A stretch of 64,000 nucleotides of DNA, from positions 32,001 through 96,000 of the IMG/VR virus record IMGVR_UViG_3300020050_016625, one strand, 5' to 3'. Both the position numbers and the translations under genes were made by a program. The notes below the pieces were generated by a model. It was given only the letters and a program-made list of their open reading frames with translations, had not been told where the DNA came from and searched no databases. This DNA is from a virus. Its lineage: Duplodnaviria > Caudoviricetes. How positions within the stretch are numbered: the stretch's first letter is position 1; the number at the start of each line of letters is the position of its first letter. Of this stretch, positions 1 to 64,000 are shown in pieces.

Positions 1-1218
1 TTAAAGAAGTATTTACCCTACATTTCATTTAGTGTAAAGAACGAAAAAATAGTAAATGAATCTATTGCGCCTAAATGGTTAATAGAATCAAGTGCATATA
101 AGTCAGTAAGTGAAAGTGATACAAAATTAAAGTCATTTAATCTAAATGCAGGTGGTAATGCTAATTTATTTGCATCAAATGAAACTATGAATAAGCATGA
201 AATAAATGAATTGAATGATAAAATAAATAAACTTGAGAAACTAAATAAAGAATTAAACGATAATATTTTGTTTATATCTCAAGACAAACAAAATATAAAC
301 GCAAGCGAAAATGAAAAAATAGTAAATGATTTGAGAGATTTATATAAGCAGAATGAAATTGCGTTGCAGGGTAAATACGAGGCGTTACTAAATGACTTGG
401 ATAAGAAATATAGGAATGAGTTAAACAAGCGTATAAATGATTTACTTGAAAGTACAGAAAAAGAAAAGCAAAATATTTTAGTAAGTAAAGAGAAAGATAT
501 TAGTAGCGCAAAGCAAACTATACAAATGGAGACTGCGAAAAAGAACGCTGCTATTTTACAGAAAAATGCAGAAATGATAAGCACTTTGAATGACAAAATA
601 AATGAAACAGCAAAGGAAATTAGCTTGCTCACTTCAAATAATACTACATTACTAAATGAAAAAAAGGCATTAAATGAAAAATTAGCGTATTATTTAGGCA
701 AAGAAAATAATGCTACACAAGCCGCAACTACTACAAAAAGGGTAGTTGTAGGGCTTATTTTGTTTGGATTAGCTGCTATTTCTGTGTTTGTTATTGGTAA
801 TATGATTACTCTATTCAATACAGTTTGCTACTACCCCGAAGCAATTTTGCTTGCTGTGTTTATCGAAGTACTTCTTTGGGGCAATAATATTACCATTTAT
901 GCAAACGACAAAGAAGACATTTCTAATACACAAATAGCAATTACATTCATTACACTTAGTTTTCGATTTGTGGCAAGTGCGTTCGGTGGTTATTACATGG
1001 CAGCCGAAGCAATAGAATTAGCGAAAAAAAGTAACCTAAATAGTGATTTACTTGAAAAATTTACCAATATAGATTTAATTTATTTTGGGTTTGAAGTGGG
1101 AAATGCTGGCTTAATTACTACTGCTTTGTTTATTGCCTTGTTTATGGGATTGATAGAGTTTTTGGCTTTGCCGTATGCGATTAACCAATGGTATTTAAAA
1201 TTTATCAAAAATGTATAA
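1..1218 (+). CDS. Coiled-coil protein with C-terminal transmembrane helices (5' partial)
   Basis: Frame is open from base 1 into ORF 187..1218; long heptad-rich region followed by several hydrophobic segments. Confidence 0.7.
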   Translation, partial: LKKYLPYISFSVKNEKIVNESIAPKWLIESSAYKSVSESDTKLKSFNLNAGGNANLFASNETMNKHEINELNDKINKLEKLNKELNDNILFISQDKQNINASENEKIVNDLRDLYKQNEIALQGKYEALLNDLDKKYRNELNKRINDLLESTEKEKQNILVSKEKDISSAKQTIQMETAKKNAAILQKNAEMISTLNDKINETAKEISLLTSNNTTLLNEKKALNEKLAYYLGKENNATQAATTTKRVVVGLILFGLAAISVFVIGNMITLFNTVCYYPEAILLAVFIEVLLWGNNITIYANDKEDISNTQIAITFITLSFRFVASAFGGYYMAAEAIELAKKSNLNSDLLEKFTNIDLIYFGFEVGNAGLITTALFIALFMGLIEFLALPYAINQWYLKFIKNV

Positions 1219-2026
1219 TCATTTATTACAAAATATAATGAGTTCAAAGAAAGCCATTTACGTGGCTTTACTTTGCTTTTTTCTCATATTTATGTTTATT
1301 TGGCAGGGTGTTGAAACAATGTTAATCGGTGCAGTTGAAACAAAAAATACAGTTGTACGTATATTTGTCATAATTGCCTTATTCGTTTCAATATTTGGCT
1401 ATGTAGCGTATTTATGGGTATGCAGTATGAGAGAAAAGATAGATGTGTTCACAGACTATGTAGCAACGGTAACGGACGAGGCAGAAATAAAGGCAAATGA
1501 GGCATTATTCGACAAAGAAAAAGCATTAGTTAGTGAAGCAGAAAGTGTTTTGGAAGAGTTATATTTACATAAAAATAACTACGAAAAACTCATTAAAGAG
1601 GCATTAAATAAGCGCAAAAAAGATGATAAAATAGGCGAAATTACGCTACCTTTTGACTATTCTTTTAATAGGGATAAATTTGTCCTTACACAGCAAAAAG
1701 GTGCAAATGGACAAACGGTTTATAGTTATGCTTACTACGAATTGAAGGGTAACAAACTAACAATAGGTAAGGCTAATTTCGACAGGGTAATAGATAGTGT
1801 AAACTTTGCGCAAAAGATAGATAGTGATGTTTGTAAACTAAAAATCTATACACAAGCTATCTATAATATTGACTTAATTCCTTCTCCTTACAAAGAAGCA
1901 ATACAGTTAGGCATCTTACAGACTGAAACGGTTTTAACATTGTGCAAGCAATGGAATTGCCAAATAACAGATAAAAATATAGAAGTAGGGGACGTAGATA
2001 GTCAGGACACTATCTTTTTAGAGTAA
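1211..2026 (+). CDS. Hypothetical membrane protein (2 N-terminal TM helices)
   Basis: 271 aa ORF overlapping the upstream stop; two hydrophobic segments. Confidence 0.7.
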   Translation: MYNHLLQNIMSSKKAIYVALLCFFLIFMFIWQGVETMLIGAVETKNTVVRIFVIIALFVSIFGYVAYLWVCSMREKIDVFTDYVATVTDEAEIKANEALFDKEKALVSEAESVLEELYLHKNNYEKLIKEALNKRKKDDKIGEITLPFDYSFNRDKFVLTQQKGANGQTVYSYAYYELKGNKLTIGKANFDRVIDSVNFAQKIDSDVCKLKIYTQAIYNIDLIPSPYKEAIQLGILQTETVLTLCKQWNCQITDKNIEVGDVDSQDTIFLE

Positions 2027-2230
2027 TAAACTATTGATATGTATATTTTTGTAGTAAAAAGTTTGCAAAAACTATATAAAAATATATAGGTATCCCCTAC
2101 TCTTATAAATGCTAAAATTACCCTTATTTTCAACTAACGGGAGGTGTATTTGCACCACCTACTAAAAATGAAAATAGGGGCTAAAATATAGTTTTAATAA
2201 CCAATTATTCATTTACATTATTTTTAATTT

Positions 2231-2737
2231 ATGGAAAAGCAAATCGAACTAATCAAGAATTTAATCGCACTTTCTAAGAGTACAGATAGCGAAGCGGAAG
2301 CGCAAAATGCCGCAAATACGGTAAGGCTTTTAATGAAAAAACATGGCGTTACAGAAGCGGATTTGCAAGAAACAAAGTGCGAAAAGTTTAGATTTACATA
2401 TCAAAAAGACTACGAAAAAAAGTTGATTATTCAAGTTTGCGCAAAGGTTTTAGATAGTAGTAGATTTGATATTTATGTGAATAAAGATGGTAGGACAAAG
2501 CCTTTTCTTGGCATAGAAATGACACATTACCAATTCATGCAAGCAATGTCAATGATTGACTTTTACAAGCCGATTATGGAGAAAGAAATGTCTAAGGCGG
2601 CATCTGCTTTTTGCCTTGCGCAAGGCTTATCTGCAACGCCCGTAATAGTAGATAAATTAAGTGAAAAAGACTTGGAGTTGCAATTACTTACAGGTAGCTT
2701 CAAAAAACACAACTATAATAAAGCCTTAAATGAGTAA
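2231..2737 (+). CDS. DUF2786-like protein
   Basis: N-terminal IKNLIALSKS..EAEAQNAA...LLMKKHG pattern typical of DUF2786. Confidence 0.7.
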   Translation: MEKQIELIKNLIALSKSTDSEAEAQNAANTVRLLMKKHGVTEADLQETKCEKFRFTYQKDYEKKLIIQVCAKVLDSSRFDIYVNKDGRTKPFLGIEMTHYQFMQAMSMIDFYKPIMEKEMSKAASAFCLAQGLSATPVIVDKLSEKDLELQLLTGSFKKHNYNKALNE

Positions 2738-2987
2738 AATATTTGATTTGCAAAATGGTTACAAAGTAGTTATACAACGCTACGAATTAACCGATATTGA
2801 ATTAGAAGAACGATATTTCAAAGATTTTAAATACTGTTTACTTCTATCTTTCAAATATAATGGCTATAACGTCTATACAGACGAGTTGCGCTATGCCAGC
2901 GATATGCAAAGAGATATAGATTATCATAATTTCACAGAAGTAAAAGCAAGGCAATTTGCTAATACCGCTTATTTATTGACAAAATGA
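2730..2987 (+). CDS. Hypothetical protein
   Basis: ORF coupled to its neighbours. Confidence 0.6.
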   Translation: MSKIFDLQNGYKVVIQRYELTDIELEERYFKDFKYCLLLSFKYNGYNVYTDELRYASDMQRDIDYHNFTEVKARQFANTAYLLTK

Positions 2988-4066
2988 CAATAGACTTAAA
3001 AGATAGATTTAATACTTTACTTGGAGACAAAAAAGAACAGGATATAATTCCTATTTTTTTCATGTATATGTTTCGCAGGTTTGGTATGCCACATGAAAGT
3101 AAGGATATTTTAGGTAAGTGGGTGATTTACCACCCTTGTAAAATTGTCGTATCATTTACCGATTTTAGCAATATAGAAATATTGTATGTAAATCATATTA
3201 ACAATATACCTACAATGGCTAATACAGTAGAATCTTTCATGCAATCACTTTTACATAGTGTAGATTTGCAAGAAAATAGATTTAATATATTTGGGGAGTG
3301 CACCCAAACTATACTACCATACTTTACATACGAAAATACAGTAGAAAATAACGAACTTATTAATTACTTGTTTTTCAGACAATCGCCTTACTATTTTAGG
3401 TCTTTATTAGAAACTGCTTTGTTTGGCGAGTGCCGTTACAATATTCCCATATACAGCGTAAATGAGAACTTTGTAGATAAGTGGCATTTAGTTGCGCCTA
3501 CCTTTTTCTGCTATTTATTCAAAAGGTATGGCATAGATGTAAATACGATAACAGACTATTGTATTTGCACATTTAAAGTGCCTACCAAAATGCAGGGCGT
3601 TTATTTAAGAATCATATTCAAAACGATTGACTATGTACATGTAGATTGTATTATTGATAATGAAATTTCTGTCAAAACAGACAAAGAACGTGTGCAATTA
3701 AACCGTTTATATAAACGAAATTTTAGGCAATTTTGTATTGATAATGATTTGCCTATTAAATTAGATTGTATGAATAAAGCTGATTTAATAGCTGCATACG
3801 AATCATACTTGGAAACACAAGGCTTTGCTAAAGATGTAAAACTAAGTAGGAAAGACAATGATAAATATAGTGATTTGTTTTATGAGTACTACGAAAATAA
3901 ACAAATGGCAAGTTTTGAGAAGTTTGCAGTATCTGAAAAATATATTGATAGGATAGGCGAGACAAAAACCGTAACCAAAGGAATAAAAGCATGTAAAGAG
4001 TTGATAGATTCTTTCTTAGATTCAATACAGGTAGGCAATACTTGGATAAATGCAATAGGATTATAA
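2984..4066 (+). CDS. Hypothetical protein with internal duplication (FFxYxFxR[FY]G twice)
   Basis: 360 aa; FFMYMFRRFG and FFCYLFKRYG. Confidence 0.7.
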   Translation: MTIDLKDRFNTLLGDKKEQDIIPIFFMYMFRRFGMPHESKDILGKWVIYHPCKIVVSFTDFSNIEILYVNHINNIPTMANTVESFMQSLLHSVDLQENRFNIFGECTQTILPYFTYENTVENNELINYLFFRQSPYYFRSLLETALFGECRYNIPIYSVNENFVDKWHLVAPTFFCYLFKRYGIDVNTITDYCICTFKVPTKMQGVYLRIIFKTIDYVHVDCIIDNEISVKTDKERVQLNRLYKRNFRQFCIDNDLPIKLDCMNKADLIAAYESYLETQGFAKDVKLSRKDNDKYSDLFYEYYENKQMASFEKFAVSEKYIDRIGETKTVTKGIKACKELIDSFLDSIQVGNTWINAIGL

Positions 4067-4122
4067 GCAAACATTTTCCTTACAGATAAGTTACTATATA
4101 TAAACTGCTAACAACTATAAAA

Positions 4123-4434
4123 ATGACATATATTCATAATAACCTAAGATACCTATTTGCAGACTATATAAAATATAGTTATACAGGCATAATGAAAAGC
4201 TACGACATGCCTTTTGCCAAAGCAGATGCAAGTGTTTCGATAAGTTTCAAAACTTACCTGCAATACAGATTTAGCAACGAATGGTGCAAAATTTTAGCTA
4301 CTGCGTGGGGTATCAACCAAAGGGAATTGGCTATACAGGCAAAGATGTTTAATGAAATTGCAGGGGTTTTAGATACGGGTATATCGCTTAGTAATGACTT
4401 CTATACAAAAAATCTAATCAATGAAAAAGTTTAA
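4123..4434 (+). CDS. Hypothetical protein
   Basis: ORF downstream of class II promoter at 4070-4093. Confidence 0.55.
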   Translation: MTYIHNNLRYLFADYIKYSYTGIMKSYDMPFAKADASVSISFKTYLQYRFSNEWCKILATAWGINQRELAIQAKMFNEIAGVLDTGISLSNDFYTKNLINEKV

Positions 4435-4648
4435 ATCATTCATAGGAAATCTTCTTTGCAGCTTCGGTTTTCATACATGGGTAATTTGCCGTATGGTAGA
4501 TAACAAGGGTAGATTAACAAACTATCATAGAGATTGTGAGTATTGCAACAAAGAACAAAAATTGCAACGTCCCGAAAAGTATCACCCTGTCAAATACATT
4601 TGGGTAGATGTTGATACGCCTATCAAAAATAATGACCAATTAGACTAA
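4421..4648 (+). CDS. Small Cys/His protein (LLCxFGFHxW...CxxC), DUF1660-like
   Basis: CSFGFHTW and CEYC motifs. Confidence 0.55.
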   Translation: MKKFKSFIGNLLCSFGFHTWVICRMVDNKGRLTNYHRDCEYCNKEQKLQRPEKYHPVKYIWVDVDTPIKNNDQLD

Positions 4649-4902
4649 TGAAAGATAAATCACTAAGGGAGTTGCGCCTTCAAAAATGGAATAAGCAACT
4701 CAAAGAAACGGAAAAGGAAATCCACAAGCAAATGCGAAAAGCAGATAATGGCTTAAAAGATTTGTTAGGATTTAAAGGTTACAAAAAAACGCCTAAAAAC
4801 TTTACGAAAACTCAAAGAAAAGCAATGAAGAAAGTGCATTTTCTCATACAAAAAGAAAGTAGATTAATTGAAAAAATACGCAATATTGACTTAATAAAAT
4901 GA
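4648..4902 (+). CDS. Basic hypothetical protein
   Basis: TAATG coupling to upstream gene. Confidence 0.6.
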   Translation: MKDKSLRELRLQKWNKQLKETEKEIHKQMRKADNGLKDLLGFKGYKKTPKNFTKTQRKAMKKVHFLIQKESRLIEKIRNIDLIK

Positions 4903-5630
4903 AAGAATATAAATTCCCTTTTGGTAATGGCTACTTTATATCAAACGAAATAGAATTTGAGGCTACAAAAAACCTAAAAGGCTATTTTATGGTAGCCAAA
5001 GAACCGTATGATTGTACTAATGGTTATGAATCCAATTTATATAAAATAGGCGAAAAGATAACTTGTGAACAAAATACATTTAAAGGCTTATGTAGTGCTT
5101 TTTTTGACTATTGCCAAAAATATCTACTATCTATTTCGCCTAATGATTTTATAGGATTGTTCTTAAAAGCAGGTACGCACATTACAGATAATGCGTATAA
5201 TGACTATGAATTTGGATTGACACAAGGGATAAGTGGTATAAATTATAGCGAAATGAGATGTGAGTTAAAAGTTGATTTACCACCGTACAACTATGTAAGC
5301 CTATGCTTATTATTCATAGAAAAAGAAGCTATCGAAATAGGTAAATTATCTAATGAGTTAATAGAAGTAGAATATGACGATAATTCAAAAGAGGTATTAA
5401 ATGTAACAGCTATTCAAACACGCAAAGAAGCGATTGAATTATGTAATAAATTCACAAAGGAAGCACTAAAGAAAGATAATGCCTTTGAATATTTGGATAT
5501 ATTCAAGAATAACTTTGATAGCTGTAGGAATTACGAAATAGAAACATATTTAGAAAAAATTACAGGAAATTTAACTTATAGGATAGTTGAAAAGTGTCCT
5601 TTTAATAACTTTTCATGGTTCGATGCTTAA
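4899..5630 (+). CDS. Hypothetical protein
   Basis: 243 aa ORF. Confidence 0.65.
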   Translation: MKEYKFPFGNGYFISNEIEFEATKNLKGYFMVAKEPYDCTNGYESNLYKIGEKITCEQNTFKGLCSAFFDYCQKYLLSISPNDFIGLFLKAGTHITDNAYNDYEFGLTQGISGINYSEMRCELKVDLPPYNYVSLCLLFIEKEAIEIGKLSNELIEVEYDDNSKEVLNVTAIQTRKEAIELCNKFTKEALKKDNAFEYLDIFKNNFDSCRNYEIETYLEKITGNLTYRIVEKCPFNNFSWFDA

Positions 5631-5695
5631 TAATAGCGTGGAGTTTTTGAGATGTATTTTTAAGGCAAAATAAAAAGGGGTATTTTTGAAAACAA

Positions 5696-5731
5696 AGAAA
5701 AAGGCACTTAGTAAAATAAGTGCCTTTTTCT
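5696..5731. terminator. Bidirectional intrinsic terminator
   Basis: AGAAAAAGGCACTTA-gtaaaa-TAAGTGCCTTTTTCT between convergent genes. Confidence 0.85.
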
Positions 5732-6618
5732 TATATAGCTATCGTATATTCCTGCACAAACGTTATTTCGCAACGCTCCCCTGTCTTTAGCTGTACCTTG
5801 ATATTTGGGATAGTTACCCTATATAATTCCCCGTCATATACAGCACTCAAAGCATCATCTGTATAAATCATTACATTATTTGCAGGATTTATACTAACAA
5901 AATCAAGTGTGCCAGGAGATATGCCTGGAGGTATAATTCTTTCAATTATAGCAACGGGGTGGTCTAAGAAATATTCAATTAAACCATTTGTAGCAAGTTC
6001 TACATATACAATAGAAATGAAGTCGCTATAAATAGTGCTGCTTATTACAAATGGAGCTAATGCAAAATCATACATACTCAACCGCTTACATGGTGCAATA
6101 TCTAACGGGTCAATAGCTTCTTTTACTAATATAGCCACAATGCTATTCTCGCCACTCAATACACCTACTGTATCTTGTGTACTATCTATTGCAGTGCTAT
6201 TCATTTGAACCGCTGCATATTCAAATGTTACAGATTGTGTAGTTATCCCATTAGGCGTATAAGCTATATCGTGTGGGAAATTAGGTATAAAAGAACGGTA
6301 ATTATAAAATGTAAATGATACATTTGCGCCTTGCCTTAAATAAGCAAACATTATCAATACCTTTTGCCTTGTTTCTGCGCTGTAATTAGCATTGCAATTA
6401 AAAGAAAATGACAAACCGCTGTATTTTGGGGTACTACTACTTTTACCTAATTCACTTGTATATATTTCAATATCTATTCCATCATTTTGCATTACTTCCC
6501 AAATCTCATAACTACTAAACATAATTGTTACAGGAGGAGGCGTTACTATGCCTACGGGTGGTAATTGGAACGTAAATGAAATATACTCTTTTACAAATTT
6601 ATCTATTCTTTCTAACAT
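5731..6618 (-). CDS. Putative virion structural (distal tail) protein
   Basis: Last gene of a coupled minus-strand operon; beta-rich composition; product inferred from context. Confidence 0.55.
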   Translation of the reverse strand: MLERIDKFVKEYISFTFQLPPVGIVTPPPVTIMFSSYEIWEVMQNDGIDIEIYTSELGKSSSTPKYSGLSFSFNCNANYSAETRQKVLIMFAYLRQGANVSFTFYNYRSFIPNFPHDIAYTPNGITTQSVTFEYAAVQMNSTAIDSTQDTVGVLSGENSIVAILVKEAIDPLDIAPCKRLSMYDFALAPFVISSTIYSDFISIVYVELATNGLIEYFLDHPVAIIERIIPPGISPGTLDFVSINPANNVMIYTDDALSAVYDGELYRVTIPNIKVQLKTGERCEITFVQEYTIAI

Positions 6619-7496
6619 GTTTTGAATAATTTACAGTTTAAGCCATATAATCCATCACTATTCATGTCAAAATCCTGATACCCTGTATTACAAACCCAAA
6701 GAAAATCGTTATTGTAATAAGGGTCGCTTGTGGACATCGGGTCATAAGGTGCTTCATTCCACATAGATATTATAATCCAGTCTTTTGTTGTCTCTCCTGC
6801 AATAGGCGTTATTGGTAATACTATTTCCTTTTGAATATCTGTTATAGTCCAAATAGGGCAGTCGGTATCGTCAAATATAAGTGTTTTTATAGGAGGAAAC
6901 ATACTACCACTTGGATTTTCCTGCATATACCAACACTCAATATGTTGCCTATAAGCTAAGGAATAAGCATTATCTTCTTTAAACTCCCTTATATCCATAT
7001 AAGAAGAGTTGGTTATTTCTGTATTGTCAATATCGTGCCTTTGCCCACGCCTTACCGTTGCAAATATTTGAGCATGAGTATAACCTGCATTTTCAAATTG
7101 CGCAATTTTATATTGCTTGCCACTTATTCCATTATCTACAATAGGGCTACCGTATAGAGAGCCATCGGGTGTATTGCCTGCGTATAAGTTGCTACAATGA
7201 TTGTATCTTGGAAATGCAGGTTGAAACCTAATATAATCTGTCTCGTATTTCCATTTTATAAGCCTACTTGTATTATTGGAATAAGAATGAATCATATTCC
7301 AAGTATTTCCTATAATTGGGGTTACTAAATTTCCATCTATTGTACTAAATAAACTCACGACATTATCGCCACGCTCAAAAGAACTTTGCCCTAAATCCCT
7401 TACAGCATTTCCCCAAACGGCTTCAATTTGTTCGCCGCAAAATACTGTGTTTATGCAATGCAGATTTTTTAAACCTACTCTTATTGGGTTTGCCAT
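6612..7496 (-). CDS. Putative tail/baseplate protein
   Basis: Coupled minus-strand operon; context. Confidence 0.55.
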   Translation of the reverse strand: MANPIRVGLKNLHCINTVFCGEQIEAVWGNAVRDLGQSSFERGDNVVSLFSTIDGNLVTPIIGNTWNMIHSYSNNTSRLIKWKYETDYIRFQPAFPRYNHCSNLYAGNTPDGSLYGSPIVDNGISGKQYKIAQFENAGYTHAQIFATVRRGQRHDIDNTEITNSSYMDIREFKEDNAYSLAYRQHIECWYMQENPSGSMFPPIKTLIFDDTDCPIWTITDIQKEIVLPITPIAGETTKDWIIISMWNEAPYDPMSTSDPYYNNDFLWVCNTGYQDFDMNSDGLYGLNCKLFKTC

Positions 7497-9337
7497 TATT
7501 TGAATCTTGAATTAATTCCACACCAATTAGTCTCGCACCAACGGCAAGGCAAAATAGGTTCTGGAACTGACATACATTGTATTGTTACTATACCACCTAT
7601 TTTCTTACTTATAGAATAAATCATAAAGTACTTAGCAAGCGATTTATCCACATTTGGCAAAATAGGGGCTAAATTAAAATCGGCTATGAATTTATCGCCT
7701 ACATCTAATGTTATGCCAAATTGGGGAAGTACATTTGCAGATAGTCTAATATGTGATAACATTACCCACTTCCATAAATAGGCATTTATTTGCTCCACTA
7801 TTAAATCTGAAACACCTAACTTATAATAAGGCAAAGTTACTTTATATACATTAGCTTTTGTAGATATGAAATATTCTGCCGCAAATGATTCAATCGGCTT
7901 ACCTACACTTTCTGTAAATTCATTCGTACCGTAATAAAGCTCCATGCTATTAAAAGGTTGCGTACCACTTACAGTATGAGAACCTTCCACTTTTGCGCCT
8001 ATACTACCCACGTGATTGCTGCCTATTCTTTGTAAAAGTTGTGATTCATTATAATACCAATTTGTATTTATTGAAATCCTACCTTGTGTATCGAAAGTTA
8101 ATTGGCAGCCTATATGGTCTAATACCTTTTGTGCTATATTTTTTACCTGCAATGGTTTTTCATTAGAGCCATATCTAAATTTTTCATTAGATTTATTCCA
8201 TTCATTTATATATAGTTTTACAAATGAAAAACTTTCTTCTAATTCGAGAAATCTATCATAATCAATTGGCAATGCAGGGTCTAAAACAGATACAGCACTA
8301 TTATTCCATGTATTCGTGTAAGACCGTATAATCATATCTAAAACAATAGAAATAGGATTACCCTTTACTGTGAATGATAAGTAGAAATCAACTGTTTTAT
8401 TCCTTATATCTGTGAATGGATTAGGCTCTTGCGGATTAGTTACATAGACAATTATTTTATCAACACCTATTTCATCTTGATAAGCTAATGGAATATCAAT
8501 ATCTAAATAGCCACTCGCTAAAATAGGCGCATGTACTATTTTTATTGACTTAAAAACGGGCGTTGTAAGTGTTACGGTGTAATGATTATCCCATTTTAAG
8601 GTATATTTACCAAGTTTTGCGTTTTTTGTTGTATTTAGGTTTACGCTATAAATATCCACAGCATTATCCTTTGCATCAACTAATGCTTTTAATGTTGCTT
8701 GCTCATTAAAATATAATACAGGGTGATAATAGGTAATGTTTTGAAAAGGTGTTGATACGCCTATATAGCTATTATTTGTTTCTGTAATAATACCAGAACC
8801 ATAATCGCTATAAGCATGAGTTCCATATTGATTTGTACATAACTCCTTATCAATCATATCCCACAAAGACGATTCAATATCGTATGTAACCGTATCAAAT
8901 GTTTCAGTTGGTGTAAGATTTACTTTGCCTGTATAAATAGGAATATCAGGCACATTTTGCGTTTTTGCGTAAATCTCAAAAAGCATACTGCTTATATCTG
9001 TGATACCTGCACCCTGCCCTACAAACTGCCAAAAGTCGCCGTATATCTTTTTTAATTGTATCTTAACTGCGCCGTATTGTGTACTTATAGCCTCGCCATT
9101 AAATGTGGGTAATTCAGGAATAGTCTTATTGATAACTATACTTTCATTATTCACAGCATTTGAAACATCAAAACAATGATTTTCTGTTTCGCTTGTGTCG
9201 TAAGTAAAAATACCACCTACTACACTTGTTATTTTGTAACCCTTTGCATATAGCAATACCTTTGCGCTAATACGTGCTGTATTGTGCTTATTTAGTGCAT
9301 CTATGATTGCTTGTGTAGTATTTAATATATGTGGCAT
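7496..9337 (-). CDS. Putative tail tip/baseplate hub protein
   Basis: 613 aa; hub-like C-terminus (ITLDVGDKFIAD...MIYSISKKI); same strand as and downstream of tape measure. Confidence 0.6.
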   Translation of the reverse strand: MPHILNTTQAIIDALNKHNTARISAKVLLYAKGYKITSVVGGIFTYDTSETENHCFDVSNAVNNESIVINKTIPELPTFNGEAISTQYGAVKIQLKKIYGDFWQFVGQGAGITDISSMLFEIYAKTQNVPDIPIYTGKVNLTPTETFDTVTYDIESSLWDMIDKELCTNQYGTHAYSDYGSGIITETNNSYIGVSTPFQNITYYHPVLYFNEQATLKALVDAKDNAVDIYSVNLNTTKNAKLGKYTLKWDNHYTVTLTTPVFKSIKIVHAPILASGYLDIDIPLAYQDEIGVDKIIVYVTNPQEPNPFTDIRNKTVDFYLSFTVKGNPISIVLDMIIRSYTNTWNNSAVSVLDPALPIDYDRFLELEESFSFVKLYINEWNKSNEKFRYGSNEKPLQVKNIAQKVLDHIGCQLTFDTQGRISINTNWYYNESQLLQRIGSNHVGSIGAKVEGSHTVSGTQPFNSMELYYGTNEFTESVGKPIESFAAEYFISTKANVYKVTLPYYKLGVSDLIVEQINAYLWKWVMLSHIRLSANVLPQFGITLDVGDKFIADFNLAPILPNVDKSLAKYFMIYSISKKIGGIVTIQCMSVPEPILPCRWCETNWCGINSRFK

Positions 9338-9473
9338 TTAAGGCTATTTAAGTGCAAAAATAGCTGTGTAGTACGTAGTTTGTTTTTTTATGTAAAAATT
9401 GTAAACAAAATTTAGGCTTAAAGGTTAATACAATATAATTTTATACAATTCTCACTTTTGATTATGAAAAAAA

Positions 9474-9956
9474 ATGATTAATTCTACACTTGATACAACA
9501 AAAACAAAGGCTGCTGGCATAATGCAAAGCCTTGTAAATAATGTACCTAATTTAGCTTTATGGGTAGGTTTTGCATGTTTCTTAGTATTTGGTATATTTG
9601 AAATGATATACTATTTTAGCGCATTTCACGAAGGTTTAAATTGGTTTTTAAGCGTATCGTTGTGCATTATTGTAGCCTTTATTATTGAAGCAGGGCGTGT
9701 AGTGCTTTTGCTTGCGACAATGGCAGATACAAGCAAGGTTTCAAAGGATAAAAAAATAGCTGCTATAATTCCTGTTGCAGGTCTTTTATTGACTGCATGG
9801 TTGGTAGCTTACCAGTATAATTCAATTGATTTAATGGCACAAATGTGGGCGAATAAGCCTAACTTTGTAAAGACGTTGAAACACTTACTATATTTCTTAA
9901 ACTTATTTTCTTTGTTACTTGAAATTAGGATAGCATTTGTTTTAGTAAGAATGTAA
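9474..9956 (+). CDS. Four-TM membrane protein
   Basis: Four hydrophobic segments; class II promoter at 9404-9427. Confidence 0.7.
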   Translation: MINSTLDTTKTKAAGIMQSLVNNVPNLALWVGFACFLVFGIFEMIYYFSAFHEGLNWFLSVSLCIIVAFIIEAGRVVLLLATMADTSKVSKDKKIAAIIPVAGLLLTAWLVAYQYNSIDLMAQMWANKPNFVKTLKHLLYFLNLFSLLLEIRIAFVLVRM

Positions 9957-10014
9957 ACATATTGTCTTGCTTTTTGTTAATGCTTAGTGTGGTATTCACA
10001 TTAAGCATTTTTTT

Positions 10015-10245
10015 ATGAAAATAAAAACAAACTTTGGTGTAATGAAAATTAAGGCTGTTAGTTTGCCTAATATACGCCTTATTATAAAGCGTAATAAAGG
10101 TAAGACAAATGTAGTAATAGCGCAAAGAAAGCCTTTATTTTACCTGTATAAAGATAAATCAAAGAAGGGTAAGGATAGAATAAAAGTGCAAATATCTTAC
10201 AATCCTATTTACGGCATTTCAAAATTATTGAATTTATTTCAATGA
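10015..10245 (+). CDS. Basic hypothetical protein
   Basis: ORF. Confidence 0.45.
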   Translation: MKIKTNFGVMKIKAVSLPNIRLIIKRNKGKTNVVIAQRKPLFYLYKDKSKKGKDRIKVQISYNPIYGISKLLNLFQ

Positions 10246-10279
10246 GAAATCTAAGCAAAAACATATTAAACAATAATAT

Positions 10280-10534
10280 ATGCTCACTACAATCAAACAT
10301 TTTATCGAAGGCTTTTTCGCTACGTTAGGCGAAAAAGAAAAGCCTGTTGCAAAAGAAGACAATGCTATAAAGGAGTGTTGCAAAATAGCTATCAATAAGG
10401 CTATTAAGAACAAAGAACACCAAGATATTTTCGCTAATAACCCAAACAAGACAATAATCGTTTCTGCTTATTGTGAGGCATGTAATTCTACACTCAATAT
10501 TGCCGTAAAATGCAAATCAACAAATAATTCTTAA
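10280..10534 (+). CDS. Cys-containing hypothetical protein (possible Zn finger)
   Basis: ECC...YCEAC. Confidence 0.55.
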   Translation: MLTTIKHFIEGFFATLGEKEKPVAKEDNAIKECCKIAINKAIKNKEHQDIFANNPNKTIIVSAYCEACNSTLNIAVKCKSTNNS

Positions 10535-10577
10535 TATAACTATTTACATCACAAAGTGGATTTTAGTACATGGTTTC

Positions 10578-10859
10578 ATGGAAGTAGAAATAGGAAATAA
10601 TTTCCAAGATAAAGGAAATTATTGTTTCGGGTCAGTTGCAAAAGGTTTCGTAGATGCGCCTTACTTCAAAAATATAGATGCTTTTGAAAATAAGTTAGCT
10701 GCAATAGGCGACTGCGAAACACGCCTTATTAAAAAAATAAATGCGATTGAAAAAAAAGCACAAAAGTTTCAAAGTGATTCAAAGGAATACATTAAATATC
10801 AAAAGGCTATAAAAACATGGCTAAATAAAATTGACAAAGTAAAGGCACTTGCTAAATAA
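10578..10859 (+). CDS. Hypothetical protein
   Basis: ORF. Confidence 0.55.
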   Translation: MEVEIGNNFQDKGNYCFGSVAKGFVDAPYFKNIDAFENKLAAIGDCETRLIKKINAIEKKAQKFQSDSKEYIKYQKAIKTWLNKIDKVKALAK

Positions 10860-10889
10860 TTCTATATATTTGCCAAAAAAAACAAAGTT

Positions 10890-11234
10890 ATGGCATTTTC
10901 AACAAAAAGAGATGGCGTAAAAATAACGATTGAATTAAATGAATCTCTTTCAATGGAGTTTGAAGGTGGTGCTTGCTACGTTTATGTAGATGATGTTTGG
11001 ATTTATTTGGGATTTGATATTTATTCTATAATAGATATTCAGACTATAATCAACCAAATCATTTGCAGTAAAAAACCAAGTAAGCTATTTGGTGATTTAC
11101 TTGAATTATCAAGAATAAAAATAAAAGAAGGCAGAAAGTTAGAAATAAAGGCTTTAAATACTGCAATAGGTATAGCAAAAATAATATACTCTTATTATCA
11201 CGATACACCAACTAAACAAGCTAATGATAAATAA
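10890..11234 (+). CDS. Hypothetical protein
   Basis: ORF after TATATTTG promoter motif. Confidence 0.6.
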   Translation: MAFSTKRDGVKITIELNESLSMEFEGGACYVYVDDVWIYLGFDIYSIIDIQTIINQIICSKKPSKLFGDLLELSRIKIKEGRKLEIKALNTAIGIAKIIYSYYHDTPTKQANDK

Positions 11235-11682
11235 AGCGGAAAATTTGACCATTTTAGGCTATATCACTTATTCACTTGCAAATTATAGTATGTTGAATAA
11301 AAGTGGGATAAATCTTATAAACACAAGTAACGCAAGTGAGTTAGGAAGTCTATTCGATAAGCGTTATTTACGTATCTATTTTGCTAAAATAAACAAGTAT
11401 GCAGAAATGTATATAGAATCAGGCATGCCAAAAGATATGTATTGCGACACTAATGTAAATTTGTGCGCAAAATTAGCACGTAGCACATTATTTCTATTAT
11501 CTAAACATTCTATGCTATCTGAAAAAACAATGAAAATATTGATAAAATTACAAGATTCAAAGGATAGTAATATAATATTTGATTTGCTTACTAAGGACGA
11601 GTATGAAAATATTTTTGCATCACATTTTACGATTGAAATAAGAGAAATTATTGAGGATAGAAAAAATATCGAAAAAAGTTAA
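11224..11682 (+). CDS. Hypothetical protein
   Basis: ORF. Confidence 0.6.
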   Translation: MINKAENLTILGYITYSLANYSMLNKSGINLINTSNASELGSLFDKRYLRIYFAKINKYAEMYIESGMPKDMYCDTNVNLCAKLARSTLFLLSKHSMLSEKTMKILIKLQDSKDSNIIFDLLTKDEYENIFASHFTIEIREIIEDRKNIEKS

Positions 11683-11704
11683 ACCTTTTGAGTTATATTA
11701 CGTT
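11682..11704 (+). promoter_or_regulatory. ECF-type promoter class I (AAC-N16-CGTT)
   Basis: AACcttttgagttatattaCGTT. Confidence 0.6.
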
Positions 11705-12060
11705 AAATATATTATATTCGGGCTGCTAACGGGTTTTAATCCAAACGCTCGCCTTCTTCTATCATAGATTTTTCCACATTATTACCAATAACTATATGCA
11801 ACAAACAAGAGCTGCACCGTAGTATAAAAAAATATCTCTTACAAGACCACGTGTTAAAAGTTGTGGCAACAAATAGAATCAGGCTATTAGCAAGTGCCTT
11901 TAAGTAGTAAAATAAACGCCCACAGAAGCGAAATTTTGTGTAGAAACTAATGTAGATAAATAACTTTACTATTCATATTATATATAAAACGCTACATTTT
12001 ACAAATTGTAGCGTTTTTTTATTTGTAAAATTGTAAACAATTTTCATATTTTTGTGTTAT

Positions 12061-12318
12061 ATGAATATGGGAAAGAATAAAAAACAATTTAAGCAGGTTT
12101 TCTATTTTGGCAAGTTGAAGACTATAAAAATTGCGCCAAAGTGTAAGTGTTGTAATAGGATAGACGTGAGTACGAATTTATATAAAACCATTGTCGATAA
12201 AATAGCAAAGTATGATGTTTTAATAAAAGAAGCGCAAAATGCAGGTAATAAAGAGGCTGCGCAAAACGCTTTTGAGAAATTTAAGTTGTTGGCTGAAATG
12301 GTAGAATGGGATTTTTAG
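12061..12318 (+). CDS. Hypothetical protein (CxCC)
   Basis: ORF after class II promoter at 12036-12059. Confidence 0.55.
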   Translation: MNMGKNKKQFKQVFYFGKLKTIKIAPKCKCCNRIDVSTNLYKTIVDKIAKYDVLIKEAQNAGNKEAAQNAFEKFKLLAEMVEWDF

Positions 12319-12532
12319 TGCTTCAAATAAATGAAATACAATCAAAATAGCATGTACTTTTGTCAATAGACCATAATTCTATTGATATACAATTTGTAAA
12401 ACAAATCATTTTGGCGCAACTCAAAAAAGAGTATGAAACAAAAGTAGAAATTGTGGAAAATATTTACAAGTAAGCACAACCTTTTAAATTCACAGCCGTA
12501 TAAGTATCTATTATCATTAATCAAATTTTATT

Positions 12533-12835
12533 ATGACTTACGACCAATTTCAAGAAAAACTGCAAAAGGCTGCAAACGGAGAAGCCTTACAAGATGAGTT
12601 AAATGAGTTGTGGGATTATCAATCTGTAAACAAAGTGGAATTAAACGCAGACGAGTTAGCTTTGATTATGCCTGTAATACCAACACGTAGCGAAACAGTA
12701 CACTTACAAATGATTGGTAGGGGTTTGCGAAAACAAAGCAATGGCAGCAGTAATGTAGAAGTTATTTCAGTAATTAGTTTACCGAAATTAGAATCTTTTT
12801 CCGATTCAAAATTTGAAAAATGCGAAAAATTGTAA
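12533..12835 (+). CDS. Small protein containing an SF2 helicase motif VI-like fragment
   Basis: PTRSETVHLQMIGRGLR; class I promoter at 12478-12500. Confidence 0.55.
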   Translation: MTYDQFQEKLQKAANGEALQDELNELWDYQSVNKVELNADELALIMPVIPTRSETVHLQMIGRGLRKQSNGSSNVEVISVISLPKLESFSDSKFEKCEKL

Positions 12836-12871
12836 CAATCAAAAAAGCAAGCTAAATAGCTTGCTTTTTTG

Positions 12872-12887
12872 CTACATAAACATGTAG
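12872..12887. promoter_or_regulatory. Palindromic operator CTACAT-N4-ATGTAG
   Basis: Perfect copy; others at 23407, 23966, 40679, 50923, 57015. Confidence 0.6.
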
Positions 12888-12956
12888 TTATCGAAATAAT
12901 CAAAACTTTCTCAAAATACAGTCGTTTAAATCAATATTACAATTAATCAATTTATT

Positions 12957-13373
12957 ATGTCATACACTTATTTTACACCGATAAATGCAGATGATATACT
13001 CGCAGATTCTATGCAAGCGACTGCACAACAAAAGGTAGTTGATTTATACGCAACTACAAGCGATATGTACACTATTGAAAACGGTATAGTTTACGCAATA
13101 GGAGATGATAGCGAAACGCAATTTTTGGGTACAGATAGTTATCTTTATTTCAAAAGAGACAATACTATCATAAAAACAGAGGAGCAGGTGATAGACGAGG
13201 AGACAATGCAAGTAATTGATACACTTGCATACTTCAAAGAATTAAGCGAAATAAAAAATAACGACATAATAAAACCTATTATGCAGGTAATAGTTACTAA
13301 AACCCTAAAACAACTACCTACATTTAGTATAGATACGTTTATTGAGGGTTTTGTTTGTATTGTAATGCCTTAA
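12957..13373 (+). CDS. Acidic hypothetical protein
   Basis: ORF after class I promoter at 12904-12926. Confidence 0.6.
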   Translation: MSYTYFTPINADDILADSMQATAQQKVVDLYATTSDMYTIENGIVYAIGDDSETQFLGTDSYLYFKRDNTIIKTEEQVIDEETMQVIDTLAYFKELSEIKNNDIIKPIMQVIVTKTLKQLPTFSIDTFIEGFVCIVMP

Positions 13374-13385
13374 AACAAGTGCAAG

Positions 13386-13422
13386 AAAAAGCCCGTTAAA
13401 ATTGACTTTAACGGGCTTTTTT
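13386..13422. terminator. Bidirectional intrinsic terminator
   Basis: AAAAAGCCCGTTAAA-attgac-TTTAACGGGCTTTTT. Confidence 0.85.
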
Positions 13423-16400
13423 TATTTAATCCTTTGTTGCGTAAACGCCTGTTGCTGTATTGTATTCAAAACTATGCCATCTATACCTGTATTTTGAATG
13501 ATAACAGTCATTTGGGTATTAATTACGGGTTCACTACCGCTAATGCCACCAAGCCCCATTGGGCTATTATTTGTTGCGCCTACATTCCCACTTGAAAGTG
13601 TTTGGTTTGCATTTGGCGTACTACTCGTACTACTTTTTGGGCTATTATTTGTTGCGCCTACATTCCCACTTGAAAGTGTTTGGTTTGCATTTGGCGTACT
13701 ACTCGTACTACTTTTTGACTTATTACCTACACTACCTAATAGACTACCAGCAAGACCGCTCGCCCCTAATAAAGCCAAACCACCTACTAATAATGGTATC
13801 ATAACGGGCAATGATGCAGGAAAAGTAGCTATGTTTGCAGGAGAAAATGCAGCCTGTACCAATCCCATTCCTATAACCTTTGGTATTTCTACTAAGATAG
13901 TTTTACCTAATGAAATTAACGCCTGTTCTAATACATCTTCAAAAGAAGCAACACCCATAATCATATCGCCTATACCTTTGCTAAACATTTCTGCTGTCTG
14001 CCCTAATCCTTGCCCTAATGATTGAAATGCTTGGTTCTTAATTTCCTTAAATGTTTCAGTCAATGTCTCCGCAGCATCAATAGATTGTATTTTGGTTGCG
14101 CCCATTGCCTCAAAAAATGCAGATAAAGAAGCCGTACTGCTTGTTATTGAATTATTGACTGCATCAAAACTTCCCACAATATCTGTACCTATATTTGGAA
14201 TAGAGGGGATTGTGAAATCTGTATCATTTGAAGGCATAAGACTTTGTGGCGCAATAGTCTTACCTACTACTTGACTACCTATTGTTTCCCCAAAACTTAC
14301 GCCCTCAAAAGATTTTTCAAAAGATTTTATTTGGTTCTCTAAACTACTAACATCTAATTTTAATTTAAGATTAGTTTCAATATCACTGCTTGCTTTTAAT
14401 TCAGATAACTGCTTTTTAAGTTCCGTTAATTTATCTAATTCAGGCTGTGATAGAATTTTAACTATATTACCCTTTGCAACATTTTCAAAAATAGTAACTA
14501 TATCTTTTGCTTTATTTTCAGATTCTTTTAGCGATGTGATATAAATTTGAAGGTTTTTTAAATGTTCAAAATCTGCGCCTGTTTGTGGTGTATCTAATTC
14601 ATTAATCTTTTTTTGAACTTCTGAAATTTCATTACCTAATCCTGTAATAGAATTAAATGCAGGTACATTGCCTAATTCTATGTTAAGTAATTTTATTTGA
14701 TTATTAAGCAATTCTATTTCATAGCGTACATTTGCAGTTTCCGCACTTCCTAATGATTGTTTTTGAAGTTTCTCATTTAATACAGAAAGTTCAAAATTAT
14801 AAGATTCTAAACTTTTAGGATTAAATTCTAAACGCTTAATATTATTTTGAAACTCTTTTATTTGAGCATTTAAGGATACACTTTGCATTACAAGCGAAGG
14901 AATTAAGCCGCTATTTGGTGCTTGCTTATTGATTTGATTATTAATAATCTGTATTTGAAAATTCAAATCATTAATACTACCTTTTACGTTCTCAAATGCC
15001 TTAATCCTATTTTGAAGTGCCTCAATTTCATCTTTAAATTTAACAACCCCTTGCGCTAATTTATCAAAAGTACTACTACTTGCACTGGTTTCACGTAATT
15101 TAGATTCCATTTGCGACAAACGTAGCTGCAAACCTTCTAAACTATTACTATTTGTGGACATTAAAGCAAGCCTATCATTTATAGCCTTTAATTGCTTTTC
15201 AAGTGCAATAGATTCTTTTGCAACTGCCGCAAATGCGCCGCTACCTGCGCCAACTTTATTTAGCCTGTCTTTTGCATCTGTTAAACTTTGTGAAATAGCC
15301 CCTATACTACCTGCTGCAAATTCTGCGGCAGGTGGTATTTTAGTAGCAGCAGTTGTAACAGCATCTCCAACAAAACCCCATGTATCTAATACAGCTTTAC
15401 CCTCCGCAGAAAGTTGCGATAAATCCGTTTCAGTTAATGTAGTTAAGCCTCTTTCAAGTTGTGTATAAGACTCCTCTACTTTTCTATAATTATCATTTAT
15501 TTCTTGCGTTTTTTTCTCAACCTTACCTAAACCCTGTAATACATCTACCCCCATTGTAAGGATAGGAAAATTTGCATACATAGTTGATTTTATCGCAGTG
15601 CTGTAAGGCGATGTATTGTCTTGCGTGCCTGCCTTAGCTTTACTTTTCTCTTTTTCAGAAGCCGTTTCAAGCAAATCAAAACTCTTAACAACAACCTTTA
15701 CACCTGCCGCTAAATTAGAAAAACTTTCTGCAACTCCATTTACCCAATTCTTAAATCCATCTGTTTGTGTTAGTTGTACAATACCATTGATTAAATCGGT
15801 AATAGTAATTACAACTTCTTTTGCTAATGGTAATAACGCTTGACCTAATTGCGCCCCTAAAATCTGAAAACTATCCTGCATTGAAGACCATAAACCTTCA
15901 AATGTATTTGATTGTGTTTTCATCATTTCAAAGAATTTACCACCGCTACTTGTCATATTAATTAAAGCAGCATCTATTTCTTTAAAACCTATTTTACCTG
16001 CACTTGCAAGTTTCTTTATTTCTGCTTCTGGCTTACCTAATACCTTCGCAAGCTCCTCGATAATTGGTACACCTGCATTAATAAATTGAGATAAATCGCC
16101 AGCCATTGCTTTGCCTTGCGCCTTAATTTGCCCATACGCATAAACAATTGAAGGTAATTTTTCCCTACCTACACCTGCCGCAACGTCCCCTATCCTACTT
16201 AAACGATTAGTTACATCGTCAATAGGTATCCCCATTGCAAGTAACTTTGTCCCCTGTTCCGCAACATCATCAAAATTAAAAGGGCTTGTACTTGCAAGCG
16301 TTTGAAACTGTTGAAATAATTTACCACCTGCGGCTGTACTGCCTGTAATTACATCTAAACTTGCACGTAAACTCTCAAATTGCGCTGCACTATTTATTGC

Positions 16401-16940
16401 AAATTTCCCTACATCGAATATTGCTTTTCCGATTTGGGCCGCCCCTGCTACGATTGCGCCACCTGTAACAGCACCTAACAACATGCCTTTAAAGTCTGTT
16501 GCTTCTCTAATTGCACCACCAAAAGCACCTTTTAACTTTTCCGTAAAAGACTCTTTTGAGACTGCACCCATTTCTACCCTTAAATCTTTAAGGCGTTCTC
16601 TTACCTTTATTATATAGGTAGCATCGCCACCCGAAAATTGTTTTTGTAATTTAGTCAATTCTTTTTGTAACTCCCCTACATTTGCAGTCGCTAAACTGAA
16701 TGATTTTGTAGGTATGGGGCTTTCAGGGATTTTAGGCATTTTAATTCCTGAAAATCCCTTATTTAGGTCGCCTACTAACTTATTGATATTTTTAAGCATT
16801 TCTGCCTGATTCCCTAATGACAAATCAGGAATTTTAATAGATGCAAATGCACTATTTGTAGCAGACACTAATTTTGATGTTTGGGCTATCCAAGCATCAA
16901 CCCCTGTCATCTGCACGCTAAATAATATATCTTCTGCCAT
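13422..16940 (-). CDS. Tail tape measure protein
   Basis: 1172 aa; tape-measure domain (AAQFESLRASLDVITGS..SPFNF..GDVAAG..YGQIKAQGK..NAGVPI..LAKVLG) plus coiled coils; follows tail chaperones. Confidence 0.92.
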   Translation of the reverse strand: MAEDILFSVQMTGVDAWIAQTSKLVSATNSAFASIKIPDLSLGNQAEMLKNINKLVGDLNKGFSGIKMPKIPESPIPTKSFSLATANVGELQKELTKLQKQFSGGDATYIIKVRERLKDLRVEMGAVSKESFTEKLKGAFGGAIREATDFKGMLLGAVTGGAIVAGAAQIGKAIFDVGKFAINSAAQFESLRASLDVITGSTAAGGKLFQQFQTLASTSPFNFDDVAEQGTKLLAMGIPIDDVTNRLSRIGDVAAGVGREKLPSIVYAYGQIKAQGKAMAGDLSQFINAGVPIIEELAKVLGKPEAEIKKLASAGKIGFKEIDAALINMTSSGGKFFEMMKTQSNTFEGLWSSMQDSFQILGAQLGQALLPLAKEVVITITDLINGIVQLTQTDGFKNWVNGVAESFSNLAAGVKVVVKSFDLLETASEKEKSKAKAGTQDNTSPYSTAIKSTMYANFPILTMGVDVLQGLGKVEKKTQEINDNYRKVEESYTQLERGLTTLTETDLSQLSAEGKAVLDTWGFVGDAVTTAATKIPPAAEFAAGSIGAISQSLTDAKDRLNKVGAGSGAFAAVAKESIALEKQLKAINDRLALMSTNSNSLEGLQLRLSQMESKLRETSASSSTFDKLAQGVVKFKDEIEALQNRIKAFENVKGSINDLNFQIQIINNQINKQAPNSGLIPSLVMQSVSLNAQIKEFQNNIKRLEFNPKSLESYNFELSVLNEKLQKQSLGSAETANVRYEIELLNNQIKLLNIELGNVPAFNSITGLGNEISEVQKKINELDTPQTGADFEHLKNLQIYITSLKESENKAKDIVTIFENVAKGNIVKILSQPELDKLTELKKQLSELKASSDIETNLKLKLDVSSLENQIKSFEKSFEGVSFGETIGSQVVGKTIAPQSLMPSNDTDFTIPSIPNIGTDIVGSFDAVNNSITSSTASLSAFFEAMGATKIQSIDAAETLTETFKEIKNQAFQSLGQGLGQTAEMFSKGIGDMIMGVASFEDVLEQALISLGKTILVEIPKVIGMGLVQAAFSPANIATFPASLPVMIPLLVGGLALLGASGLAGSLLGSVGNKSKSSTSSTPNANQTLSSGNVGATNNSPKSSTSSTPNANQTLSSGNVGATNNSPMGLGGISGSEPVINTQMTVIIQNTGIDGIVLNTIQQQAFTQQRIK
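13560..13717. repeat. Perfect 2 x 78-bp tandem duplication in the tape measure C-terminus
   Basis: 13560-13639 identical to 13638-13717; encodes KSSTSSTPNANQTLSSGNVGATNNSP twice. Confidence 0.95.
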
Positions 16941-16993
16941 AATACTCTTTCATTAAAAAAGGGAAAAGACTATTATATCTTTCCCCTTATATA

Positions 16994-17350
16994 CTAATCG
17001 TCCCAAAGTGCTTCTGAAAATGTATCTAAATCATGGTTGTTTTTTTGGGGTTGTACTTTACCTTTATTTTCCAATTCAATAAGCATAGTAGGCTTTAATC
17101 TTTCTGCCATACCTGATTGATAATTTGAGTTAAACATACCTAAAATACTATCTACAATAGCACCTAATATATTTATTGCCCATTGAAAATAAAGCGTGTG
17201 CCTCACTTGTATATCATGCTCATCACTTAGTTGCTCATCAACACATTGCCGTATAATCTTACCTGCATCACTTCCCATTACTGCCAAAAAGCTATTATCT
17301 ACTATTGATAGATTCATAAACTTTGCGTACTTTGAATAAGCCTTATACAT
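16994..17350 (-). CDS. Tail assembly chaperone, T-like part (reached by -1 frameshift)
   Basis: Directly upstream of tape measure; in the -1 frame of the preceding ORF. Confidence 0.7.
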   Translation of the reverse strand: MYKAYSKYAKFMNLSIVDNSFLAVMGSDAGKIIRQCVDEQLSDEHDIQVRHTLYFQWAINILGAIVDSILGMFNSNYQSGMAERLKPTMLIELENKGKVQPQKNNHDLDTFSEALWDD

Positions 17351-17377
17351 CGCAACATGTTGCGTTATTTCTTTTTT
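17351..17377 (-). other. Programmed -1 ribosomal frameshift site
   Basis: In-frame A AAA AAG heptamer (17371-17377) followed 6 nt later by palindrome CGCAACATGTTGCG; -1 frame reads EITQHVAMYK into the next ORF. Confidence 0.8.
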
Positions 17378-17904
17378 CTGCTATCTGAAACCTCCTCTTT
17401 TTCGGGCTTTTCGATATTAAGTAAAATATACTGATATTCTTCCATAAAGCCGTTAGCACTAAGCAATTTAGCATACAAAGAAGCCCTGTTTTCTAATATT
17501 TCGCCACGTACTTCTATGTAAGGACAAATCGGTTTGCCTTCGCTATCACAAATGAAAATAGTATGTAAAAACATAGCTGCATTTGTGAGGGTAGAACCAT
17601 GCAATTCCGCTTCGTATTCAGTTTGCGGTTTTGCCTTGTAAGTCCAAAAGCCTAATGGGTCTTTAAATTCAGTTTCTTTTGGAATAGGCACATTCAAGTC
17701 TTCTTTCAAGTCCGCTAACTGCTTTTCTGCAAGTTTGAACGCACTTAAACGAATTTCCTTCTTAATATTCTCATACTCAAGAATTGAAATTTTAGGAATG
17801 AAAATATCGCCTAACGATTTATTTGTATCAATATTCCCATTCCTAATAACCTCATGTTTGTAAGGTACTAATTCGTACCCTGAAAAGTCTGTGATTCTTA
17901 ACAT
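17365..17904 (-). CDS. Tail assembly chaperone, G-like
   Basis: Between tail tube and tape measure; ends in slippery site. Confidence 0.75.
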   Translation of the reverse strand: MLRITDFSGYELVPYKHEVIRNGNIDTNKSLGDIFIPKISILEYENIKKEIRLSAFKLAEKQLADLKEDLNVPIPKETEFKDPLGFWTYKAKPQTEYEAELHGSTLTNAAMFLHTIFICDSEGKPICPYIEVRGEILENRASLYAKLLSANGFMEEYQYILLNIEKPEKEEVSDSRKKK

Positions 17905-17922
17905 TTTGCGGTTGTTAATTTA

Positions 17923-19131
17923 TTATAGTTGTTGATTTTTGAGTGTCCATGAATAGCCCATGAATGTAGGATATGTTGGATTTTCCATTGTTCCCGCCCC
18001 TTTTCCAAAGTTATGCGGTCTCCATTCAGCACCCACATAAGGCAAAGTAATTACAGTCCAATTCAATGCAACCCATGCGCCTGCATACGCTGTATTACAT
18101 GTATAGTAGTCTCCATTATATTTCACAGTTTCTCCCACATAGTAGTATTGATTTGGCTTAAATGCAGGTGCGCCAGTTGGTAGAATATATACAAGTGTAA
18201 GTGAATCGCCATCGGCAGGAGCAACTGCTAATGTAAGTTCGCCCGTTGCGTAATCATAGCTAACAACCTCGTCTTGTGTAAGCGGTACGCCATTTCTGCA
18301 TATCTCTACAAACCAATAAAAGGGGTCTGTTACATCGTAAGGATTTACGCCTAAAGGTGTTTTTTTATCATTAATAGGACATAATGGCAAACCTGTACCA
18401 GATGGCAAAGATGCGCCTAATAAAGATTCATTCCCATTACCTACTTTAAAAACAGTAGTAGTGCCATCTGGCGCAAAAGCATTGATAATTGTACCGCCTA
18501 AATTCTGATTGTCAAGAAAGTTTTCCATAACAACCATTTTTCCGTTTGCAGTAGGAATAGCACGCCCTTTTGATTCGATTTCTACCGTATATGTCTCTTG
18601 TTCCGTAGCCATATTTGTAATCCAAACACGACATTGTGTAAGAACCTTTGATGTTCTCATTCTTTTTGAATCATTTGTGCTATGCACAATTAAACACCCT
18701 CTAATACCATAATCACCTGCGATAGGCATACTTCCACTACTTAGAAAACCACCGTAGGGACTACCTGCATGGCTTGAAAAGTCAAAACCTACAATAGCTG
18801 CAATACCTTGTATAGCATCACCCTTAACTGTTAATGTAGTTTTGTAATTATACCCCCTATTTGATTTGTAATTTTCTTTCCCAACCTCAACACTTTCCAT
18901 TTCATCTAATGCCTCACCTGAAATGGGGGCAATTTCTGCTAAATGACAAAGTATGCCTTGCGTAAAAAGCAAGTTAGGGTAACGTCTTGATTGAAAACCA
19001 CCATAAAGACCAAACAAAACGGCTGCATTTTGCTTTTTAGGGGTGTAATTATCACTTGCTATATTTGGGGTAGGCTCAAATGTTGCGTAATTATCATACG
19101 GCGTTATTTGGGCTGTATCTTGGTTTGTCAT
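17923..19131 (-). CDS. Major tail (tube) protein with C-terminal accessory domains incl. CBM5/12-like module
   Basis: Position before chaperones; AFKPNQYYYVGETVKYNGDYYTCNTA resembles chitin-binding type 3. Confidence 0.65.
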   Translation of the reverse strand: MTNQDTAQITPYDNYATFEPTPNIASDNYTPKKQNAAVLFGLYGGFQSRRYPNLLFTQGILCHLAEIAPISGEALDEMESVEVGKENYKSNRGYNYKTTLTVKGDAIQGIAAIVGFDFSSHAGSPYGGFLSSGSMPIAGDYGIRGCLIVHSTNDSKRMRTSKVLTQCRVWITNMATEQETYTVEIESKGRAIPTANGKMVVMENFLDNQNLGGTIINAFAPDGTTTVFKVGNGNESLLGASLPSGTGLPLCPINDKKTPLGVNPYDVTDPFYWFVEICRNGVPLTQDEVVSYDYATGELTLAVAPADGDSLTLVYILPTGAPAFKPNQYYYVGETVKYNGDYYTCNTAYAGAWVALNWTVITLPYVGAEWRPHNFGKGAGTMENPTYPTFMGYSWTLKNQQL

Positions 19132-19134
19132 ATA

Positions 19135-19647
19135 CTAATTATGAAAATAAAGTTTAAATCTTATTAAAAACTCGAAATTAAAAATACCACACTCATCACT
19201 TTGCTTTGCTGTACTACGAATATCTATATTATTTATACCAAAATCTCCAAGCATTGCATTTGTAACTGTAACTATTCCATTCGTGAGCGTATCGTAAGTA
19301 AATGATAATGCAGATTCTCCAAACAAATAAGAAATTGCAGATTTTACAGTATTAAATTCAGGAATAAAAATATCTTTCTTCCTAATAATACCTATGATAA
19401 AATCAGATTCTGTAAATATTTGGCAATTTGAATCACTGTCTTCATTTACATTATCACTATACAAGTAAAGTTGTATATTTGACTTGTGTTCGCACTTATA
19501 TAACTTTCTGCCGTTTACAACATTATACATTCTTTCTGGATTTGGCAATCCTACAAAAGCAGGGTTCGGAGGGTTTATTGCATCGCAATTTAATACAGAT
19601 TCAATAACCTTACCTAACTCACTATCTAATTGCCATCTATTAATCAT
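19135..19647 (-). CDS. Putative tail terminator/completion protein
   Basis: Position in neck-tail operon. Confidence 0.5.
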   Translation of the reverse strand: MINRWQLDSELGKVIESVLNCDAINPPNPAFVGLPNPERMYNVVNGRKLYKCEHKSNIQLYLYSDNVNEDSDSNCQIFTESDFIIGIIRKKDIFIPEFNTVKSAISYLFGESALSFTYDTLTNGIVTVTNAMLGDFGINNIDIRSTAKQSDECGIFNFEFLIRFKLYFHN

Positions 19648-20036
19648 GTAAACGGATTTTTATAAACATATTTTTTGCCGTAAATCTTTTTCGCCTCCTC
19701 TTGTACTGTTTTTACTATATTGCCACCGTATAAGGAAATTGCCATATCTAAATAGCTTTTTCCATACTTACCTTCCGACCATGCAAGAACATACTTTGTG
19801 TAGTCCATTTCAGAAAAAACAACTGCTTTGTAGTCGTGCGTTTCTGCTTTTGTACCTTCTCTTAGTCTGCCTGTCCTTACACCTACATACTGACCGCTAA
19901 TAATATCCTCACGTATCTTTCTTGCTAAATATTCGCTTGCATCTGTAATCATCTGCTTTACAAAAGCATTTTGATTCACTCTTATTCGTGCCTCAAATTG
20001 CTCTGTATTTAGCTTAAATTTAGCCCTCAATGCCAT
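19644..20036 (-). CDS. Putative neck protein (HK97 gp10-like)
   Basis: VRTGRLREG...MDYTKYV motif; likely start ATG 20036 (MALRAK). Confidence 0.65.
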   Translation of the reverse strand: MALRAKFKLNTEQFEARIRVNQNAFVKQMITDASEYLARKIREDIISGQYVGVRTGRLREGTKAETHDYKAVVFSEMDYTKYVLAWSEGKYGKSYLDMAISLYGGNIVKTVQEEAKKIYGKKYVYKNPFT

Positions 20037-20052
20037 ATCTGTATGATTATAA

Positions 20053-20114
20053 GCGCAAAAATATAGTGCTTGCTTGTACATTGTACAACTTACAAGCAAT
20101 AGCTATAATTTTGC
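20053..20114. promoter_or_regulatory. Divergent TAnnTTTG promoter pair (tail operon / BspA-1), late-promoter candidate
   Basis: CAAAAATATAGTGCTT (minus TATTTTTG) and TAATTTTG on plus; same 16-mer at 62152; homologous copy at 21498-21560. Confidence 0.65.
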
Positions 20115-20127
20115 ATTAAAAAATACC

Positions 20128-21477
20128 ATATTTCAATTTATTAGATTTACAAATAGGCTGCTTAGATACCTAACAAGTGTCGATATAAGCAATATTATGG
20201 CAAATATGCAAGCCACATACTTTGATGACTTGCCTTTTAGTGAGGATAATAGGGTAGTATATTGCTTTCCAAAGGAATTAGCATTGCAAATATCTGGTAT
20301 AGAAACAGCCGCTTTGGTAGGACTTGCTACAAAGAATGGTAATTTTGAAACCCTTAGCGCAATTGGTACGCCTAACAATGCAGAAATAAAAACCTTTAAC
20401 TTCGGAAATAAGCGAATTGAGGCTGTAATGTTTGATACAGCCCCTTTGAGTGCTTTTCAAATAGAGTTTAGCCATTCAAATTACGATACTTTATCTGCAT
20501 TTTCAGATTATATTAAGCCTAAATTAGCAAGTGGGAATAGTACCGTAATAAATAATTTCTCCTCAAATGGAAATATAGTTTATTTCGATTTAGCTGCAAA
20601 TACTTCTATCCCATCAAGTGCTTTTGGGGAAACCGCAGACGTTATTAATGTTATTGATAGTGCAGGGCAAATAACGGCAATAGGTGATTATTGCTTTGAT
20701 AGTTCTTATATTGTTAGCGTAAATCTTCCTTCTGTAACTGAAATTCCTGTTGGTGCTTTTTCATATTGCGATAGACTAACAGATGCAACTTTTGGTGCTG
20801 TAACGGATATTAATACTACTGCATTTGCGTATTGTACAGCCCTACAAACACCTACTTTTTTCAATACAGTAGTTACAATAGGTGCGGAGGCTTTTTTGAA
20901 TTGCACTACGATTGATTATGCAGTTTGTCCTTTACTTGAAACGGCGGGCGCAAGTGCCTTTAAAGGTTGTACTACATTAGAAGGTTTCGCATTTGATGTA
21001 TTGCAGGTGTTTGAAAATAATGTATTTGAGGATTGTACTGCATTGTTTGAACCTACGGCTGATAGCATAATAGAAATTAAACATAGTGCATTTAAGGGCT
21101 GTACAAGTGCAAACGTTTTTCCGTTTGATATGGCACAAAATATTGGCGATTCTGCATTTGAAGGCTGTATTTCATTAGATAACGCACACTACACAGCCGC
21201 AAGTGCAATAGGCGCAAGGGCTTTTCATAATTGTAGTGCCTTAGAAGTGATTAATATTGAAGCTGCTACATCGGTGGGAAATAATTGCTTTGATGGGTGT
21301 ACAAGTTGTACGCAAATACGCATGAACTCCGTAACATCTTGTGGTAATAATTCTAATAACAATAGCGTATTTGATAATATGACTTACGTAGGATTAGCGG
21401 TTTATATTAATAGTGCTATTGCTTCTGATTTAGATATAACTCAAATACAATCAGCAGGGGCAAATGTGTTTTATTAA
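20128..21477 (+). CDS. BspA-type leucine-rich repeat protein (paralogue 1)
   Basis: Repeats of IGxxAFxxCxxL; shared N-terminal domain; start uncertain (ATA 20128 by homology, ATG 20197). Confidence 0.88.
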   Translation: MFQFIRFTNRLLRYLTSVDISNIMANMQATYFDDLPFSEDNRVVYCFPKELALQISGIETAALVGLATKNGNFETLSAIGTPNNAEIKTFNFGNKRIEAVMFDTAPLSAFQIEFSHSNYDTLSAFSDYIKPKLASGNSTVINNFSSNGNIVYFDLAANTSIPSSAFGETADVINVIDSAGQITAIGDYCFDSSYIVSVNLPSVTEIPVGAFSYCDRLTDATFGAVTDINTTAFAYCTALQTPTFFNTVVTIGAEAFLNCTTIDYAVCPLLETAGASAFKGCTTLEGFAFDVLQVFENNVFEDCTALFEPTADSIIEIKHSAFKGCTSANVFPFDMAQNIGDSAFEGCISLDNAHYTAASAIGARAFHNCSALEVINIEAATSVGNNCFDGCTSCTQIRMNSVTSCGNNSNNNSVFDNMTYVGLAVYINSAIASDLDITQIQSAGANVFY

Positions 21478-21576
21478 TAGAATAATGTAAAAATAAACGC
21501 AAAAGATATATTGCTTATATGTGCGTTGTACAACTTGCAAGCAATAGATATACTTTTGTATAAAAAATATAATACT

Positions 21577-22935
21577 ATGCAATTTTCAAGATTTGTTGAT
21601 AGGGCTATTAGGTATGTAGGGCATGTTCCAGTTGCTGACTACCTCGAAAGAATGAGAGATGTTTATGACGAGGATTTACCCTTAGACGAGAATAATAGAG
21701 TGCTTTACTTTTTTCCGCAGGAAAAAGCACTTGAATTAGGCGGTAAGTCTGATAGTGTATTAGTAGGATTTGCTTCAAAAAATGGTAAATTTGAACGACT
21801 ATCAAATTTAGGTACGCCTAATGAGGGTGAAATAAAAACAATGCGAATAAATAGAAAAACTATTGAAACAGTATTGTTTACGCCCTCTTATACAGAAGGC
21901 GCAATTTACATGTCATTCACAAGTGGCGATTATAGTACACAATCTGCATTTGAGGCTTACATAAAACCAAAACTCAATTCTGGTAATGAGGCTGTTATAA
22001 TGAATTTTAGTAGCGAGAGTAATATGATAGCCTTTAATTTACAACGTCCTACTGGCTTTAGGGTAAATGCCTTTTTGAATGATACGGAAGTAATTGAAAT
22101 AGTTGATTGGGCGGGACAAATACAGTCATTAGGCGAAAATTGCTTTAGAAATGCAACATCGCTAACTGGAACATTACTACCAAGTCTTACATCTATTCCA
22201 AAGAACGGATTTTTAGATTGTACTAACTTTGTAAATAACTATTTTGGCGAAAATTTAATATCATTAGGCGACAATGCTTTTAAAAACTGTATAGGCTTTA
22301 TTCCTTCTCCAAGTTTCGGAAAAACAGCAACTATTGGCGTTTCTGCATTTGAAGGCTGTAATGCAATAGAAACAATAAATATGCCTAATTTGGTCAAAAT
22401 GGGTGCAAGGGCATTTAAGGATTGCGGCGCTTTACTTTCTGTTGAATTTGAATCATTACCAACTATTAGCGAAAGTGCATTTGAGGGTTGCATATTGCTT
22501 GAAACCGCTAATGTAGTGAACGCAATTACTACACAGAAGAATTGCTTTAAAAATTGCTATGACTTGCACGTTATAAACATGGCTAATTTGGAAAATGTAG
22601 CGGAATCTGCTTTTGAAGGTTGTAGTTCTATGACTGCTTTTGATTTTACGGTTGCTTTAACGGCAGGTGTAAACGCATTTAAACGCTGTACATCTGTTAC
22701 TAATGTAGATTTACAAAATGCCACAAGTATAGGTAATAGTTGTTTTGAAGGCTGTACTGCCGCAACCTTAATCACTATTTGGGCTGCTACTACATTAGGC
22801 ACAACGACCGCAAACAATAGGGTTTTTTACGGTTGCACTTATTCAGGATTAAGGATAAATATAAATAGTTCTATTCAAAACGATAGCGATATTTTAGATG
22901 CGCAAGCAGGGGGCGCAAATATCGTAATAGACTAA
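21577..22935 (+). CDS. BspA-type leucine-rich repeat protein (paralogue 2)
   Basis: LRR_5-type repeats; ATG 21577 (MQFSRF). Confidence 0.9.
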   Translation: MQFSRFVDRAIRYVGHVPVADYLERMRDVYDEDLPLDENNRVLYFFPQEKALELGGKSDSVLVGFASKNGKFERLSNLGTPNEGEIKTMRINRKTIETVLFTPSYTEGAIYMSFTSGDYSTQSAFEAYIKPKLNSGNEAVIMNFSSESNMIAFNLQRPTGFRVNAFLNDTEVIEIVDWAGQIQSLGENCFRNATSLTGTLLPSLTSIPKNGFLDCTNFVNNYFGENLISLGDNAFKNCIGFIPSPSFGKTATIGVSAFEGCNAIETINMPNLVKMGARAFKDCGALLSVEFESLPTISESAFEGCILLETANVVNAITTQKNCFKNCYDLHVINMANLENVAESAFEGCSSMTAFDFTVALTAGVNAFKRCTSVTNVDLQNATSIGNSCFEGCTAATLITIWAATTLGTTTANNRVFYGCTYSGLRININSSIQNDSDILDAQAGGANIVID

Positions 22936-22949
22936 TTTTGCTTAGATAT

Positions 22950-22990
22950 AAAAAACGCTGCATAAATCAATATGCAGCGTTTTTTGTTTA
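22950..22990. terminator. Bidirectional terminator; 40/41-nt inverted copy of 57149-57189
   Basis: AAAAAACGCTGCATA..TATGCAGCGTTTTTT. Confidence 0.85.
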
Positions 22991-23028
22991 CGTGTTTCTT
23001 AGAATCAATACAGACTTTTATGTAGCTA

Positions 23029-23334
23029 TTATCTCAATTTAGATACATGACTTGTTTTTTCTTTTGCGCAGAAATGTGTTGATTTGACTACACCATCGCC
23101 CTGCTTAAACTCCCTTATTGCAAATGTATGCCCATCGTCATTTGTTTGTGTATAATGGCAGTCATACCAAGTGCCATCGTTAAAATGTACACGTTCCCTA
23201 TATTTACCATTACGTGTATCATTCCCCAAAGAATCTGTACCAAACAATTCGTATGTATCGCTATTATCTATATAGTTTTGTGAGAACCCCGAAATAGCGA
23301 AAAACAAAAACATAATAAACAAATACTTTTTCAT
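23029..23334 (-). CDS. Secreted protein with Bacteroidota-type signal peptide
   Basis: MKKYLFIMFLFFAISGFS-Q; class I promoter at 23368-23390. Confidence 0.7.
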   Translation of the reverse strand: MKKYLFIMFLFFAISGFSQNYIDNSDTYELFGTDSLGNDTRNGKYRERVHFNDGTWYDCHYTQTNDDGHTFAIREFKQGDGVVKSTHFCAKEKTSHVSKLR

Positions 23335-23421
23335 AAAAATGGTTATTAAGTGTGTAATAAGCATTTTAACGAAAAAGTATTTGTTTTGTTTTTAAGATAA
23401 TTATATCTACATAAATATGTA

Positions 23422-23913
23422 TCAATATAAAGGTAGTTCTAATTTTGCTTCTTTAAAATATGCAGCATATTTATTTTTACCCTTAAATACAAAATCAACA
23501 TGCTTATTAACGTAGTTTGTGCGGAAAATACGTACATTATCATTTGAAACATCGCCAGTTACTTGCATTAACTCTAATATCTTTTGCTCAAAAATAGGAC
23601 GTATATGTGCAGGTATTTCTGTAATTCTATCACCTTTGAATCTATCAATAGGATATTCAATATTTAAACCCGTTTTTGCGCCTAATGCCTCAAATATCTG
23701 AAATAAACGCTCCAAAGAAACGCTGCGAATAGCAACGCCTTTTTTGTTTTTGGTAGTATTTGCGCCCTTAATAATATTTGCCACTGTTGCAGCAGAAATA
23801 TTAATACCCTTATCCTGCATGACTTTTGCTACTTTCACATACGTTGTACGCTGTTCCTTATAGCATGTTTGTATTTTAGCGGTTAAACCTGCTTTTGTTT
23901 CTTCTATATTCAT
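23422..23913 (-). CDS. Cro/CI-like HTH transcriptional regulator
   Basis: TYVKVAKVM..INISAATVANIIKG..VSLERLFQIFEALG; flanked on both sides by operator palindromes. Confidence 0.65.
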   Translation of the reverse strand: MNIEETKAGLTAKIQTCYKEQRTTYVKVAKVMQDKGINISAATVANIIKGANTTKNKKGVAIRSVSLERLFQIFEALGAKTGLNIEYPIDRFKGDRITEIPAHIRPIFEQKILELMQVTGDVSNDNVRIFRTNYVNKHVDFVFKGKNKYAAYFKEAKLELPLY

Positions 23914-24046
23914 TTTGTAATTAAATTAAACCTTATAACGAAAAGCATATAAATAATGTTTTAGACTACATGTTTATGTGGTTTCAATATAAATACAAAA
24001 CCTTCTGCATAGTTAAGTCGTATTAGTATCATAATCAAATAATATT

Positions 24047-24451
24047 ATGACAAAGTCGCAAATTTTTACAACTGCATGGGATAGAGTGCGCAATACAGGT
24101 TGCACAATAGGATATGCACTTAAACGTGTGTATGGTAGCTTGCGTTGTAAGAAATTTGCGACTGTATATAGCAGCAAATTGTTTGATATGTTTCATAGTG
24201 TTGAAAAGGGAATTGCTAAAAATAATGTTGCTGCTTATTCAATTGCGCAAAAAAATGTAGTTGCTGCAAAAGAAGTATTAAGAAATATGTATAAGTACAT
24301 GATTACAAATAGCGATTTGGCAAATATCGTAATCATAACAGCCCTAAATACAATAGCAGGTATAGTAAAAAGCATCGAACTACCTTCTATTGAAAAGTTG
24401 TACAAGGCTGTAAACACCGCACTTAGTGAGGGTTTTATTTGTCAATTTTAA
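24047..24451 (+). CDS. Hypothetical protein (KSQIFTTAW N-terminus)
   Basis: Divergent from HTH gene; class I promoter at 23999-24022. Confidence 0.65.
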   Translation: MTKSQIFTTAWDRVRNTGCTIGYALKRVYGSLRCKKFATVYSSKLFDMFHSVEKGIAKNNVAAYSIAQKNVVAAKEVLRNMYKYMITNSDLANIVIITALNTIAGIVKSIELPSIEKLYKAVNTALSEGFICQF

Positions 24452-24716
24452 TAAATGTTTTCCTTACGTAGCCTACCCCTTTGTACTCCTCAAAAGTGTA
24501 GGTTATTGCCTCGCCCCTATATATTTCGTGGCACAAAATAGCCCTGCCATTTGCAATAACCTCAACAGTAGGTTTTCCAAAAACAGCATCAAATTGATAG
24601 ATAGTTATGCTATCCATAACAATTTCAGATGTTGCGCCCACTTTTATGGTAGTAGGCGTTTGCGCTGCACAACTAATTGTAGCAAGAGATAAAGACGTAA
24701 AAATAAATATTTTCAT
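24435..24716 (-). CDS. Putative lipoprotein/secreted protein
   Basis: MKIFIFTSLSLATISC; class II promoter at 24738-24761 (minus). Confidence 0.6.
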   Translation of the reverse strand: MKIFIFTSLSLATISCAAQTPTTIKVGATSEIVMDSITIYQFDAVFGKPTVEVIANGRAILCHEIYRGEAITYTFEEYKGVGYVRKTFIKIDK

Positions 24717-24767
24717 ATTTGTATAATTATATAGGTATAACCAAGTAGTAGGCAATTTGTTTGTATA

Positions 24768-25022
24768 AAAAAAACACACGACCTACACAGCCGTATGTTT
24801 CAGAAATAGAAAAAAATGAAAATTCCAAAAAAGCGCAACCCTGCGAAGGGTTGTTTTATTTACATTGTGTAAGGTAACTTACACAGTTATATGTTTCAAA
24901 AGTGAAATGCAAAGACACCTAAAACTTTTTATGAAAAAACATACAACCTACACAGCCGTATGTCCTCTATATAAAAAAAATTATGAAACGAAAAAAAACA
25001 GAAAACTCAAAGCACAAAGATA
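24768..25022 (-). ncRNA. Candidate pair of small RNAs ending in a shared hairpin
   Basis: Repeat ACCTACACAGCCGTATGT at 24781 and 24946, variant at 24877; minus-strand hairpin plus U-tract; TATCTTTG at 25014-25021. Confidence 0.4.
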
Positions 25023-25109
25023 CGACTTTTATCTGAAACACAAAAAAAACATCAAAATAAATATAAACAATATTACATATATAGCTGTTATATAAGTAAA
25101 TATAGCATT

Positions 25110-25655
25110 ATGACAAAATATATATATCATAGCACATTAATAAATAGGGGTTGGACAAAGAAGTCAATAGACTTATTTCTACCAACACCCGATAAAACCG
25201 TTCCTAATCCAAATTACAAGAAAACGACTTCAAAGTTATACGACCTATCAAAAGTTGAAAGTATTGAGAAATCGAATGAGTTTAAGTTATTTCAAGAAAA
25301 GAACGCAAAAAAAGTACTTGGCAGCCAAAAGGCAGTTGAAACAAAAAGGGTTGCATTAATAAAATACATAAAAGATTTAGTTATAGAAGTTCCGCAATTC
25401 GATAAAGAAACCATTACGCAAAAGGCTTGCGACCATTACAATAGTGGTTACAATCGCTATGTAAATCAACCTGCAACGCCTGATTCAGATACGGGTTTCT
25501 TGAATAGAATCACATTGAATTTTTTGAGGCATACTATGACTGACTATGAAAAACAATTAAATACCATTTGGGGCAAAGTAGGGAATAGTGAGGCATATCA
25601 ATTATTGAAAGAAAAGGTAAATAACGCTATCAAAGAAAAATATAATTGGTTATGA
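25110..25655 (+). CDS. Hypothetical protein (RGWT..I..FL..PD....NP motif)
   Basis: 181 aa ORF. Confidence 0.7.
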   Translation: MTKYIYHSTLINRGWTKKSIDLFLPTPDKTVPNPNYKKTTSKLYDLSKVESIEKSNEFKLFQEKNAKKVLGSQKAVETKRVALIKYIKDLVIEVPQFDKETITQKACDHYNSGYNRYVNQPATPDSDTGFLNRITLNFLRHTMTDYEKQLNTIWGKVGNSEAYQLLKEKVNNAIKEKYNWL

Positions 25656-25930
25656 AAGAGTTTTTTAAACAACTATGTAAGAAATATCCTGACTTAAAAT
25701 TAGGATTGATTATCGAAAGTAATAAGGCTTTATGTATCGAATCTTTGTCTTACAAAGGTAATTTACATACTGCCATTACAAGCGAAATTATAGCCTATTT
25801 TAAGACACTTAATTTAGCTGCCATAATTATAGTAAAATGCGATTTTGATTTAACCTTGCATGGATTTACATTGCTGCAAAATAATTCGTATGAATACACT
25901 AATAAACTAAATTTCACATGGAACAAATAA
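25652..25930 (+). CDS. Hypothetical protein
   Basis: Coupled ORF. Confidence 0.55.
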   Translation: MKEFFKQLCKKYPDLKLGLIIESNKALCIESLSYKGNLHTAITSEIIAYFKTLNLAAIIIVKCDFDLTLHGFTLLQNNSYEYTNKLNFTWNK

Positions 25931-26766
25931 CCGCTATTGCTATTATAGAAAATAGCAAAATTGAAGTAAGTCAAAAACAATCGCTTATCGAAACCATACA
26001 ACCGTATATCGAAACTATACAGGAATGGAAAAAAAACGCATTTCTTTGTGTAGTAACAGATGTGTCGCAAACTGACTACATAGATGTCGCAAAACAAGGC
26101 TGTAAAGAAATTGTAAAAATACGTACTACCTTAGAATCGTTGCGCAAAGAGAAAAAAGCAACTGCACTCGAATATGGTAGAATTATAGATGCAATCTTCA
26201 AAACGATTACAAGCGAAATAGAACCAATTGAAACGCATTTAAAAACACAAGCTACTTTTATAGAAACCGAAAAGAAGCGTAAAGAAAAAGAAATATATGA
26301 TTTACGGATAAATCTATGTGAGCCATATAGAGATTTTTTTCCATACGGTTTTTGGGAACAAAACCAAATCGTTGTAATGGGAAATGAATATTTTGAGCTT
26401 ACCCTGCAAACCGTAAAAGAAAAATATAATGCTGCGCAAATAGAAAAAGAAAGAATTGAGAATGAAAGAATTGCAGCAGAAAATCTACGTTTGCAGGAAA
26501 TTGAGGCGCAAAAGAAAGAGTTTGAACGATTAAAGTTAGAAAATGAAAAACTGAAAAAAGAAATCGAAAAACCAAAGGCTATTGAGCTCCCACCTTTACC
26601 TGAAATAAAAGACAGTACCGAAAAAGACTATTGGTTAAAGGTTGCTGATAATTACAGGAAAATGCAATTTCAGGACTTTGGCACATCACTAAGTAAAAAG
26701 GTTATAGCTGATTTAAGTGTATTAAATGAGAAAATAGCTACACATATTGAGAAGATAATAGGATAA
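25918..26766 (+). CDS. Coiled-coil protein, DUF1351-like
   Basis: IVKIRTTLESLRKEKKATALEYGRIID..IEPIETHL pattern. Confidence 0.55.
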   Translation: MEQITAIAIIENSKIEVSQKQSLIETIQPYIETIQEWKKNAFLCVVTDVSQTDYIDVAKQGCKEIVKIRTTLESLRKEKKATALEYGRIIDAIFKTITSEIEPIETHLKTQATFIETEKKRKEKEIYDLRINLCEPYRDFFPYGFWEQNQIVVMGNEYFELTLQTVKEKYNAAQIEKERIENERIAAENLRLQEIEAQKKEFERLKLENEKLKKEIEKPKAIELPPLPEIKDSTEKDYWLKVADNYRKMQFQDFGTSLSKKVIADLSVLNEKIATHIEKIIG

Positions 26767-26771
26767 AAAGA

Positions 26772-26803
26772 AATGCGTTATAGCTTCACAGCCGTAACGC
26801 ATT
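26772..26803. terminator. Terminator hairpin between convergent genes
   Basis: AATGCGTTATAGC-ttcaca-GCCGTAACGCATT. Confidence 0.7.
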
Positions 26804-26823
26804 GTTCTTTAAAAATACAAATA

Positions 26824-27465
26824 TCAATATTTTCTCAATAAATTAATCAATTTCTCGCAAGGGAAGCAATCAAATTTATCTTTTCTAAAATTTGTGTGCG
26901 TATAAATATTCCTACCCTTTAAAAGTCCTTTATTTAGGCTTGGGATAAAATCAAACCAATCACTATCTACACTTCCTGATTCGGGCTTAAACTTCATAGT
27001 AGTGCCTATATAGTCTATCAATTGCCCCAAAGATTCTACTTGCTTTTCTGTATATGTCTCCCAAAAATCAAAACCCCTAAACTCACATGTTTCAACTATC
27101 TTTGCATCTACTTTCTTTTTCGTAACAGGGCTAATATAATCGTTTCCTTTTTTCTCCAAATATCCTAAACTGCAAATTTCGATACTTACAGCTTGTGATT
27201 CTAATGCTATTCTATTTGGATATTCCTTTGTTTTTAAGCCTAAATGATAGCCATAATAAAGCATAGACATTGTTTGATAAATGTCTCCATTTCTATCTAT
27301 GATAAAATGTGTAGCTACCTTATCGCTATTTGATTTCCAGTATTCAATAGAACTCATTGCACTGCCACCTGCGGTGTGGTGCAAAGCAATGTATTTCTTT
27401 TCCGTTGTCTCATGTACATATTGAGAAACAGGTAGAATATTTCTAATAATTTGTATGCCTTCCAT
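26824..27465 (-). CDS. Endolysin, N-acetylmuramoyl-L-alanine amidase (Amidase_2)
   Basis: IALHHTAG, ATHFIIDRNGDIYQ, SIEIC, YTEKQVESL, IYTH..RKDKFDC. Confidence 0.92.
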   Translation of the reverse strand: MEGIQIIRNILPVSQYVHETTEKKYIALHHTAGGSAMSSIEYWKSNSDKVATHFIIDRNGDIYQTMSMLYYGYHLGLKTKEYPNRIALESQAVSIEICSLGYLEKKGNDYISPVTKKKVDAKIVETCEFRGFDFWETYTEKQVESLGQLIDYIGTTMKFKPESGSVDSDWFDFIPSLNKGLLKGRNIYTHTNFRKDKFDCFPCEKLINLLRKY

Positions 27466-27748
27466 GTCGTCTAATTGCTAAATAGGTTATATATGTTACT
27501 ATAATGAGTAGTAAGTCAATGATTATATACGAATTTGAAGCAAATAATTTAAGCATTTCATTGCTCGGATTAAATGCCATTACAAGACTATGTAGTCCTG
27601 CTATAAAATTAACAGTACACAATGATAAATCTTTTACCAATAGTACTTTATCAATCGTATTATAATACTGCCAAAGAGAAACTATTACAACGAATGAGCT
27701 AACAAGTAATACTGTCCCTATTGTAATATTAGTAATATTTATAATCAT
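27443..27748 (-). CDS. Membrane protein (3 TM), holin/antiholin candidate
   Basis: Hydrophobic; adjacent to amidase. Confidence 0.55.
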   Translation of the reverse strand: MIINITNITIGTVLLVSSFVVIVSLWQYYNTIDKVLLVKDLSLCTVNFIAGLHSLVMAFNPSNEMLKLFASNSYIIIDLLLIIVTYITYLAIRRHGRHTNY

Positions 27749-28044
27749 TATTCTTTATTTTTTAAGCCTAAAAACTTACGTAGTATTTCGGGCATATTTG
27801 AATCCACAAATGTATATACTTTTTTCGCAGATAGCGCAATTAATACAGTTACTAATATTTCATGTTGTTTAAGTAGTTCAAATTCAATCCCTATAAATTG
27901 CACTAAACATGCCATTATACCACTTGCAAGCCATTCAGAAATGGCGGTACGAGCGTTTATATCTTTCTTATCCCTAACTGAAAATAAAATACGTACAATC
28001 GGGGCAAAAAAACTTATTGCTATTAAGAAGTAATTTATATTCAT
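27748..28044 (-). CDS. Holin candidate
   Basis: 98 aa, 3 TM, charged C-terminus; TATCTTTG promoter at 28061-28068. Confidence 0.65.
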   Translation of the reverse strand: MNINYFLIAISFFAPIVRILFSVRDKKDINARTAISEWLASGIMACLVQFIGIEFELLKQHEILVTVLIALSAKKVYTFVDSNMPEILRKFLGLKNKE

Positions 28045-28309
28045 GTTAGTTATTTATTCGCAAAGATATGTTACTTTTAGGCTTGTGGTTTCTACTCATT
28101 CAATGTTTTGTAATATTTTTTATAAAAACGAATAAAAACGGCTTATTTTTACTTAAATGCTTAATTATTTAGCACATATTGTGCCATTTTTTTATATATA
28201 TACTTGTAAGTAAAATAGGTAATTAGCCTTTTTATACGCAATATAATTGAAATAGCAAACAATTTATTACAAAATGAGTTATAGCTATATTACTTTTAAT
28301 CATTAATTT

Positions 28310-28489
28310 ATGAAAAAACTTATTCTTAACTGTTTGAAACTGCAAAGTGCAGGGCTTGTAACGATTCAAAATTATTTGAAACAAAACGGTTACAATGCTA
28401 CTATTAATGAGGTGCAAAGCGAGGCTAATAGCTTGGTTGCGGCAGGTAACGCAACACTTAATGCAGGGGTTTATGAATTTAATAATTAA
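28310..28489 (+). CDS. Small protein, 59 aa (not in ORF track)
   Basis: MKKLILNCLKLQSAGLVTIQNYLKQNGYNATINEVQSEANSLVAAGNATLNAGVYEFNN; class II promoter at 28258-28281. Confidence 0.65.
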   Translation: MKKLILNCLKLQSAGLVTIQNYLKQNGYNATINEVQSEANSLVAAGNATLNAGVYEFNN

Positions 28490-28492
28490 ACC

Positions 28493-28921
28493 ATGAAAAT
28501 AAAAGTATTGCTTGTTAGTAGAATATCTCACCACGACATATTTTGGCAAAATCAAATACGATGTGCAGTAGATGTTAATGATAGCATTTTTCATTCAGTA
28601 GATAATAGTAATGAAAATCCTATCTTTCATTCTATTTCTGCATACGAATTAAGTCAAGAAATGAATCTACCTTTTTTGACTGAAAAGCAAATAAAGTACG
28701 TCTATCAAAATATGGCAGATAGCAATGTTTATATGAAAGATAGATTTGACTACATAATGTGCAATCTGTTTATATTTGAACCTGACAATGGTATAGAATA
28801 CAAAACGGTAAAGCAAAACATACAATCACTATATGATTTGTTTTTTGAGATGCAAGAAATTGAACAATACAAAATACTTGAAAATATTTTTAACAAAAGA
28901 TATGCTGAACAAAATAGTTGA
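28493..28921 (+). CDS. Hypothetical protein
   Basis: ORF. Confidence 0.6.
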   Translation: MKIKVLLVSRISHHDIFWQNQIRCAVDVNDSIFHSVDNSNENPIFHSISAYELSQEMNLPFLTEKQIKYVYQNMADSNVYMKDRFDYIMCNLFIFEPDNGIEYKTVKQNIQSLYDLFFEMQEIEQYKILENIFNKRYAEQNS

Positions 28922-29336
28922 AACACTAAAACAATTAACCGCAACTGAAAATGTAGTAGTAGGCGGTGCAAGAAATCCAGAAATGATAGTATTTTCAGAA
29001 AGATACTACGATGGCATTTCAGATAATGACTATAATGAGAAATTACGAGAAATTGCGCAAGAAATTCTTATCGGCATTGTAGGTAATATAGATGTAACGG
29101 AAATTACAGATATATATAATGACTATACATTATGTGTAGTTTCAGGAAGTACCGTTGGAATATCAATAGAACAGATACAATATATTGTAGGATTTGATAA
29201 TTCAGAAAAAGAAGTATTTGTCAATATATTCAATTTATTGCCTGAAATTAAGAAAAAAGAGTTTGTCAAAAATATTTTAGTAGTAGGCAAAATAAAAGAG
29301 TTATTGATAGAACCTTTTACAAGCAAATCCGTATAA
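28902..29336 (+). CDS. Hypothetical protein
   Basis: Likely start MLNKIV. Confidence 0.55.
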   Translation: MLNKIVETLKQLTATENVVVGGARNPEMIVFSERYYDGISDNDYNEKLREIAQEILIGIVGNIDVTEITDIYNDYTLCVVSGSTVGISIEQIQYIVGFDNSEKEVFVNIFNLLPEIKKKEFVKNILVVGKIKELLIEPFTSKSV

Positions 29337-29358
29337 GTACATATAACCAATAATTATT

Positions 29359-29469
29359 ATGCTAAAAATTAAACTTTTATTACCACCGTTAAAAAGAGAC
29401 ATTAATGTATGTGGAAATTGCGGAGCTACATTAGTAAAAGGACTTGTTTTCTGTCCTACATGTGGCTAA
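29359..29469 (+). CDS. 36-aa zinc-ribbon peptide
   Basis: MLKIKLLLPPLKRDINVCGNCGATLVKGLVFCPTCG; class I promoter at 29311-29333. Confidence 0.7.
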   Translation: MLKIKLLLPPLKRDINVCGNCGATLVKGLVFCPTCG

Positions 29470-29516
29470 TCTTTAACAAGTGCATGGTTTTACCTTGCAC
29501 TTTTTTCTTTTATATC

Positions 29517-30023
29517 ATGGAACTAAAACAAGCGCAAGAAATTGCATATACATTATTAGACCCGCTTTCTCCTTACTGCGATAAAATCGAAATAGCAGGT
29601 TCTGTAAGGCGAAAAAAGGGTTTTGTGAAAGATATTGAGTTAGTGTGTATCCCAAAGAAAGATTCAATAAAAGATTTATTTGGCAATGAATCTGAAACAA
29701 TACATTCTTTTCATGGTATATTAAGTGAATTTACCATAAATAAGGGCAATACAAGAACTGGAAAATACATTCAATTTCAAACACAAGGGATAAATGTAGA
29801 TTTATTTACAGCAACAAAAGAAAATTTTGGATTAACACTTGCTGTAAGGACAGGCTCTGCAAACTTTTCACATACAGTTTTAGCAAAGGGCTGGGTAAGG
29901 AACGGATATACAAGCAAGGAAAATATATTGTATAAAAATGGAATTGCTCACCCTATCTATACTGAAAAAGATTTGTTTGATTTAATAGGGGTTGATTTTA
30001 TTGAACCCGAAAATAGGGCTTAG
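29517..30023 (+). CDS. Minimal DNA polymerase X/beta-family nucleotidyltransferase
   Basis: IEIAGSVRR, KDIELV, VDLF, RTGS, TEKDLFDLIG..FIEPENR. Confidence 0.85.
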   Translation: MELKQAQEIAYTLLDPLSPYCDKIEIAGSVRRKKGFVKDIELVCIPKKDSIKDLFGNESETIHSFHGILSEFTINKGNTRTGKYIQFQTQGINVDLFTATKENFGLTLAVRTGSANFSHTVLAKGWVRNGYTSKENILYKNGIAHPIYTEKDLFDLIGVDFIEPENRA

Positions 30024-30066
30024 TATCTATAACAAACACAGCTAATAATATCATTGGCTGTGTTTG

Positions 30067-30282
30067 TTATTGTGCCTCATTAGCAGATATATCAACATAT
30101 ACGGCTGTATGCCCCCATTCGCTAATGATAGCTTTAAACGCATCGTCCCTATTTACTGCATCTTTGCAAAATACAGTAAAAGTTCTACCTATTGCAGAAA
30201 ACACAAGGTTTGAATCTCCTTGCTTTATAATTTGTATTATATTTTCGCTATTAATAATAGATTTCTTTGTTTCGATTATCAT
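30067..30282 (-). CDS. Hypothetical protein
   Basis: 71 aa ORF. Confidence 0.55.
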   Translation of the reverse strand: MIIETKKSIINSENIIQIIKQGDSNLVFSAIGRTFTVFCKDAVNRDDAFKAIISEWGHTAVYVDISANEAQ

Positions 30283-30336
30283 ATAATTATATTTATAGTA
30301 GTAGTACCTTATCTATAAGGTACTACTACTTGATTG

Positions 30337-31842
30337 TTACACTACAATATTTGCTCCTGCAAATTGAGAATCTGTAATATCTAAGTCCGTAAGGATAGTT
30401 GTATTAACATAAATAGTTAGGTCAGATAAAACACAGCCTAAAAACACGCCGTCATTACCTGTTGTACTACCACATGTTGCCGCTAAATTACTAATATTTA
30501 CATTCAAAAGAGCAGAGCAATTTTTAAAAGCACTATCCCCTAAAGTAATAGCATTTGGCAAATTTGCATCAGTTAAACTCAAACAACCCTCAAATGCGTT
30601 TCGATTCACATCTAATGCAAATTGCAAGGTAATTGTTTCTAATGCCTCACAATCAGTAAAGCAATAATCACCCACTAATCCAATAGGGCTTAAATTTAAA
30701 ATGCTGAATATGTCCATGCTTGCACATAAAATACAGCCCATAAAACACTCCGTACCTGCACTATTTAATTTAGGGAATAAAAATGATGTAATTGCCTCGC
30801 AACCATAAAAACACCTATATCCTGCTAACTGTAAAGAATGTATATCAATAGTTGTTGCACTTGTACAGCCCTCAAATGTACTATTTCCACAAGATGTAGC
30901 AGATGGGAGAGTAAAGGTTGTAGCACTTGTACAGCCAGAAAACACATTATCTTGCAACGTAAGTGCGTTATTAAATTTAAATGATGTACAAGACGAGCAG
31001 TCCTTAAAGGTTGCATTAGGAATATTTGTCAATAGCGGCAAATCAAAAGAAGTAACAGATGAACAGCCCGAAAAAGAACCTTCGCCTACTTGTGTACAAT
31101 TTAAAAAACTAATCGCTATTAAATTGGTACAGTTTTGAAATGCAAAAGCACCCATTTCTGTTAGTGCTATTAAGCTGGCAGATGTAAGAGAAGCGCAACC
31201 CATAAAGCTCTCTTGCCCTAAAATAGTACACCCAGAGAATGTTACTTCTGTAACTACCGAGTTTTTGAAAGACTTATCTCCTAATGCTACTATTTTTGAA
31301 GAACTATCACTTACTTTTAGAACTTCTGTATCGTCCGAAAAAGCACTTGCATTTATTGAGATATTATTAAGTACATCAAATCGTACAGTATTTGTAACTA
31401 CTGAAAAGTTTATAATATCAGAAATACTTGATAAAGTGGAAACCCTTGTACTTATAAAATTATAAAAAGCCTGCTTAGTATTATAAGCATTGGTATTAAA
31501 CTCAATAACTATACCGCCCACAGGAATAGGTGAAAACAGAACAGCCTCAAATGTATTATTACCTACACTTACGTTTACAATTTCGCCACCATTAGGAACG
31601 CCTATACCGCTAAGCTCGTCAAACTCTCCATTATGATTTGCAATACCAATCAATGCGCTATCTGTAACGCCACCAACATCATCTACAATTTGCTTTGGAA
31701 AGAAATATGCCACCTTATTTTCAGTATCAAGTGGTAAATCTACGTTGTAGGTATTTACCATTTCATCAAAGTAAGATAATGCAAGCATTTCGCCTATATA
31801 ATAGGACGCTCGTTCTATAAATCTGTATAAGTAGTTTGCCAT
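30337..31842 (-). CDS. BspA-type leucine-rich repeat protein (paralogue 3)
   Basis: LRR_5-type repeats; same N-terminal domain and GANI C-cap as paralogues 1 and 2; start ATG 31842. Confidence 0.9.
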   Translation of the reverse strand: MANYLYRFIERASYYIGEMLALSYFDEMVNTYNVDLPLDTENKVAYFFPKQIVDDVGGVTDSALIGIANHNGEFDELSGIGVPNGGEIVNVSVGNNTFEAVLFSPIPVGGIVIEFNTNAYNTKQAFYNFISTRVSTLSSISDIINFSVVTNTVRFDVLNNISINASAFSDDTEVLKVSDSSSKIVALGDKSFKNSVVTEVTFSGCTILGQESFMGCASLTSASLIALTEMGAFAFQNCTNLIAISFLNCTQVGEGSFSGCSSVTSFDLPLLTNIPNATFKDCSSCTSFKFNNALTLQDNVFSGCTSATTFTLPSATSCGNSTFEGCTSATTIDIHSLQLAGYRCFYGCEAITSFLFPKLNSAGTECFMGCILCASMDIFSILNLSPIGLVGDYCFTDCEALETITLQFALDVNRNAFEGCLSLTDANLPNAITLGDSAFKNCSALLNVNISNLAATCGSTTGNDGVFLGCVLSDLTIYVNTTILTDLDITDSQFAGANIVV

Positions 31843-31893
31843 ATATACGATATTTTTCTGCAAAGTTATACCTTATATATGTAAGTCGCTATA

Positions 31894-32409
31894 TTAGCTA
31901 TTTTTAGGCTGTATTTCGCTATCTGTAATACAATGCGATTCTTTTATATCACTTTCTAAAATAGTGTATAAATCGGTTAAATCTGCTAATAATGAAATAG
32001 CGTTTTTATACGAATCTATAAATGGTTGTGGGTTTCTTTCTAAATCATTTAATAATTTGGTAGTTTTGCATGGATTTATGCTGATAATATGATAATCAAA
32101 CTTCAACGTATTTACGTTGTAACAGCATGTAGTATATGGTAGATTTGTTATGACAAACTCTTTATGTAAAATAATATAATCACTATCAATACTATTTGTT
32201 TCTTTTCCATTATTTAATAAGATAACATCTAAGGTAATTCCGTAAATATTACTCAAAATAGGTATATCTTTCTTTATATAGCCCCTTACTAATATTCTCC
32301 CATTACTTTCATATACAATTGCCAATCCCATCTTTTTAGCCTCGCTAATTAATGCAGGTGTTAATATGCCTGTATTTTTTAGTATTTTTTTAAACTCTTT
32401 AATACCCAT
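31894..32409 (-). CDS. Hypothetical protein (related to 32399..32845)
   Basis: ILVRGYIKKDIP versus LIVRGIITCDIP. Confidence 0.6.
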   Translation of the reverse strand: MGIKEFKKILKNTGILTPALISEAKKMGLAIVYESNGRILVRGYIKKDIPILSNIYGITLDVILLNNGKETNSIDSDYIILHKEFVITNLPYTTCCYNVNTLKFDYHIISINPCKTTKLLNDLERNPQPFIDSYKNAISLLADLTDLYTILESDIKESHCITDSEIQPKNS

Positions 32410-32845
32410 TTTGCTTTGTTTTTGGATTTATTCTTTTATTGATTCTCATTAGCGTATTACCTAAATAGGCATTTATTCCTATTGCACTCATTAATTCCTG
32501 AAACTTACCTTTTTTTGTAGTGTCCAAGTCAATAAGTGTAAATAGGGGCGTATAATTCTCATTAACGAATGTAGTAGTGAATAGGTTACTCATTATCTTT
32601 TTATTTTCGACATGAATAATATTCTTTGTAGGTAAGTCGCTGCTATCAAAAGAGTTGATTGGTAGTAATGAGTTGTTTTTGAGTTCAAAAAACATAGTTT
32701 CTTTTACAGGAATATCGCAGGTAATTATACCCCTAACGATAAGCATTTTATTCATTACCTGCATAGCAATATAGTTTGCAGGTATATCACAGCTATAAAT
32801 GTCGGTACTATGTGTTTCGTATATGTGTAAAGCTAATTCAATCAT
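32399..32845 (-). CDS. Hypothetical protein
   Basis: ORF; class I-like promoter at 32864-32887 (minus). Confidence 0.6.
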   Translation of the reverse strand: MIELALHIYETHSTDIYSCDIPANYIAMQVMNKMLIVRGIITCDIPVKETMFFELKNNSLLPINSFDSSDLPTKNIIHVENKKIMSNLFTTTFVNENYTPLFTLIDLDTTKKGKFQELMSAIGINAYLGNTLMRINKRINPKTKQNGY

Positions 32846-32944
32846 AATTAAGTTTTCACTATAAACGATTTTTAAGCTGCGTTTGTTTATGCAAACAAAA
32901 TGCCCGAAATTTGGTTATATAGATATAATTATAATCAATTTATT

Positions 32945-33844
32945 GTGAATTTACTTACTAAATTTTCGGGTGTTAAGCAGGTAGCTGTTTTTGATACGCT
33001 TTGCGACAAAGACAAAGAGACATTAATGATTATACAAGATAATTTTAATGCAGAAATGGACTATCTTAATGCTACATATAAGCATTTGAATGATATTCCA
33101 AGCCTAATTGATATGCCATACTGCAAAAATAAGAACCAAAAAAGCTACAATAGTTTTAAGACAATCATTATGCAAGCCGTTGAAAATGCAGAAAAAACGA
33201 TTGCAGCAGCAAAAAAGAATTTTATTAATAATATCATATATTATTTTGAAACAACCTATTTAATTAAAACACCTATTCCTGTAATACATGAGCATAGAAC
33301 CTATACAAGCGACCCAATTGCAAAAGCATATATTTCTTTATTAGAAAATCCAGAAATTGAACCCATTTTGATGTTTATTCAAATGCAAAATAATGGCTTA
33401 TCTTTTTTCGATAAGGGGATGAGAAATGTAATAGATGCTGCAAAAGGCTGTATATACAGAAAAGCAAATGCAGTATTGAAGGCAAACAAAATAGAGTTTC
33501 CTGATAGGGCGAGATATACAAATAATTATGGTATTGATAGCAAACTAAAAATCAAAAATGACTGCAATTCACGCAAAATAGTAGCTGCATTGTATTCATG
33601 GGAGTTTCGCAGTTTTGGTATGTCAAGACCTTGCGAGGGCGATATGAATAGCATTTTAGCAGATTCGTATGATAGTGGTTTTGTGAACTTTCAAAATACT
33701 TACTCATTAAGACCACATGTAAAGGCACTGTCTTTGAAGTATTACAAAAATGGTAAATTCATAATCACATTTGATAGCAATGAATCTGCATACGCTTTTT
33801 ATGAGTTTTGCGAGTTTGATACATTACAGGAAGGTACTTGGTAA
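32945..33844 (+). CDS. Hypothetical protein with DUF4942-like C-terminus
   Basis: LKYYKNGKFIITF; probable GTG start after class II promoter at 32894. Confidence 0.55.
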   Translation: MNLLTKFSGVKQVAVFDTLCDKDKETLMIIQDNFNAEMDYLNATYKHLNDIPSLIDMPYCKNKNQKSYNSFKTIIMQAVENAEKTIAAAKKNFINNIIYYFETTYLIKTPIPVIHEHRTYTSDPIAKAYISLLENPEIEPILMFIQMQNNGLSFFDKGMRNVIDAAKGCIYRKANAVLKANKIEFPDRARYTNNYGIDSKLKIKNDCNSRKIVAALYSWEFRSFGMSRPCEGDMNSILADSYDSGFVNFQNTYSLRPHVKALSLKYYKNGKFIITFDSNESAYAFYEFCEFDTLQEGTW

Positions 33845-33861
33845 AAAATAGCTTAAAAGAG

Positions 33862-33897
33862 AACACCCGTTACAATTACTTGCAACGGGTGTTTTTT
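33862..33897. terminator. Bidirectional terminator
   Basis: AACACCCGTTACAA..TTGCAACGGGTGTTTTT. Confidence 0.8.
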
Positions 33898-34759
33898 ATT
33901 CGATAACTTTCATTTCTTTTATAAACTCTATTTCCTTTTTTAGCTTTTCTATCCTGTATATTAGCATATTTCTTTCGCATTGTTCTTTACTATTTAATTT
34001 GCGTACCATGCCATTCTTTTTCAAATACTTTTTCGCAGTTTCACAAATGTTATCTATTTGCTTTTCATTGTACGCTATTACAGTCTCCTTACTTTTTACA
34101 TACTTAAAATAATGGCTATAAACAAGCATTGTAGCCGTTTCTTTATCTGTAACTTCAAAGCCAAACTGCTTGTGAATATCAAGTATTTGGCGCAATGTGT
34201 AGGTAACATAATCGAAAATACGAATAGTACCTATTTTCTGTAAAGTAGTATGTAATTCTACTTCGTAATCTAACGTATTTGCGATACTCAATACTTCTTT
34301 CATGTACTCTAATCTTTCATTGTAGGCTGCTTTAATTGCCGTATTTTCGCATGTAGCAATAGATTCAATTAACGCATCTACTTCTGTTTTTACATTCTCT
34401 TTGCACTTCAAAGATAACGCCTTTTCTTTTGCGTTTTTGTCGCTTAGTTTTGGCGCAAATTTTAATATCAATTTAGGCTTATCGCTTTTTCCCTTGCTGT
34501 CTTTTGGGTAGTCCTTAGAAAACGTTTCAATCAATTCTTTTATATGCCCTACATTAAATTGATTATCATAGAAATAGATAAACGCCTTAAATTTGAAACC
34601 ACCAAAAGGATTTAGCCATGCTGTGTAGTTATTTTCAAATTGCGTAAAACCCAAATTAATTAGTTCTTTTGGGGCTGTTTTGATGTCTTTGCAGATAGTT
34701 ACTATCTTATTAAGTAACACTAAAATGACATCTTTTTGTTGTAAAAACGTTAATTCCAT
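33896..34759 (-). CDS. Hypothetical protein
   Basis: 287 aa; class I promoter at 34791-34813 (minus). Confidence 0.7.
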   Translation of the reverse strand: MELTFLQQKDVILVLLNKIVTICKDIKTAPKELINLGFTQFENNYTAWLNPFGGFKFKAFIYFYDNQFNVGHIKELIETFSKDYPKDSKGKSDKPKLILKFAPKLSDKNAKEKALSLKCKENVKTEVDALIESIATCENTAIKAAYNERLEYMKEVLSIANTLDYEVELHTTLQKIGTIRIFDYVTYTLRQILDIHKQFGFEVTDKETATMLVYSHYFKYVKSKETVIAYNEKQIDNICETAKKYLKKNGMVRKLNSKEQCERNMLIYRIEKLKKEIEFIKEMKVIE

Positions 34760-34933
34760 AATAAATTTAGTTATTGATTATATATATTTATACGCATAAA
34801 AGCGAAATAAGTTTTGATTTTAAACATTTTTTTTGATAAATTTGTTTATAGCTTATCGTAACTATCTGCGAAGGCTGATACTACTTACATTTGTGAGCAA
34901 GTCAGCCGTTTTATTCAATAATCAATATATAAA

Positions 34934-35521
34934 ATGAGAAATTTAGTTTACTATTTCAAAGAAGGCACTTTCCTGTTTAGCGAAAATTGGCTACAATACG
35001 TAAAAGAGTTGAAAGAAACTGCTTGTATGGCAGATAAAACGCTATTTGTTTTTGCTATTCCTAATCATAACGGCAAAATAAATGCTAATTTGGTGGCAAA
35101 AGTAGAAAATGCAATAAATGGTGCAAGCGATATTGATAGCTATATTGCGCAAAATGAAAAACTAACTACTTCTTTGCGCTATTTTGAGGCTGCAAATAAA
35201 TCTGACAATATGATTATTGAGGCACTAAAAAAAGAAATTGAGGAATTGAAAGAAGCGAAAAAAGAAGCAAAGATATTTGAAAATAAACTCACAAAAGCAG
35301 AGAAACAACTTGGTGAGTTTAAAGACGATATTTCAACTTTGCGAGCCACAAATGCCTTTTTAAAGCAGGAAATAGCGAAAGACGTAACGCAAAATGCTAT
35401 GTATATAGAGTTAGGTAAGAAACTAAACAGCAGAAGTATGGAGTTATCGCAAGTCAAAAAAGAAAATGGCATTTTAAAAGCTAATAATCAACTTTTAACC
35501 AATAAGCTAAATGAAAGATAA
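34934..35521 (+). CDS. Coiled-coil hypothetical protein
   Basis: ORF after TACATTTG. Confidence 0.65.
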   Translation: MRNLVYYFKEGTFLFSENWLQYVKELKETACMADKTLFVFAIPNHNGKINANLVAKVENAINGASDIDSYIAQNEKLTTSLRYFEAANKSDNMIIEALKKEIEELKEAKKEAKIFENKLTKAEKQLGEFKDDISTLRATNAFLKQEIAKDVTQNAMYIELGKKLNSRSMELSQVKKENGILKANNQLLTNKLNER

Positions 35522-35726
35522 ATTTTATAATCAGCAAACGCCTAATTATTTCGGGTGTAACAGTCATTTTGGCGATGTTTTCACGTTATCGGAAAAAGAC
35601 TTAGAAGAAATTGCAAAATATAAGCAACAACATGAAAACGCTAAAAGCGAAAAACAATATGCCTACGATGAGAACGGCAATAAAATTGAAATGACAGAAC
35701 ATTTTTTGCCACCGTTTACAGCATGA
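35511..35726 (+). CDS. Hypothetical protein
   Basis: ORF. Confidence 0.5.
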   Translation: MKDKFYNQQTPNYFGCNSHFGDVFTLSEKDLEEIAKYKQQHENAKSEKQYAYDENGNKIEMTEHFLPPFTA

Positions 35727-35907
35727 TAATAGTAGAAAAAGACTTTAATACTATGCTTGGTAGCACTTTTATTTTTGATAATGAATTAGAAAGTGTAAGT
35801 ATAAGCGATAAGGTAGTAGTCAATGCCAAACAACATACTTGAAAACGAAATAACCTTGCATCTTTTAGAGAAAAACGAATTAGATACTTTCAAAACATTA
35901 TTTCCAA

Positions 35908-36312
35908 ATGAAAACGCTTAATCTTGTAGTTAATGCTTACTTTTTCGATATGCTTGCAAGTAAACAGAAGAATATCGAATATAGGGCAATTGGTAAACAT
36001 TGGCTAAACAGACTTTTAAAAAAAGACACAGCACTATATAATGGTTTAGTGGATTTTAACGCCTATCATTTAGCAGGGGAGACTGTAAAGTTGGCAGATT
36101 TAAAGTATGACTTCAAAAGCGTTACTTTTCAATTAGCGTATAAAGCAGATGCAAAGCGTATCACTTTTGAATTTGATAAGCTAATGTTTGATTACCCTAT
36201 AAAGGCGCAAATATTAGCAAAGAATGACAAAGATAACGTTTTTGATAAATCCTATTTATACGATATTCTTTTCTGCATACATTTGGGGAAAGAAATAAGC
36301 AGAAACTTTTGA
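35908..36312 (+). CDS. ASCH-domain protein
   Basis: TLNLVVNAYFFDMLASKQKNIEYR...FQLAY...CIHLG. Confidence 0.75.
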   Translation: MKTLNLVVNAYFFDMLASKQKNIEYRAIGKHWLNRLLKKDTALYNGLVDFNAYHLAGETVKLADLKYDFKSVTFQLAYKADAKRITFEFDKLMFDYPIKAQILAKNDKDNVFDKSYLYDILFCIHLGKEISRNF

Positions 36313-36371
36313 TAAAAAAAACGGTTGCAAACAATTTGCAACCGTTTTTTGTTAGGAATAAAAATAATGAT

Positions 36372-36839
36372 ATGAGAAATGAATTAAAACAGATACTTGG
36401 TAGGACAGATTCGAGACTACTAATTAACTTTATGCAGGAATATGTCCCTATTAAGGCTAATTTTATTATGAAAAAACTACCAATTGGCGATAAGCTATTG
36501 CAGGTTTTAAATGAGGATATGCAAGAGTTTTTAGGCTATCACAAAGATAAGCCCGTTTTTGCTATGATTAAAAAAGTATTGCTTACTATTAACTTGCATG
36601 ATTTATTACCCTTTTGGGCTAATATCTATAATGACAGAAAAGCGCAAAAAAAACAAGTAAATGCAAAGCCTATTATTGAGAGAAAAGACAACGGCACTTT
36701 TAAAAATAAGGGTAGCGGTTACGGTAATAGTAATAGAAACAAAATACGCTATCCTAAAAAGTGTAGAAAAACAGCATGGAAAAGATTTTACCGATTATTC
36801 CCACATTTAGATAAAACTAATGAGAAAATTACTAATTGA
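36372..36839 (+). CDS. Hypothetical protein
   Basis: Likely start MRNELK after terminator/promoter at 36314-36354. Confidence 0.6.
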   Translation: MRNELKQILGRTDSRLLINFMQEYVPIKANFIMKKLPIGDKLLQVLNEDMQEFLGYHKDKPVFAMIKKVLLTINLHDLLPFWANIYNDRKAQKKQVNAKPIIERKDNGTFKNKGSGYGNSNRNKIRYPKKCRKTAWKRFYRLFPHLDKTNEKITN

Positions 36840-37200
36840 AAGTGCCGCCTTTAATTTAGCATTAGAAGGCGATAAATTCATTGCGTACCGTTCAAATGAA
36901 GGCGTTTCAAGAAACTGTTATTGTAAAGACTGTTATATAGATGCAGCCTACAATAACGCAGAAAGTGAGTTAAATAGACTTACTAAAAACGATTATTCCT
37001 ACTTAGAAGGCAATATAAGCGAAGTCGTTTTAGGAATGTTGGATAGTGCGCTTTACGACAAACAAATGATTAAGGAAAATATACACCTTCTTTTCCCTTA
37101 TTTCAAAAGCGATATAAATTTACGCATAGCATTTATTATGCAGTTAGATTTTAACAAACACGATAAAAACTACAATTTACTTAACTATGAGGTTATATAA
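36820..37200 (+). CDS. Hypothetical protein
   Basis: Coupled ORF. Confidence 0.6.
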   Translation: MRKLLIESAAFNLALEGDKFIAYRSNEGVSRNCYCKDCYIDAAYNNAESELNRLTKNDYSYLEGNISEVVLGMLDSALYDKQMIKENIHLLFPYFKSDINLRIAFIMQLDFNKHDKNYNLLNYEVI

Positions 37201-37672
37201 TGTTTTTAATGGAAATATTGATAGTAAAACTATTGTAATGGAGTGCTTTACTAACATTTGCTATATTGCACCAAATTTTACTGAAAAACACTATCATTCT
37301 TTGTTTAAATATTTTACGGAAAAGTTTGGAGAGCCTGAATGTTCATTAGATGCAAAGTTTTGGAGACTACCGCTAAAGCATGGTTTCTTTCTTGAAATCA
37401 TGTTTAGTAGATATGGTTTTTATTTCGATATTTTAACTCCCAAAAAAGAAATTATATCTTATTCTCAATACGAAAATGGTAGGCATATAGGCGCAAAAAG
37501 AAAGAATGAATGGGCTACTAATAAAGATATTAACTATGAATATTTAGCTCATAGATATGGATTTGCAAGCTCCTGTTACAGATACGCAAAACGCATTTAT
37601 AGAAAAGAAGTACAAAAAATAGCAAACGACTATAAAGCATATATTTATGAAAAACTACACAGTAGCAATTAA
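37187..37672 (+). CDS. Hypothetical protein
   Basis: Coupled ORF. Confidence 0.6.
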   Translation: MRLYNVFNGNIDSKTIVMECFTNICYIAPNFTEKHYHSLFKYFTEKFGEPECSLDAKFWRLPLKHGFFLEIMFSRYGFYFDILTPKKEIISYSQYENGRHIGAKRKNEWATNKDINYEYLAHRYGFASSCYRYAKRIYRKEVQKIANDYKAYIYEKLHSSN

Positions 37673-37919
37673 CGCTTATTTCCATTCAAGCATACGCATT
37701 TACTATATTGATAGCGATGATATATTAGCAGCTATAAAACGGGCTTTAATCATATTCATACGTGAAACTATGAATATGTATCATATAGGCAAAGAACCGC
37801 TAATAAAAGAAGTAAGGAATATTAATAGTTTAGAATATCTAATGTCATTCCTGAAAAACAATTCTATCAACTGCACATTTCAAGAAATACCAAATTGTAT
37901 AAATGGCACTTTTGCCTAA
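37647..37919 (+). CDS. YTVA-family paralogue 1
   Basis: MKNYTVAIN..IRIYYIDS. Confidence 0.7.
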   Translation: MKNYTVAINAYFHSSIRIYYIDSDDILAAIKRALIIFIRETMNMYHIGKEPLIKEVRNINSLEYLMSFLKNNSINCTFQEIPNCINGTFA

Positions 37920-37929
37920 TAATTAAAGT

Positions 37930-38301
37930 ATGAAAAAATACACCGTTGCTTTAAATGCAGATTTTTGCATGGAAATATGTATCTACCACGTAGATAGTGA
38001 AAATGAATTTGAGGCTAAAAAGAAGGCTATTATTCAATTCCTGACTGAAAAAATGAATCCTAATTACCAATATAAGGATTTAATATTGCAGCAAGTAACC
38101 GCTTACAAAAATGTTGAAAGTTTAGGTATATTTATCTACAATAATGTGATAAATATTTCTATTCAAGAAACGCCAGTAAATGTAGAAACTATGCCACTTT
38201 GGAAATTTATTCAAAGAGAAGACTTGATAAAAGGAAATGGCTTAATAAACCTAAACAACAAAAATTGGTCAAACGGTTTTGATAAAATAAATGTAGAATA
38301 A
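37930..38301 (+). CDS. YTVA-family paralogue 2
   Basis: MKKYTVALN..ICIYHVDS. Confidence 0.7.
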   Translation: MKKYTVALNADFCMEICIYHVDSENEFEAKKKAIIQFLTEKMNPNYQYKDLILQQVTAYKNVESLGIFIYNNVINISIQETPVNVETMPLWKFIQREDLIKGNGLINLNNKNWSNGFDKINVE

Positions 38302-38302
38302 T

Positions 38303-38644
38303 ATGACAAATTACACAGTAGCGATTAATGGGAGTTACCATATATCATTTGGGATTAGCCCTAAAATAGAAATATACTTTGTTTGTGCAGATAGCAAAGT
38401 AAAAGCATTGAAATACGCTACATCTTTGTTGATAGATAGCATAAAGCAAAAAGTAGATAAAAGTTATTTAACAGTAATTACAGCTAAAATAGATAGTTTT
38501 TTAGAAAACAAAAGTAGTAAGGCCGTATATAATGAAAATGCAGATGTATTGCGATTTACGCAGATGCTTAATGAATTTGGCTTAAATATTTCAATTACAG
38601 AAACACTTTACAAAGAAGGCTATGACAATGGTGGTACAAAATAA
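38303..38644 (+). CDS. YTVA-family paralogue 3
   Basis: MTNYTVAIN..IEIYFVCADS. Confidence 0.7.
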   Translation: MTNYTVAINGSYHISFGISPKIEIYFVCADSKVKALKYATSLLIDSIKQKVDKSYLTVITAKIDSFLENKSSKAVYNENADVLRFTQMLNEFGLNISITETLYKEGYDNGGTK

Positions 38645-38987
38645 ACTCGCAAAAGTAGAAATACTTTTACATGAAAATAACGTTACGGGTTTATCTCATT
38701 ACAAATTGAGAGAAACAGAAGCCTTTAATGCTGTATTGGTAATAAGTGAGGTGTTTTATATGCCTGATAAAACAATGGCGTTTTTGCCTGTAATTTCTGT
38801 TAATATCACAATAGATAAGCAATACTTTGAAGTACATGAGTATTGTTCCGCTTATTTCGTTACATTGAAAGATAGTTATAGTGTTTTATTGAATAAGTTT
38901 TTGGAGAGTTACGAAAACATATTTCATATACCACGCTATCCATGTTATTTTTTGCATTATAAGGAATGGATTCAATATACTACATAA
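38622..38987 (+). CDS. Hypothetical protein
   Basis: ORF. Confidence 0.55.
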   Translation: MTMVVQNKLAKVEILLHENNVTGLSHYKLRETEAFNAVLVISEVFYMPDKTMAFLPVISVNITIDKQYFEVHEYCSAYFVTLKDSYSVLLNKFLESYENIFHIPRYPCYFLHYKEWIQYTT

Positions 38988-39131
38988 GTGTATGGAGTTT
39001 ATATATAGCGGCAAAAGAATTAAATGCAGACAAATTAGCTTGCTATGAATTAATGAATAATATAAACCAAAATGTAGGGAATAAGTTCTTTTATTCATTT
39101 TTTAACCGTATCAAAACAGATATTTTTACGT

Positions 39132-39590
39132 ATGAATGATATTCAAGTCTTACTAAACAAAACAAAAAAGGCTGCAAAAAAATACAAGCCTAAACAGGAA
39201 GCAAATTGGGTTTCCTATTACGATAAAGAAGGTTATACACATACCTTTGAAGACTTAAATGATTATACTTACTGCGAAAGTTGTATAGCGGGGGCAATAA
39301 GCGATGCCGAAAAAATGGAACTGCCCGATGATTTTGCAGAAATGATTTATCAAACTGAAACAAGTGTAGAAAAAGAAAATTTTCTAACTTGTGAAACGTG
39401 TGGCGAAATAATCAGCTGTTCAAGTATCATTACCATGCAAGAAATACAGCATTGGTTAAACTTAGAAAAGTTTGATATTACAGACATTAAAGACTGCTAC
39501 GAATTACACGTAGTATTACTTGAAGGTAAGCATGAATTTGAAAAGGAATGTAAATTGATAGCAAAGCATATCCTTAGTTTAATAGCATAA
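39132..39590 (+). CDS. Zn-finger-like protein (CESC...CETC)
   Basis: Two CxxC motifs. Confidence 0.65.
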   Translation: MNDIQVLLNKTKKAAKKYKPKQEANWVSYYDKEGYTHTFEDLNDYTYCESCIAGAISDAEKMELPDDFAEMIYQTETSVEKENFLTCETCGEIISCSSIITMQEIQHWLNLEKFDITDIKDCYELHVVLLEGKHEFEKECKLIAKHILSLIA

Positions 39591-39765
39591 AATTAGCCCC
39601 AAACAAACGCTATTTGGGGCTAATTTTACTTACAATCTGTGAAAACGCTTATTACTTTTTGTCCTGTTATCTCATATCTGCATATTTCTATGTTTGAATA
39701 GATAGGGGTAAATTGCAAGCATTTAATCAAACACATATTTTTAGCTACCATAATAAAAAAACATA

Positions 39766-40218
39766 ATGAAATACATTAGATTCAAGTTTTACGGCAAAAT
39801 ATGGAAATACAGGGCTGTATTTGCGGCATTTACTAAAGAGATTTTTAGGGCATACCCTATCTATCAAACAGAAAGTGATTGTTTACATGAGGTAGATTTG
39901 AATATCCCAAAAAGAGAAGGTGCGTATGTGGTTGTGTTTGGTAGAAATGACAGAAAAATGGTTTTCTGCATTAATGGCATTTTTTACTATTATACAGCAT
40001 ACACCGAACCGCTTTTTGCAGATATAGAAAAGCCTATAAATCCTATTATAAATGTAAATGACTGCTATTTGAATATGCAGGGCATAGCAAGGAAGAATTA
40101 TGAAATACAATTTAAGCGATTAATCGAAGGAAGCCAAAGACTTGTTTATAAAGCAGATTTTAGATTAAGATTAATATTTTTCAAAAGAAGGAAAAAACAT
40201 AAAACTTTAATTAGTTAA
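39766..40218 (+). CDS. Hypothetical protein
   Basis: ORF. Confidence 0.6.
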   Translation: MKYIRFKFYGKIWKYRAVFAAFTKEIFRAYPIYQTESDCLHEVDLNIPKREGAYVVVFGRNDRKMVFCINGIFYYYTAYTEPLFADIEKPINPIINVNDCYLNMQGIARKNYEIQFKRLIEGSQRLVYKADFRLRLIFFKRRKKHKTLIS

Positions 40219-40244
40219 TTGCGTATAAGTGTAATACAAAGGGC

Positions 40245-40272
40245 GCAACCGAAAACCCAAAATAGAGTAGGT
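40245..40272 (+). promoter_or_regulatory. Conserved 5'-leader RNA motif RCC-GAA...AGUA-GGY
   Basis: Also at 50561-50588 and 51004-51032; each follows a class I promoter. Confidence 0.55.
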
Positions 40273-40295
40273 ATTATTTCAATGTAAAATTTATT

Positions 40296-40628
40296 ATGAA
40301 TGACTTATTTTACCACCAAGCTACAAAAGTATTATTTTGGGTAGCAGGTTATTGCGGAAATAGCAATAACGTACAAGAAATTATTAATGAATATAAAAAA
40401 GATGCGAAAAAACTCGCAGATTTAGCAGGCATTACGTTTGAAACAATAAAAACCGCAGAAATACCAAAATCAAGTAGGTATAAGTACATGAGAGTGTATT
40501 ATATAGAAGACTTTGATAGCGCAAAAATACAGGATAAAGACGAGCATTATAAAAAAATGGGTAATCAATCAGTATTCATGCTTACAAAAGAAAACTTTAA
40601 AAGCATGTGGGAGTGGTTAGAAAATTAA
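40296..40628 (+). CDS. Hypothetical protein
   Basis: ORF. Confidence 0.65.
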   Translation: MNDLFYHQATKVLFWVAGYCGNSNNVQEIINEYKKDAKKLADLAGITFETIKTAEIPKSSRYKYMRVYYIEDFDSAKIQDKDEHYKKMGNQSVFMLTKENFKSMWEWLEN

Positions 40629-40786
40629 ACCTAAATGCAGCTAAATTTAACCATTTAGCTGCATTTTTCACAAAATACCTACATGAATATGTAGTTTCTA
40701 TATAATTATTTTTTTTATCCAAAATAACCCTATATCTTTGTGCAAGCAATAAGGGAAATAAATTCCTTATTCAAACAACTAAAACG

Positions 40787-41089
40787 ATGGCAAATTTATC
40801 AGATATAAAATGGGTAACATTAAACGTAGTAGCAGGTGATAAAGCTGTGCGTTTCGGTACAAGAACAAACGCTACCTACAACGGTACTGAAAAATTAAAC
40901 AACGGTAAAAAAGTTATGAGTAAATCAGGTAGCGCACTTTATGTTTTTAAAGGAGAGACTAACGGAACTCCTTACCACTTTGAAAAGTGGATTCATACAT
41001 GGAATAAAGAAGTTGGACTTACAGACGTTAGCGCAAGTTACAACATGAAGGAAACCGAAATATTCGACAACTACACAAAACAAATCTAA
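40787..41089 (+). CDS. Hypothetical protein
   Basis: TATCTTTG promoter at 40733-40740; terminator at 41091-41123. Confidence 0.7.
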   Translation: MANLSDIKWVTLNVVAGDKAVRFGTRTNATYNGTEKLNNGKKVMSKSGSALYVFKGETNGTPYHFEKWIHTWNKEVGLTDVSASYNMKETEIFDNYTKQI

Positions 41090-41145
41090 CAAAAAAGGCT
41101 GCAAACAAAATGCAGCCTTTTTTGTTATTCTATAAAACTTATATT

Positions 41146-42024
41146 ATGATTGATACTACATTGATTAACGGTATTTTTATTAAGATATGTAATAAATATC
41201 TTAGCACACAAATGGGATTAAGGCTTAAAAATAAGCAGGTAGTGAGTGTAAGTAACATGCGTTTGCATAAAAACACATGTTTTGACAATACTATCCTTAA
41301 TATCATTTCGGGTGGTAAATCTTTCAGTGTAAAGAAAAGCACACTTTTAGACGATTCTTTTTTCAGCACATATAAGGCATTTGAAAAAGAGTTTTTAGGC
41401 TTAAAAGCAATTGCTGACGATAAGGCACATGAAATATTCAAGGCTTATCTTGTAGATATAAAAGCCTGTAATATAGAGATAGCAGAAATTAACATAGGAT
41501 ACTATAATGCTATGTGTAATGATATTTCAGGTTGTAAAGAAGGTTTATTTTTTAATCATTTCTCAAGTATTTATGAGATTGAATGGCAAGCCCTTTTTCC
41601 TATTTTTGGAAAATGTGCGCTTGCACATATTCAAGATATGAGAAATATTGAAGTACATAATTTATATGGAGCAATATTTAAAGTGGAATCGTTTAAGCAA
41701 AAAATAAGTTCACTTACTTTATTGGACAATGCAGCTGTTATAGATACATGCAATGTGCAGTTATATTCAAATAGTCATACTATTGTAGTGAACGCATCTG
41801 AATTTTTCTATTATCATACAAATCCTTTTTTCGAAGAATACAGGGCTGCATTAGAAAAAAGCGATACTATTATGAGAAAGTATTTTCTTGCATATAATTT
41901 CAAAAAGGATAAAATAGAATTAATTAAGTCTATTTATAAAAATAATGAGAAATTAATATGTATTGATTTTGAGGCAAAAGTAACAGAACTTATTTACACT
42001 AAATTTATTTCATTGTTAGGTTAA
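41146..42024 (+). CDS. Hypothetical protein (related to 49699..50520)
   Basis: Start after class II promoter at 41104; LDDSFFSTYK versus IEDSSYFDFY. Confidence 0.6.
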   Translation: MIDTTLINGIFIKICNKYLSTQMGLRLKNKQVVSVSNMRLHKNTCFDNTILNIISGGKSFSVKKSTLLDDSFFSTYKAFEKEFLGLKAIADDKAHEIFKAYLVDIKACNIEIAEINIGYYNAMCNDISGCKEGLFFNHFSSIYEIEWQALFPIFGKCALAHIQDMRNIEVHNLYGAIFKVESFKQKISSLTLLDNAAVIDTCNVQLYSNSHTIVVNASEFFYYHTNPFFEEYRAALEKSDTIMRKYFLAYNFKKDKIELIKSIYKNNEKLICIDFEAKVTELIYTKFISLLG

Positions 42025-42040
42025 AAATAAAAACTACATT

Positions 42041-42652
42041 ATGGAAAACGAATTTGATATTGGACTCGGCAATATAACTTGTATATTTTCTGAAAAAATG
42101 CAAAAGTTAGTAGATTATAGAGATAATTTCAAATATGAAACGCCACATAAAAAGCCATTTTTATTTGATTTTACTTATTTTGGGAATCAAGACTGCCCAC
42201 ATGTACTAAATAATGAGGCTTTAGAGATAGTGAAAGATAAGATAGAAAAGTTTGAATCGGTTATTATTTTGTTGAAAGTAAATAACAGGAATAAGAGAGG
42301 CTTGGATAATTTAATTGAAAGCATTAGCAAAATACTGAATAATAAAAGTGCTGTATTGTTTTTATGTAATCCTTTTGATGGCTTACAATCACTGTTTAAA
42401 GACATATACAACTTGGATAAAGAAATATCTAATTCAAGTATGGAATATTCAGGCTTAAAGCCATATATGTCAAGTATTGATATGAAAAGCCCTTTATACT
42501 TAAAGGTTATGAATGATTATAGTTACACAGAAATTGCAAAGATGTTAGATATAACAGTGCCTTCTGTAAAGAATAAGCTATACTGCCAAAAAAGAAGATT
42601 AATAAATCAAATAATTAAAAATAACGATGAAAAAGGTGCAATTAGTGAATAA
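42041..42652 (+). CDS. Protein with C-terminal ECF-sigma-like region 4 HTH
   Basis: LYLKVMNDYSYTEIAKMLDITVPSVKNKLYCQKRRL matches the sigma70 r4_2 pattern; region 2 not recognisable. Confidence 0.6.
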   Translation: MENEFDIGLGNITCIFSEKMQKLVDYRDNFKYETPHKKPFLFDFTYFGNQDCPHVLNNEALEIVKDKIEKFESVIILLKVNNRNKRGLDNLIESISKILNNKSAVLFLCNPFDGLQSLFKDIYNLDKEISNSSMEYSGLKPYMSSIDMKSPLYLKVMNDYSYTEIAKMLDITVPSVKNKLYCQKRRLINQIIKNNDEKGAISE

Positions 42653-42962
42653 TACAGATAGTACAAACACAAACTATCTACGTTCCCGTTTAGCGCAAAT
42701 TAGGGCTAAACACAATGATAAGAGAATCATTATTGATAACCTGCATTTTTACAGCATGGGGCGCAAATATGCAGATATTGAAACGATTACAAACGCTGTG
42801 ATAAATTTCAATAAACAGGGCAGCTATATTTTCTTTGCATCTATTTCGCCTAATACAGTGCAACCTGAAATAGATGATATTAGGGCAAAGGTAGGCGAAA
42901 TAGTAAACGATGATAGCATGGTTATGCTTGTTATTATCGGTGGCAATAAAGACTTAAAATAA
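42627..42962 (+). CDS. Hypothetical protein, weak resemblance to a DnaB helicase fragment
   Basis: LRSRLAQIRAKHNDKRIIIDNLH. Confidence 0.4.
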   Translation: MKKVQLVNNTDSTNTNYLRSRLAQIRAKHNDKRIIIDNLHFYSMGRKYADIETITNAVINFNKQGSYIFFASISPNTVQPEIDDIRAKVGEIVNDDSMVMLVIIGGNKDLK

Positions 42963-42970
42963 CCACATAT

Positions 42971-43756
42971 ATGCGTAAATGGGAAAACGAAAAGGAGACA
43001 TACCTAATTGATAATTTTCATAAAAAGCCTATTTCTGAAATAGCAGCCGTAATAAATAAAACAGATGCAGCAGTAAAAACAAAGGCTTTAAAATTAGGTT
43101 TGAAAAAGGATAACAAGCACATTTGGACTGAAAAGGAAATATCCTATTTGAAGGCTAATTATGAGAATGAGAGAATAGAAGTTTTGTGCAATTATTTAGG
43201 TTTAACAATAGGGCAAATTTACCACAAGGCAAATTTTTTAGGCTTAAAAAAATCTAAGGAACTTATTGCGCAAATGGCAAAGGAAAATATTTCAAGTAGC
43301 TTCTTATCTCATTCAAAGAAAAAGGGCGATATACCACATAATAAAGGCGTTCAAATGAGTGCAGATGTTTATGAGAGAGTAAAGCATACTATGTTTAAAA
43401 AGGGTAACAAGCCCCCAAATACAAAGGAAAATGGTTTTCTTTCTACACGCAATAGCAAGGGTTTTAAAAGTATTTATGTCAGGATAGAACTAAGTAAGTG
43501 GATTCCTTTGTCAAGGTATTTATGGGAAAAGGAATACGGCACAATACCAAGTGGGCATGTAGTTTCATTCATAGATGGAAATTGGCAAAATTGCACACTT
43601 GAAAACTTAAAACTATTGTCAAGAGCAGAAAACATGGAAAGAAATTCTTTTCATAGATACCCAAAAGAGATTCGTAATTTAATATCATTAAGGGCTGTAA
43701 TAAGCCGTAAAATCAATAAATTTTCAAAATGGAAAACAAAATCAGCGCAACAATAG
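42971..43756 (+). CDS. HNH endonuclease with N-terminal Myb-like repeats
   Basis: WxxxExxYLxxN[FY] twice; FKKG; LWEKEYGTIPSGHVVSFIDGNWQNCTLENL..LSRAENM. Confidence 0.85.
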   Translation: MRKWENEKETYLIDNFHKKPISEIAAVINKTDAAVKTKALKLGLKKDNKHIWTEKEISYLKANYENERIEVLCNYLGLTIGQIYHKANFLGLKKSKELIAQMAKENISSSFLSHSKKKGDIPHNKGVQMSADVYERVKHTMFKKGNKPPNTKENGFLSTRNSKGFKSIYVRIELSKWIPLSRYLWEKEYGTIPSGHVVSFIDGNWQNCTLENLKLLSRAENMERNSFHRYPKEIRNLISLRAVISRKINKFSKWKTKSAQQ

Positions 43757-44028
43757 GAATTGATGCCGTTCTTTCACAAATGATGCAAACGATTCAGTCG
43801 TTAAATAATCTTGAGCCACAAGATGTAAAGCCAGAAGTCTTGCAATCGGAGGTAGAAAAAGCCAAAACGCTAAATTCTCTTTATGCTACATACGCAAATT
43901 TCGCTATTGCGGAAGTGAAATTTCACGACTTGTGTCTGAAAAGAGATGAACTTGTTTCAAAAGGCGATTTTATAGAACAAATAGCTAAACGGAAAATTCA
44001 AAGCAACTTTTTCAAAAGTTTGGAATAA
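43729..44028 (+). CDS. Hypothetical protein coupled to HNH
   Basis: Overlapping ORF. Confidence 0.6.
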   Translation: MENKISATIGIDAVLSQMMQTIQSLNNLEPQDVKPEVLQSEVEKAKTLNSLYATYANFAIAEVKFHDLCLKRDELVSKGDFIEQIAKRKIQSNFFKSLE

Positions 44029-44099
44029 TTTTCATTTATCACAACCTTTTGCGATTAAATACGTAAAAGGTTGTATAATTATTAATCAAATTTTATTTT

Positions 44100-44792
44100 A
44101 TGGCAAAGACAATTCAAGACTATGTCGCATGTGGCGATATACGTAGCGCAATTAATGCACTACCCGATAGTTTAAGTAGCGAGAAAATCATAATTTATGC
44201 CCGATTTTCTGAATTAGAAAAAAGTGTACGCATGGGCGTTATTAGTGATTCTAATGAGAAAATGGAACGTAATAAGATTGCGTATGCTGTTTTATCTTAC
44301 GGCAAAGATGCAAGTTTAGTTAGCGAAGACTACACGCCCGAAAAACCACAGGAAAAAGAAGCTATCAAAACGCAAACCTTAATGAATATCATTAAAGAAA
44401 ACAGAAGGCGTAGGGCTGAATACTGTTACAGGATAGAAACATTTCTTACAGATTATCAAGAGTACACAAAAAACAAGGCTACCATGCCCACATTTGACCC
44501 TGCTGGGCGTAGATATAAGGCATTATTAACAACTTACAATGCTTTACTTGCGGAATTAGAGGAGAAAAAAGACGATGATTTAGAGGCTATTTTGGCAAAG
44601 GTAGATAGTTTACTTATTGCGGTTTGTCCTGAATATGAGCATTTGGAGGAGGCTTATAAATTGGTTTGCGGTCGTGGCTTTGTAGATAAGTGGATTGAGG
44701 CGCAACTGCAAAACAAAACAGATGATAAGGAAATACGTTATACTATTACAGAAAGAATAGAAGCGTATGCAGCAAGCATTAGAAAAGTGTAA
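44100..44792 (+). CDS. EAD11-like (effector-associated domain) protein with helical C-terminus
   Basis: IQDYVACGDIRSAINAL..EKIIIYARFSELEKSVRMGVISDSNEKMERNKIAYAVLS fits the EAD11 pattern. Confidence 0.7.
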   Translation: MAKTIQDYVACGDIRSAINALPDSLSSEKIIIYARFSELEKSVRMGVISDSNEKMERNKIAYAVLSYGKDASLVSEDYTPEKPQEKEAIKTQTLMNIIKENRRRRAEYCYRIETFLTDYQEYTKNKATMPTFDPAGRRYKALLTTYNALLAELEEKKDDDLEAILAKVDSLLIAVCPEYEHLEEAYKLVCGRGFVDKWIEAQLQNKTDDKEIRYTITERIEAYAASIRKV

Positions 44793-44885
44793 TTTATTTC
44801 TCACTAAGTACAACCTTTTATGCTACTATGCGTAAAAGGTTATATAATTTACAATCCAATACCGCCAAATAACAAACATTTACAC

Positions 44886-45251
44886 ATGCTAAAAGTTATC
44901 AAATGTAAAAACTATGCAAAGATATATGAAAATCTAATTGCCATATTTGAGGCTAATAAAGCGTTAGGCGATAATAAAAAGTTTTTCTTTGCAAACACTA
45001 CCTTATTTGATAAAAGCGAAATTACGCCATTATCGAAGGTTGTCGCTAACATAAATGAGAGATGTATAGAAAACTCAATTTATGTACACCAAGTAGAATG
45101 GGAAGGTAGTAGCAAATTTGTAGATTTTCAAAACAAACTTATTGCTATCCTTGAACCAAACTGCGATGTAATATTACTCACTCTATCAAATTCAAAAAAG
45201 TTTGATGCTTACGTAGAAAACGCCTATTTGTATTTAAACAATCCTACTTAG
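44886..45251 (+). CDS. Hypothetical protein
   Basis: Likely start MLKVIK after class I promoter at 44812-44834. Confidence 0.6.
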   Translation: MLKVIKCKNYAKIYENLIAIFEANKALGDNKKFFFANTTLFDKSEITPLSKVVANINERCIENSIYVHQVEWEGSSKFVDFQNKLIAILEPNCDVILLTLSNSKKFDAYVENAYLYLNNPT

Positions 45252-45319
45252 TAAGTCGTTATAAATACAAATGAAAAAAAATATTTTCACTTTTATTTGG
45301 TGGTTTGATAAATGTTACA

Positions 45320-45428
45320 TACCTTTGTGCATTGTCTCCCCAAAGCAGTAAATAAGGACTAACGCCTTCGGGCTTTTTTCATATAGGTAGTTACAAATCT
45401 TGGGGGAGACTTTGTAACTACTTTTTTT
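45320..45428 (+). promoter_or_regulatory. TACCTTTG promoter plus terminator/antiterminator leader
   Basis: GTCTCCCCAA (45334-43) complementary to TTGGGGGAGAC (45400-10) inside terminator GTAGTTACAAA..TTTGTAACTAC-T7. Confidence 0.65.
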
Positions 45429-46229
45429 ATGCAGCAAACGCAAATCAACATAAACGGCAAATTATATAACTCATGCTTTGAAAAAGGCGAGTTACGTAGT
45501 TTGGCGTTTTTTGTTTGTTTATCCGATTTGTTTACGCATAAAGTGTTTACTTCAAATGATATTGACTTAATCGCAGATAAATTAGGTAAGTCAAAACAAA
45601 CTATTTACAGGCTTATTGATAAATGTAGAAAATTAGGCTTAATTTCGTATGATTGTGCAAAATACGCACTCATGGCTAATTATAGTATTCATACAAAATT
45701 TGGCGGCAAATATACATTTTCATGCTATGTAAATAGAAATGTTTTAGACAATGGCTTTATAGCTGTTTATAATTTTCTGCGTACTATACCGATAATCTCA
45801 AATATTCGTAACCAAGTAAAAAGGATTAAGAAAAAGCAAGATTTAACTTACAAAATGGCACAATCGCAAAAAGATACTTATCTTAGCTACAAAGATGCTA
45901 AGGCTGTGAACAATGCGAAAAAACAAGGTTTTGACTTTAAATTTAATCCAAGTACAACGTTATCAATTTTGAAGGGTAGTGAAATAGCTAATATCTCAAA
46001 ACCTACTTTTTGCTTCTTAAAAAGAGAACTTGTTAAATTGAATATCTGTAACATCAAAAGAATTTACGAAACTGTTTTAGAGAATATCTCTTTTGATAAA
46101 TACATTTACATAATGAGTAAAGGAGAAGCTATTTTTGAATCTATGAATATCCCTTGTTATGCGAAATATGATAATGTAAAACAAGCTATTTATATTGACA
46201 AAGCAAGTGAGTTTATTTTACTTATATAG
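45429..46229 (+). CDS. HTH DNA-binding protein, possible replication initiator
   Basis: IDLIADKLGKSKQTIYRLIDKCRKLGLI. Confidence 0.55.
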   Translation: MQQTQININGKLYNSCFEKGELRSLAFFVCLSDLFTHKVFTSNDIDLIADKLGKSKQTIYRLIDKCRKLGLISYDCAKYALMANYSIHTKFGGKYTFSCYVNRNVLDNGFIAVYNFLRTIPIISNIRNQVKRIKKKQDLTYKMAQSQKDTYLSYKDAKAVNNAKKQGFDFKFNPSTTLSILKGSEIANISKPTFCFLKRELVKLNICNIKRIYETVLENISFDKYIYIMSKGEAIFESMNIPCYAKYDNVKQAIYIDKASEFILLI

Positions 46230-46445
46230 TTATATACACTATAACACAATATAATATTTTGGCATAAGTGCCATAGAAGTATCAAAAAAATGAGAATGAT
46301 AAGAAAGTGTTTAAATTAAACATTTAGGGATAGCTATGTGTTATTATAAAAAAAACACCAAAGAATGAAACCTTATTTATTCACAGCCGTATAATAGGCA
46401 TGAATAAGAAACAATTTACAGAGCATCTCAATATTTTCCATTTAG

Positions 46446-46571
46446 GATAGTGCAAGGGAAGCAGCACTATCTTTGGGATTAAAGAAATACAGAATATTAG
46501 TAGTATCTAAAACGGAAAATGTAGGGAAATTATTTTGTGGTGGTTTTATATGGAAAAGACTACCAAAGTAA
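46446..46571 (+). pseudogene. NUMOD1-like remnant
   Basis: DSAREAALSLG..I...GGFIWK preceded by an in-frame TAG, no start. Confidence 0.4.
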
Positions 46572-46623
46572 GCGTAAAAAGCCTTAAATCTAAACAATTT
46601 AGGGCTTTTTTGGTTATTTATAT

Positions 46624-49623
46624 ATGAAATACAGCATATTAAACGAAACTATCCCAAAAAACCAACGTGCCGAAATAAACAAACAATGTTTATCTTTGGT
46701 ACGTACAAATAACCTGCAAGGCTTAACACCTAACGACATAGCAAATGCCTATACAGGTATAGGCGGTTTGCATGAATTAAATTTCAAAGACTTTACTTCT
46801 TATAATGCTTATTCAACTGCAAAGAAGGAAATAGAAAACGGGCAGTTTCTTACACCTATGCAAGTGTGTAATGATATTGTAAAATTGCTACCAATTAAAA
46901 ATACAGATATTTGTGCAGATTTAACGTGTGGTATAGGACATTTCTTTAATCCCTTACCAAATGAATCAAACGTGTACGGCTGTGAATTAGATAACGATGC
47001 TTATACAATAGCAAAGTTTCTTTATCCAAACGCCAATATAGAAAATGCAGATATACGTAATTATACGCCAAACACAAAGTTTGATTATATCGTAGGCAAT
47101 CCTCCGTTCAATCTTTCATGGCAGATAGGGAGAGAAACACAAATAAGCCAAAATTATTTTACCTTCAAAGCAAGTAGCCTTTTGAAACCTGCTGGCATAT
47201 TAGCGTTTATTGCGCCCGAAACATGGCTAAATGATAGCATGTATTACAGCAACCTGCTTATCCAAATAAATAACGAATTTAGCTTTATAGGGCAATACCT
47301 TTTGCCTACAAATACCTTTGCGCAATATGGTACAGATAACTTTGCTACCAAAGTGTTATTTTTCGCAAAGAAAACAAAGCATATTGCAGCTAATGAGTAT
47401 ATCCCTACGTATAATACCTATTCAGAAATAAGCGAAAAAATAGGCGTTTATATGCGTTTAAAGGAAAAGGCAAAACATTTCATTCATAAAGAGTTTTTAG
47501 CCCAAAATGACATAAAGCAACATGAAATTGATAGGGTAAAAAAATACTTATATGAGATAAAAATACATGCTGTTTTGCAGCCGTTCTACAAAGAAGCGTT
47601 AAAGGCATATAATGACATGTTAAACCCTATTATGCCCGCTTGGATAGCAAATATTAAAGATTATGAGGAGCGTTATAAGGAATGGGAAAAACTACGTGTA
47701 ACTATGCCTAAACTTTTGCGTATGCTAAAACGCATAATCAAAAAACAATCTGCAAAACATGTTGATAAAATAGAGTGGGTAAAAATAAAGTCAGGCTATA
47801 AATTAAAGGCATACAGCCCGAAAATGCAAGCAAGTTTGAATAAGGAGAAATGTATTAAGCTATACATTACAAATGACTGTATAGCAAACGGCATTACGCC
47901 CTTAATTCCTAAACATCTGTTAAAGTCATTTAACCGCAAATTAAACGACCTTAATAAAACATCTATACCGATAAAGCAAATAGAAAGAGATGCTTCTATT
48001 GATAAATATGTAAGTGAATTTAGCTTTTTAAATGCAAGCAATACACAATGCTTTTTTGCGGAAAAACAAAAACACGATATAGGGCTAATTATTCAAAGGG
48101 ATAGGTGTTTGCTTGCATGGCAGCAAGGTATAGGAAAAACGGCTGCTACTTATTGCTATGCGAAATATCATAACCAAAGAGTAAATTTTGTTTTGTCAAT
48201 TTCGATAAGTGTACATATCACTTGGCGCAACTTCTTTGAACAACAAAACGAAAGTTATGCCATTATCGAAAAGCGCAAAGATTTGCCTTTAATAATGACA
48301 AAAAAGAATATTGTCATTAGCTTGCAAATGCTTATCAAATACAAGAAAGAAATACGCAAATACATCAAACTGCTAAACAAGAAAGTTACGCTAATTTTTG
48401 ACGAGTCAGATACCATTACGAATAGAAATACAAAAAGCGCAAAGGCTGTATTTGATTGCTTCAAAGATGTAAGCAGAAAAGTTCTTGCAACAGGCACAAC
48501 GACACGTAACCGTATAAGTGAGTATTACCCACAATTAGAGTTGCTTTATAATAATAGTTACAACCTTCTTTGCACCTGCGAAACTATCTACGTAGAATCT
48601 AAGGACAAAAAAATACAGCCCAAAGTAAACGATTATTATAATATGCCTTTTGATGCAAAGCATGGAATGAGTTTATTTATTAAATGCTTTAATCCTACAA
48701 AAGCGACTGTATTTGGTGTACAAAGGGGCGACCAAAGTATTTACAATGAAAAGCATTTACGTAACTTAATCGAAAAAACCGTAATTTCAAGAAAGTTTAA
48801 GGACGTGGTAGGCGATAAATACACAATAGAAAATGTGTTGTTTTCGCAAAGTGCGGAGGAGAAGGAAATATACTTGGATTTAATTACAAATATTCACAAG
48901 TATATACCAAAGGAATTAAACAAAAAAGACAGAATGTTTAGGGCTTTAAAGCAGCTAAATTTGCTTTTAAAGGCTACATCTATGCCACAAGCGATAAAAG
49001 GAAATTTCGTACCTACAAAAGCCTACGAAATATTCGATAAGGTGCATGAATTTAGCGACAAAAAAGTAGCAATAGGGGTAGGTAGCCATGAATCTATACA
49101 CTACTACGAAATATGGCTAAAAGAACGTTTTGCAGATAGGGAGTTGTTTATCATTACAGGTAACGACAAAGCAACAAAAGGTAAAAAGCAAATTTGTTCA
49201 GATAGGGAGAAAATTATAAAGGATTTTGAAGCAACAGAAAATGGGATTTTACTTTGCATACAAGCGAGCTTGTCTGCTTCTGTGAATATTGGTAGCTGTG
49301 ATATTGTGTTGATTGAATATAAGCCGTACAATATACCAAAATTAGAACAGTTTATTTTTAGATTCATACGCTATGATTCGTTAAACAAAAAGAAAGTATT
49401 TATATTTTCTTACACAGATACAATAGAAATGAATTTATTAGCACTTCTTTTGGATAAGGAAAAAGCAAATGAATATGGGAAAACATTAGAGTATAAAACA
49501 ACAAATGAAATATTTGAAGACTTTAATGTGGAAACAAGCATTTTAGAAATGTTACTTTCAAAAGAAATAGATAGGGCAGGTAAAGTGTCTATTTCGTGGG
49601 GCGGTGGGCAGGTAGTTGAATAA
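46624..49623 (+). CDS. N6-adenine methyltransferase-SNF2 helicase fusion (DarB-like architecture)
   Basis: GQFLTP, DLTCGIG, VGNPPF; QQGIGKT, IFDESD, LATGT, EQFIFRFIR. Confidence 0.88.
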   Translation: MKYSILNETIPKNQRAEINKQCLSLVRTNNLQGLTPNDIANAYTGIGGLHELNFKDFTSYNAYSTAKKEIENGQFLTPMQVCNDIVKLLPIKNTDICADLTCGIGHFFNPLPNESNVYGCELDNDAYTIAKFLYPNANIENADIRNYTPNTKFDYIVGNPPFNLSWQIGRETQISQNYFTFKASSLLKPAGILAFIAPETWLNDSMYYSNLLIQINNEFSFIGQYLLPTNTFAQYGTDNFATKVLFFAKKTKHIAANEYIPTYNTYSEISEKIGVYMRLKEKAKHFIHKEFLAQNDIKQHEIDRVKKYLYEIKIHAVLQPFYKEALKAYNDMLNPIMPAWIANIKDYEERYKEWEKLRVTMPKLLRMLKRIIKKQSAKHVDKIEWVKIKSGYKLKAYSPKMQASLNKEKCIKLYITNDCIANGITPLIPKHLLKSFNRKLNDLNKTSIPIKQIERDASIDKYVSEFSFLNASNTQCFFAEKQKHDIGLIIQRDRCLLAWQQGIGKTAATYCYAKYHNQRVNFVLSISISVHITWRNFFEQQNESYAIIEKRKDLPLIMTKKNIVISLQMLIKYKKEIRKYIKLLNKKVTLIFDESDTITNRNTKSAKAVFDCFKDVSRKVLATGTTTRNRISEYYPQLELLYNNSYNLLCTCETIYVESKDKKIQPKVNDYYNMPFDAKHGMSLFIKCFNPTKATVFGVQRGDQSIYNEKHLRNLIEKTVISRKFKDVVGDKYTIENVLFSQSAEEKEIYLDLITNIHKYIPKELNKKDRMFRALKQLNLLLKATSMPQAIKGNFVPTKAYEIFDKVHEFSDKKVAIGVGSHESIHYYEIWLKERFADRELFIITGNDKATKGKKQICSDREKIIKDFEATENGILLCIQASLSASVNIGSCDIVLIEYKPYNIPKLEQFIFRFIRYDSLNKKKVFIFSYTDTIEMNLLALLLDKEKANEYGKTLEYKTTNEIFEDFNVETSILEMLLSKEIDRAGKVSISWGGGQVVE

Positions 49624-49648
49624 AAAGAAGGTTTCAATATTGATTTAT

Positions 49649-49674
49649 TGAAACCTTTTTATTTTGAGTGCGTA
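49649..49674 (+). promoter_or_regulatory. ECF-type promoter TGAAAC-N16-CGTA overlapping a terminator arm
   Basis: Matches SigW-type consensus; near-identical copy at 50518-50543. Confidence 0.7.
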
Positions 49675-49698
49675 TAAGCAGGGTAAAATAATAATCGT

Positions 49699-50520
49699 AT
49701 GAATATCAAAAATCAGTTTGATTTGTATAAATTTATCATAGATAACAAAATTTATGCAAACTCTTTATTTTGGCTTTTTAGAAAGCACTTTGAAGGAATT
49801 GCCTTCAAAACGCCAAAGGGTAAAAGTATTTTAATTCAGGATATAAAAAGTGTAAAAGATATGAATATTACCTTTGGCGGTAAATCGTATGGGATTACAC
49901 CATTTATAAGAAAGAGATTCTTTGAAAACGCAAATAAGGATAGTGATTTTATAGCCTATTTGGAGAAAATAAATGCAGCCTTAGATAAATGCGAGAAACC
50001 TATTAATGCTATGAATAGTTATAGTAAGGTTGTTTACTCAAATAAGGATTTAGATATGCAGGTAGAACAATATAGGGCAGTTGCTGAAAATAAATACGCT
50101 GGTAGTTTGTTTGATAGTTATTCAAATCTTACTGATTTTTTGAATAAGCAATACTATACAACTATCATAAATTACATTTTAAAAGAAATAGTTTATGATA
50201 ATGGTGTAAAAATAAAGGATATTAAGAAAAGTGCAACAGTAGGCTATATACATGTTATTTTGGCAGATAAAACCGCTTATACTGTAAGTTTTGTAGATTT
50301 TATAGGTGGTGGTAAGAAATTGAAAGAAATAGAAGATAGTAGTTACTTTGATTTTTATAGGAAAATAAAGAATGATTATGATTTAAGCCTATATTTCGAT
50401 GCAAAAAAGAAAAAAGCTAATGAGATAAATAAGATAAATGAGATAAATATTAAGGCACAAAGAGAACTTGAAATAAATGCAAATGCAGCTTTATATGAAA
50501 TAAGAAAACTGCTTTATTGA
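49699..50520 (+). CDS. Hypothetical protein
   Basis: 273 aa ORF. Confidence 0.65.
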   Translation: MNIKNQFDLYKFIIDNKIYANSLFWLFRKHFEGIAFKTPKGKSILIQDIKSVKDMNITFGGKSYGITPFIRKRFFENANKDSDFIAYLEKINAALDKCEKPINAMNSYSKVVYSNKDLDMQVEQYRAVAENKYAGSLFDSYSNLTDFLNKQYYTTIINYILKEIVYDNGVKIKDIKKSATVGYIHVILADKTAYTVSFVDFIGGGKKLKEIEDSSYFDFYRKIKNDYDLSLYFDAKKKKANEINKINEINIKAQRELEINANAALYEIRKLLY

Positions 50521-50612
50521 AACCTTCTTATTTTGAGTGCGTACAAGTGCAATATAATGGGCAGCCGAAAACGTTTAATAGAGTAGGCGTAATTAATTTT
50601 AGAATTTATCGT

Positions 50613-50894
50613 ATGCAGCCAAAAGATTTTTCAAAAAAAGTACCGCTTAGTAGTGTGTTTCAAAGAGCAGAATGTGAAAATTTAGCGTGTAGAATTTTGC
50701 ATTTTACAGAAACATGGGAAAAACCCCTTACATGGGAAGAGTATTACGAAACAATGACACAAGCAGACAAAAATGTAGCAAGTGCAGTAAAGAGAGACTT
50801 TGAAAGAGTAATGCCTTATTTAGCAAGTGCAGAAAAATGCGCTACATTTTCGCCTGCATGGAGAAAGTTATTTGAAAGTAACCAAGCAGGGTAA
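50613..50894 (+). CDS. Hypothetical protein
   Basis: Likely start MQPKDF downstream of promoter and leader motif. Confidence 0.65.
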   Translation: MQPKDFSKKVPLSSVFQRAECENLACRILHFTETWEKPLTWEEYYETMTQADKNVASAVKRDFERVMPYLASAEKCATFSPAWRKLFESNQAG

Positions 50895-51058
50895 AAACAG
50901 TTTGGATAGTTTAATGTAGATACTGCATGTTTGTGTAGTATCTACTTTTTTTAGCTTAAATTGAAACCTTTGCAGATAGGTTGCGTTTAAGTATGTATAA
51001 GCAGCAGCCGAATAGCTTTTGATATAGTAGGCAATAAGTTTTTTAAGTATTTATTTAT

Positions 51059-51946
51059 ATGCAAATCGTAGAATTAAAAACGAAATTACAAGCTATTTAT
51101 CCGCAAATAAAAGGCTTCCAATATGATTTTCAAGTGAAAGATTTTCTTTCTAATGAATCGTATTTAATACGTGAGTTAGCCTTGAATATGTTTCGTAACA
51201 ATGGAAATGTCTCCTATAAAGAATCGCAATATCCGCTATTTCCAATGGATAGACAGGCAAGTGTAAAGCCCGTTATTAGACAGCTTAGAGGTTATGGAGA
51301 CTTCTGTTTTGCAATAGGCGAAATAGAACACTATGATGCAGGTCAATATAATTATTGGGATAGCGTAGTTTGCCTACCAAGAGAGTTGGCAAAACTTTTT
51401 GTATGGAAATTTAACGATTTTTCAGGAATAGAAATTGAAAACGAAAAAGAAGTTTTTGAGTTTTTGGGAATCAATAGAAAGCCGCTATCTGAAAAAAGAA
51501 ACCGCCCCGAAGTTTACTTAGAAAACATACTAATATCACGTCTCCCCGAACAAGCCATAAATACTATTCCCGAAATAGGGTGGTGGAGTAGCGACTTTTC
51601 GGGCTACGGTAGCTTAATTAGACGACCTTTTGAAGGCGAAATAACAGAAGATGTTATACATGAGTGTATAAGACAAATAGGCTATACTGCAAAAGATGTC
51701 GTAGATTTCAATGAGGCTAAAAATGAGTATATGCAGTACCATTATCAAAAAAAGTTTTTAGAAGAAAGAATCTTACCATTCATGTCAAAATTTTCATATA
51801 CTATTGCAGAAGGGCATTACAAGGGTCGCCCAACAGGAATGAAAAGAGGTGCAGAAAATCAACAAACTATATCTCCAAAAACATTACAAGATTTAACTCT
51901 CTTTGCAGGTTTAGGTGTATTTGTTGTAACTCATAAAAAACAATAA
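51059..51946 (+). CDS. Hypothetical protein
   Basis: 295 aa; class I promoter at 50962-50987. Confidence 0.7.
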   Translation: MQIVELKTKLQAIYPQIKGFQYDFQVKDFLSNESYLIRELALNMFRNNGNVSYKESQYPLFPMDRQASVKPVIRQLRGYGDFCFAIGEIEHYDAGQYNYWDSVVCLPRELAKLFVWKFNDFSGIEIENEKEVFEFLGINRKPLSEKRNRPEVYLENILISRLPEQAINTIPEIGWWSSDFSGYGSLIRRPFEGEITEDVIHECIRQIGYTAKDVVDFNEAKNEYMQYHYQKKFLEERILPFMSKFSYTIAEGHYKGRPTGMKRGAENQQTISPKTLQDLTLFAGLGVFVVTHKKQ

Positions 51947-52036
51947 TTTCGATAGGGTTTTATTGGTTAAAACAAATCTCACAAACAAATTAAACAGTTA
52001 TCAGTTATTCCCATATAACTATTAACTGTTTTTTTT

Positions 52037-52588
52037 ATGAATAAAGTAGAATTTGACTTACAAGCGCATCAACTAAGGATTGATATTCTCACGTATGCAG
52101 AAAAAGCGTATCAGGATATTAACAAGCATATCAATTTAGTAGCAGAAAACCTACGTAGGATTGAAAGAGAGTTTGAATTATTAGGCGTTAGTGCCACAAG
52201 TTGCAGCGTTACCCAAAGCACATCTATTCGAGTATGCAAAGCAGATTGCTTAAACACATGGGAAATTGCGCCAAACTTTGTGATTGTATTAGAATATCGC
52301 TGCATAATCAAACTTGCAATAAGCGACCTGTTCAATGGAATTGATAAGCAGGTAGATATAAACCCTTTTGATAGTTCCGCAGATATTTATTCAAATGTAT
52401 TGTACGATATTTCAAGCCACAAGCCATATATTGAGTGTAAGGTATTAAGCAATGAGTACCTGCATACACTTAGTAGTGCAAAATTACGCCTTTTAAACAT
52501 GCCAAAGTTCACAGATAGTATTTGTAAGGAAATACAGGAATCAAACGAAATACAGGCTATAAAAGACATGTATGTTAATTTAGGATAA
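52037..52588 (+). CDS. Hypothetical protein
   Basis: Class II promoter at 51984-52007. Confidence 0.65.
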   Translation: MNKVEFDLQAHQLRIDILTYAEKAYQDINKHINLVAENLRRIEREFELLGVSATSCSVTQSTSIRVCKADCLNTWEIAPNFVIVLEYRCIIKLAISDLFNGIDKQVDINPFDSSADIYSNVLYDISSHKPYIECKVLSNEYLHTLSSAKLRLLNMPKFTDSICKEIQESNEIQAIKDMYVNLG

Positions 52589-52642
52589 GTAAACAAATCA
52601 ATGAGTTATTGGTTATTCATATATAACTAATAACTGTTTTTT

Positions 52643-52921
52643 ATGACAAAAAGCACAAAGAAGCTAATCACTTATTTAGAGAGTATAGGCTATAAAGAAT
52701 ATTACGAAGGCGAAAACCTAATTATGCTACAAAATGCAGAAAAGGAAATACATGTAGGGGTAGATACAGCACTTAGCATATTCCAAATACTGCCTCAAAA
52801 AACAATGCAAACAAATGCAGTCGTATTACCCATTAAAACCGTATCGCAGTTATCTATGATACTTTCTTTGGCAGAAAACCTGCCTAAAAACGACTTATCA
52901 GAAGCGAAATATTTATTTTAG
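52643..52921 (+). CDS. Hypothetical protein
   Basis: Class II promoter at 52592-52615. Confidence 0.65.
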   Translation: MTKSTKKLITYLESIGYKEYYEGENLIMLQNAEKEIHVGVDTALSIFQILPQKTMQTNAVVLPIKTVSQLSMILSLAENLPKNDLSEAKYLF

Positions 52922-52965
52922 TAGTCAGCTCAATAATTATAAAAATATTAAATCAAGTTTGTAAA

Positions 52966-53439
52966 ATGAAAACAAGAAAAGAAATTAAAAGCCTATATCT
53001 ATTTGAGGCTATGGCTATTATAGAGCAGGAAATTAATAGTAAGAACATTCTCAATATTACGAATGAGGCATTAAGTATATTAAACCAAATAAAAGCAAAT
53101 GATTGCCGTACTGTATTTGAGTTTGATATGGTTAATAGACACGACTTAACGCCAAAGAATATAGCAGCAAAAGCTATTACTTATATCGTTCAATATACAG
53201 ATAATTTTTTGTATGATACTATTGCAGGTAAGTTTGTATTGTATGATAAATATGCTATTGCATACAAAGGTGTTGTATCTGAAAAAACAAATATACACGT
53301 TTCATTAACAGATATTCTAAACCCTACATATCCTTCAAATGGCAGCAAGCATGAAAGTGAATTAGAGAATATATTAGGATTTGATAGGGTAGCGTTTGAA
53401 AATTACGACTTATTTTGTCAAATCAATAGCAATAGGTAA
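52966..53439 (+). CDS. Hypothetical protein
   Basis: ORF. Confidence 0.6.
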   Translation: MKTRKEIKSLYLFEAMAIIEQEINSKNILNITNEALSILNQIKANDCRTVFEFDMVNRHDLTPKNIAAKAITYIVQYTDNFLYDTIAGKFVLYDKYAIAYKGVVSEKTNIHVSLTDILNPTYPSNGSKHESELENILGFDRVAFENYDLFCQINSNR

Positions 53440-53858
53440 TGGAATATCATAATAACAATCATTTCGATATAAAGCATGTTAAGGAAATAACAGATATAAA
53501 ACCAAAAACTATATCTGTTATTTTCTTTCAGATGCTCTATGTAGAAAATACAGGGTATTTTCCTATATTTGTGCGTAAATCTGAAATATCTATCAAGCAT
53601 TTCAGCATAAAGAAGGTAGGCGAAATAAAAAACATTTCGCTTAAACGTCAATCTTTGGAAGGCTACTTAAATAGCTTTAAATGGGCAAATATAGGTACTA
53701 ATCATTTTACGTGTGTACAATACAAAGAGTATCTATTATCACTATTTACGAGTTATCATGCACTAATTGAGGAGGCTAATAGTATTTCAGTAAAACAGTC
53801 AAACATACCTGCATTTAAGGAGTTATTTGTAGCTTATTTGGCATTAAATTTTAAGTAA
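53439..53858 (+). CDS. Hypothetical protein
   Basis: TAATG coupling. Confidence 0.6.
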   Translation: MEYHNNNHFDIKHVKEITDIKPKTISVIFFQMLYVENTGYFPIFVRKSEISIKHFSIKKVGEIKNISLKRQSLEGYLNSFKWANIGTNHFTCVQYKEYLLSLFTSYHALIEEANSISVKQSNIPAFKELFVAYLALNFK

Positions 53859-54005
53859 TATGGCAAAAACAAGAGTTTTATTTATCGGTGGCGATAATTT
53901 CGCAGCCTTAGCATTTCAAGAAAAGTATAATGGTTCTTTAATCAGTGATGTTATCCCTAAATTAGATTTTGAGAATGGGGAAAATATTGCTAATTACGAT
54001 GAATC

Positions 54006-55351
54006 TGTAGTTCGTAATACCATAGAAAACTATGTCATTACTTTATAGTCAAAACTATTGGGCTAACTACTAAGCCCTCTACACCATTGTTAAAAACGTT
54101 TGATGCTACCTTTTTAAGTATCTGCAAAGAACCATTCAAGTCTGCATTAATAACCTTACCGCTACTACTTTTAAACAACCCCCTTTTTACCCTGCGACCT
54201 TTGTATTTATCCTTTTTAGTAGGACTTTCTTTGTCAAGAAAACTTGTTTTTGAAGTATATGATTCTTCTGTTTTAATGACTGAAATACCTTGTAAGTCGC
54301 ATTTGTATTGCAACATATCAATAGCCTTTGCAAATGGAATTTGCGTAAAATTTTGGTTATTCTTTACACCTATATTTATCCCTTGTTTCCATTCTTTATT
54401 ATATCCTACTATTAAAGTAGTTATATCATTTGAAACTAAGTGGCTAACAACCTTAGATGTGGCTTTATGCAAATAATCGCTAATTTTCCTATTCCTTTTT
54501 GCAGTAAGTTTACTTAATTTTTTACTATTCTTTCTGTTTTCTCCAAATTGTTTATTTAACTTTTCTTGTATATCTGCCTTCTTTTTATTGTAATACTGAT
54601 TCATTGATTTTAAGGGTTTGCCGTTTATGATTATAGGGCTTATTATATTACTACCAATAGTCATAAAGTTGTTTACCCCAAAATCAATAGCACAGTATCT
54701 ATTATTATTTTCTTTCTTTTCTACATTTTCAACTCTATATACAACCTCAATAAAATAGGTCTTATCCTTATTTGGAATAACTCTTATTTCATTTATATTT
54801 TGCTTTTTGGTTATTACACTAATGTTTGTTCCTGATAACTTATTTCCTTTATTTATCGCTTGCTTATTGTAAATCAATATAAACCTACCCTTTTCTTTAT
54901 GTTTGAATTTTGGCTGTTTCGGAAGTCCTTTGAATTTACTTGCATCTTTCTTGTATGCCTTTAACGCTGCAAAATATGCTTTATAGGATTTATCAAGTTT
55001 TATCAATACCTGCTGACTGACTTTTCTTGGTAATGCAGTAAAACATTCATGGTCTTTCATTAGGTTAATCATATCAAAACCACCTAAATACTTATTACCA
55101 TTTTTGTGATTTTCCCTTAGTATATACAAAGCACTATTATATAGATTTTTAGCCTTAAATGCTAAACTATCTATTTCCTTGTAAATTATGTTACTTGGTT
55201 TTATTAAGTGCTTTTCTACTAATTGCATGTTAGCCTTAAACTATTTTAGTTTTTATTCGTTATCTATCATACAAATATACGAAAATTAATTTTCAATACC
55301 AAACTTTTCTGTAAAATTCTATTGAAAATTATTAACTTTACTCATACATGT
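54006..55351 (-). mobile_element. Non-autonomous IS200/IS605-superfamily (IS1341-like) element
   Basis: tnpB only; 12-bp subterminal inverted repeat 55287-98/55320-31; splits a gene; ends approximate. Confidence 0.75.
54038..55228 (-). CDS. tnpB: RNA-guided endonuclease TnpB
   Basis: MQLVEKH..AKNLYNSALY; AIDFGVNN; DYLHKA; EESYTSK; RVKRGLF; INADLNGS. Confidence 0.93.
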   Translation of the reverse strand: MQLVEKHLIKPSNIIYKEIDSLAFKAKNLYNSALYILRENHKNGNKYLGGFDMINLMKDHECFTALPRKVSQQVLIKLDKSYKAYFAALKAYKKDASKFKGLPKQPKFKHKEKGRFILIYNKQAINKGNKLSGTNISVITKKQNINEIRVIPNKDKTYFIEVVYRVENVEKKENNNRYCAIDFGVNNFMTIGSNIISPIIINGKPLKSMNQYYNKKKADIQEKLNKQFGENRKNSKKLSKLTAKRNRKISDYLHKATSKVVSHLVSNDITTLIVGYNKEWKQGINIGVKNNQNFTQIPFAKAIDMLQYKCDLQGISVIKTEESYTSKTSFLDKESPTKKDKYKGRRVKRGLFKSSSGKVINADLNGSLQILKKVASNVFNNGVEGLVVSPIVLTIK

Positions 55352-55558
55352 TTCTTACGAACTAAAAGAGTTCAATGTAGTTGCAGACGATAATTTATTA
55401 TCTCTATTGCAAGCGGTAAAAGATGAATCGGATTACGATTATCTAAAAGGGAAGAATTATTACCCTGAAAATCACATAGTAGGTAATAGATATAAATATT
55501 AAGCAATATGAGTGCAGATTAAAGAAGTAGTAGCATTAAAATAGTGCTACTACTTCTT

Positions 55559-56161
55559 TTACATTATTCTCATAATATAACTTGTGTCATTATTTGACTT
55601 TAATACAACCCTATAAACTAAACCTAAATTAGGCTTATAATAAGATATTGAATTAGCTAAAATAACGCCACATAATGTATCTTTAATTGTACTATATATA
55701 ACGCAATTGTCATATATTTGCCCATTTACTGTTATGGTTGTATCTATATACAATGTCGTACTATACTGCATTATTTGGCAGTTATTAGTAGTCCATAATG
55801 CAGATACAAATGTATCATTTACACTTGTAGGATATTTTATATAACTATAATTACCATTTCTTTCAGAAGTTAGTCCTGCTGTTGTATTTTGAAGTTTGTA
55901 ATAAGCAATATAATTATCGCTTGTATATCTCATTTTGTATGCAGGCAGTCCATTTAAAACCGCCGTATCTACTATTTTTTCACTAATTGAATACAAATAG
56001 ATTCTACTTGAATCATAAATACTTATTTCATAATTCCATACCATTGTCGTGTCCAATGGAACAACACCAAATTGCTTTGCATAAAACCCATTAGGGTTTA
56101 TTTCTGTATTTTCGCAGGAGAAAAAACAGAGGCAAAGGATAAATAATACTAAATTTTTCAT
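55559..56161 (-). CDS. Lipoprotein
   Basis: MKNLVLFILCLCFFS-C lipobox; TATGTTTG promoter at 56180-56187. Confidence 0.75.
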   Translation of the reverse strand: MKNLVLFILCLCFFSCENTEINPNGFYAKQFGVVPLDTTMVWNYEISIYDSSRIYLYSISEKIVDTAVLNGLPAYKMRYTSDNYIAYYKLQNTTAGLTSERNGNYSYIKYPTSVNDTFVSALWTTNNCQIMQYSTTLYIDTTITVNGQIYDNCVIYSTIKDTLCGVILANSISYYKPNLGLVYRVVLKSNNDTSYIMRIM

Positions 56162-56298
56162 ATCCAACTAATTAATATACAAACATAAACAACTTTTTAG
56201 TAAGTTGAGTAAAATCCTATATTTTATAATAACCAATACTGTAAAATATAAAAAAAATGATTATATTTGTGCTTTAATCACAATTTAATACGCAAAAT

Positions 56299-56463
56299 AT
56301 GCTTAACGAAGCGACAAATCAAGAAAAATTAGAACTAATGAGAATCAAGTTAGAAGTTCTAAAAATCGCCGTAAACGAATCGAGTGGCTCACATCAAGAT
56401 GCCTTGAAACTTTTTGAGCAGTACATAGAATTGGTTTCTGTAAAAACAGTAACATCTACGTAA
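56299..56463 (+). CDS. 54-aa hypothetical protein (not in ORF track)
   Basis: MLNEATNQEKLELMRIKLEVLKIA..; TATATTTG upstream, terminator downstream. Confidence 0.6.
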   Translation: MLNEATNQEKLELMRIKLEVLKIAVNESSGSHQDALKLFEQYIELVSVKTVTST

Positions 56464-56535
56464 AATAAAAAGCAATGTGCCTAAAAACACATTGTTTTTT
56501 TAAAAAATATCAATACAAATAATTTAATAAAAAAT

Positions 56536-57006
56536 ATGCAAACAGTAAACGAATTTCCAGATACGGAAAATAAACCAATAATAGCAATTAGTTCAGGATA
56601 TAGCGAAACTTGTATTGTTAGGTCTTTGTTTTATAATAAGATACTATATGTGGAAACGCTATTAATTCAAAAACAGTCTTTTTTATCTGAAATGCTGCAT
56701 AATCATAGCGATATTTTCAACACAGAAAATACCTATATTTTAGGTGCAGAATGTTCAAGTCAAAAGGCTTGTTTAAGAGAGCAAGGTTTTAATGTATCTT
56801 CTGTTATTTTAAGAGATAATATAATTCAAGATTTATTCAACTGTAAAATTATCGTAGTATTTAAAGGTAAGTATATTGAAACTTGTGCTATTTTAGATGA
56901 TTTTAAAAAATGCAAAGATACTCATAAATACTATGCAGATAACAGGCTTTTATGGGTTTTGGTGTTAGCTTTGTCTTATTTCATAGATAAAAAGGCTTTA
57001 ATGTAA
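56536..57006 (+). CDS. Hypothetical protein
   Basis: ORF. Confidence 0.55.
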   Translation: MQTVNEFPDTENKPIIAISSGYSETCIVRSLFYNKILYVETLLIQKQSFLSEMLHNHSDIFNTENTYILGAECSSQKACLREQGFNVSSVILRDNIIQDLFNCKIIVVFKGKYIETCAILDDFKKCKDTHKYYADNRLLWVLVLALSYFIDKKALM

Positions 57007-57148
57007 GATAAGCCATACACAAGTATGTAGTTTACGTATAAATATTTTTTTATCTCAAATAAAGCCTATACATTTGTCTCATAATCAAATGGCAATAACG
57101 CTAAAACAATTTTTAATGTTATTCAATTACTATAAGATAACTCATTAT

Positions 57149-57189
57149 TAAACAAAAAACGCTGCATATTAATTTATGCAGCGTTTTTT
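57149..57189. terminator. Terminator of head operon
   Basis: AAAAAACGCTGCATA..TATGCAGCGTTTTTT. Confidence 0.85.
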
Positions 57190-57758
57190 TAACTCCCACA
57201 ACTATCACAAGTAGAACGTTCTCTATAATTAGGCTTATAGCATGGAATTTCGGTTGCAACAAAACTACCAAACATACCACCAAAGGAATCAGTACAAGAG
57301 TTATTTAGCCACTGTAAATATAAATCCCTTACACAGTGCGAAAACGCTGCAATACTTTGACAAATAACACCATTTGACAATGTTTTTAGGTATTGTTTTA
57401 ATTTAGCCATTTTTGCCTCACAATCACAATCGCAATTCCCACTTGCTAAATTGGTATTGTAATTATCTTTTGCGTAACGATACAAGCAAAATAACAGAAA
57501 CGCCCTACGTATTATACCCTGCTGTTGTACTGAAAACGCTGCCCCTGTAATATCATCTGTTATATTGCAATTCATTAGCCACGTATTGAATAAATCCCTT
57601 GTTTCAGATTCAATAGATGGCATATTATTAGCTAAATTATAGGCAATTTCATTATCTATTTGCGCAATAGTCAATGTGCCTATTTCATTACTTGCATTAC
57701 CTGAAACCCACATAATTTGAGTGCCTGTTGCAGGTACGGTTATTTGATATATTCCCAT
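57189..57758 (-). CDS. Putative head-tail adaptor (Cys-rich)
   Basis: Immediately downstream of capsid gene; helical. Confidence 0.5.
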   Translation of the reverse strand: MGIYQITVPATGTQIMWVSGNASNEIGTLTIAQIDNEIAYNLANNMPSIESETRDLFNTWLMNCNITDDITGAAFSVQQQGIIRRAFLLFCLYRYAKDNYNTNLASGNCDCDCEAKMAKLKQYLKTLSNGVICQSIAAFSHCVRDLYLQWLNNSCTDSFGGMFGSFVATEIPCYKPNYRERSTCDSCGS

Positions 57759-57833
57759 AAAAATGTCATTAAAAAAGGCAGTAATAATACGAATATTACT
57801 ACTACCTTATATCACAAACTATAACCGCCTATT

Positions 57834-59255
57834 TTAAGCACCCGTTGCAAGTGGATTAGTACTATTTTCAGGCGCAGGAACTAAGTTTTTAATCCAAAGT
57901 CTTTGGTTTTCAGGCGCAAATACTGTGAATAATTCGTAGGCAATGTAAGAAACCGTATCAGTATCAGCAGCCACAGACGTAAATGTGTACATTTCTTTGT
58001 TGATACCAAAGATGTTATACAACTTAGGAATAACCAACATTACGCCAAAAGAACTGCGAGAAAAAGCGTCAATACGTTTTTGGAATTTATTTTTATCCAA
58101 AACAACTGCGCCAGTTGAGTCCTTTTCTGCTACCCATGCGCCCGAAGGCATCTGCCAGCGTGTAGCATGGAAAATGATATTAGAATCAAGGGTAACACCA
58201 AACATATCACGAGCCAAAGCACGTCTCAACCAACCAATAACTTCTGAACCTGCGGCACTTGGATTGTAAACACAGTGTACTTGTGGTAAGATTTCGCCTT
58301 CAATATCAACGCCTTCTGAAATTGCAGTATCAATAAGTTTTTGATAACCTTTTTGCAAGTTGTGAGCCGCACGTACTGTTTTTGCTACCATTTTGTCAGT
58401 AAAGCCATCAAACCCACCTGAAACAGGCGCATCTGCAATGTTTTCCGCTTCAAAAACGTATTTATCGCTTGGCTTTTTGGTAATTTCAACGTATGCTTGG
58501 TATGACTTATTTTTAGCCATTTTGTTACGGAAAGCCGCAAATACACCGTTTACACCACCGATAGAAGTAAAGAAAGATGTCAATTCTTGCTCAACATTAC
58601 CATACATCAAACAAGCCCCAAATTTACGAAACTCGGTTGTTTGCAACTTACCAAGTTTGATTGTTTGGCGTGGCTTAATCGGTTCGTGGTCAATGATTTC
58701 TTGCACCTCAATATATTGATTAATATCAATAATTTTAGCGGAGGCTTTTCCGATTAATTGACTTGTGATTGTGTACAATTCCACATAACCCAAATCAACT
58801 TGTGTTTGTGTGCTACGTGGCATGGTTAAGTTCACTTCTGTTGCACCTGCAATAATGCCTTGTGCTTCTGTTGAGAGTGCTTTTTGACGTGCTTGTAACA
58901 AGCCATTTGTTTCCCCCAAAAGGAATGAGGCTTCCAAAGATGCAGATTGCATAGCGAGTGGCCCGTAGAAGTTTTCAAATGTTTTTTCAACATGATTAAC
59001 TCCCGTTGCTTTAGGGTCATCTTTTGCTGCTTTACTTTTTATAGATTCACTTGCAACATAGTTGAAGTCATCGGCAGTTTTATAGAAAAAATCTTCTGAA
59101 AAAGATTCTTTTTTCTGCTTAATAGCGTGTTCGATACCTCTTGCATCTTCTGTATTTACAATGGTAGGCAAATCCATTAGAACTGCGTGGTATGCTTGCA
59201 TTTTCTCTCGGTGAGTTTGAAATGCTAATGTATTTTGAAAAACAAAATGTTCCAT
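57834..59255 (-). CDS. Major capsid protein (putative)
   Basis: 473 aa after protease and decoration genes; followed by terminator; assignment mainly from gene order. Confidence 0.7.
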   Translation of the reverse strand: MEHFVFQNTLAFQTHREKMQAYHAVLMDLPTIVNTEDARGIEHAIKQKKESFSEDFFYKTADDFNYVASESIKSKAAKDDPKATGVNHVEKTFENFYGPLAMQSASLEASFLLGETNGLLQARQKALSTEAQGIIAGATEVNLTMPRSTQTQVDLGYVELYTITSQLIGKASAKIIDINQYIEVQEIIDHEPIKPRQTIKLGKLQTTEFRKFGACLMYGNVEQELTSFFTSIGGVNGVFAAFRNKMAKNKSYQAYVEITKKPSDKYVFEAENIADAPVSGGFDGFTDKMVAKTVRAAHNLQKGYQKLIDTAISEGVDIEGEILPQVHCVYNPSAAGSEVIGWLRRALARDMFGVTLDSNIIFHATRWQMPSGAWVAEKDSTGAVVLDKNKFQKRIDAFSRSSFGVMLVIPKLYNIFGINKEMYTFTSVAADTDTVSYIAYELFTVFAPENQRLWIKNLVPAPENSTNPLATGA

Positions 59256-59337
59256 GTTTATCTTAAAATAAGTGATTTAGATTTTTTTAAGTAAGCAGTT
59301 TTTAGGCTGCTTACTCTGATATATTATTGTTCAATTA

Positions 59338-60603
59338 CTATACAAATGTCTCAAAGTCCCAAGTTTGGTCAGAGCCATCAACCGTTACCACCAAAGAAGC
59401 AAGGTCAGATTTAGTGTTACTTACGATTACAGAAACCGTTTCATTATCTCCGTTTCCTGGTGCTTCTACAATTACTACATATACACCAGTGGTCGTAAAT
59501 CCTGCCCCAAAAATAGCGGCTTTAATAGCATCTGCGATTTCTGTTTCGTTGCCATTTTCAACTACAATTACAGGTGAAACACTGTAAGGGTCGCTATCAT
59601 CAAACAAGACTGTATTGAATTTACGTGTAGTTGCAACAGTTGTAACAGGGTACGTAATATTAAGTCTGAAATTTTGGAATGTAGGCGAAGGTACACATAC
59701 AGGTTCGGTGTAAGGGGTTGTTGCGACTGTATAAACAATCGTTTCACAACAATTAGAGCTACAAGATTCACAACTTGCACCGCTACCCTCTAATTGTGGC
59801 GTTGCTTCCAAATACAAAGAAATATCGTAGCTATGACTTGATAATTCAAACACAAATGACTCGTTAGGCATAGTTCTTTTCACGACACCACTATCATCTG
59901 TATAAACCCACTTAGTCTTGCTAATCTGGAATAAAGGATTTTCCGCAAACGCATTGGAATTAATATCTACTAAGCGACCCTCTTGGAATGTGATTTCAGG
60001 AAACGCAACAATATCGCAGTCGCCAAAACAGCAGTCAGTAGAAACAGAAGGCATGGTAACAGTAGCACTATTCAATGTGCTATACTCCTCCTCAATGTTT
60101 ACCATTACGAAACGACTACCCCATGTAATGCCATTAGGTCTAAACTGGATAGATTCTACAAACCTACCAATTACAATACCCTTAACATCTCCAGCAGGCG
60201 CAACATCTGTAACACCCCATGAATCCGTATCACCTGCACCATCGTCAGTGATAAGGTAAGCTAACTTACCCTTCCAAGTGTTAGATTCTTTACGTGTTGT
60301 TTGAACAGACTTATGAACAGGCAAATAACAAGTACCTTCTGTACGATACAAGCCTTGTTCGCCGCAAACTGTATCAGCAGAAAGAATGCCCAAAAATGGC
60401 TTACCTGCATTATCAAATAAACGCATTGTGCCACCACAAATATACTCACGCCCCATGTATTTGAAATGCGAATACTTGTAAGGTTTTGCCATGTTTGCAG
60501 GTAGCACAGTGTCTGTAATTCCTTTAATTTCCATATCTACAAACAAGCGGTCGGCAGTAGGGAAATTATGTGCGTTTACCGCACTTCTATCAGTAAATCT
60601 CAT
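59338..60603 (-). CDS. Putative head decoration protein with extra domains
   Basis: Between protease and capsid; Cys-rich linkers. Confidence 0.5.
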   Translation of the reverse strand: MRFTDRSAVNAHNFPTADRLFVDMEIKGITDTVLPANMAKPYKYSHFKYMGREYICGGTMRLFDNAGKPFLGILSADTVCGEQGLYRTEGTCYLPVHKSVQTTRKESNTWKGKLAYLITDDGAGDTDSWGVTDVAPAGDVKGIVIGRFVESIQFRPNGITWGSRFVMVNIEEEYSTLNSATVTMPSVSTDCCFGDCDIVAFPEITFQEGRLVDINSNAFAENPLFQISKTKWVYTDDSGVVKRTMPNESFVFELSSHSYDISLYLEATPQLEGSGASCESCSSNCCETIVYTVATTPYTEPVCVPSPTFQNFRLNITYPVTTVATTRKFNTVLFDDSDPYSVSPVIVVENGNETEIADAIKAAIFGAGFTTTGVYVVIVEAPGNGDNETVSVIVSNTKSDLASLVVTVDGSDQTWDFETFV

Positions 60604-60628
60604 TTTATTTTATAATTTTGAATGTTGA

Positions 60629-62119
60629 TTAAAATAAAGGTTTATCGTTTTTGCGTTTGATTAGTGCCGCTTCTTTTTCGGCTTGTACTGCATCTTGCTT
60701 GCTTTTTTCGCTTAATTCAATAAGTAAGCCTTCAATATCAGTACGTAATTCAGACATAGACTTTTGCGCAGCTTCTGTTCTCGCTAAATCCAAATCAAGC
60801 GAGTTTAATCGCTTTAATTGAGACTTAATAGCAACATACTTTTGCACGTAAATGTCTTTTTCAATAGCCATTTCAGATTGCAATGCAGTAAGCGATTTAT
60901 TTGCAGTTACTAAATCGGTTGTACTTTTTTCTAATTGCTTAGTAAGTTCAACTTTTTCAATGCCTAATAACTCATTTTTATCAGTCAATAGAGAAGAAGA
61001 ACGTTCTAAGTTAGACTTATCTAACTTTAAAGCCTCAACTTCCAAACTAACATTTGTGAGTTTTTTGTCCAAAATTTCAAACTTTTGCGCAATTTCAGTA
61101 GTGGCATCAAAAGGGGTTGTATCTGCTAAATTTTTAGCCACCACTTTTACCCATGTTGCAGTATGCAAGTGTGCAGGTAGAGTATTAAAAACAGATTTCA
61201 TTAATGCAATTTCAGTAGCATTTGCATCTGTATTAGCAGGGGTTTTCACTTCTTTTTCGGTTTCTAATGCCTTTTCAGTGGGCTTATTTTCAAGCGTATT
61301 TTCACTTGTAGGTGCAGGTGTATTATCAATTACACGCACTTCGTACATTTTCTTTTTCTCAATTTGCCCACTACCATTTGCACCAATATCTACCAACGAA
61401 ATTTCCATTGTCTCAACTCTTGCATTAGTTCCATACAAGTAATAAGAAACTGGTGTTGTATAGCCTTCTGGAATATAGTTTGAGCGGTCGCTACCAATAT
61501 ATTCAAAACCGCTAATCCATGCAGAAATAGAAACTTTTGAAAGTGTGCCTATGTCAATATGTCTTGTAACAAGTGAGCCATGCCATTGTGCCTGCTTATC
61601 AATATACGCATATACGATAAGTTTACGAACAACCTGCCCGTTTTCATCTAATGCCACAACGTCATTTTCAACCATATCCACAACTTCGTATGAATAGGTT
61701 TTACCTACCATTTCATAACGATTGTGCATAATACACACATTTGTACCACCTGCTTTGTTTTCACCCCAGCCTTTTGAATAACCATCTCCCAAAAGTTGTA
61801 ATACATATTCTGTAAATTTATCCCTATCAGAATCAATTCGAGTATCAGAAGCCGCAAGTTTTAGAAACAAAAGGTTTTCCTTTACCCATGCTACGGATTT
61901 AGCAAGACCCGAAGCAACGAGTGAAATATGTGCATCTGTGGGCGTATATAGTTTTTGAGCAACATCTGCGCCTTCTGAAACCCCTACAATTTCAACACCC
62001 TTCTCTCTATTCTTTTCAAGATAAGCAGTTATAGCCTCCTTTTCTTGTGTAGATAAAGTAGCATTACCCGTATCTAAGACACGACTTGCCCCCTTTTCTT
62101 TTATATGTTCAAAAATCAT
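60629..62119 (-). CDS. Prohead protease-scaffold fusion
   Basis: IDSDRDKF, MHNR, KVSIS, EISLVDIGAN followed by a long coiled coil. Confidence 0.8.
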   Translation of the reverse strand: MIFEHIKEKGASRVLDTGNATLSTQEKEAITAYLEKNREKGVEIVGVSEGADVAQKLYTPTDAHISLVASGLAKSVAWVKENLLFLKLAASDTRIDSDRDKFTEYVLQLLGDGYSKGWGENKAGGTNVCIMHNRYEMVGKTYSYEVVDMVENDVVALDENGQVVRKLIVYAYIDKQAQWHGSLVTRHIDIGTLSKVSISAWISGFEYIGSDRSNYIPEGYTTPVSYYLYGTNARVETMEISLVDIGANGSGQIEKKKMYEVRVIDNTPAPTSENTLENKPTEKALETEKEVKTPANTDANATEIALMKSVFNTLPAHLHTATWVKVVAKNLADTTPFDATTEIAQKFEILDKKLTNVSLEVEALKLDKSNLERSSSLLTDKNELLGIEKVELTKQLEKSTTDLVTANKSLTALQSEMAIEKDIYVQKYVAIKSQLKRLNSLDLDLARTEAAQKSMSELRTDIEGLLIELSEKSKQDAVQAEKEAALIKRKNDKPLF

Positions 62120-62151
62120 ATTATGAGTATATGTTATGTATTAATTTCGCA

Positions 62152-62167
62152 CAAAAATATAGTGCTT
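62152..62167 (-). promoter_or_regulatory. Head operon promoter (AAGCACTATATTTTTG)
   Basis: 16-mer identical to 20056-20071 upstream of the tail operon. Confidence 0.65.
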
Positions 62168-62234
62168 ACATGTATGTTGTATTTTTTGTAAACAAAATAT
62201 ATATTTAGTAGTTATATATGTTTAAATCATAAAT

Positions 62235-62948
62235 ATGGGAACATTACAATATTCAAAAGTACAAGTTTTAGATATGCTAAATAAGAAAGTAGCTGCAAAA
62301 ATGCTAAGCTCTTGCGCACTTAGGCATTGGCATAATCAATACATTCCTTTTAAAAATAGGAAAAGGTTTATACTTGACAAAATGTATATAGAGAAAATAA
62401 GTGCAGTCTTTGGCAAAGAAAGCGATATAATAGGCTACAATGTGATTGTTTCTTATCCTGAAAAGAAAAGCTACTACGTAAAAGCAGATAAGGTATTGCA
62501 TGAGTTTAGGGCAAATATAGAGTTGTTTAGAAAAGAAGCTATTGAAAAGATAGATAAGCTATTTGCGGATTTAGAAAACAAATTGAACAAAGCATTACAA
62601 AATAGAGGTATAGAATTAAATAGCTTTTACGATTATCGTTATAGGATTGAAAGACTTGCGAGCGCAAGACTATTGCAGATATATACATTAGACGAGTTTG
62701 TAGTTGATAGAATTATCAGGGATAAAGAAAACAATAAAATAGAAATATTAAAAGTTTTAGATGCAAAAAGTCTGCAAGAAAAATGCCATTCCGCAGCTAC
62801 AAATATGGATATTGCTTGTTATATAAAGCTATGTGAAATAAACGACAATCTATTAGCAGAAATAGATAGTAGATTAAATGAGAAAGTAGATTATATCTAC
62901 CAAGCACACGATAAGAAAATAGCTGCATTAACGCAATGGTGGCAATAA
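62235..62948 (+). CDS. Hypothetical protein
   Basis: Class II promoter at 62191-62214. Confidence 0.65.
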   Translation: MGTLQYSKVQVLDMLNKKVAAKMLSSCALRHWHNQYIPFKNRKRFILDKMYIEKISAVFGKESDIIGYNVIVSYPEKKSYYVKADKVLHEFRANIELFRKEAIEKIDKLFADLENKLNKALQNRGIELNSFYDYRYRIERLASARLLQIYTLDEFVVDRIIRDKENNKIEILKVLDAKSLQEKCHSAATNMDIACYIKLCEINDNLLAEIDSRLNEKVDYIYQAHDKKIAALTQWWQ

Positions 62949-63013
62949 AAAAAACGGCTGTAATTTCTTGCAGCCGTTTTTTATTTGTATCTTTGCGTAT
63001 AAAATAATAAAAC

Positions 63014-63784
63014 ATGCAAAACACAATCATTATAGACGACCTTATACAAGGTGCAACTTATCTAAATTGGCGTGAAATTAGCGTATTTCAGGGCGATTTA
63101 AAGACACAATCGCAGGAACAATTAAATAGATTGGTTTTATCATTAGAAACAGAAGGCTTTTTCGATGTGGCAAAGGTTTGGTACGACAAAGAGGAGGGTA
63201 TAAACTACTTTGCAGATGGACACCAAAGAAAAGGTACACTTACTTACCTATCTACTTTGGGCTATAAATTTGTTAAAAAAAGCAATGGAGAAAAAACGGA
63301 TTTAATACCATGTACTTATATTAATGCAGAAAATAAAACAGATTTAGCTCGTAAATTATTAATCATAAACAATCAATACGCTACAATTACAAGTGAGGGT
63401 TTAAGCCACTTTACGGAACTATATGGAGTTAAAACGGATTTCATGCAAAGTATTGTGAACTTTTCGCAATTTGTACCACCGATAATTGAACAAAAAAACG
63501 TATGGAGTGCGCCAGAAGTTGAAACACCACCTTTTATAATGCCTCAAAAACCTGTAAAGGAAATTGAGTATAAAGCAGATAATGGAGAAAGTGAAAATAG
63601 TAGTAGTAGTAGTGATAATGAAAAAGATAGTTATACGGAGCTTAACCTAATACTTAGAAATGGAGATTATAAATATATTATGGATATGATTTATCGAATC
63701 AAAAAGGATAGGGAAATAGATAGCAATGCGGAGGCACTCGTGTATATCTGTGAACAATATGAGATGTATTGTGGTAACATATAA
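63014..63784 (+). CDS. ParB/Srx-like N-terminal domain protein
   Basis: LNRLVLSLETEGF..FADGHQR..LLIINNQYA. Confidence 0.75.
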   Translation: MQNTIIIDDLIQGATYLNWREISVFQGDLKTQSQEQLNRLVLSLETEGFFDVAKVWYDKEEGINYFADGHQRKGTLTYLSTLGYKFVKKSNGEKTDLIPCTYINAENKTDLARKLLIINNQYATITSEGLSHFTELYGVKTDFMQSIVNFSQFVPPIIEQKNVWSAPEVETPPFIMPQKPVKEIEYKADNGESENSSSSSDNEKDSYTELNLILRNGDYKYIMDMIYRIKKDREIDSNAEALVYICEQYEMYCGNI

Positions 63785-63794
63785 TAACTTTTTT

Positions 63795-64000
63795 ATGGAA
63801 GATTTTTACAGAAATGCAGTATTGGTAGATAGTATGAATAGTCTTGGTAGATGTATTAAGGTAGGCACTATAATTAACGTGCAAGACTGTGTTAATTTAG
63901 TACCTAATCAGCAAATTGATAAAGCTATCAATCTTATTAATAAGCAATTAAGCGGATTACCTATATATGGCACTCTCTATAAAATACAGCTTGATAATGA
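63795..64000 (+). CDS. Hypothetical protein (3' partial)
   Basis: ATG 63795, frame open to window end. Confidence 0.5.
   Translation, partial: MEDFYRNAVLVDSMNSLGRCIKVGTIINVQDCVNLVPNQQIDKAINLINKQLSGLPIYGTLYKIQLDN

What the first reader, a model, noticed from the sequence alone, without database searches (positions are those of the whole stretch)
4070..62214. Window-wide ECF-sigma-type promoter regulon in two classes driving phage accessory genes
Seen: about 30 mostly intergenic sites with fixed spacing, typically 20-70 nt before start codons and oriented with the downstream gene. Class I is AAC-N16(17)-CGTW: plus strand 11682, 12478, 12904, 23999, 24773, 24938, 29311, 40203, 44043, 44812, 46369, 49652, 50521, 50965; minus strand 23390, 23960, 32887, 34813. 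Class II is AAACA-N15(16)-DGTTA: plus strand 4070, 9404, 12036, 25066, 28258, 32894, 36330, 41104, 46593, 51984, 52592, 62191; minus strand 24761. Known: TGAAAC-N16-CGTA is the B. subtilis SigW-type ECF consensus, and AAC..GTT resembles actinobacterial SigH/SigR-type ECF promoters. Structural and lysis operons here instead use Bacteroidota housekeeping TAnnTTTG. Inference: the phage runs its accessory genes off one or two ECF sigmas (its own or hijacked host stress sigmas) and its virion genes off the primary sigma.
Basis: partly seen in the sequence, partly recalled or inferred. Interest (0 to 1): 0.8.

Follow-up and report, generated by a model that had tools for sequence, protein, structure and literature searches.

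The report
Phage promoters of ECF-sigma type
This uncultured 135-kb Bacteroidota phage puts two families of real alternative-sigma (ECF-type) promoters in front of its small accessory genes; one family is the promoter type its hosts keep in front of their own main sigma gene and that many other wild phages use, and the other is private to this phage lineage.

Summary
Class I (tGAAACCTTTT-N11-gCGTATAAGt, i.e. AAC-N16-CGT) has 13 strong sites in the window and 24 in the 135-kb phage record. Class II (tgyAAACAAwwT...ttTTnGTTAT, i.e. AAC-N16-nGTTA) has about 15 in the window and about 30 in the genome. None of 26 class I hits and 1 of 30 class II hits lie deep inside a gene, although 57% of positions do. 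Both classes point at a start codon about 41-94 nt away.

New findings:
- The phage encodes one ECF sigma (162 aa), just outside the window, behind a class I site.
- Class I recurs many times in at least 17 other IMG/VR phage contigs, including jumbo phages that carry SigW-like ECF sigmas.
- Class I also sits upstream of host rpoD in Flavobacteriales and Bacteroidales, where Flavobacterium psychrophilum has a mapped start site.
- Class II is lineage-private.
- Tail, lysis and head-region operons use the host TAnnTTTG box.

Which sigma reads which class is inferred only. I favour a cascade: class I, then the phage sigma, then class II. The scan noted class I before only on the neighbouring window of this same genome, not on other DNA.

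The parts
11682..11704 (+). Class I promoter (AAC-N16-CGT), followed by a structured-looking leader and no nearby ORF
   Evidence: 17.2 bits
12478..12500 (+). Class I promoter; ATG 55 nt from AAC (100-aa ORF)
   Evidence: 30.9 bits
12904..12926 (+). Class I promoter; ATG at +53 (138 aa)
   Evidence: 23.4 bits
23999..24022 (+). Class I promoter with a 17-nt spacer; ATG at +48 (134 aa)
   Evidence: 22.8 bits
29311..29333 (+). Class I promoter ahead of a small ORF and the 204-aa protein with a DNA pol beta thumb-like domain
   Evidence: 29.6 bits; Pfam
34791..34813 (-). Class I promoter; ATG at +54 (287 aa)
   Evidence: 26.1 bits
40203..40225 (+). Class I promoter driving a DUF805b RNA leader and a 110-aa ORF
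   Evidence: 23.1 bits; Rfam
44043..44065 (+). Class I promoter of the EAD11-domain gene; its -35 and post -10 regions form the inverted repeat AACCTTTT/AAAAGGTT
   Evidence: 27.2 bits; Pfam EAD11
44812..44834 (+). Class I promoter with the same inverted-repeat form
   Evidence: 27.9 bits
46369..46391 (+). Class I promoter, 255 nt before the 999-aa methylase/helicase gene; no ATG-ORF of at least 35 aa starts 38-104 nt downstream
   Evidence: 20.8 bits
49652..49674 (+). Class I promoter; ATG at +47 (273 aa)
   Evidence: 31.0 bits
50521..50543 (+). Class I promoter driving a DUF805b-like leader
   Evidence: 29.0 bits; Rfam E=2.6e-4
50965..50987 (+). Class I promoter driving a DUF805b-like leader and a 295-aa ORF
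   Evidence: 31.1 bits; Rfam E=0.029
4069..4093 (+). Class II promoter (AAACA-N15-DGTTA)
   Evidence: 15.3 bits
9403..9427 (+). Class II promoter
   Evidence: 18.7 bits
9955..9979 (+).
   Evidence: 24.6 bits
12035..12059 (+). Class II promoter
   Evidence: 25.2 bits
24738..24762 (-). Class II promoter
   Evidence: 23.1 bits
25065..25090 (+). Class II promoter (N16 form)
   Evidence: 20.2 bits
28257..28281 (+). Class II promoter
   Evidence: 21.9 bits
32893..32917 (+). Class II promoter, divergent from the hybrid site at 32887(-)
   Evidence: 27.1 bits
36329..36354 (+). Class II promoter whose AAACAA lies in the loop of a terminator hairpin
   Evidence: 23.9 bits; hairpin -17.9 kcal/mol, z -9.7
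41103..41127 (+). Class II promoter inside a terminator hairpin; heads the operon that contains p203
   Evidence: 27.1 bits; hairpin z -8.5
46592..46616 (+). Class II promoter/hairpin directly before the 999-aa N6-methylase/SNF2 helicase gene
   Evidence: 26.3 bits; hairpin; Pfam
51983..52007 (+). Class II promoter with an inverted repeat over the -10 region
   Evidence: 22.9 bits
52591..52615 (+). Class II promoter with an inverted repeat over the -10; the repeat is kept by a two-sided change in relative L188
   Evidence: 25.2 bits; comparison with L188
62190..62214 (+). Class II promoter
   Evidence: 23.8 bits
23367..23391 (-).
   Evidence: Class I below 10 bits, class II 15.7 bits
42041..42652 (+). 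p203: alpha/beta N-terminal domain plus a sigma region 4-like helix-turn-helix; candidate transcription regulator, encoded in a class II operon
   Evidence: Pfam Sigma70_r4_2 26.8 bits; AF2 model, mean pLDDT 60; weak NarL-type response regulator matches
40239..40273 (+). DUF805b RNA motif beginning about 5 nt after the predicted class I start site
   Evidence: Rfam 38.9 bits, above the gathering score
20056..20063 (-). Host sigma-A type -7 box (TATTTTTG) of the tail operon, preceded by the palindrome TTGTACAATGTACAA
   Evidence: Sequence read
62152..62159 (-). Host sigma-A type -7 box of the 496/421/473-aa operon
28061..28068 (-). Host sigma-A type -7 box of the operon that ends in the amidase/endolysin gene

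Best explanation
Both motif sets are real promoters built like ECF-sigma promoters: an AAC at -35, then 16 nt, then (C/n)GT at -10. Each sits in front of a separately transcribed gene or short operon, mostly of unknown function.

Class I (tGAAACCTTTT-N11-gCGTATAAGt, then TATAA at the predicted start) is a promoter type already used by the hosts. It matches the sigma-ECF motif 'SM6' of Flavobacterium psychrophilum. It also matches the conserved promoter in front of rpoD in Flavobacteriales and Bacteroidales. Many other uncultured phages, jumbo phages among them, use it heavily and carry SigW-like ECF sigmas of their own.

Class II (tgyAAACAAwwT-N6/7-ttTTnGTTAT-N5-TATAA) has the same geometry but different -35 and -10 words, and was seen repeatedly only in this phage lineage.

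The phage encodes one ECF sigma (162 aa, G000 103923-104411 minus strand, about 7.9 kb beyond the window end). Its operon lies behind a terminator and a class I promoter.

The wiring I think most likely:
1. Class I fires first, read by an ECF holoenzyme present at infection. This is either the host SM6-type sigma or a SigW-like phage sigma in the missing ~12% of the genome.
2. That produces the 162-aa sigma, which reads class II.
3. A class II operon encodes p203 (receiver-like domain plus HTH). p203 is a candidate regulator of the palindrome-flanked sigma-A type late promoters of the tail, lysis and head-region operons.

Shown here: the motifs are real, correctly placed and oriented; the sigma gene exists; class I occurs in other phages and in hosts; class II is private. 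Inferred: who reads what, and the timing.
For: That the motifs are real and correctly placed:
- Excess over shuffles and over Markov random sequence.
- 0 of 26 and 1 of 30 sites in CDS cores, which are 57% of positions.
- A start codon follows at a fixed distance in the sense direction, p about 1e-7.
- In the 92%-identical relative L188, the spacers of a class I and a class II site have diverged while the -35 and -10 words are kept.
- Three DUF805b RNA motifs begin 2-5 nt after the start predicted from the host data.

The sigma gene:
- Pfam Sigma70_r4_2 43 bits; TIGR02937 sigma70-ECF 53.5 bits against a cut-off of 42.9.
- It and p203 are the only sigma-like ORFs in the 135 kb held.
- A class I site at G000 104673(-), preceded by a terminator, lies upstream of it.

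Class I is shared:
- The exact 16-base pattern gives multiple hits in at least 17 other IMG/VR contigs. These include 17 hits in a 363-kb contig and 10 in an 88-kb contig.
- All five large contigs tested (G001, G004, G072, G074, G075) encode ECF sigmas; for the two scanned against NCBIfam the best or near-best hit is SigW.
- Of seven ECF-like sigma ORFs in those contigs, three have a clear sigma-A -7 box 35-49 nt before the ATG. One has a -7 box 188 nt upstream plus a proximal class I-like site, and three have none.
- The motif lies 53-73 nt before rpoD in every sampled genome whose RpoD is at least 86% identical to the Flavobacterium query (7 of 7), and in three Bacteroidales/Lentimicrobiaceae genomes.
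- F. psychrophilum Table S2 maps a start site 31 nt before rpoD behind tgtAAC-N17-CGTATAAC. It defines SM6 as GTAAC-N16-CGTATAAC with the start 10 nt after the T of CGT (PMC9723704).

Class II is private:
- 3.9 matches per 100 kb in the other phage loci against 26 per 100 kb here.
- Only single hits per contig in IMG/VR.
- The sigma has only four close homologues (73-94% identity) and none in IMG/VR. p203 has only a handful.

For the cascade:
- Each regulator gene lies in a unit of the preceding class, insulated by terminators.
- The sigma's region 2 departs from the W-L..IA.N...D..R signature kept by the other phage sigmas, while its region 4 is ordinary. That fits a changed -10 word.
Against: - No transcript data exist for this phage, and its host is unknown.
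- Class I here lacks the GT before AAC (1 of 26 sites) that 69% of sites in other phages and all rpoD sites carry. A host SM6-type sigma may therefore read it poorly.
- Every other large phage contig with class I brings its own ECF sigma, so by analogy the 162-aa sigma could be the class I reader.
- ECF sigma genes in bacteria usually sit behind their own promoter.
- Hybrid sites exist: G000 30975 pairs AACCTTTTT with AGTTAT, and several sites pair AAACAA with CGTTAT.
- The record is 88% complete, so a second sigma may be missing.
- The p203 model is of low confidence (mean pLDDT 60) and its fold matches are not significant.
Confidence: 0.5

Rival explanations
1. The 162-aa phage sigma reads class I and so amplifies its own synthesis. 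A basal host ECF holoenzyme that recognises the same promoter type starts the loop. Class II is read by something else, such as p203 with a partner, a host factor, or a sigma in the missing part of the genome.
For: - A class I site lies in front of the sigma operon, as is typical for ECF sigmas.
- All five other large class I-rich phage contigs encode an ECF sigma.
- This phage's class I differs from the host and jumbo-phage consensus just 5' of AAC: AA/GA/AC rather than GT. That is expected if a different, diverged sigma reads it.
- It is the only complete sigma in the 135 kb held.
Against: - A strong terminator and no sigma-A box lie upstream of the sigma operon, so the loop has no entry point unless the host reads class I anyway.
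- Class II, about 30 sites, is left without a reader.
- In three of the seven ECF-like sigma ORFs in the other phages the gene sits behind a clear sigma-A box, not a class I site.
- The -10 word of class I is the same as in phages whose sigma has a quite different region 2.
Confidence: 0.3
2. A single ECF holoenzyme reads both classes, and class II is merely a weaker or differently tuned variant of class I.
For: Both classes share the AAC-N16-nGT geometry and a TATAA at the predicted start. Hybrid sites exist.
Against: - The two -35 words (AACCTTTT and AAACAAwwT) go almost always with their own -10 words (CGTAtAAG and nGTTAT).
- Other phages rich in class I have no class II.
Confidence: 0.08
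3. Class II is not a promoter. It is a mixture of intrinsic terminators and a dyad-symmetric operator (AACAAA...TTTGTT) bound by a phage DNA-binding protein such as p203.
For: - Nine of 28 sites fold into strong hairpins followed by a T run.
- Many sites are near-palindromes, and perfect ATAAACAAA...TTTGTTTAT dyads occur at G000 10559 and 124749.
- p203 has a helix-turn-helix.
Against: - About 19 of 28 sites have no hairpin.
- The sites are asymmetric: the reverse reading scores about 10 bits lower.
- They point at the downstream gene, with the ATG 43-61 nt away in 19 of 30.
- A TATAA follows on one side only.
- The geometry equals that of class I.
- AAACAA in the loops of nine terminators cannot be explained by termination alone.
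Confidence: 0.1
4. The motifs are chance products of an AT-rich genome.
For: The loose class I pattern alone is only 1.5-fold over shuffles.
Against: - The tight patterns are about 6-fold over shuffles.
- Sites are absent from CDS cores and have fixed orientation and distance.
- Class I recurs in other phages and upstream of host rpoD.
Confidence: 0.01

Closest known systems
Sigma-ECF motif SM6 and the rpoD-proximal start site of Flavobacterium psychrophilum (Guerin et al. 2021, PMC9723704, Table S2)
   Same: The -35 AAC, the 16- or 17-nt spacer and the -10 CGTATAA are the same. A/T-rich initiation occurs about 10 nt after the T of CGT. The start sites were mapped experimentally in a Bacteroidota host.
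   Different: The host sites read GTAAC; this phage reads GAAAC or nAAAC (GT in 1 of 26 sites). The host genomes scanned hold only 1-3 strict copies, whereas this phage holds 24. The rpoD start was left unclassified by the authors' algorithm.
Bacillus subtilis SigW-type promoters
   Same: The consensus is nearly identical, T-tract after AAC and CGTATA included. Bacillus and Paenibacillus genomes turned up in the pattern scan. The other phages' sigmas hit the SigW models of NCBIfam best or near-best.
   Different: The phylum differs. The 162-aa sigma of this phage scores best against the Bacteroidetes ECF subfamily TIGR02985 and SigY, not SigW.
Phage sigma cascades (SPO1 gp28 then gp33/34; phiEco32 gp36, an ECF-like sigma; T4 gp55; from my own knowledge)
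   Same: A phage-encoded sigma redirects host core polymerase to phage-specific promoters. The sigma gene is transcribed from the preceding promoter class.
   Different: Here virion and lysis genes appear to stay on the host primary sigma, while the alternative-sigma promoters serve small accessory genes. One class copies a host promoter type. No experiments exist.
Uncultured jumbo phage contigs, e.g. IMGVR_UViG_3300029288_000055 (363 kb) and 3300031578_000005
   Same: Dozens of tGTAACCTTTTT-N11/12-aCGTATAAGa sites precede small genes, and these contigs carry their own ECF sigma.
   Different: Their sigmas are SigW-like, 180-240 aa, and some sit behind a sigma-A -7 box. No class II motif is present. 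The proteins are only about 29% identical to the 162-aa sigma, over region 4.

Membership tests
ECF (group 4 sigma-70) dependent promoters | Two-part motif: AAC at -35 and CGT at -10, separated by 16-17 nt | tested here: met
   Class I: 22 of 25 seed sites have N16 and 3 have N17. Class II keeps AAC and the spacing, but its -10 is nGTTA, with C only in the hybrid sites.
ECF (group 4 sigma-70) dependent promoters | Located upstream of genes and oriented with them, not inside coding sequence | tested here: met
ECF (group 4 sigma-70) dependent promoters | Transcription starts about 10 nt downstream of the -10 word | not testable with these tools
   There are no RNA data for this phage. Indirectly, three DUF805b RNA motifs start 2-5 nt after the predicted +1, and the host start sites were mapped.
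ECF (group 4 sigma-70) dependent promoters | Activity depends on a cognate ECF sigma | not testable with these tools
   A candidate sigma is present, but dependence needs in vitro transcription or genetics.
ECF sigma factor family (the 162-aa protein) | Sigma regions 2 and 4 only, about 160-200 aa | tested here: met
   TIGR02937 53.5 bits (cut-off 42.9) and Sigma70_r4_2 43 bits (cut-off 25.7). Sigma70_r2 scores 21.4 bits, just under its cut-off of 24.
ECF sigma factor family (the 162-aa protein) | A co-transcribed anti-sigma factor | tested here: inconclusive
   Only a 38-aa membrane-like ORF lies upstream in the operon. The next gene downstream is separated by a terminator and a class II site. 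No homology test of an anti-sigma was made.
F. psychrophilum SM6 / Bacteroidota rpoD-upstream promoter | GTAAC -35 word | tested here: not met
   GT precedes AAC in 1 of 26 class I hits here. It does so in 212 of 309 sites in other phage loci and in all rpoD sites.
F. psychrophilum SM6 / Bacteroidota rpoD-upstream promoter | CGTATAA -10 word with a 16-17 nt spacer | tested here: met
Bacteroidota primary-sigma promoters (-33 TTTG, -7 TAnnTTTG) | A TAnnTTTG box about 5 nt before the start | tested here: not met
   Class I and class II lack it. It is found instead before the tail, lysis, head-region, TnpB and other operons.
Intrinsic terminators (class II subset) | GC-containing hairpin followed by a T run | tested here: inconclusive
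   Met by about 9 of 28 class II sites (z from -5 to -10) and not by the other 19. The subset looks like overlapping terminator-promoter units.
NarL/LuxR-type response regulators (p203) | Receiver fold plus a C-terminal helix-turn-helix | tested here: inconclusive
   The AF2 model shows alternating strands and helices followed by an HTH, but mean pLDDT is 60. The best Foldseek rows are DesR, VraR, VpsT and RcsB at E 0.003-0.05, TM about 0.2.

The most novel reading that the evidence does not exclude
The phage launches its accessory genes by borrowing the conserved host ECF sigma, the one that drives the promoter in front of host rpoD across Flavobacteriales and Bacteroidales. From one of those borrowed promoters it makes a diverged ECF sigma of its own. 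That sigma has evolved a new -10 specificity (GTTAT instead of CGTA) and opens a private second promoter class. The virion genes stay on the primary sigma under a phage activator.
Probability: 0.3. Interest if true: 0.7.

Novelty: new member of a known kind. Interest (0 to 1): 0.55.

Why it matters
- It gives a readable transcription map for a phage whose proteins are almost all unannotatable: three promoter classes mark the transcription units.
- One ECF-type promoter word is shared by hosts, in front of rpoD, and by many uncultured Bacteroidota phages, jumbo phages included. That word can be used to annotate such phages and to guess their hosts.
- The phage sigmas and their promoters are candidate orthogonal expression parts for Bacteroidota, where standard genetic tools work poorly.
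- The conserved ECF-type promoter before rpoD is itself a little-noticed feature of host regulation.

Tried and rejected
- Naming the phage: megablast of 12 kb against 50,697 phage records found nothing.
- Function of the driven genes: PHROGs and Pfam on about 50 window proteins were nearly blank. Hits were a tape measure protein, an amidase, BspA-type LRR proteins, HNH, EAD11, an N6-methylase/SNF2 fusion, TnpB and a pol beta thumb. 'Accessory versus structural' can therefore be checked for only a few operons.
- Relatives of the 162-aa sigma: none in IMG/VR, by single sequence or by alignment. That includes a 69.7-kb contig apparently carrying both the sigma and p203 homologues.
- p203 as a second sigma: rejected, weakly. 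It has no region 2, its N-terminal half is modelled as alpha/beta, and its best fold matches are response regulators.
- Class II as a variant of the primary-sigma -7 box or of the SM5 box: rejected, because the sites without hairpins lack TTTG or TTGY in register.
- A host regulon behind class I: strict scans of five Bacteroidota genomes gave only 1-3 sites each, essentially the rpoD site. No host ECF sigma gene with this site upstream was found in them.
- A scan with the wrong spacer (GTAAC-N16-CGTATA) in three genomes gave almost nothing, because their rpoD sites use N17.
- Looking for a published sigma-to-DNA recognition code to assign the classes gave nothing usable.
- k-mer enrichment alone was uninformative.

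Full report
WHAT THE WINDOW IS. The window is bases 32001-96000 of a 134,863-bp linear IMG/VR virus record that CheckV rates 88% complete. GC is about 31%. It has no tRNAs and no near match among 50,697 deposited phage genomes. Most proteins have no Pfam or PHROG match. The recognisable ones are:
- a tape measure protein (13422-16940, minus strand);
- an amidase/endolysin (26824-27465, minus strand);
- three BspA-type LRR proteins;
- an HNH endonuclease;
- an EAD11-domain protein;
- a 999-aa N6-methylase/SNF2 helicase fusion;
- a TnpB;
- a protein with a pol beta thumb-like domain.

I tested it on the whole record. The tighter AACYTT-N13/14-CGTW is 22 against 3.5+-2.1. The class II pattern is 35 against 7.0+-2.2.

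Aligning the sites gives two consensus sequences:
- class I: tGAAACCTTTT-N11-gCGTATAAGt-N2/3-TATAA;
- class II: tgyAAACAAwwT-N6/7-ttTTnGTTAT-N5-TATAA.

Counted from AAC, both have the same geometry: AAC, 16 nt, then (C/n)GT.

Weight-matrix scans find 24 true class I sites plus two antisense echoes of palindromic sites. They find about 30 class II sites, against 1-3 in random sequence. These matrices were trained on the sites, so the shuffle tests of the plain patterns are the cleaner statistic.

None of 26 class I hits and 1 of 30 class II hits lie in the core of a coding sequence, although such cores make up 57% of positions. An ATG-ORF follows in the sense direction 41-94 nt from the AAC in 19 of 26 class I sites. 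For class II it follows at 43-102 nt in 21 of 30 sites. The figure for random positions is 24%.

Site by site, 26 of the 31 listed sites stand as listed:
- Sites 24773 and 24938 are two copies of a different 18-nt element.
- Sites 23390(-), 23960(-) and 32887(-) have a class II-type -35 with a CGTT -10.
- A class II site at 9955 was missed.

A THIRD CLASS, THE HOST PRIMARY-SIGMA PROMOTER, SERVES THE VIRION GENES. An unbiased Gibbs sampler on 118 upstream regions first found the Bacteroidota -7 box TAnnTTTG, in about 29 regions. In the window it precedes:
- the lysis operon (28061-28068, minus);
- the 496/421/473-aa operon (62152-62159, minus);
- the 613-aa gene;
- TnpB and others;
- the tail operon (20056-20063, minus), when the sequence is read directly.

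The tail operon and the 496-aa operon share AAGCACTATATTTTTG preceded by a short palindrome.

THE PHAGE HAS ITS OWN ECF SIGMA, OUTSIDE THE WINDOW. A 162-aa ORF at G000 103923-104411 (minus strand) scores as follows:
- Sigma70_r4_2: 43 bits;
- Sigma70_r2: 21 bits, just under its cut-off;
- the sigma70-ECF superfamily model TIGR02937: 53.5 bits, against a cut-off of 42.9.

Upstream of it lie a hairpin terminator, then a class I site (30.6 bits), then a 38-aa membrane-like ORF. No TAnnTTTG box is present.

The only other sigma-like ORF in the 135 kb is p203 (window 42041-42652). It has a region 4-like helix-turn-helix only. Its N-terminal half is modelled as alternating strands and helices, with mean pLDDT 60. 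Its best, non-significant, fold matches are NarL-type response regulators. p203 lies in an operon headed by the class II site at 41103.

CLASS I IS NOT PRIVATE TO THIS PHAGE. Exact scans of IMG/VR with AACCTTTT-N12-CGTATAAG and with the N11 form returned 60 and more than 114 stretches. At least 17 contigs have two or more hits. Examples are 17 hits in a 363-kb contig, 10 in an 88-kb contig and 7 in a 21-kb fragment. The sites there read tGTAACCTTTTT...aCGTATAAGa and precede small genes, as here.

All five large contigs tested encode ECF sigmas of 180-240 aa. The two scanned against NCBIfam hit the SigW models best or near-best. Of seven ECF-like sigma ORFs in these contigs, three have a clear TAnnTTTG box 35-49 nt before the ATG. 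One has a distal box plus a class I-like site, and three have none. These proteins are only about 29% identical to the 162-aa sigma, and only over region 4.

THE SAME WORD IS A HOST PROMOTER. Six Bacteroidota hits lay 53-64 nt upstream of the same 287-aa gene. That gene is the primary sigma rpoD.

In a phylum-wide sample, all 7 genomes whose RpoD is at least 86% identical to the Flavobacterium query carry tGTAAC(C/T)TTTT-N11/12-CGTATAA 60-73 nt before rpoD. More distant classes mostly do not. Strict scans of five host genomes find only 1-3 sites each.

The published start-site map of Flavobacterium psychrophilum (PMC9723704, Table S2) records:
- a start site 31 nt before rpoD, behind tgtAAC-N17-CGTATAAC;
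- a sigma-ECF motif class, SM6, that reads GTAAC-N16-CGTATAAC, with the start 10 nt after the T of CGT.

Applied to this window, that rule puts +1 on the conserved TATAA. The three DUF805b RNA motifs (40239, 50555, 50998) then begin 2-5 nt into the predicted transcripts. This is independent, if indirect, support for the promoter reading.

CLASS II IS PRIVATE. The class II pattern occurs at 3.9 per 100 kb in 568 kb of other class I-bearing phage loci, against 26 per 100 kb here. A 16-base class II pattern that hits this genome four times gave only single hits per contig in IMG/VR.

About nine class II sites have AAACAAwwT as the loop of a strong hairpin followed by a T run. They look like overlapping terminator-promoter units that insulate class II genes from upstream transcription. 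The rest have no hairpin.

The sites are partly dyad-symmetric, but several features argue for a promoter rather than an operator:
- they score about 10 bits better in the sense direction;
- they keep a fixed distance to the ATG;
- the TATAA follows on one side only.

A CLOSE RELATIVE. L188, from a 25-kb ENA contig, is about 92% identical. It lacks roughly 10 kb of window genes (HNH, EAD11, methylase/helicase). The class I site matching 50965 and the class II site matching 52591 keep their -35 and -10 words there while the spacers differ. That is what selection on promoter elements predicts.

WHO READS WHAT (INFERENCE). Two assignments fit.

(a) A cascade. Class I is read by an ECF holoenzyme present at infection, which is either the host SM6-type sigma or a SigW-like phage sigma in the missing 12%. 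The 162-aa sigma made from a class I unit then reads class II. p203, made from a class II unit, may act on the palindrome-flanked late promoters. In favour:
- A lineage-private sigma with an odd region 2 pairs with a lineage-private motif that has an odd -10.
- Each regulator sits in the preceding class's unit behind a terminator.
- No promoter class is left without a reader.
- The rpoD start site in F. psychrophilum shows similar downstream expression (log2 about 11.4-13.2) in the samples shown in Table S2.

(b) Autoregulation. The 162-aa sigma reads class I. In favour:
- This is the usual ECF arrangement.
- Every other class I-rich large phage contig brings its own sigma.
- This phage's class I lacks the GT of GTAAC (1 of 26 sites, against 69% elsewhere), which suggests a different reader.

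I put (a) at about 0.45-0.5 and (b) at about 0.3. One sigma reading both classes gets about 0.08, and class II not being a promoter about 0.1. That class I is an ECF-type promoter I hold at about 0.9. For class II being a promoter my figure is about 0.7.

COMPARISON AND NOVELTY. Phage-encoded sigmas with cognate promoters are a known kind (SPO1, T4, phiEco32; my own knowledge). ECF-type promoters are known in Flavobacterium (PMC9723704). Five full-text searches found no report of ECF-type promoters or ECF sigmas in Flavobacterium, Cellulophaga or other Bacteroidota phages, nor of these motif words. The library is limited, so this is not proof of novelty. I file the finding as a new member of a known kind. 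It has three less expected sides: the promoter word is shared with host rpoD, it is widely used among uncultured jumbo phages, and there is a second, private class.

LIMITS.
- There are no expression data and the host is unknown.
- Gene starts come from a simple longest-ORF call.
- The weight matrices are partly circular.
The most informative relatives could therefore not be read.

Noticed in passing
window 40239-40273, 50555-50589, 50998-51033 (+): Three copies of the Rfam DUF805b RNA motif (38.9, 29.5 and 23.5 bits). Each begins 2-5 nt after the start predicted for a class I promoter. A fourth look-alike follows the class I site at G000 118949(-).
   Followed up: partly
window 11705-11770 (+); L028 around 800, L061 around 530, L006 around 3910: Another conserved-looking leader (gggyGC..TAATCCAa.c...CCTT) follows class I promoters in this phage and in unrelated phage contigs. 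It has no Rfam match at E<0.5.
   Followed up: no
window 24783-24800 and 24948-24965 (+): An 18-nt direct repeat, ACCTACACAGCCGTATGT, occurs twice 165 bp apart. A related CTACACAGC lies next to the -7 box at 9362(-).
   Followed up: partly
window 44043-44072 and 44812-44841: In two class I promoters the -35 word and the region after the -10 form a 30-bp inverted repeat (AACCTTTT-N14-AAAAGGTT). This may be an operator or a cruciform.
   Followed up: no
window 12518, 12944, 32932 (+); G000 115286(-), 126365(-): A near-identical translation-start leader, TAATCAA(A)TTT(T)ATT(A/G)TG, is shared by genes of both promoter classes.
   Followed up: partly
window 20056-20090 (-) and 62152-62185 (-): Late-type promoters share AAGCACTATATTTTTG preceded by a short palindrome (TTGTACAATGTACAA; ACATACATGT). 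They have no clear -33 TTTG, which suggests dependence on an activator.
   Followed up: partly
L126, L137 (JBAZIW010000001.1) and IMGVR_UViG_3300029288_000055: The 362,763-bp jumbo phage contig rich in class I sites appears in GenBank, with the same length, as a scaffold of a 'Candidatus Paceibacterota' MAG. It is probably a phage binned as a CPR bacterium. Its TAnnTTTG boxes point to a Bacteroidota host.
   Followed up: partly
L188 against G000 74470-84519 (window about 42470-52519): In the 92%-identical relative, about 10 kb holding HNH, EAD11, the methylase/helicase and neighbouring genes is absent or replaced. The flanks and the promoter modules are kept, so self-promoted accessory genes seem to be swapped as units.
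   Followed up: partly
window 51995-52035 and 52603-52640 (+): An AT-rich inverted repeat (GTTATnnGTTAT-N6-ATAACnnATAAC) plus a T run overlaps the class II -10. It is kept in L188 by a change on both arms.
   Followed up: partly
G000 104420-104536 (-), outside the window: A 38-aa hydrophobic ORF lies between the class I promoter and the ECF sigma gene. It could be a small membrane partner or regulator of the sigma.
   Followed up: no
window 54038-55228 (-): A TnpB (OrfB_IS605 plus Cas12f-like TNB domain) gene with its own TAnnTTTG box sits inside the phage genome.
   Followed up: no

Follow-up and report, generated by a model that had tools for sequence, protein, structure and literature searches.

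A single phage gene, bracketed by two copies of a stem-loop and promoter-like element, encodes a 230-residue protein in which an effector-associated domain of the EAD11 type is fused to an all-helical C-terminal domain seen so far in phages alone. This occurrence of a known adaptor domain in a phage-restricted two-domain architecture appears to be new. We tentatively favour the reading that the protein is a counter-defence adaptor mimic, to which the conserved C-terminal domain would add a second activity, and we infer that it binds host EAD11 proteins and inhibits them.

The DNA analysed here (the window) is a stretch of 64,000 nt corresponding to bases 32001-96000 of a linear IMG/VR virus record of 134,863 bases, with a completeness of 88% by CheckV, and its source is clearly a phage as judged by its predicted genes (Table 1), a large one of wastewater or freshwater origin. 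The 999-residue fusion of an N6-methylase and an SNF2 helicase, which lies 1.8 kb downstream of the EAD11 gene, also touches models for DarB-like antirestriction, mad2 and BrxHII, and proteins from Tenacibaculum phages and uncultured faecal phages share 36-38% identity with it. The phage also encodes an HNH endonuclease, and a search of it for a tyrosine integrase found none. The EAD11 gene itself sits in a predicted early region among DNA-metabolism genes, a context typical of lytic takeover.

Table 1. Features of the window discussed in the text, with positions counted from its first base.
Feature	Position	Strand	Remarks
Tape measure protein	13422-16940		1,172 aa
BspA-type LRR_5 protein	20074-21477	+	in tandem with the next
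BspA-type LRR_5 protein	21511-22935	+	in tandem with the preceding
BspA-type LRR_5 protein	30337-31863	-	third of three
Sigma-70 region-4 protein	42041-42652	+	203 aa; 26.8 bits
Promoter-like stem-loop, copy 1	44041-44079	+	TATAAT at 44074-44079, 20 nt before ATG
Segment absent from a related contig	44051-44830		780 nt; gene plus one stem-loop copy
ORF P0001	44100-44792	+	230 aa; EAD11, linker and phage-specific C-terminal domain
EAD11 domain	44106-44297	+	aa 3-66 (Pfam PF19964); helices 5-74 (AlphaFold2 model)
Variable linker	44322-44369	+	aa 75-90; low model confidence; length differs among relatives
Conserved C-terminal domain	44370-44777	+	aa 91-226; all-helical; from conservation and models
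Promoter-like stem-loop, copy 2	44809-44848	+	TATAAT at 44843-44848
Downstream ORF	44886-45251	+	no family match
N6-methylase and SNF2 helicase fusion	46624-49623	+	999 aa; matches phrog_24008 end to end
TnpB/IS605 OrfB-type gene	54038-55228	-	OrfB_IS605 and Cas12f1-like TNB

The EAD11 ORF (P0001) begins at 44100; position 44041, which an earlier note on this DNA had given as the start, is where the upstream stem-loop begins. That note also recognised an EAD11 pattern in the first ~70 residues and a helical remainder with no visible enzyme motif, and both descriptions agree with what we find. Residues 3-66 align with positions 4-74 of the 80-position Pfam profile PF19964 (E-value 4.4e-10, 39.8 bits), for which the curated gathering cut-off is 26 bits, and when the complete virus record was searched in six frames the same match, at 40.7 bits, was the one EAD11 in its 134,863 bases. 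An AlphaFold2 model computed from a 72-sequence alignment (pLDDT 94.1) is all-helical, with four helices in the EAD11 unit (residues 5-10, 14-19, 23-45 and 50-74; pLDDT above 90) and six in the C-terminal domain at residues 91-226. The C-terminal domain has no Pfam family and no enzyme motif, and its PHROG comparison gave a weak match of unknown function and no informative one. No PADLOC-DB 2.0 model matched the protein at E<=1e-3, and the Pfam, PADLOC and fold searches found no effector, signalling or core-switch domain fused to its EAD11. A complex prediction with two copies of the protein (score 0.00, mark 0.42) gave no verdict either way.

The search for phage-borne homologues that had been proposed as a check was productive. 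An exhaustive phmmer search over 1.84 billion representatives identified at least 111 related clusters at 50% identity, 78 of them at E<=1e-10. Most members are 216-263 residues long and align end to end, and all 72 aligned full-length members match EAD11 (best E-value 3.7e-18), as do outliers of odd length. Neither the 111 matches nor a search of longer proteins revealed any other Pfam-recognised N-terminal partner for the C-terminal domain, the search of longer proteins yielding as its sole match a 261-residue family member. Two relatives (P0107 and P0112) have unusual N-termini; in one of them two EAD11 stretches precede the C-terminal domain, and in the other a 119-residue N-terminus without a Pfam match does so. 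A further relative on a 1.85-kb JGI contig (P0002) is a fragment identical to residues 45-212 that continues into a different 16-residue tail; it is possibly a variant from which a frameshift or recombination has removed the last helix.

All six family contexts that are long enough to judge, on contigs of at least 19 kb, are phage-like. Besides the record studied here (134.9 kb, with its tape measure and methylase-helicase), these are L002 (37.9 kb), which encodes a dCMP deaminase, PAPS reductases and RNase T; L007 (50.6 kb, the longest contig on record for this protein being 77.6 kb), with a Gp23 capsid protein, an SNF2 helicase and a GIY-YIG gene; L010 (101.6 kb), where a DNA methylase follows the family gene immediately and DnaB, a T4 RNA ligase and an RNR with an intein are also encoded; L011 (47.4 kb), which again has a methylase immediately after the gene, besides an LPD1 polyvalent protein and two genes of endolysin type; and L012 (19.4 kb), which has small ORFs only. 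The L002 homologue (7681-8418, 50% identical) has an EAD11 frame that is open upstream of the called TTG start, and this upstream frame holds no ATG, GTG or TTG, pointing to a non-canonical start or else to an error in the assembly. Searches with tblastn of 50,697 isolate phage records using P0001, P0058 and P0013 gave no match or noise only, plasmids gave noise only, and peptide-pattern scans of IMG/VR with P0001 and P0058 recovered no relative, the alignments being too divergent for that method. So far as these contigs tell, the gene is not a one-off capture but belongs to a sizeable family, found to date on phage contigs only.

The gene is enclosed by two closely similar regulatory-type elements. 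Copy 1 has a 13-bp stem (ACAACCTTTTGCG/CGTAAAAGGTTGT) followed by TATAAT, and over both copies the stem length is 12-13 bp. The core AACCTTTT-N14-AAAAGGTT occurs just twice in the 134.9-kb record, and these two occurrences bracket the EAD11 gene. The two copies are themselves examples of a promoter-like motif that recurs in this phage, AACYTT..GCGTW.AAG..TAYAAT, present on the plus strand at 40203, 44043, 44812, 50521 and 50965; a looser form has 7 occurrences against 0.16 expected, and the perfect long stem is restricted to the two motif copies around the EAD11 gene. The gene had been described as having its own class I promoter, and this is a fair description of a predicted element that combines a stem-loop and TATAAT before the ATG and forms part of a recurrent motif. 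Copy 2 probably drives the next ORF, the start of which is probably the internal ATG at 44886 because the ATG at 44820 sits within the stem-loop. The recurrent motif may be read by the sigma-70 region-4 protein, as a transcription factor of the phage. Other composites of a stem-loop and TATAAT, with unrelated stems, are found at 30286-30331 (minus strand), 11977-12017 (minus strand) and 20069-20109 (plus strand).

Contigs from four wastewater and freshwater metagenome runs were aligned to positions 42000-47000, and the flanks of related-phage contigs are mostly 90-99% identical to the reference. In one of these contigs, 608 nt long and with a depth of 9.4 (run X4, record 28), position 44050 is joined to 44831 with 11 other letters between them, and there is a single stem-loop and no EAD11 gene. 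Other contigs leave the reference at 44080, just after the promoter, or at 44168, inside the EAD11 region, and their diverging sequence past these points still translates like the family N-terminus. There is also a 6-nt insertion at 44344, in the linker, in a related contig. The segment 44171-44838 mostly has little or no cover at 85% likeness in the four runs, which is a lead towards allele divergence. The contig without the gene and the presence of other alleles indicate that the gene is accessory and exchangeable.

This arrangement recalls the promoter-early stem-loop (PeSL) cassettes of T4-type phages (Arbiol et al. 2010, PMC2839356; Comeau et al. 2014, PMC4122927). As with PeSLs, a composite of promoter and stem-loop lies on both sides of a non-essential and variable ORF, the presence/absence breakpoints fall inside the motif, and a relative that lacks the ORF retains one copy, the outcome to be expected from recombination between the copies. 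The differences are that the phage group and the motif are other ones, and that the exact stem occurs only twice here, in elements whose promoter and terminator roles are putative.

Cellular EAD11 domains have a markedly uneven distribution and a characteristic set of partners. Among 401 sampled genomes of Bacteroidota at large, five have EAD11 above the cut-off, whereas one Bacteroidota family has it in 39 of 61 genomes, a single genome holding as many as 32 matches. The architectures include TIR_2-EAD11, EAD11-CHAT, Roc-COR-EAD11-CHAT and short EAD11-only proteins, together with a response regulator-PG_binding-EAD11-TIR arrangement and four cases of SIR2_2-EAD11, one of which adjoins an nSTAND1 NTPase. 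At one cellular locus (L045 / L037, G352:C8) SIR2-EAD11 adjoins an nSTAND1 NTPase and EAD11-CHAT lies about 1.8 kb off, forming a compact EAD11-wired module that is a possible test system. The attachment of EAD11 to TIR_2, SIR2_2, CHAT and Roc-COR-CHAT, and its position beside nSTAND1, fit the 'EAD principle' of NTP-dependent conflict systems (Kaur, Burroughs, Iyer and Aravind, eLife 2020, PMC7159879; 2021, PMC8195603). The phage domain resembles these cellular EAD11s (PF19964) in that its ~70 N-terminal residues score above the curated threshold and are small, helical, non-enzymatic and terminally placed, but it differs in being phage-encoded, in its fusion to a phage-only non-enzymatic domain, and in having no second EAD11 in the genome. 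A profile of the C-terminal domain (A3) gave no match in the 401 Bacteroidota genomes or in the 61 of the EAD11-rich family; as a positive control the same profile scored 217 bits on the phage itself.

The earlier note took the EAD11 domain as a hint of the host group, and the evidence on this is divided. The concentration of EAD11 in one Bacteroidota family speaks for it, as does the finding that Shine-Dalgarno-like motifs precede 3 of 51 starts in the window against a background of 9.8%; such motifs are not expected to be enriched before starts in Bacteroidota, and their lack of enrichment suits a host from this group. Against it, the phage EAD11 is only 35-38% identical to the best cellular EAD11s. 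Members of the phage family are 20-43% identical to each other, and since the cellular matches fall within this range there is no sign of recent capture and the host cannot be read from identity. Assignment of the host through the phage TnpB was also tried and rejected: its relatives come from groups as diverse as Bacilli, Lachnospiraceae, Bacteroidia and archaea, and none is more than 49% identical.

With one EAD11 in the phage record, a homotypic partner must be host-encoded, or the protein itself. The combination of an immune adaptor without an enzyme, the lack of a phage-encoded partner, an optional cassette in the early region close to genes of anti-restriction type, and a phage-only domain leads us to suggest that the protein engages host EAD11 proteins. 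It would be made early in infection and would dock through homotypic EAD11-EAD11 contacts on host EAD11 proteins, namely effectors of the TIR, SIR2 and CHAT types and the STAND or Roc-COR switches that belong to them, such that the effectors are uncoupled from their sensors; the C-terminal domain could then cap, oligomerise, sequester (possibly on DNA) or directly inhibit the bound partner. Blocking the coupling of effector and sensor would be the simplest outcome, and we put it forward provisionally. The neighbourhoods have something of a counter-defence flavour, with the DarB-like methylase-helicase here and the methylases downstream in L010 and L011. Among the points against adaptor mimicry, EADs that work together are reportedly closer to each other than to the EADs of other genomes (PMC7159879), and the best cellular EAD11 is distant at the identities given above.

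The dominant-negative mimic put forward in the earlier note survives in part. The EAD11 is genuine, there is no enzyme and no second phage EAD11, and the cassette is optional, but the protein is not a bare decoy, having a conserved phage-only domain obligately attached. The accompanying parallel with viral death-domain decoys is an analogy. The vFLIP DED-only and poxviral PYD-only proteins are adaptor-only viral inhibitors of animal cell-death signalling, and the proposed likeness is that in both cases a virus would carry the homotypic adaptor of its host without an enzyme and so block assembly. This likeness is one of logic alone: the EAD11 model has four helices and not the six of the Death fold, and there is an additional conserved domain. 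A fold search with residues 1-81 placed generic helical hairpins in its top rows (Z up to 8.2), and the Death, CARD, PYD and DED families were absent from the lists.

The C-terminal domain is the better conserved of the two parts, with a mean pairwise identity within the family of 31.8% compared with 26.7% for the EAD11 part. Its identity exceeds that of the EAD11 part in 75% of pairs, and the two parts are nearly uncorrelated (r = 0.18). Faster divergence of the EAD11 part is expected if it tracks differing host adaptors; conserved positions within this part include A17, R35, G46, I60 and L65. Conserved motifs of the C-terminal domain are N-x-R-R-R, F-D-P-x-G-R-R and E-A-Y-x-L-x-x-G-R-G, and the strongly conserved polar residues are R103, D133, R137, D209 and E221; D133 is invariant across the family, and R103, P177, A185 and E221 are present in at least 90% of members. 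The obligate attachment of a phage-only domain of ~140 residues that is more conserved than EAD11 points to a probable second activity, and the main job of the protein may lie in this domain and be unrelated to host EAD networks.

Searches with the whole model and with the C-terminal domain alone (Foldseek against PDB and BFVD; VIA-align against 48,161 chains) gave nothing above helical background (best Z 8.0-8.2) and identified no known fold or pocket in the C-terminal domain, and the ESM Atlas gave no usable match for residues 88-230. HEPN-type helical domains (Csm6 and SO_3166; Z 6.2-6.9) appeared as weak rows and were rejected, the family having no R-x4-6-H motif.

A more specific candidate for the C-terminal domain is GapR/UPF0335 (PF10073), a DNA-binding nucleoid protein of alphaproteobacteria. 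A profile of eight C-terminal domain sequences run against PDB matched six distinct GapR/UPF0335 chains at E-values of 0.05-0.2, all in one register that aligns EAY..G.GF of the phage domain with EVY..G.GF of GapR. The likeness concerns the last ~70 residues of the domain and consists of E-x-Y-x-x-x-x-G-x-G-F in register and a conserved Asp after it. Five of 72 family members touch PF10073, all below threshold (best E-value 1.1e-3), hhalign aligns residues 160-208 to GapR with a probability of 51% (P 1.5e-4), and one family member is labelled 'UPF0335 family' by its source. P0001 itself does not match PF10073, and GapR neither comes up with the 72-sequence full-length profile nor appears in the structural match lists for the C-terminal domain. 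The differences are that all scores lie below threshold, that the basic DNA-contact stretch following the G.GF motif in GapR is not kept, and that the region forms part of a larger domain. On these comparisons we consider homology with GapR about evenly balanced, and rate a DNA-binding role of the domain lower.

These same matches, the conserved arginines of the C-terminal domain and the position of the gene among early and DNA-metabolism genes would suit a DNA-associated phage protein acting in nucleoid organisation, replication or transcription, with a GapR-like C-terminal domain and EAD11 helices that provide generic self-association and have no immune link. We regard this as rather unlikely. 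Apart from the sub-threshold standing of every GapR signal, its absence from the larger profile and the loss of the basic residues, a close relative can do without the gene, something rarely seen with a core DNA-handling factor, and a Pfam-grade EAD11 is retained in all 72 members although the domain is otherwise found here on immune-type proteins only.

A different use of the host network, which we consider quite improbable, would have the C-terminal domain sense a competing phage or the state of the cell and EAD11 recruit host effectors, either for superinfection exclusion or to turn those effectors to the benefit of the phage. An adaptor joined to a variable module would mirror the architecture of cellular EAD proteins, phage accessory cassettes often carry exclusion genes, and a single phage EAD11 would need host effectors here too; however, the C-terminal domain is constant where sensor modules vary, the lytic-type early context and the failure to find an integrase do not favour it, and to trigger TIR, SIR2 or CHAT suicide effectors in its own infection would be self-defeating. 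Least probable of all is that the C-terminal domain alone is the anti-defence element (for instance by binding an immune signal or inhibiting an unrelated host protein) and EAD11 a neutral stabilising or dimerising appendage, for although this domain is phage-only and the better conserved part, with its invariant Asp and near-invariant Arg, Pro, Ala and Glu, its obligate coupling to EAD11 and to no other Pfam-recognised N-terminal partner argues that EAD11 matters, and neither a pocket nor a known fold was identified in it.

A literature search found no published description of phage-encoded EAD proteins. To our knowledge, EAD-coupled conflict systems are known from comparative genomics alone and homotypic EAD binding is a computational proposal; we know of no demonstration so far that EADs bind each other or that they act in phage defence. 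A phage-restricted, enzyme-less and partnerless EAD11 family that is present in one phage and absent from its relative is a natural probe of these questions, and the C-terminal domain, with its invariant Asp and near-invariant Arg, is worth structural and biochemical study. If the phage protein binds and silences EAD11 effectors, the adaptor model would be validated, a new class of phage counter-defence would be defined, and the protein would mark bacteria that use an EAD11 network. It is possible, if doubtful, that the family extends this to a general 'adaptor plug' that disables all the EAD11-wired TIR, SIR2 and caspase-like effectors of filamentous Bacteroidota together, its C-terminal domain capping or sequestering the partners; were this so, it would be the first prokaryotic counterpart of the viral DED-only and PYD-only inhibitors and would for the first time make the EAD principle accessible to experiment.
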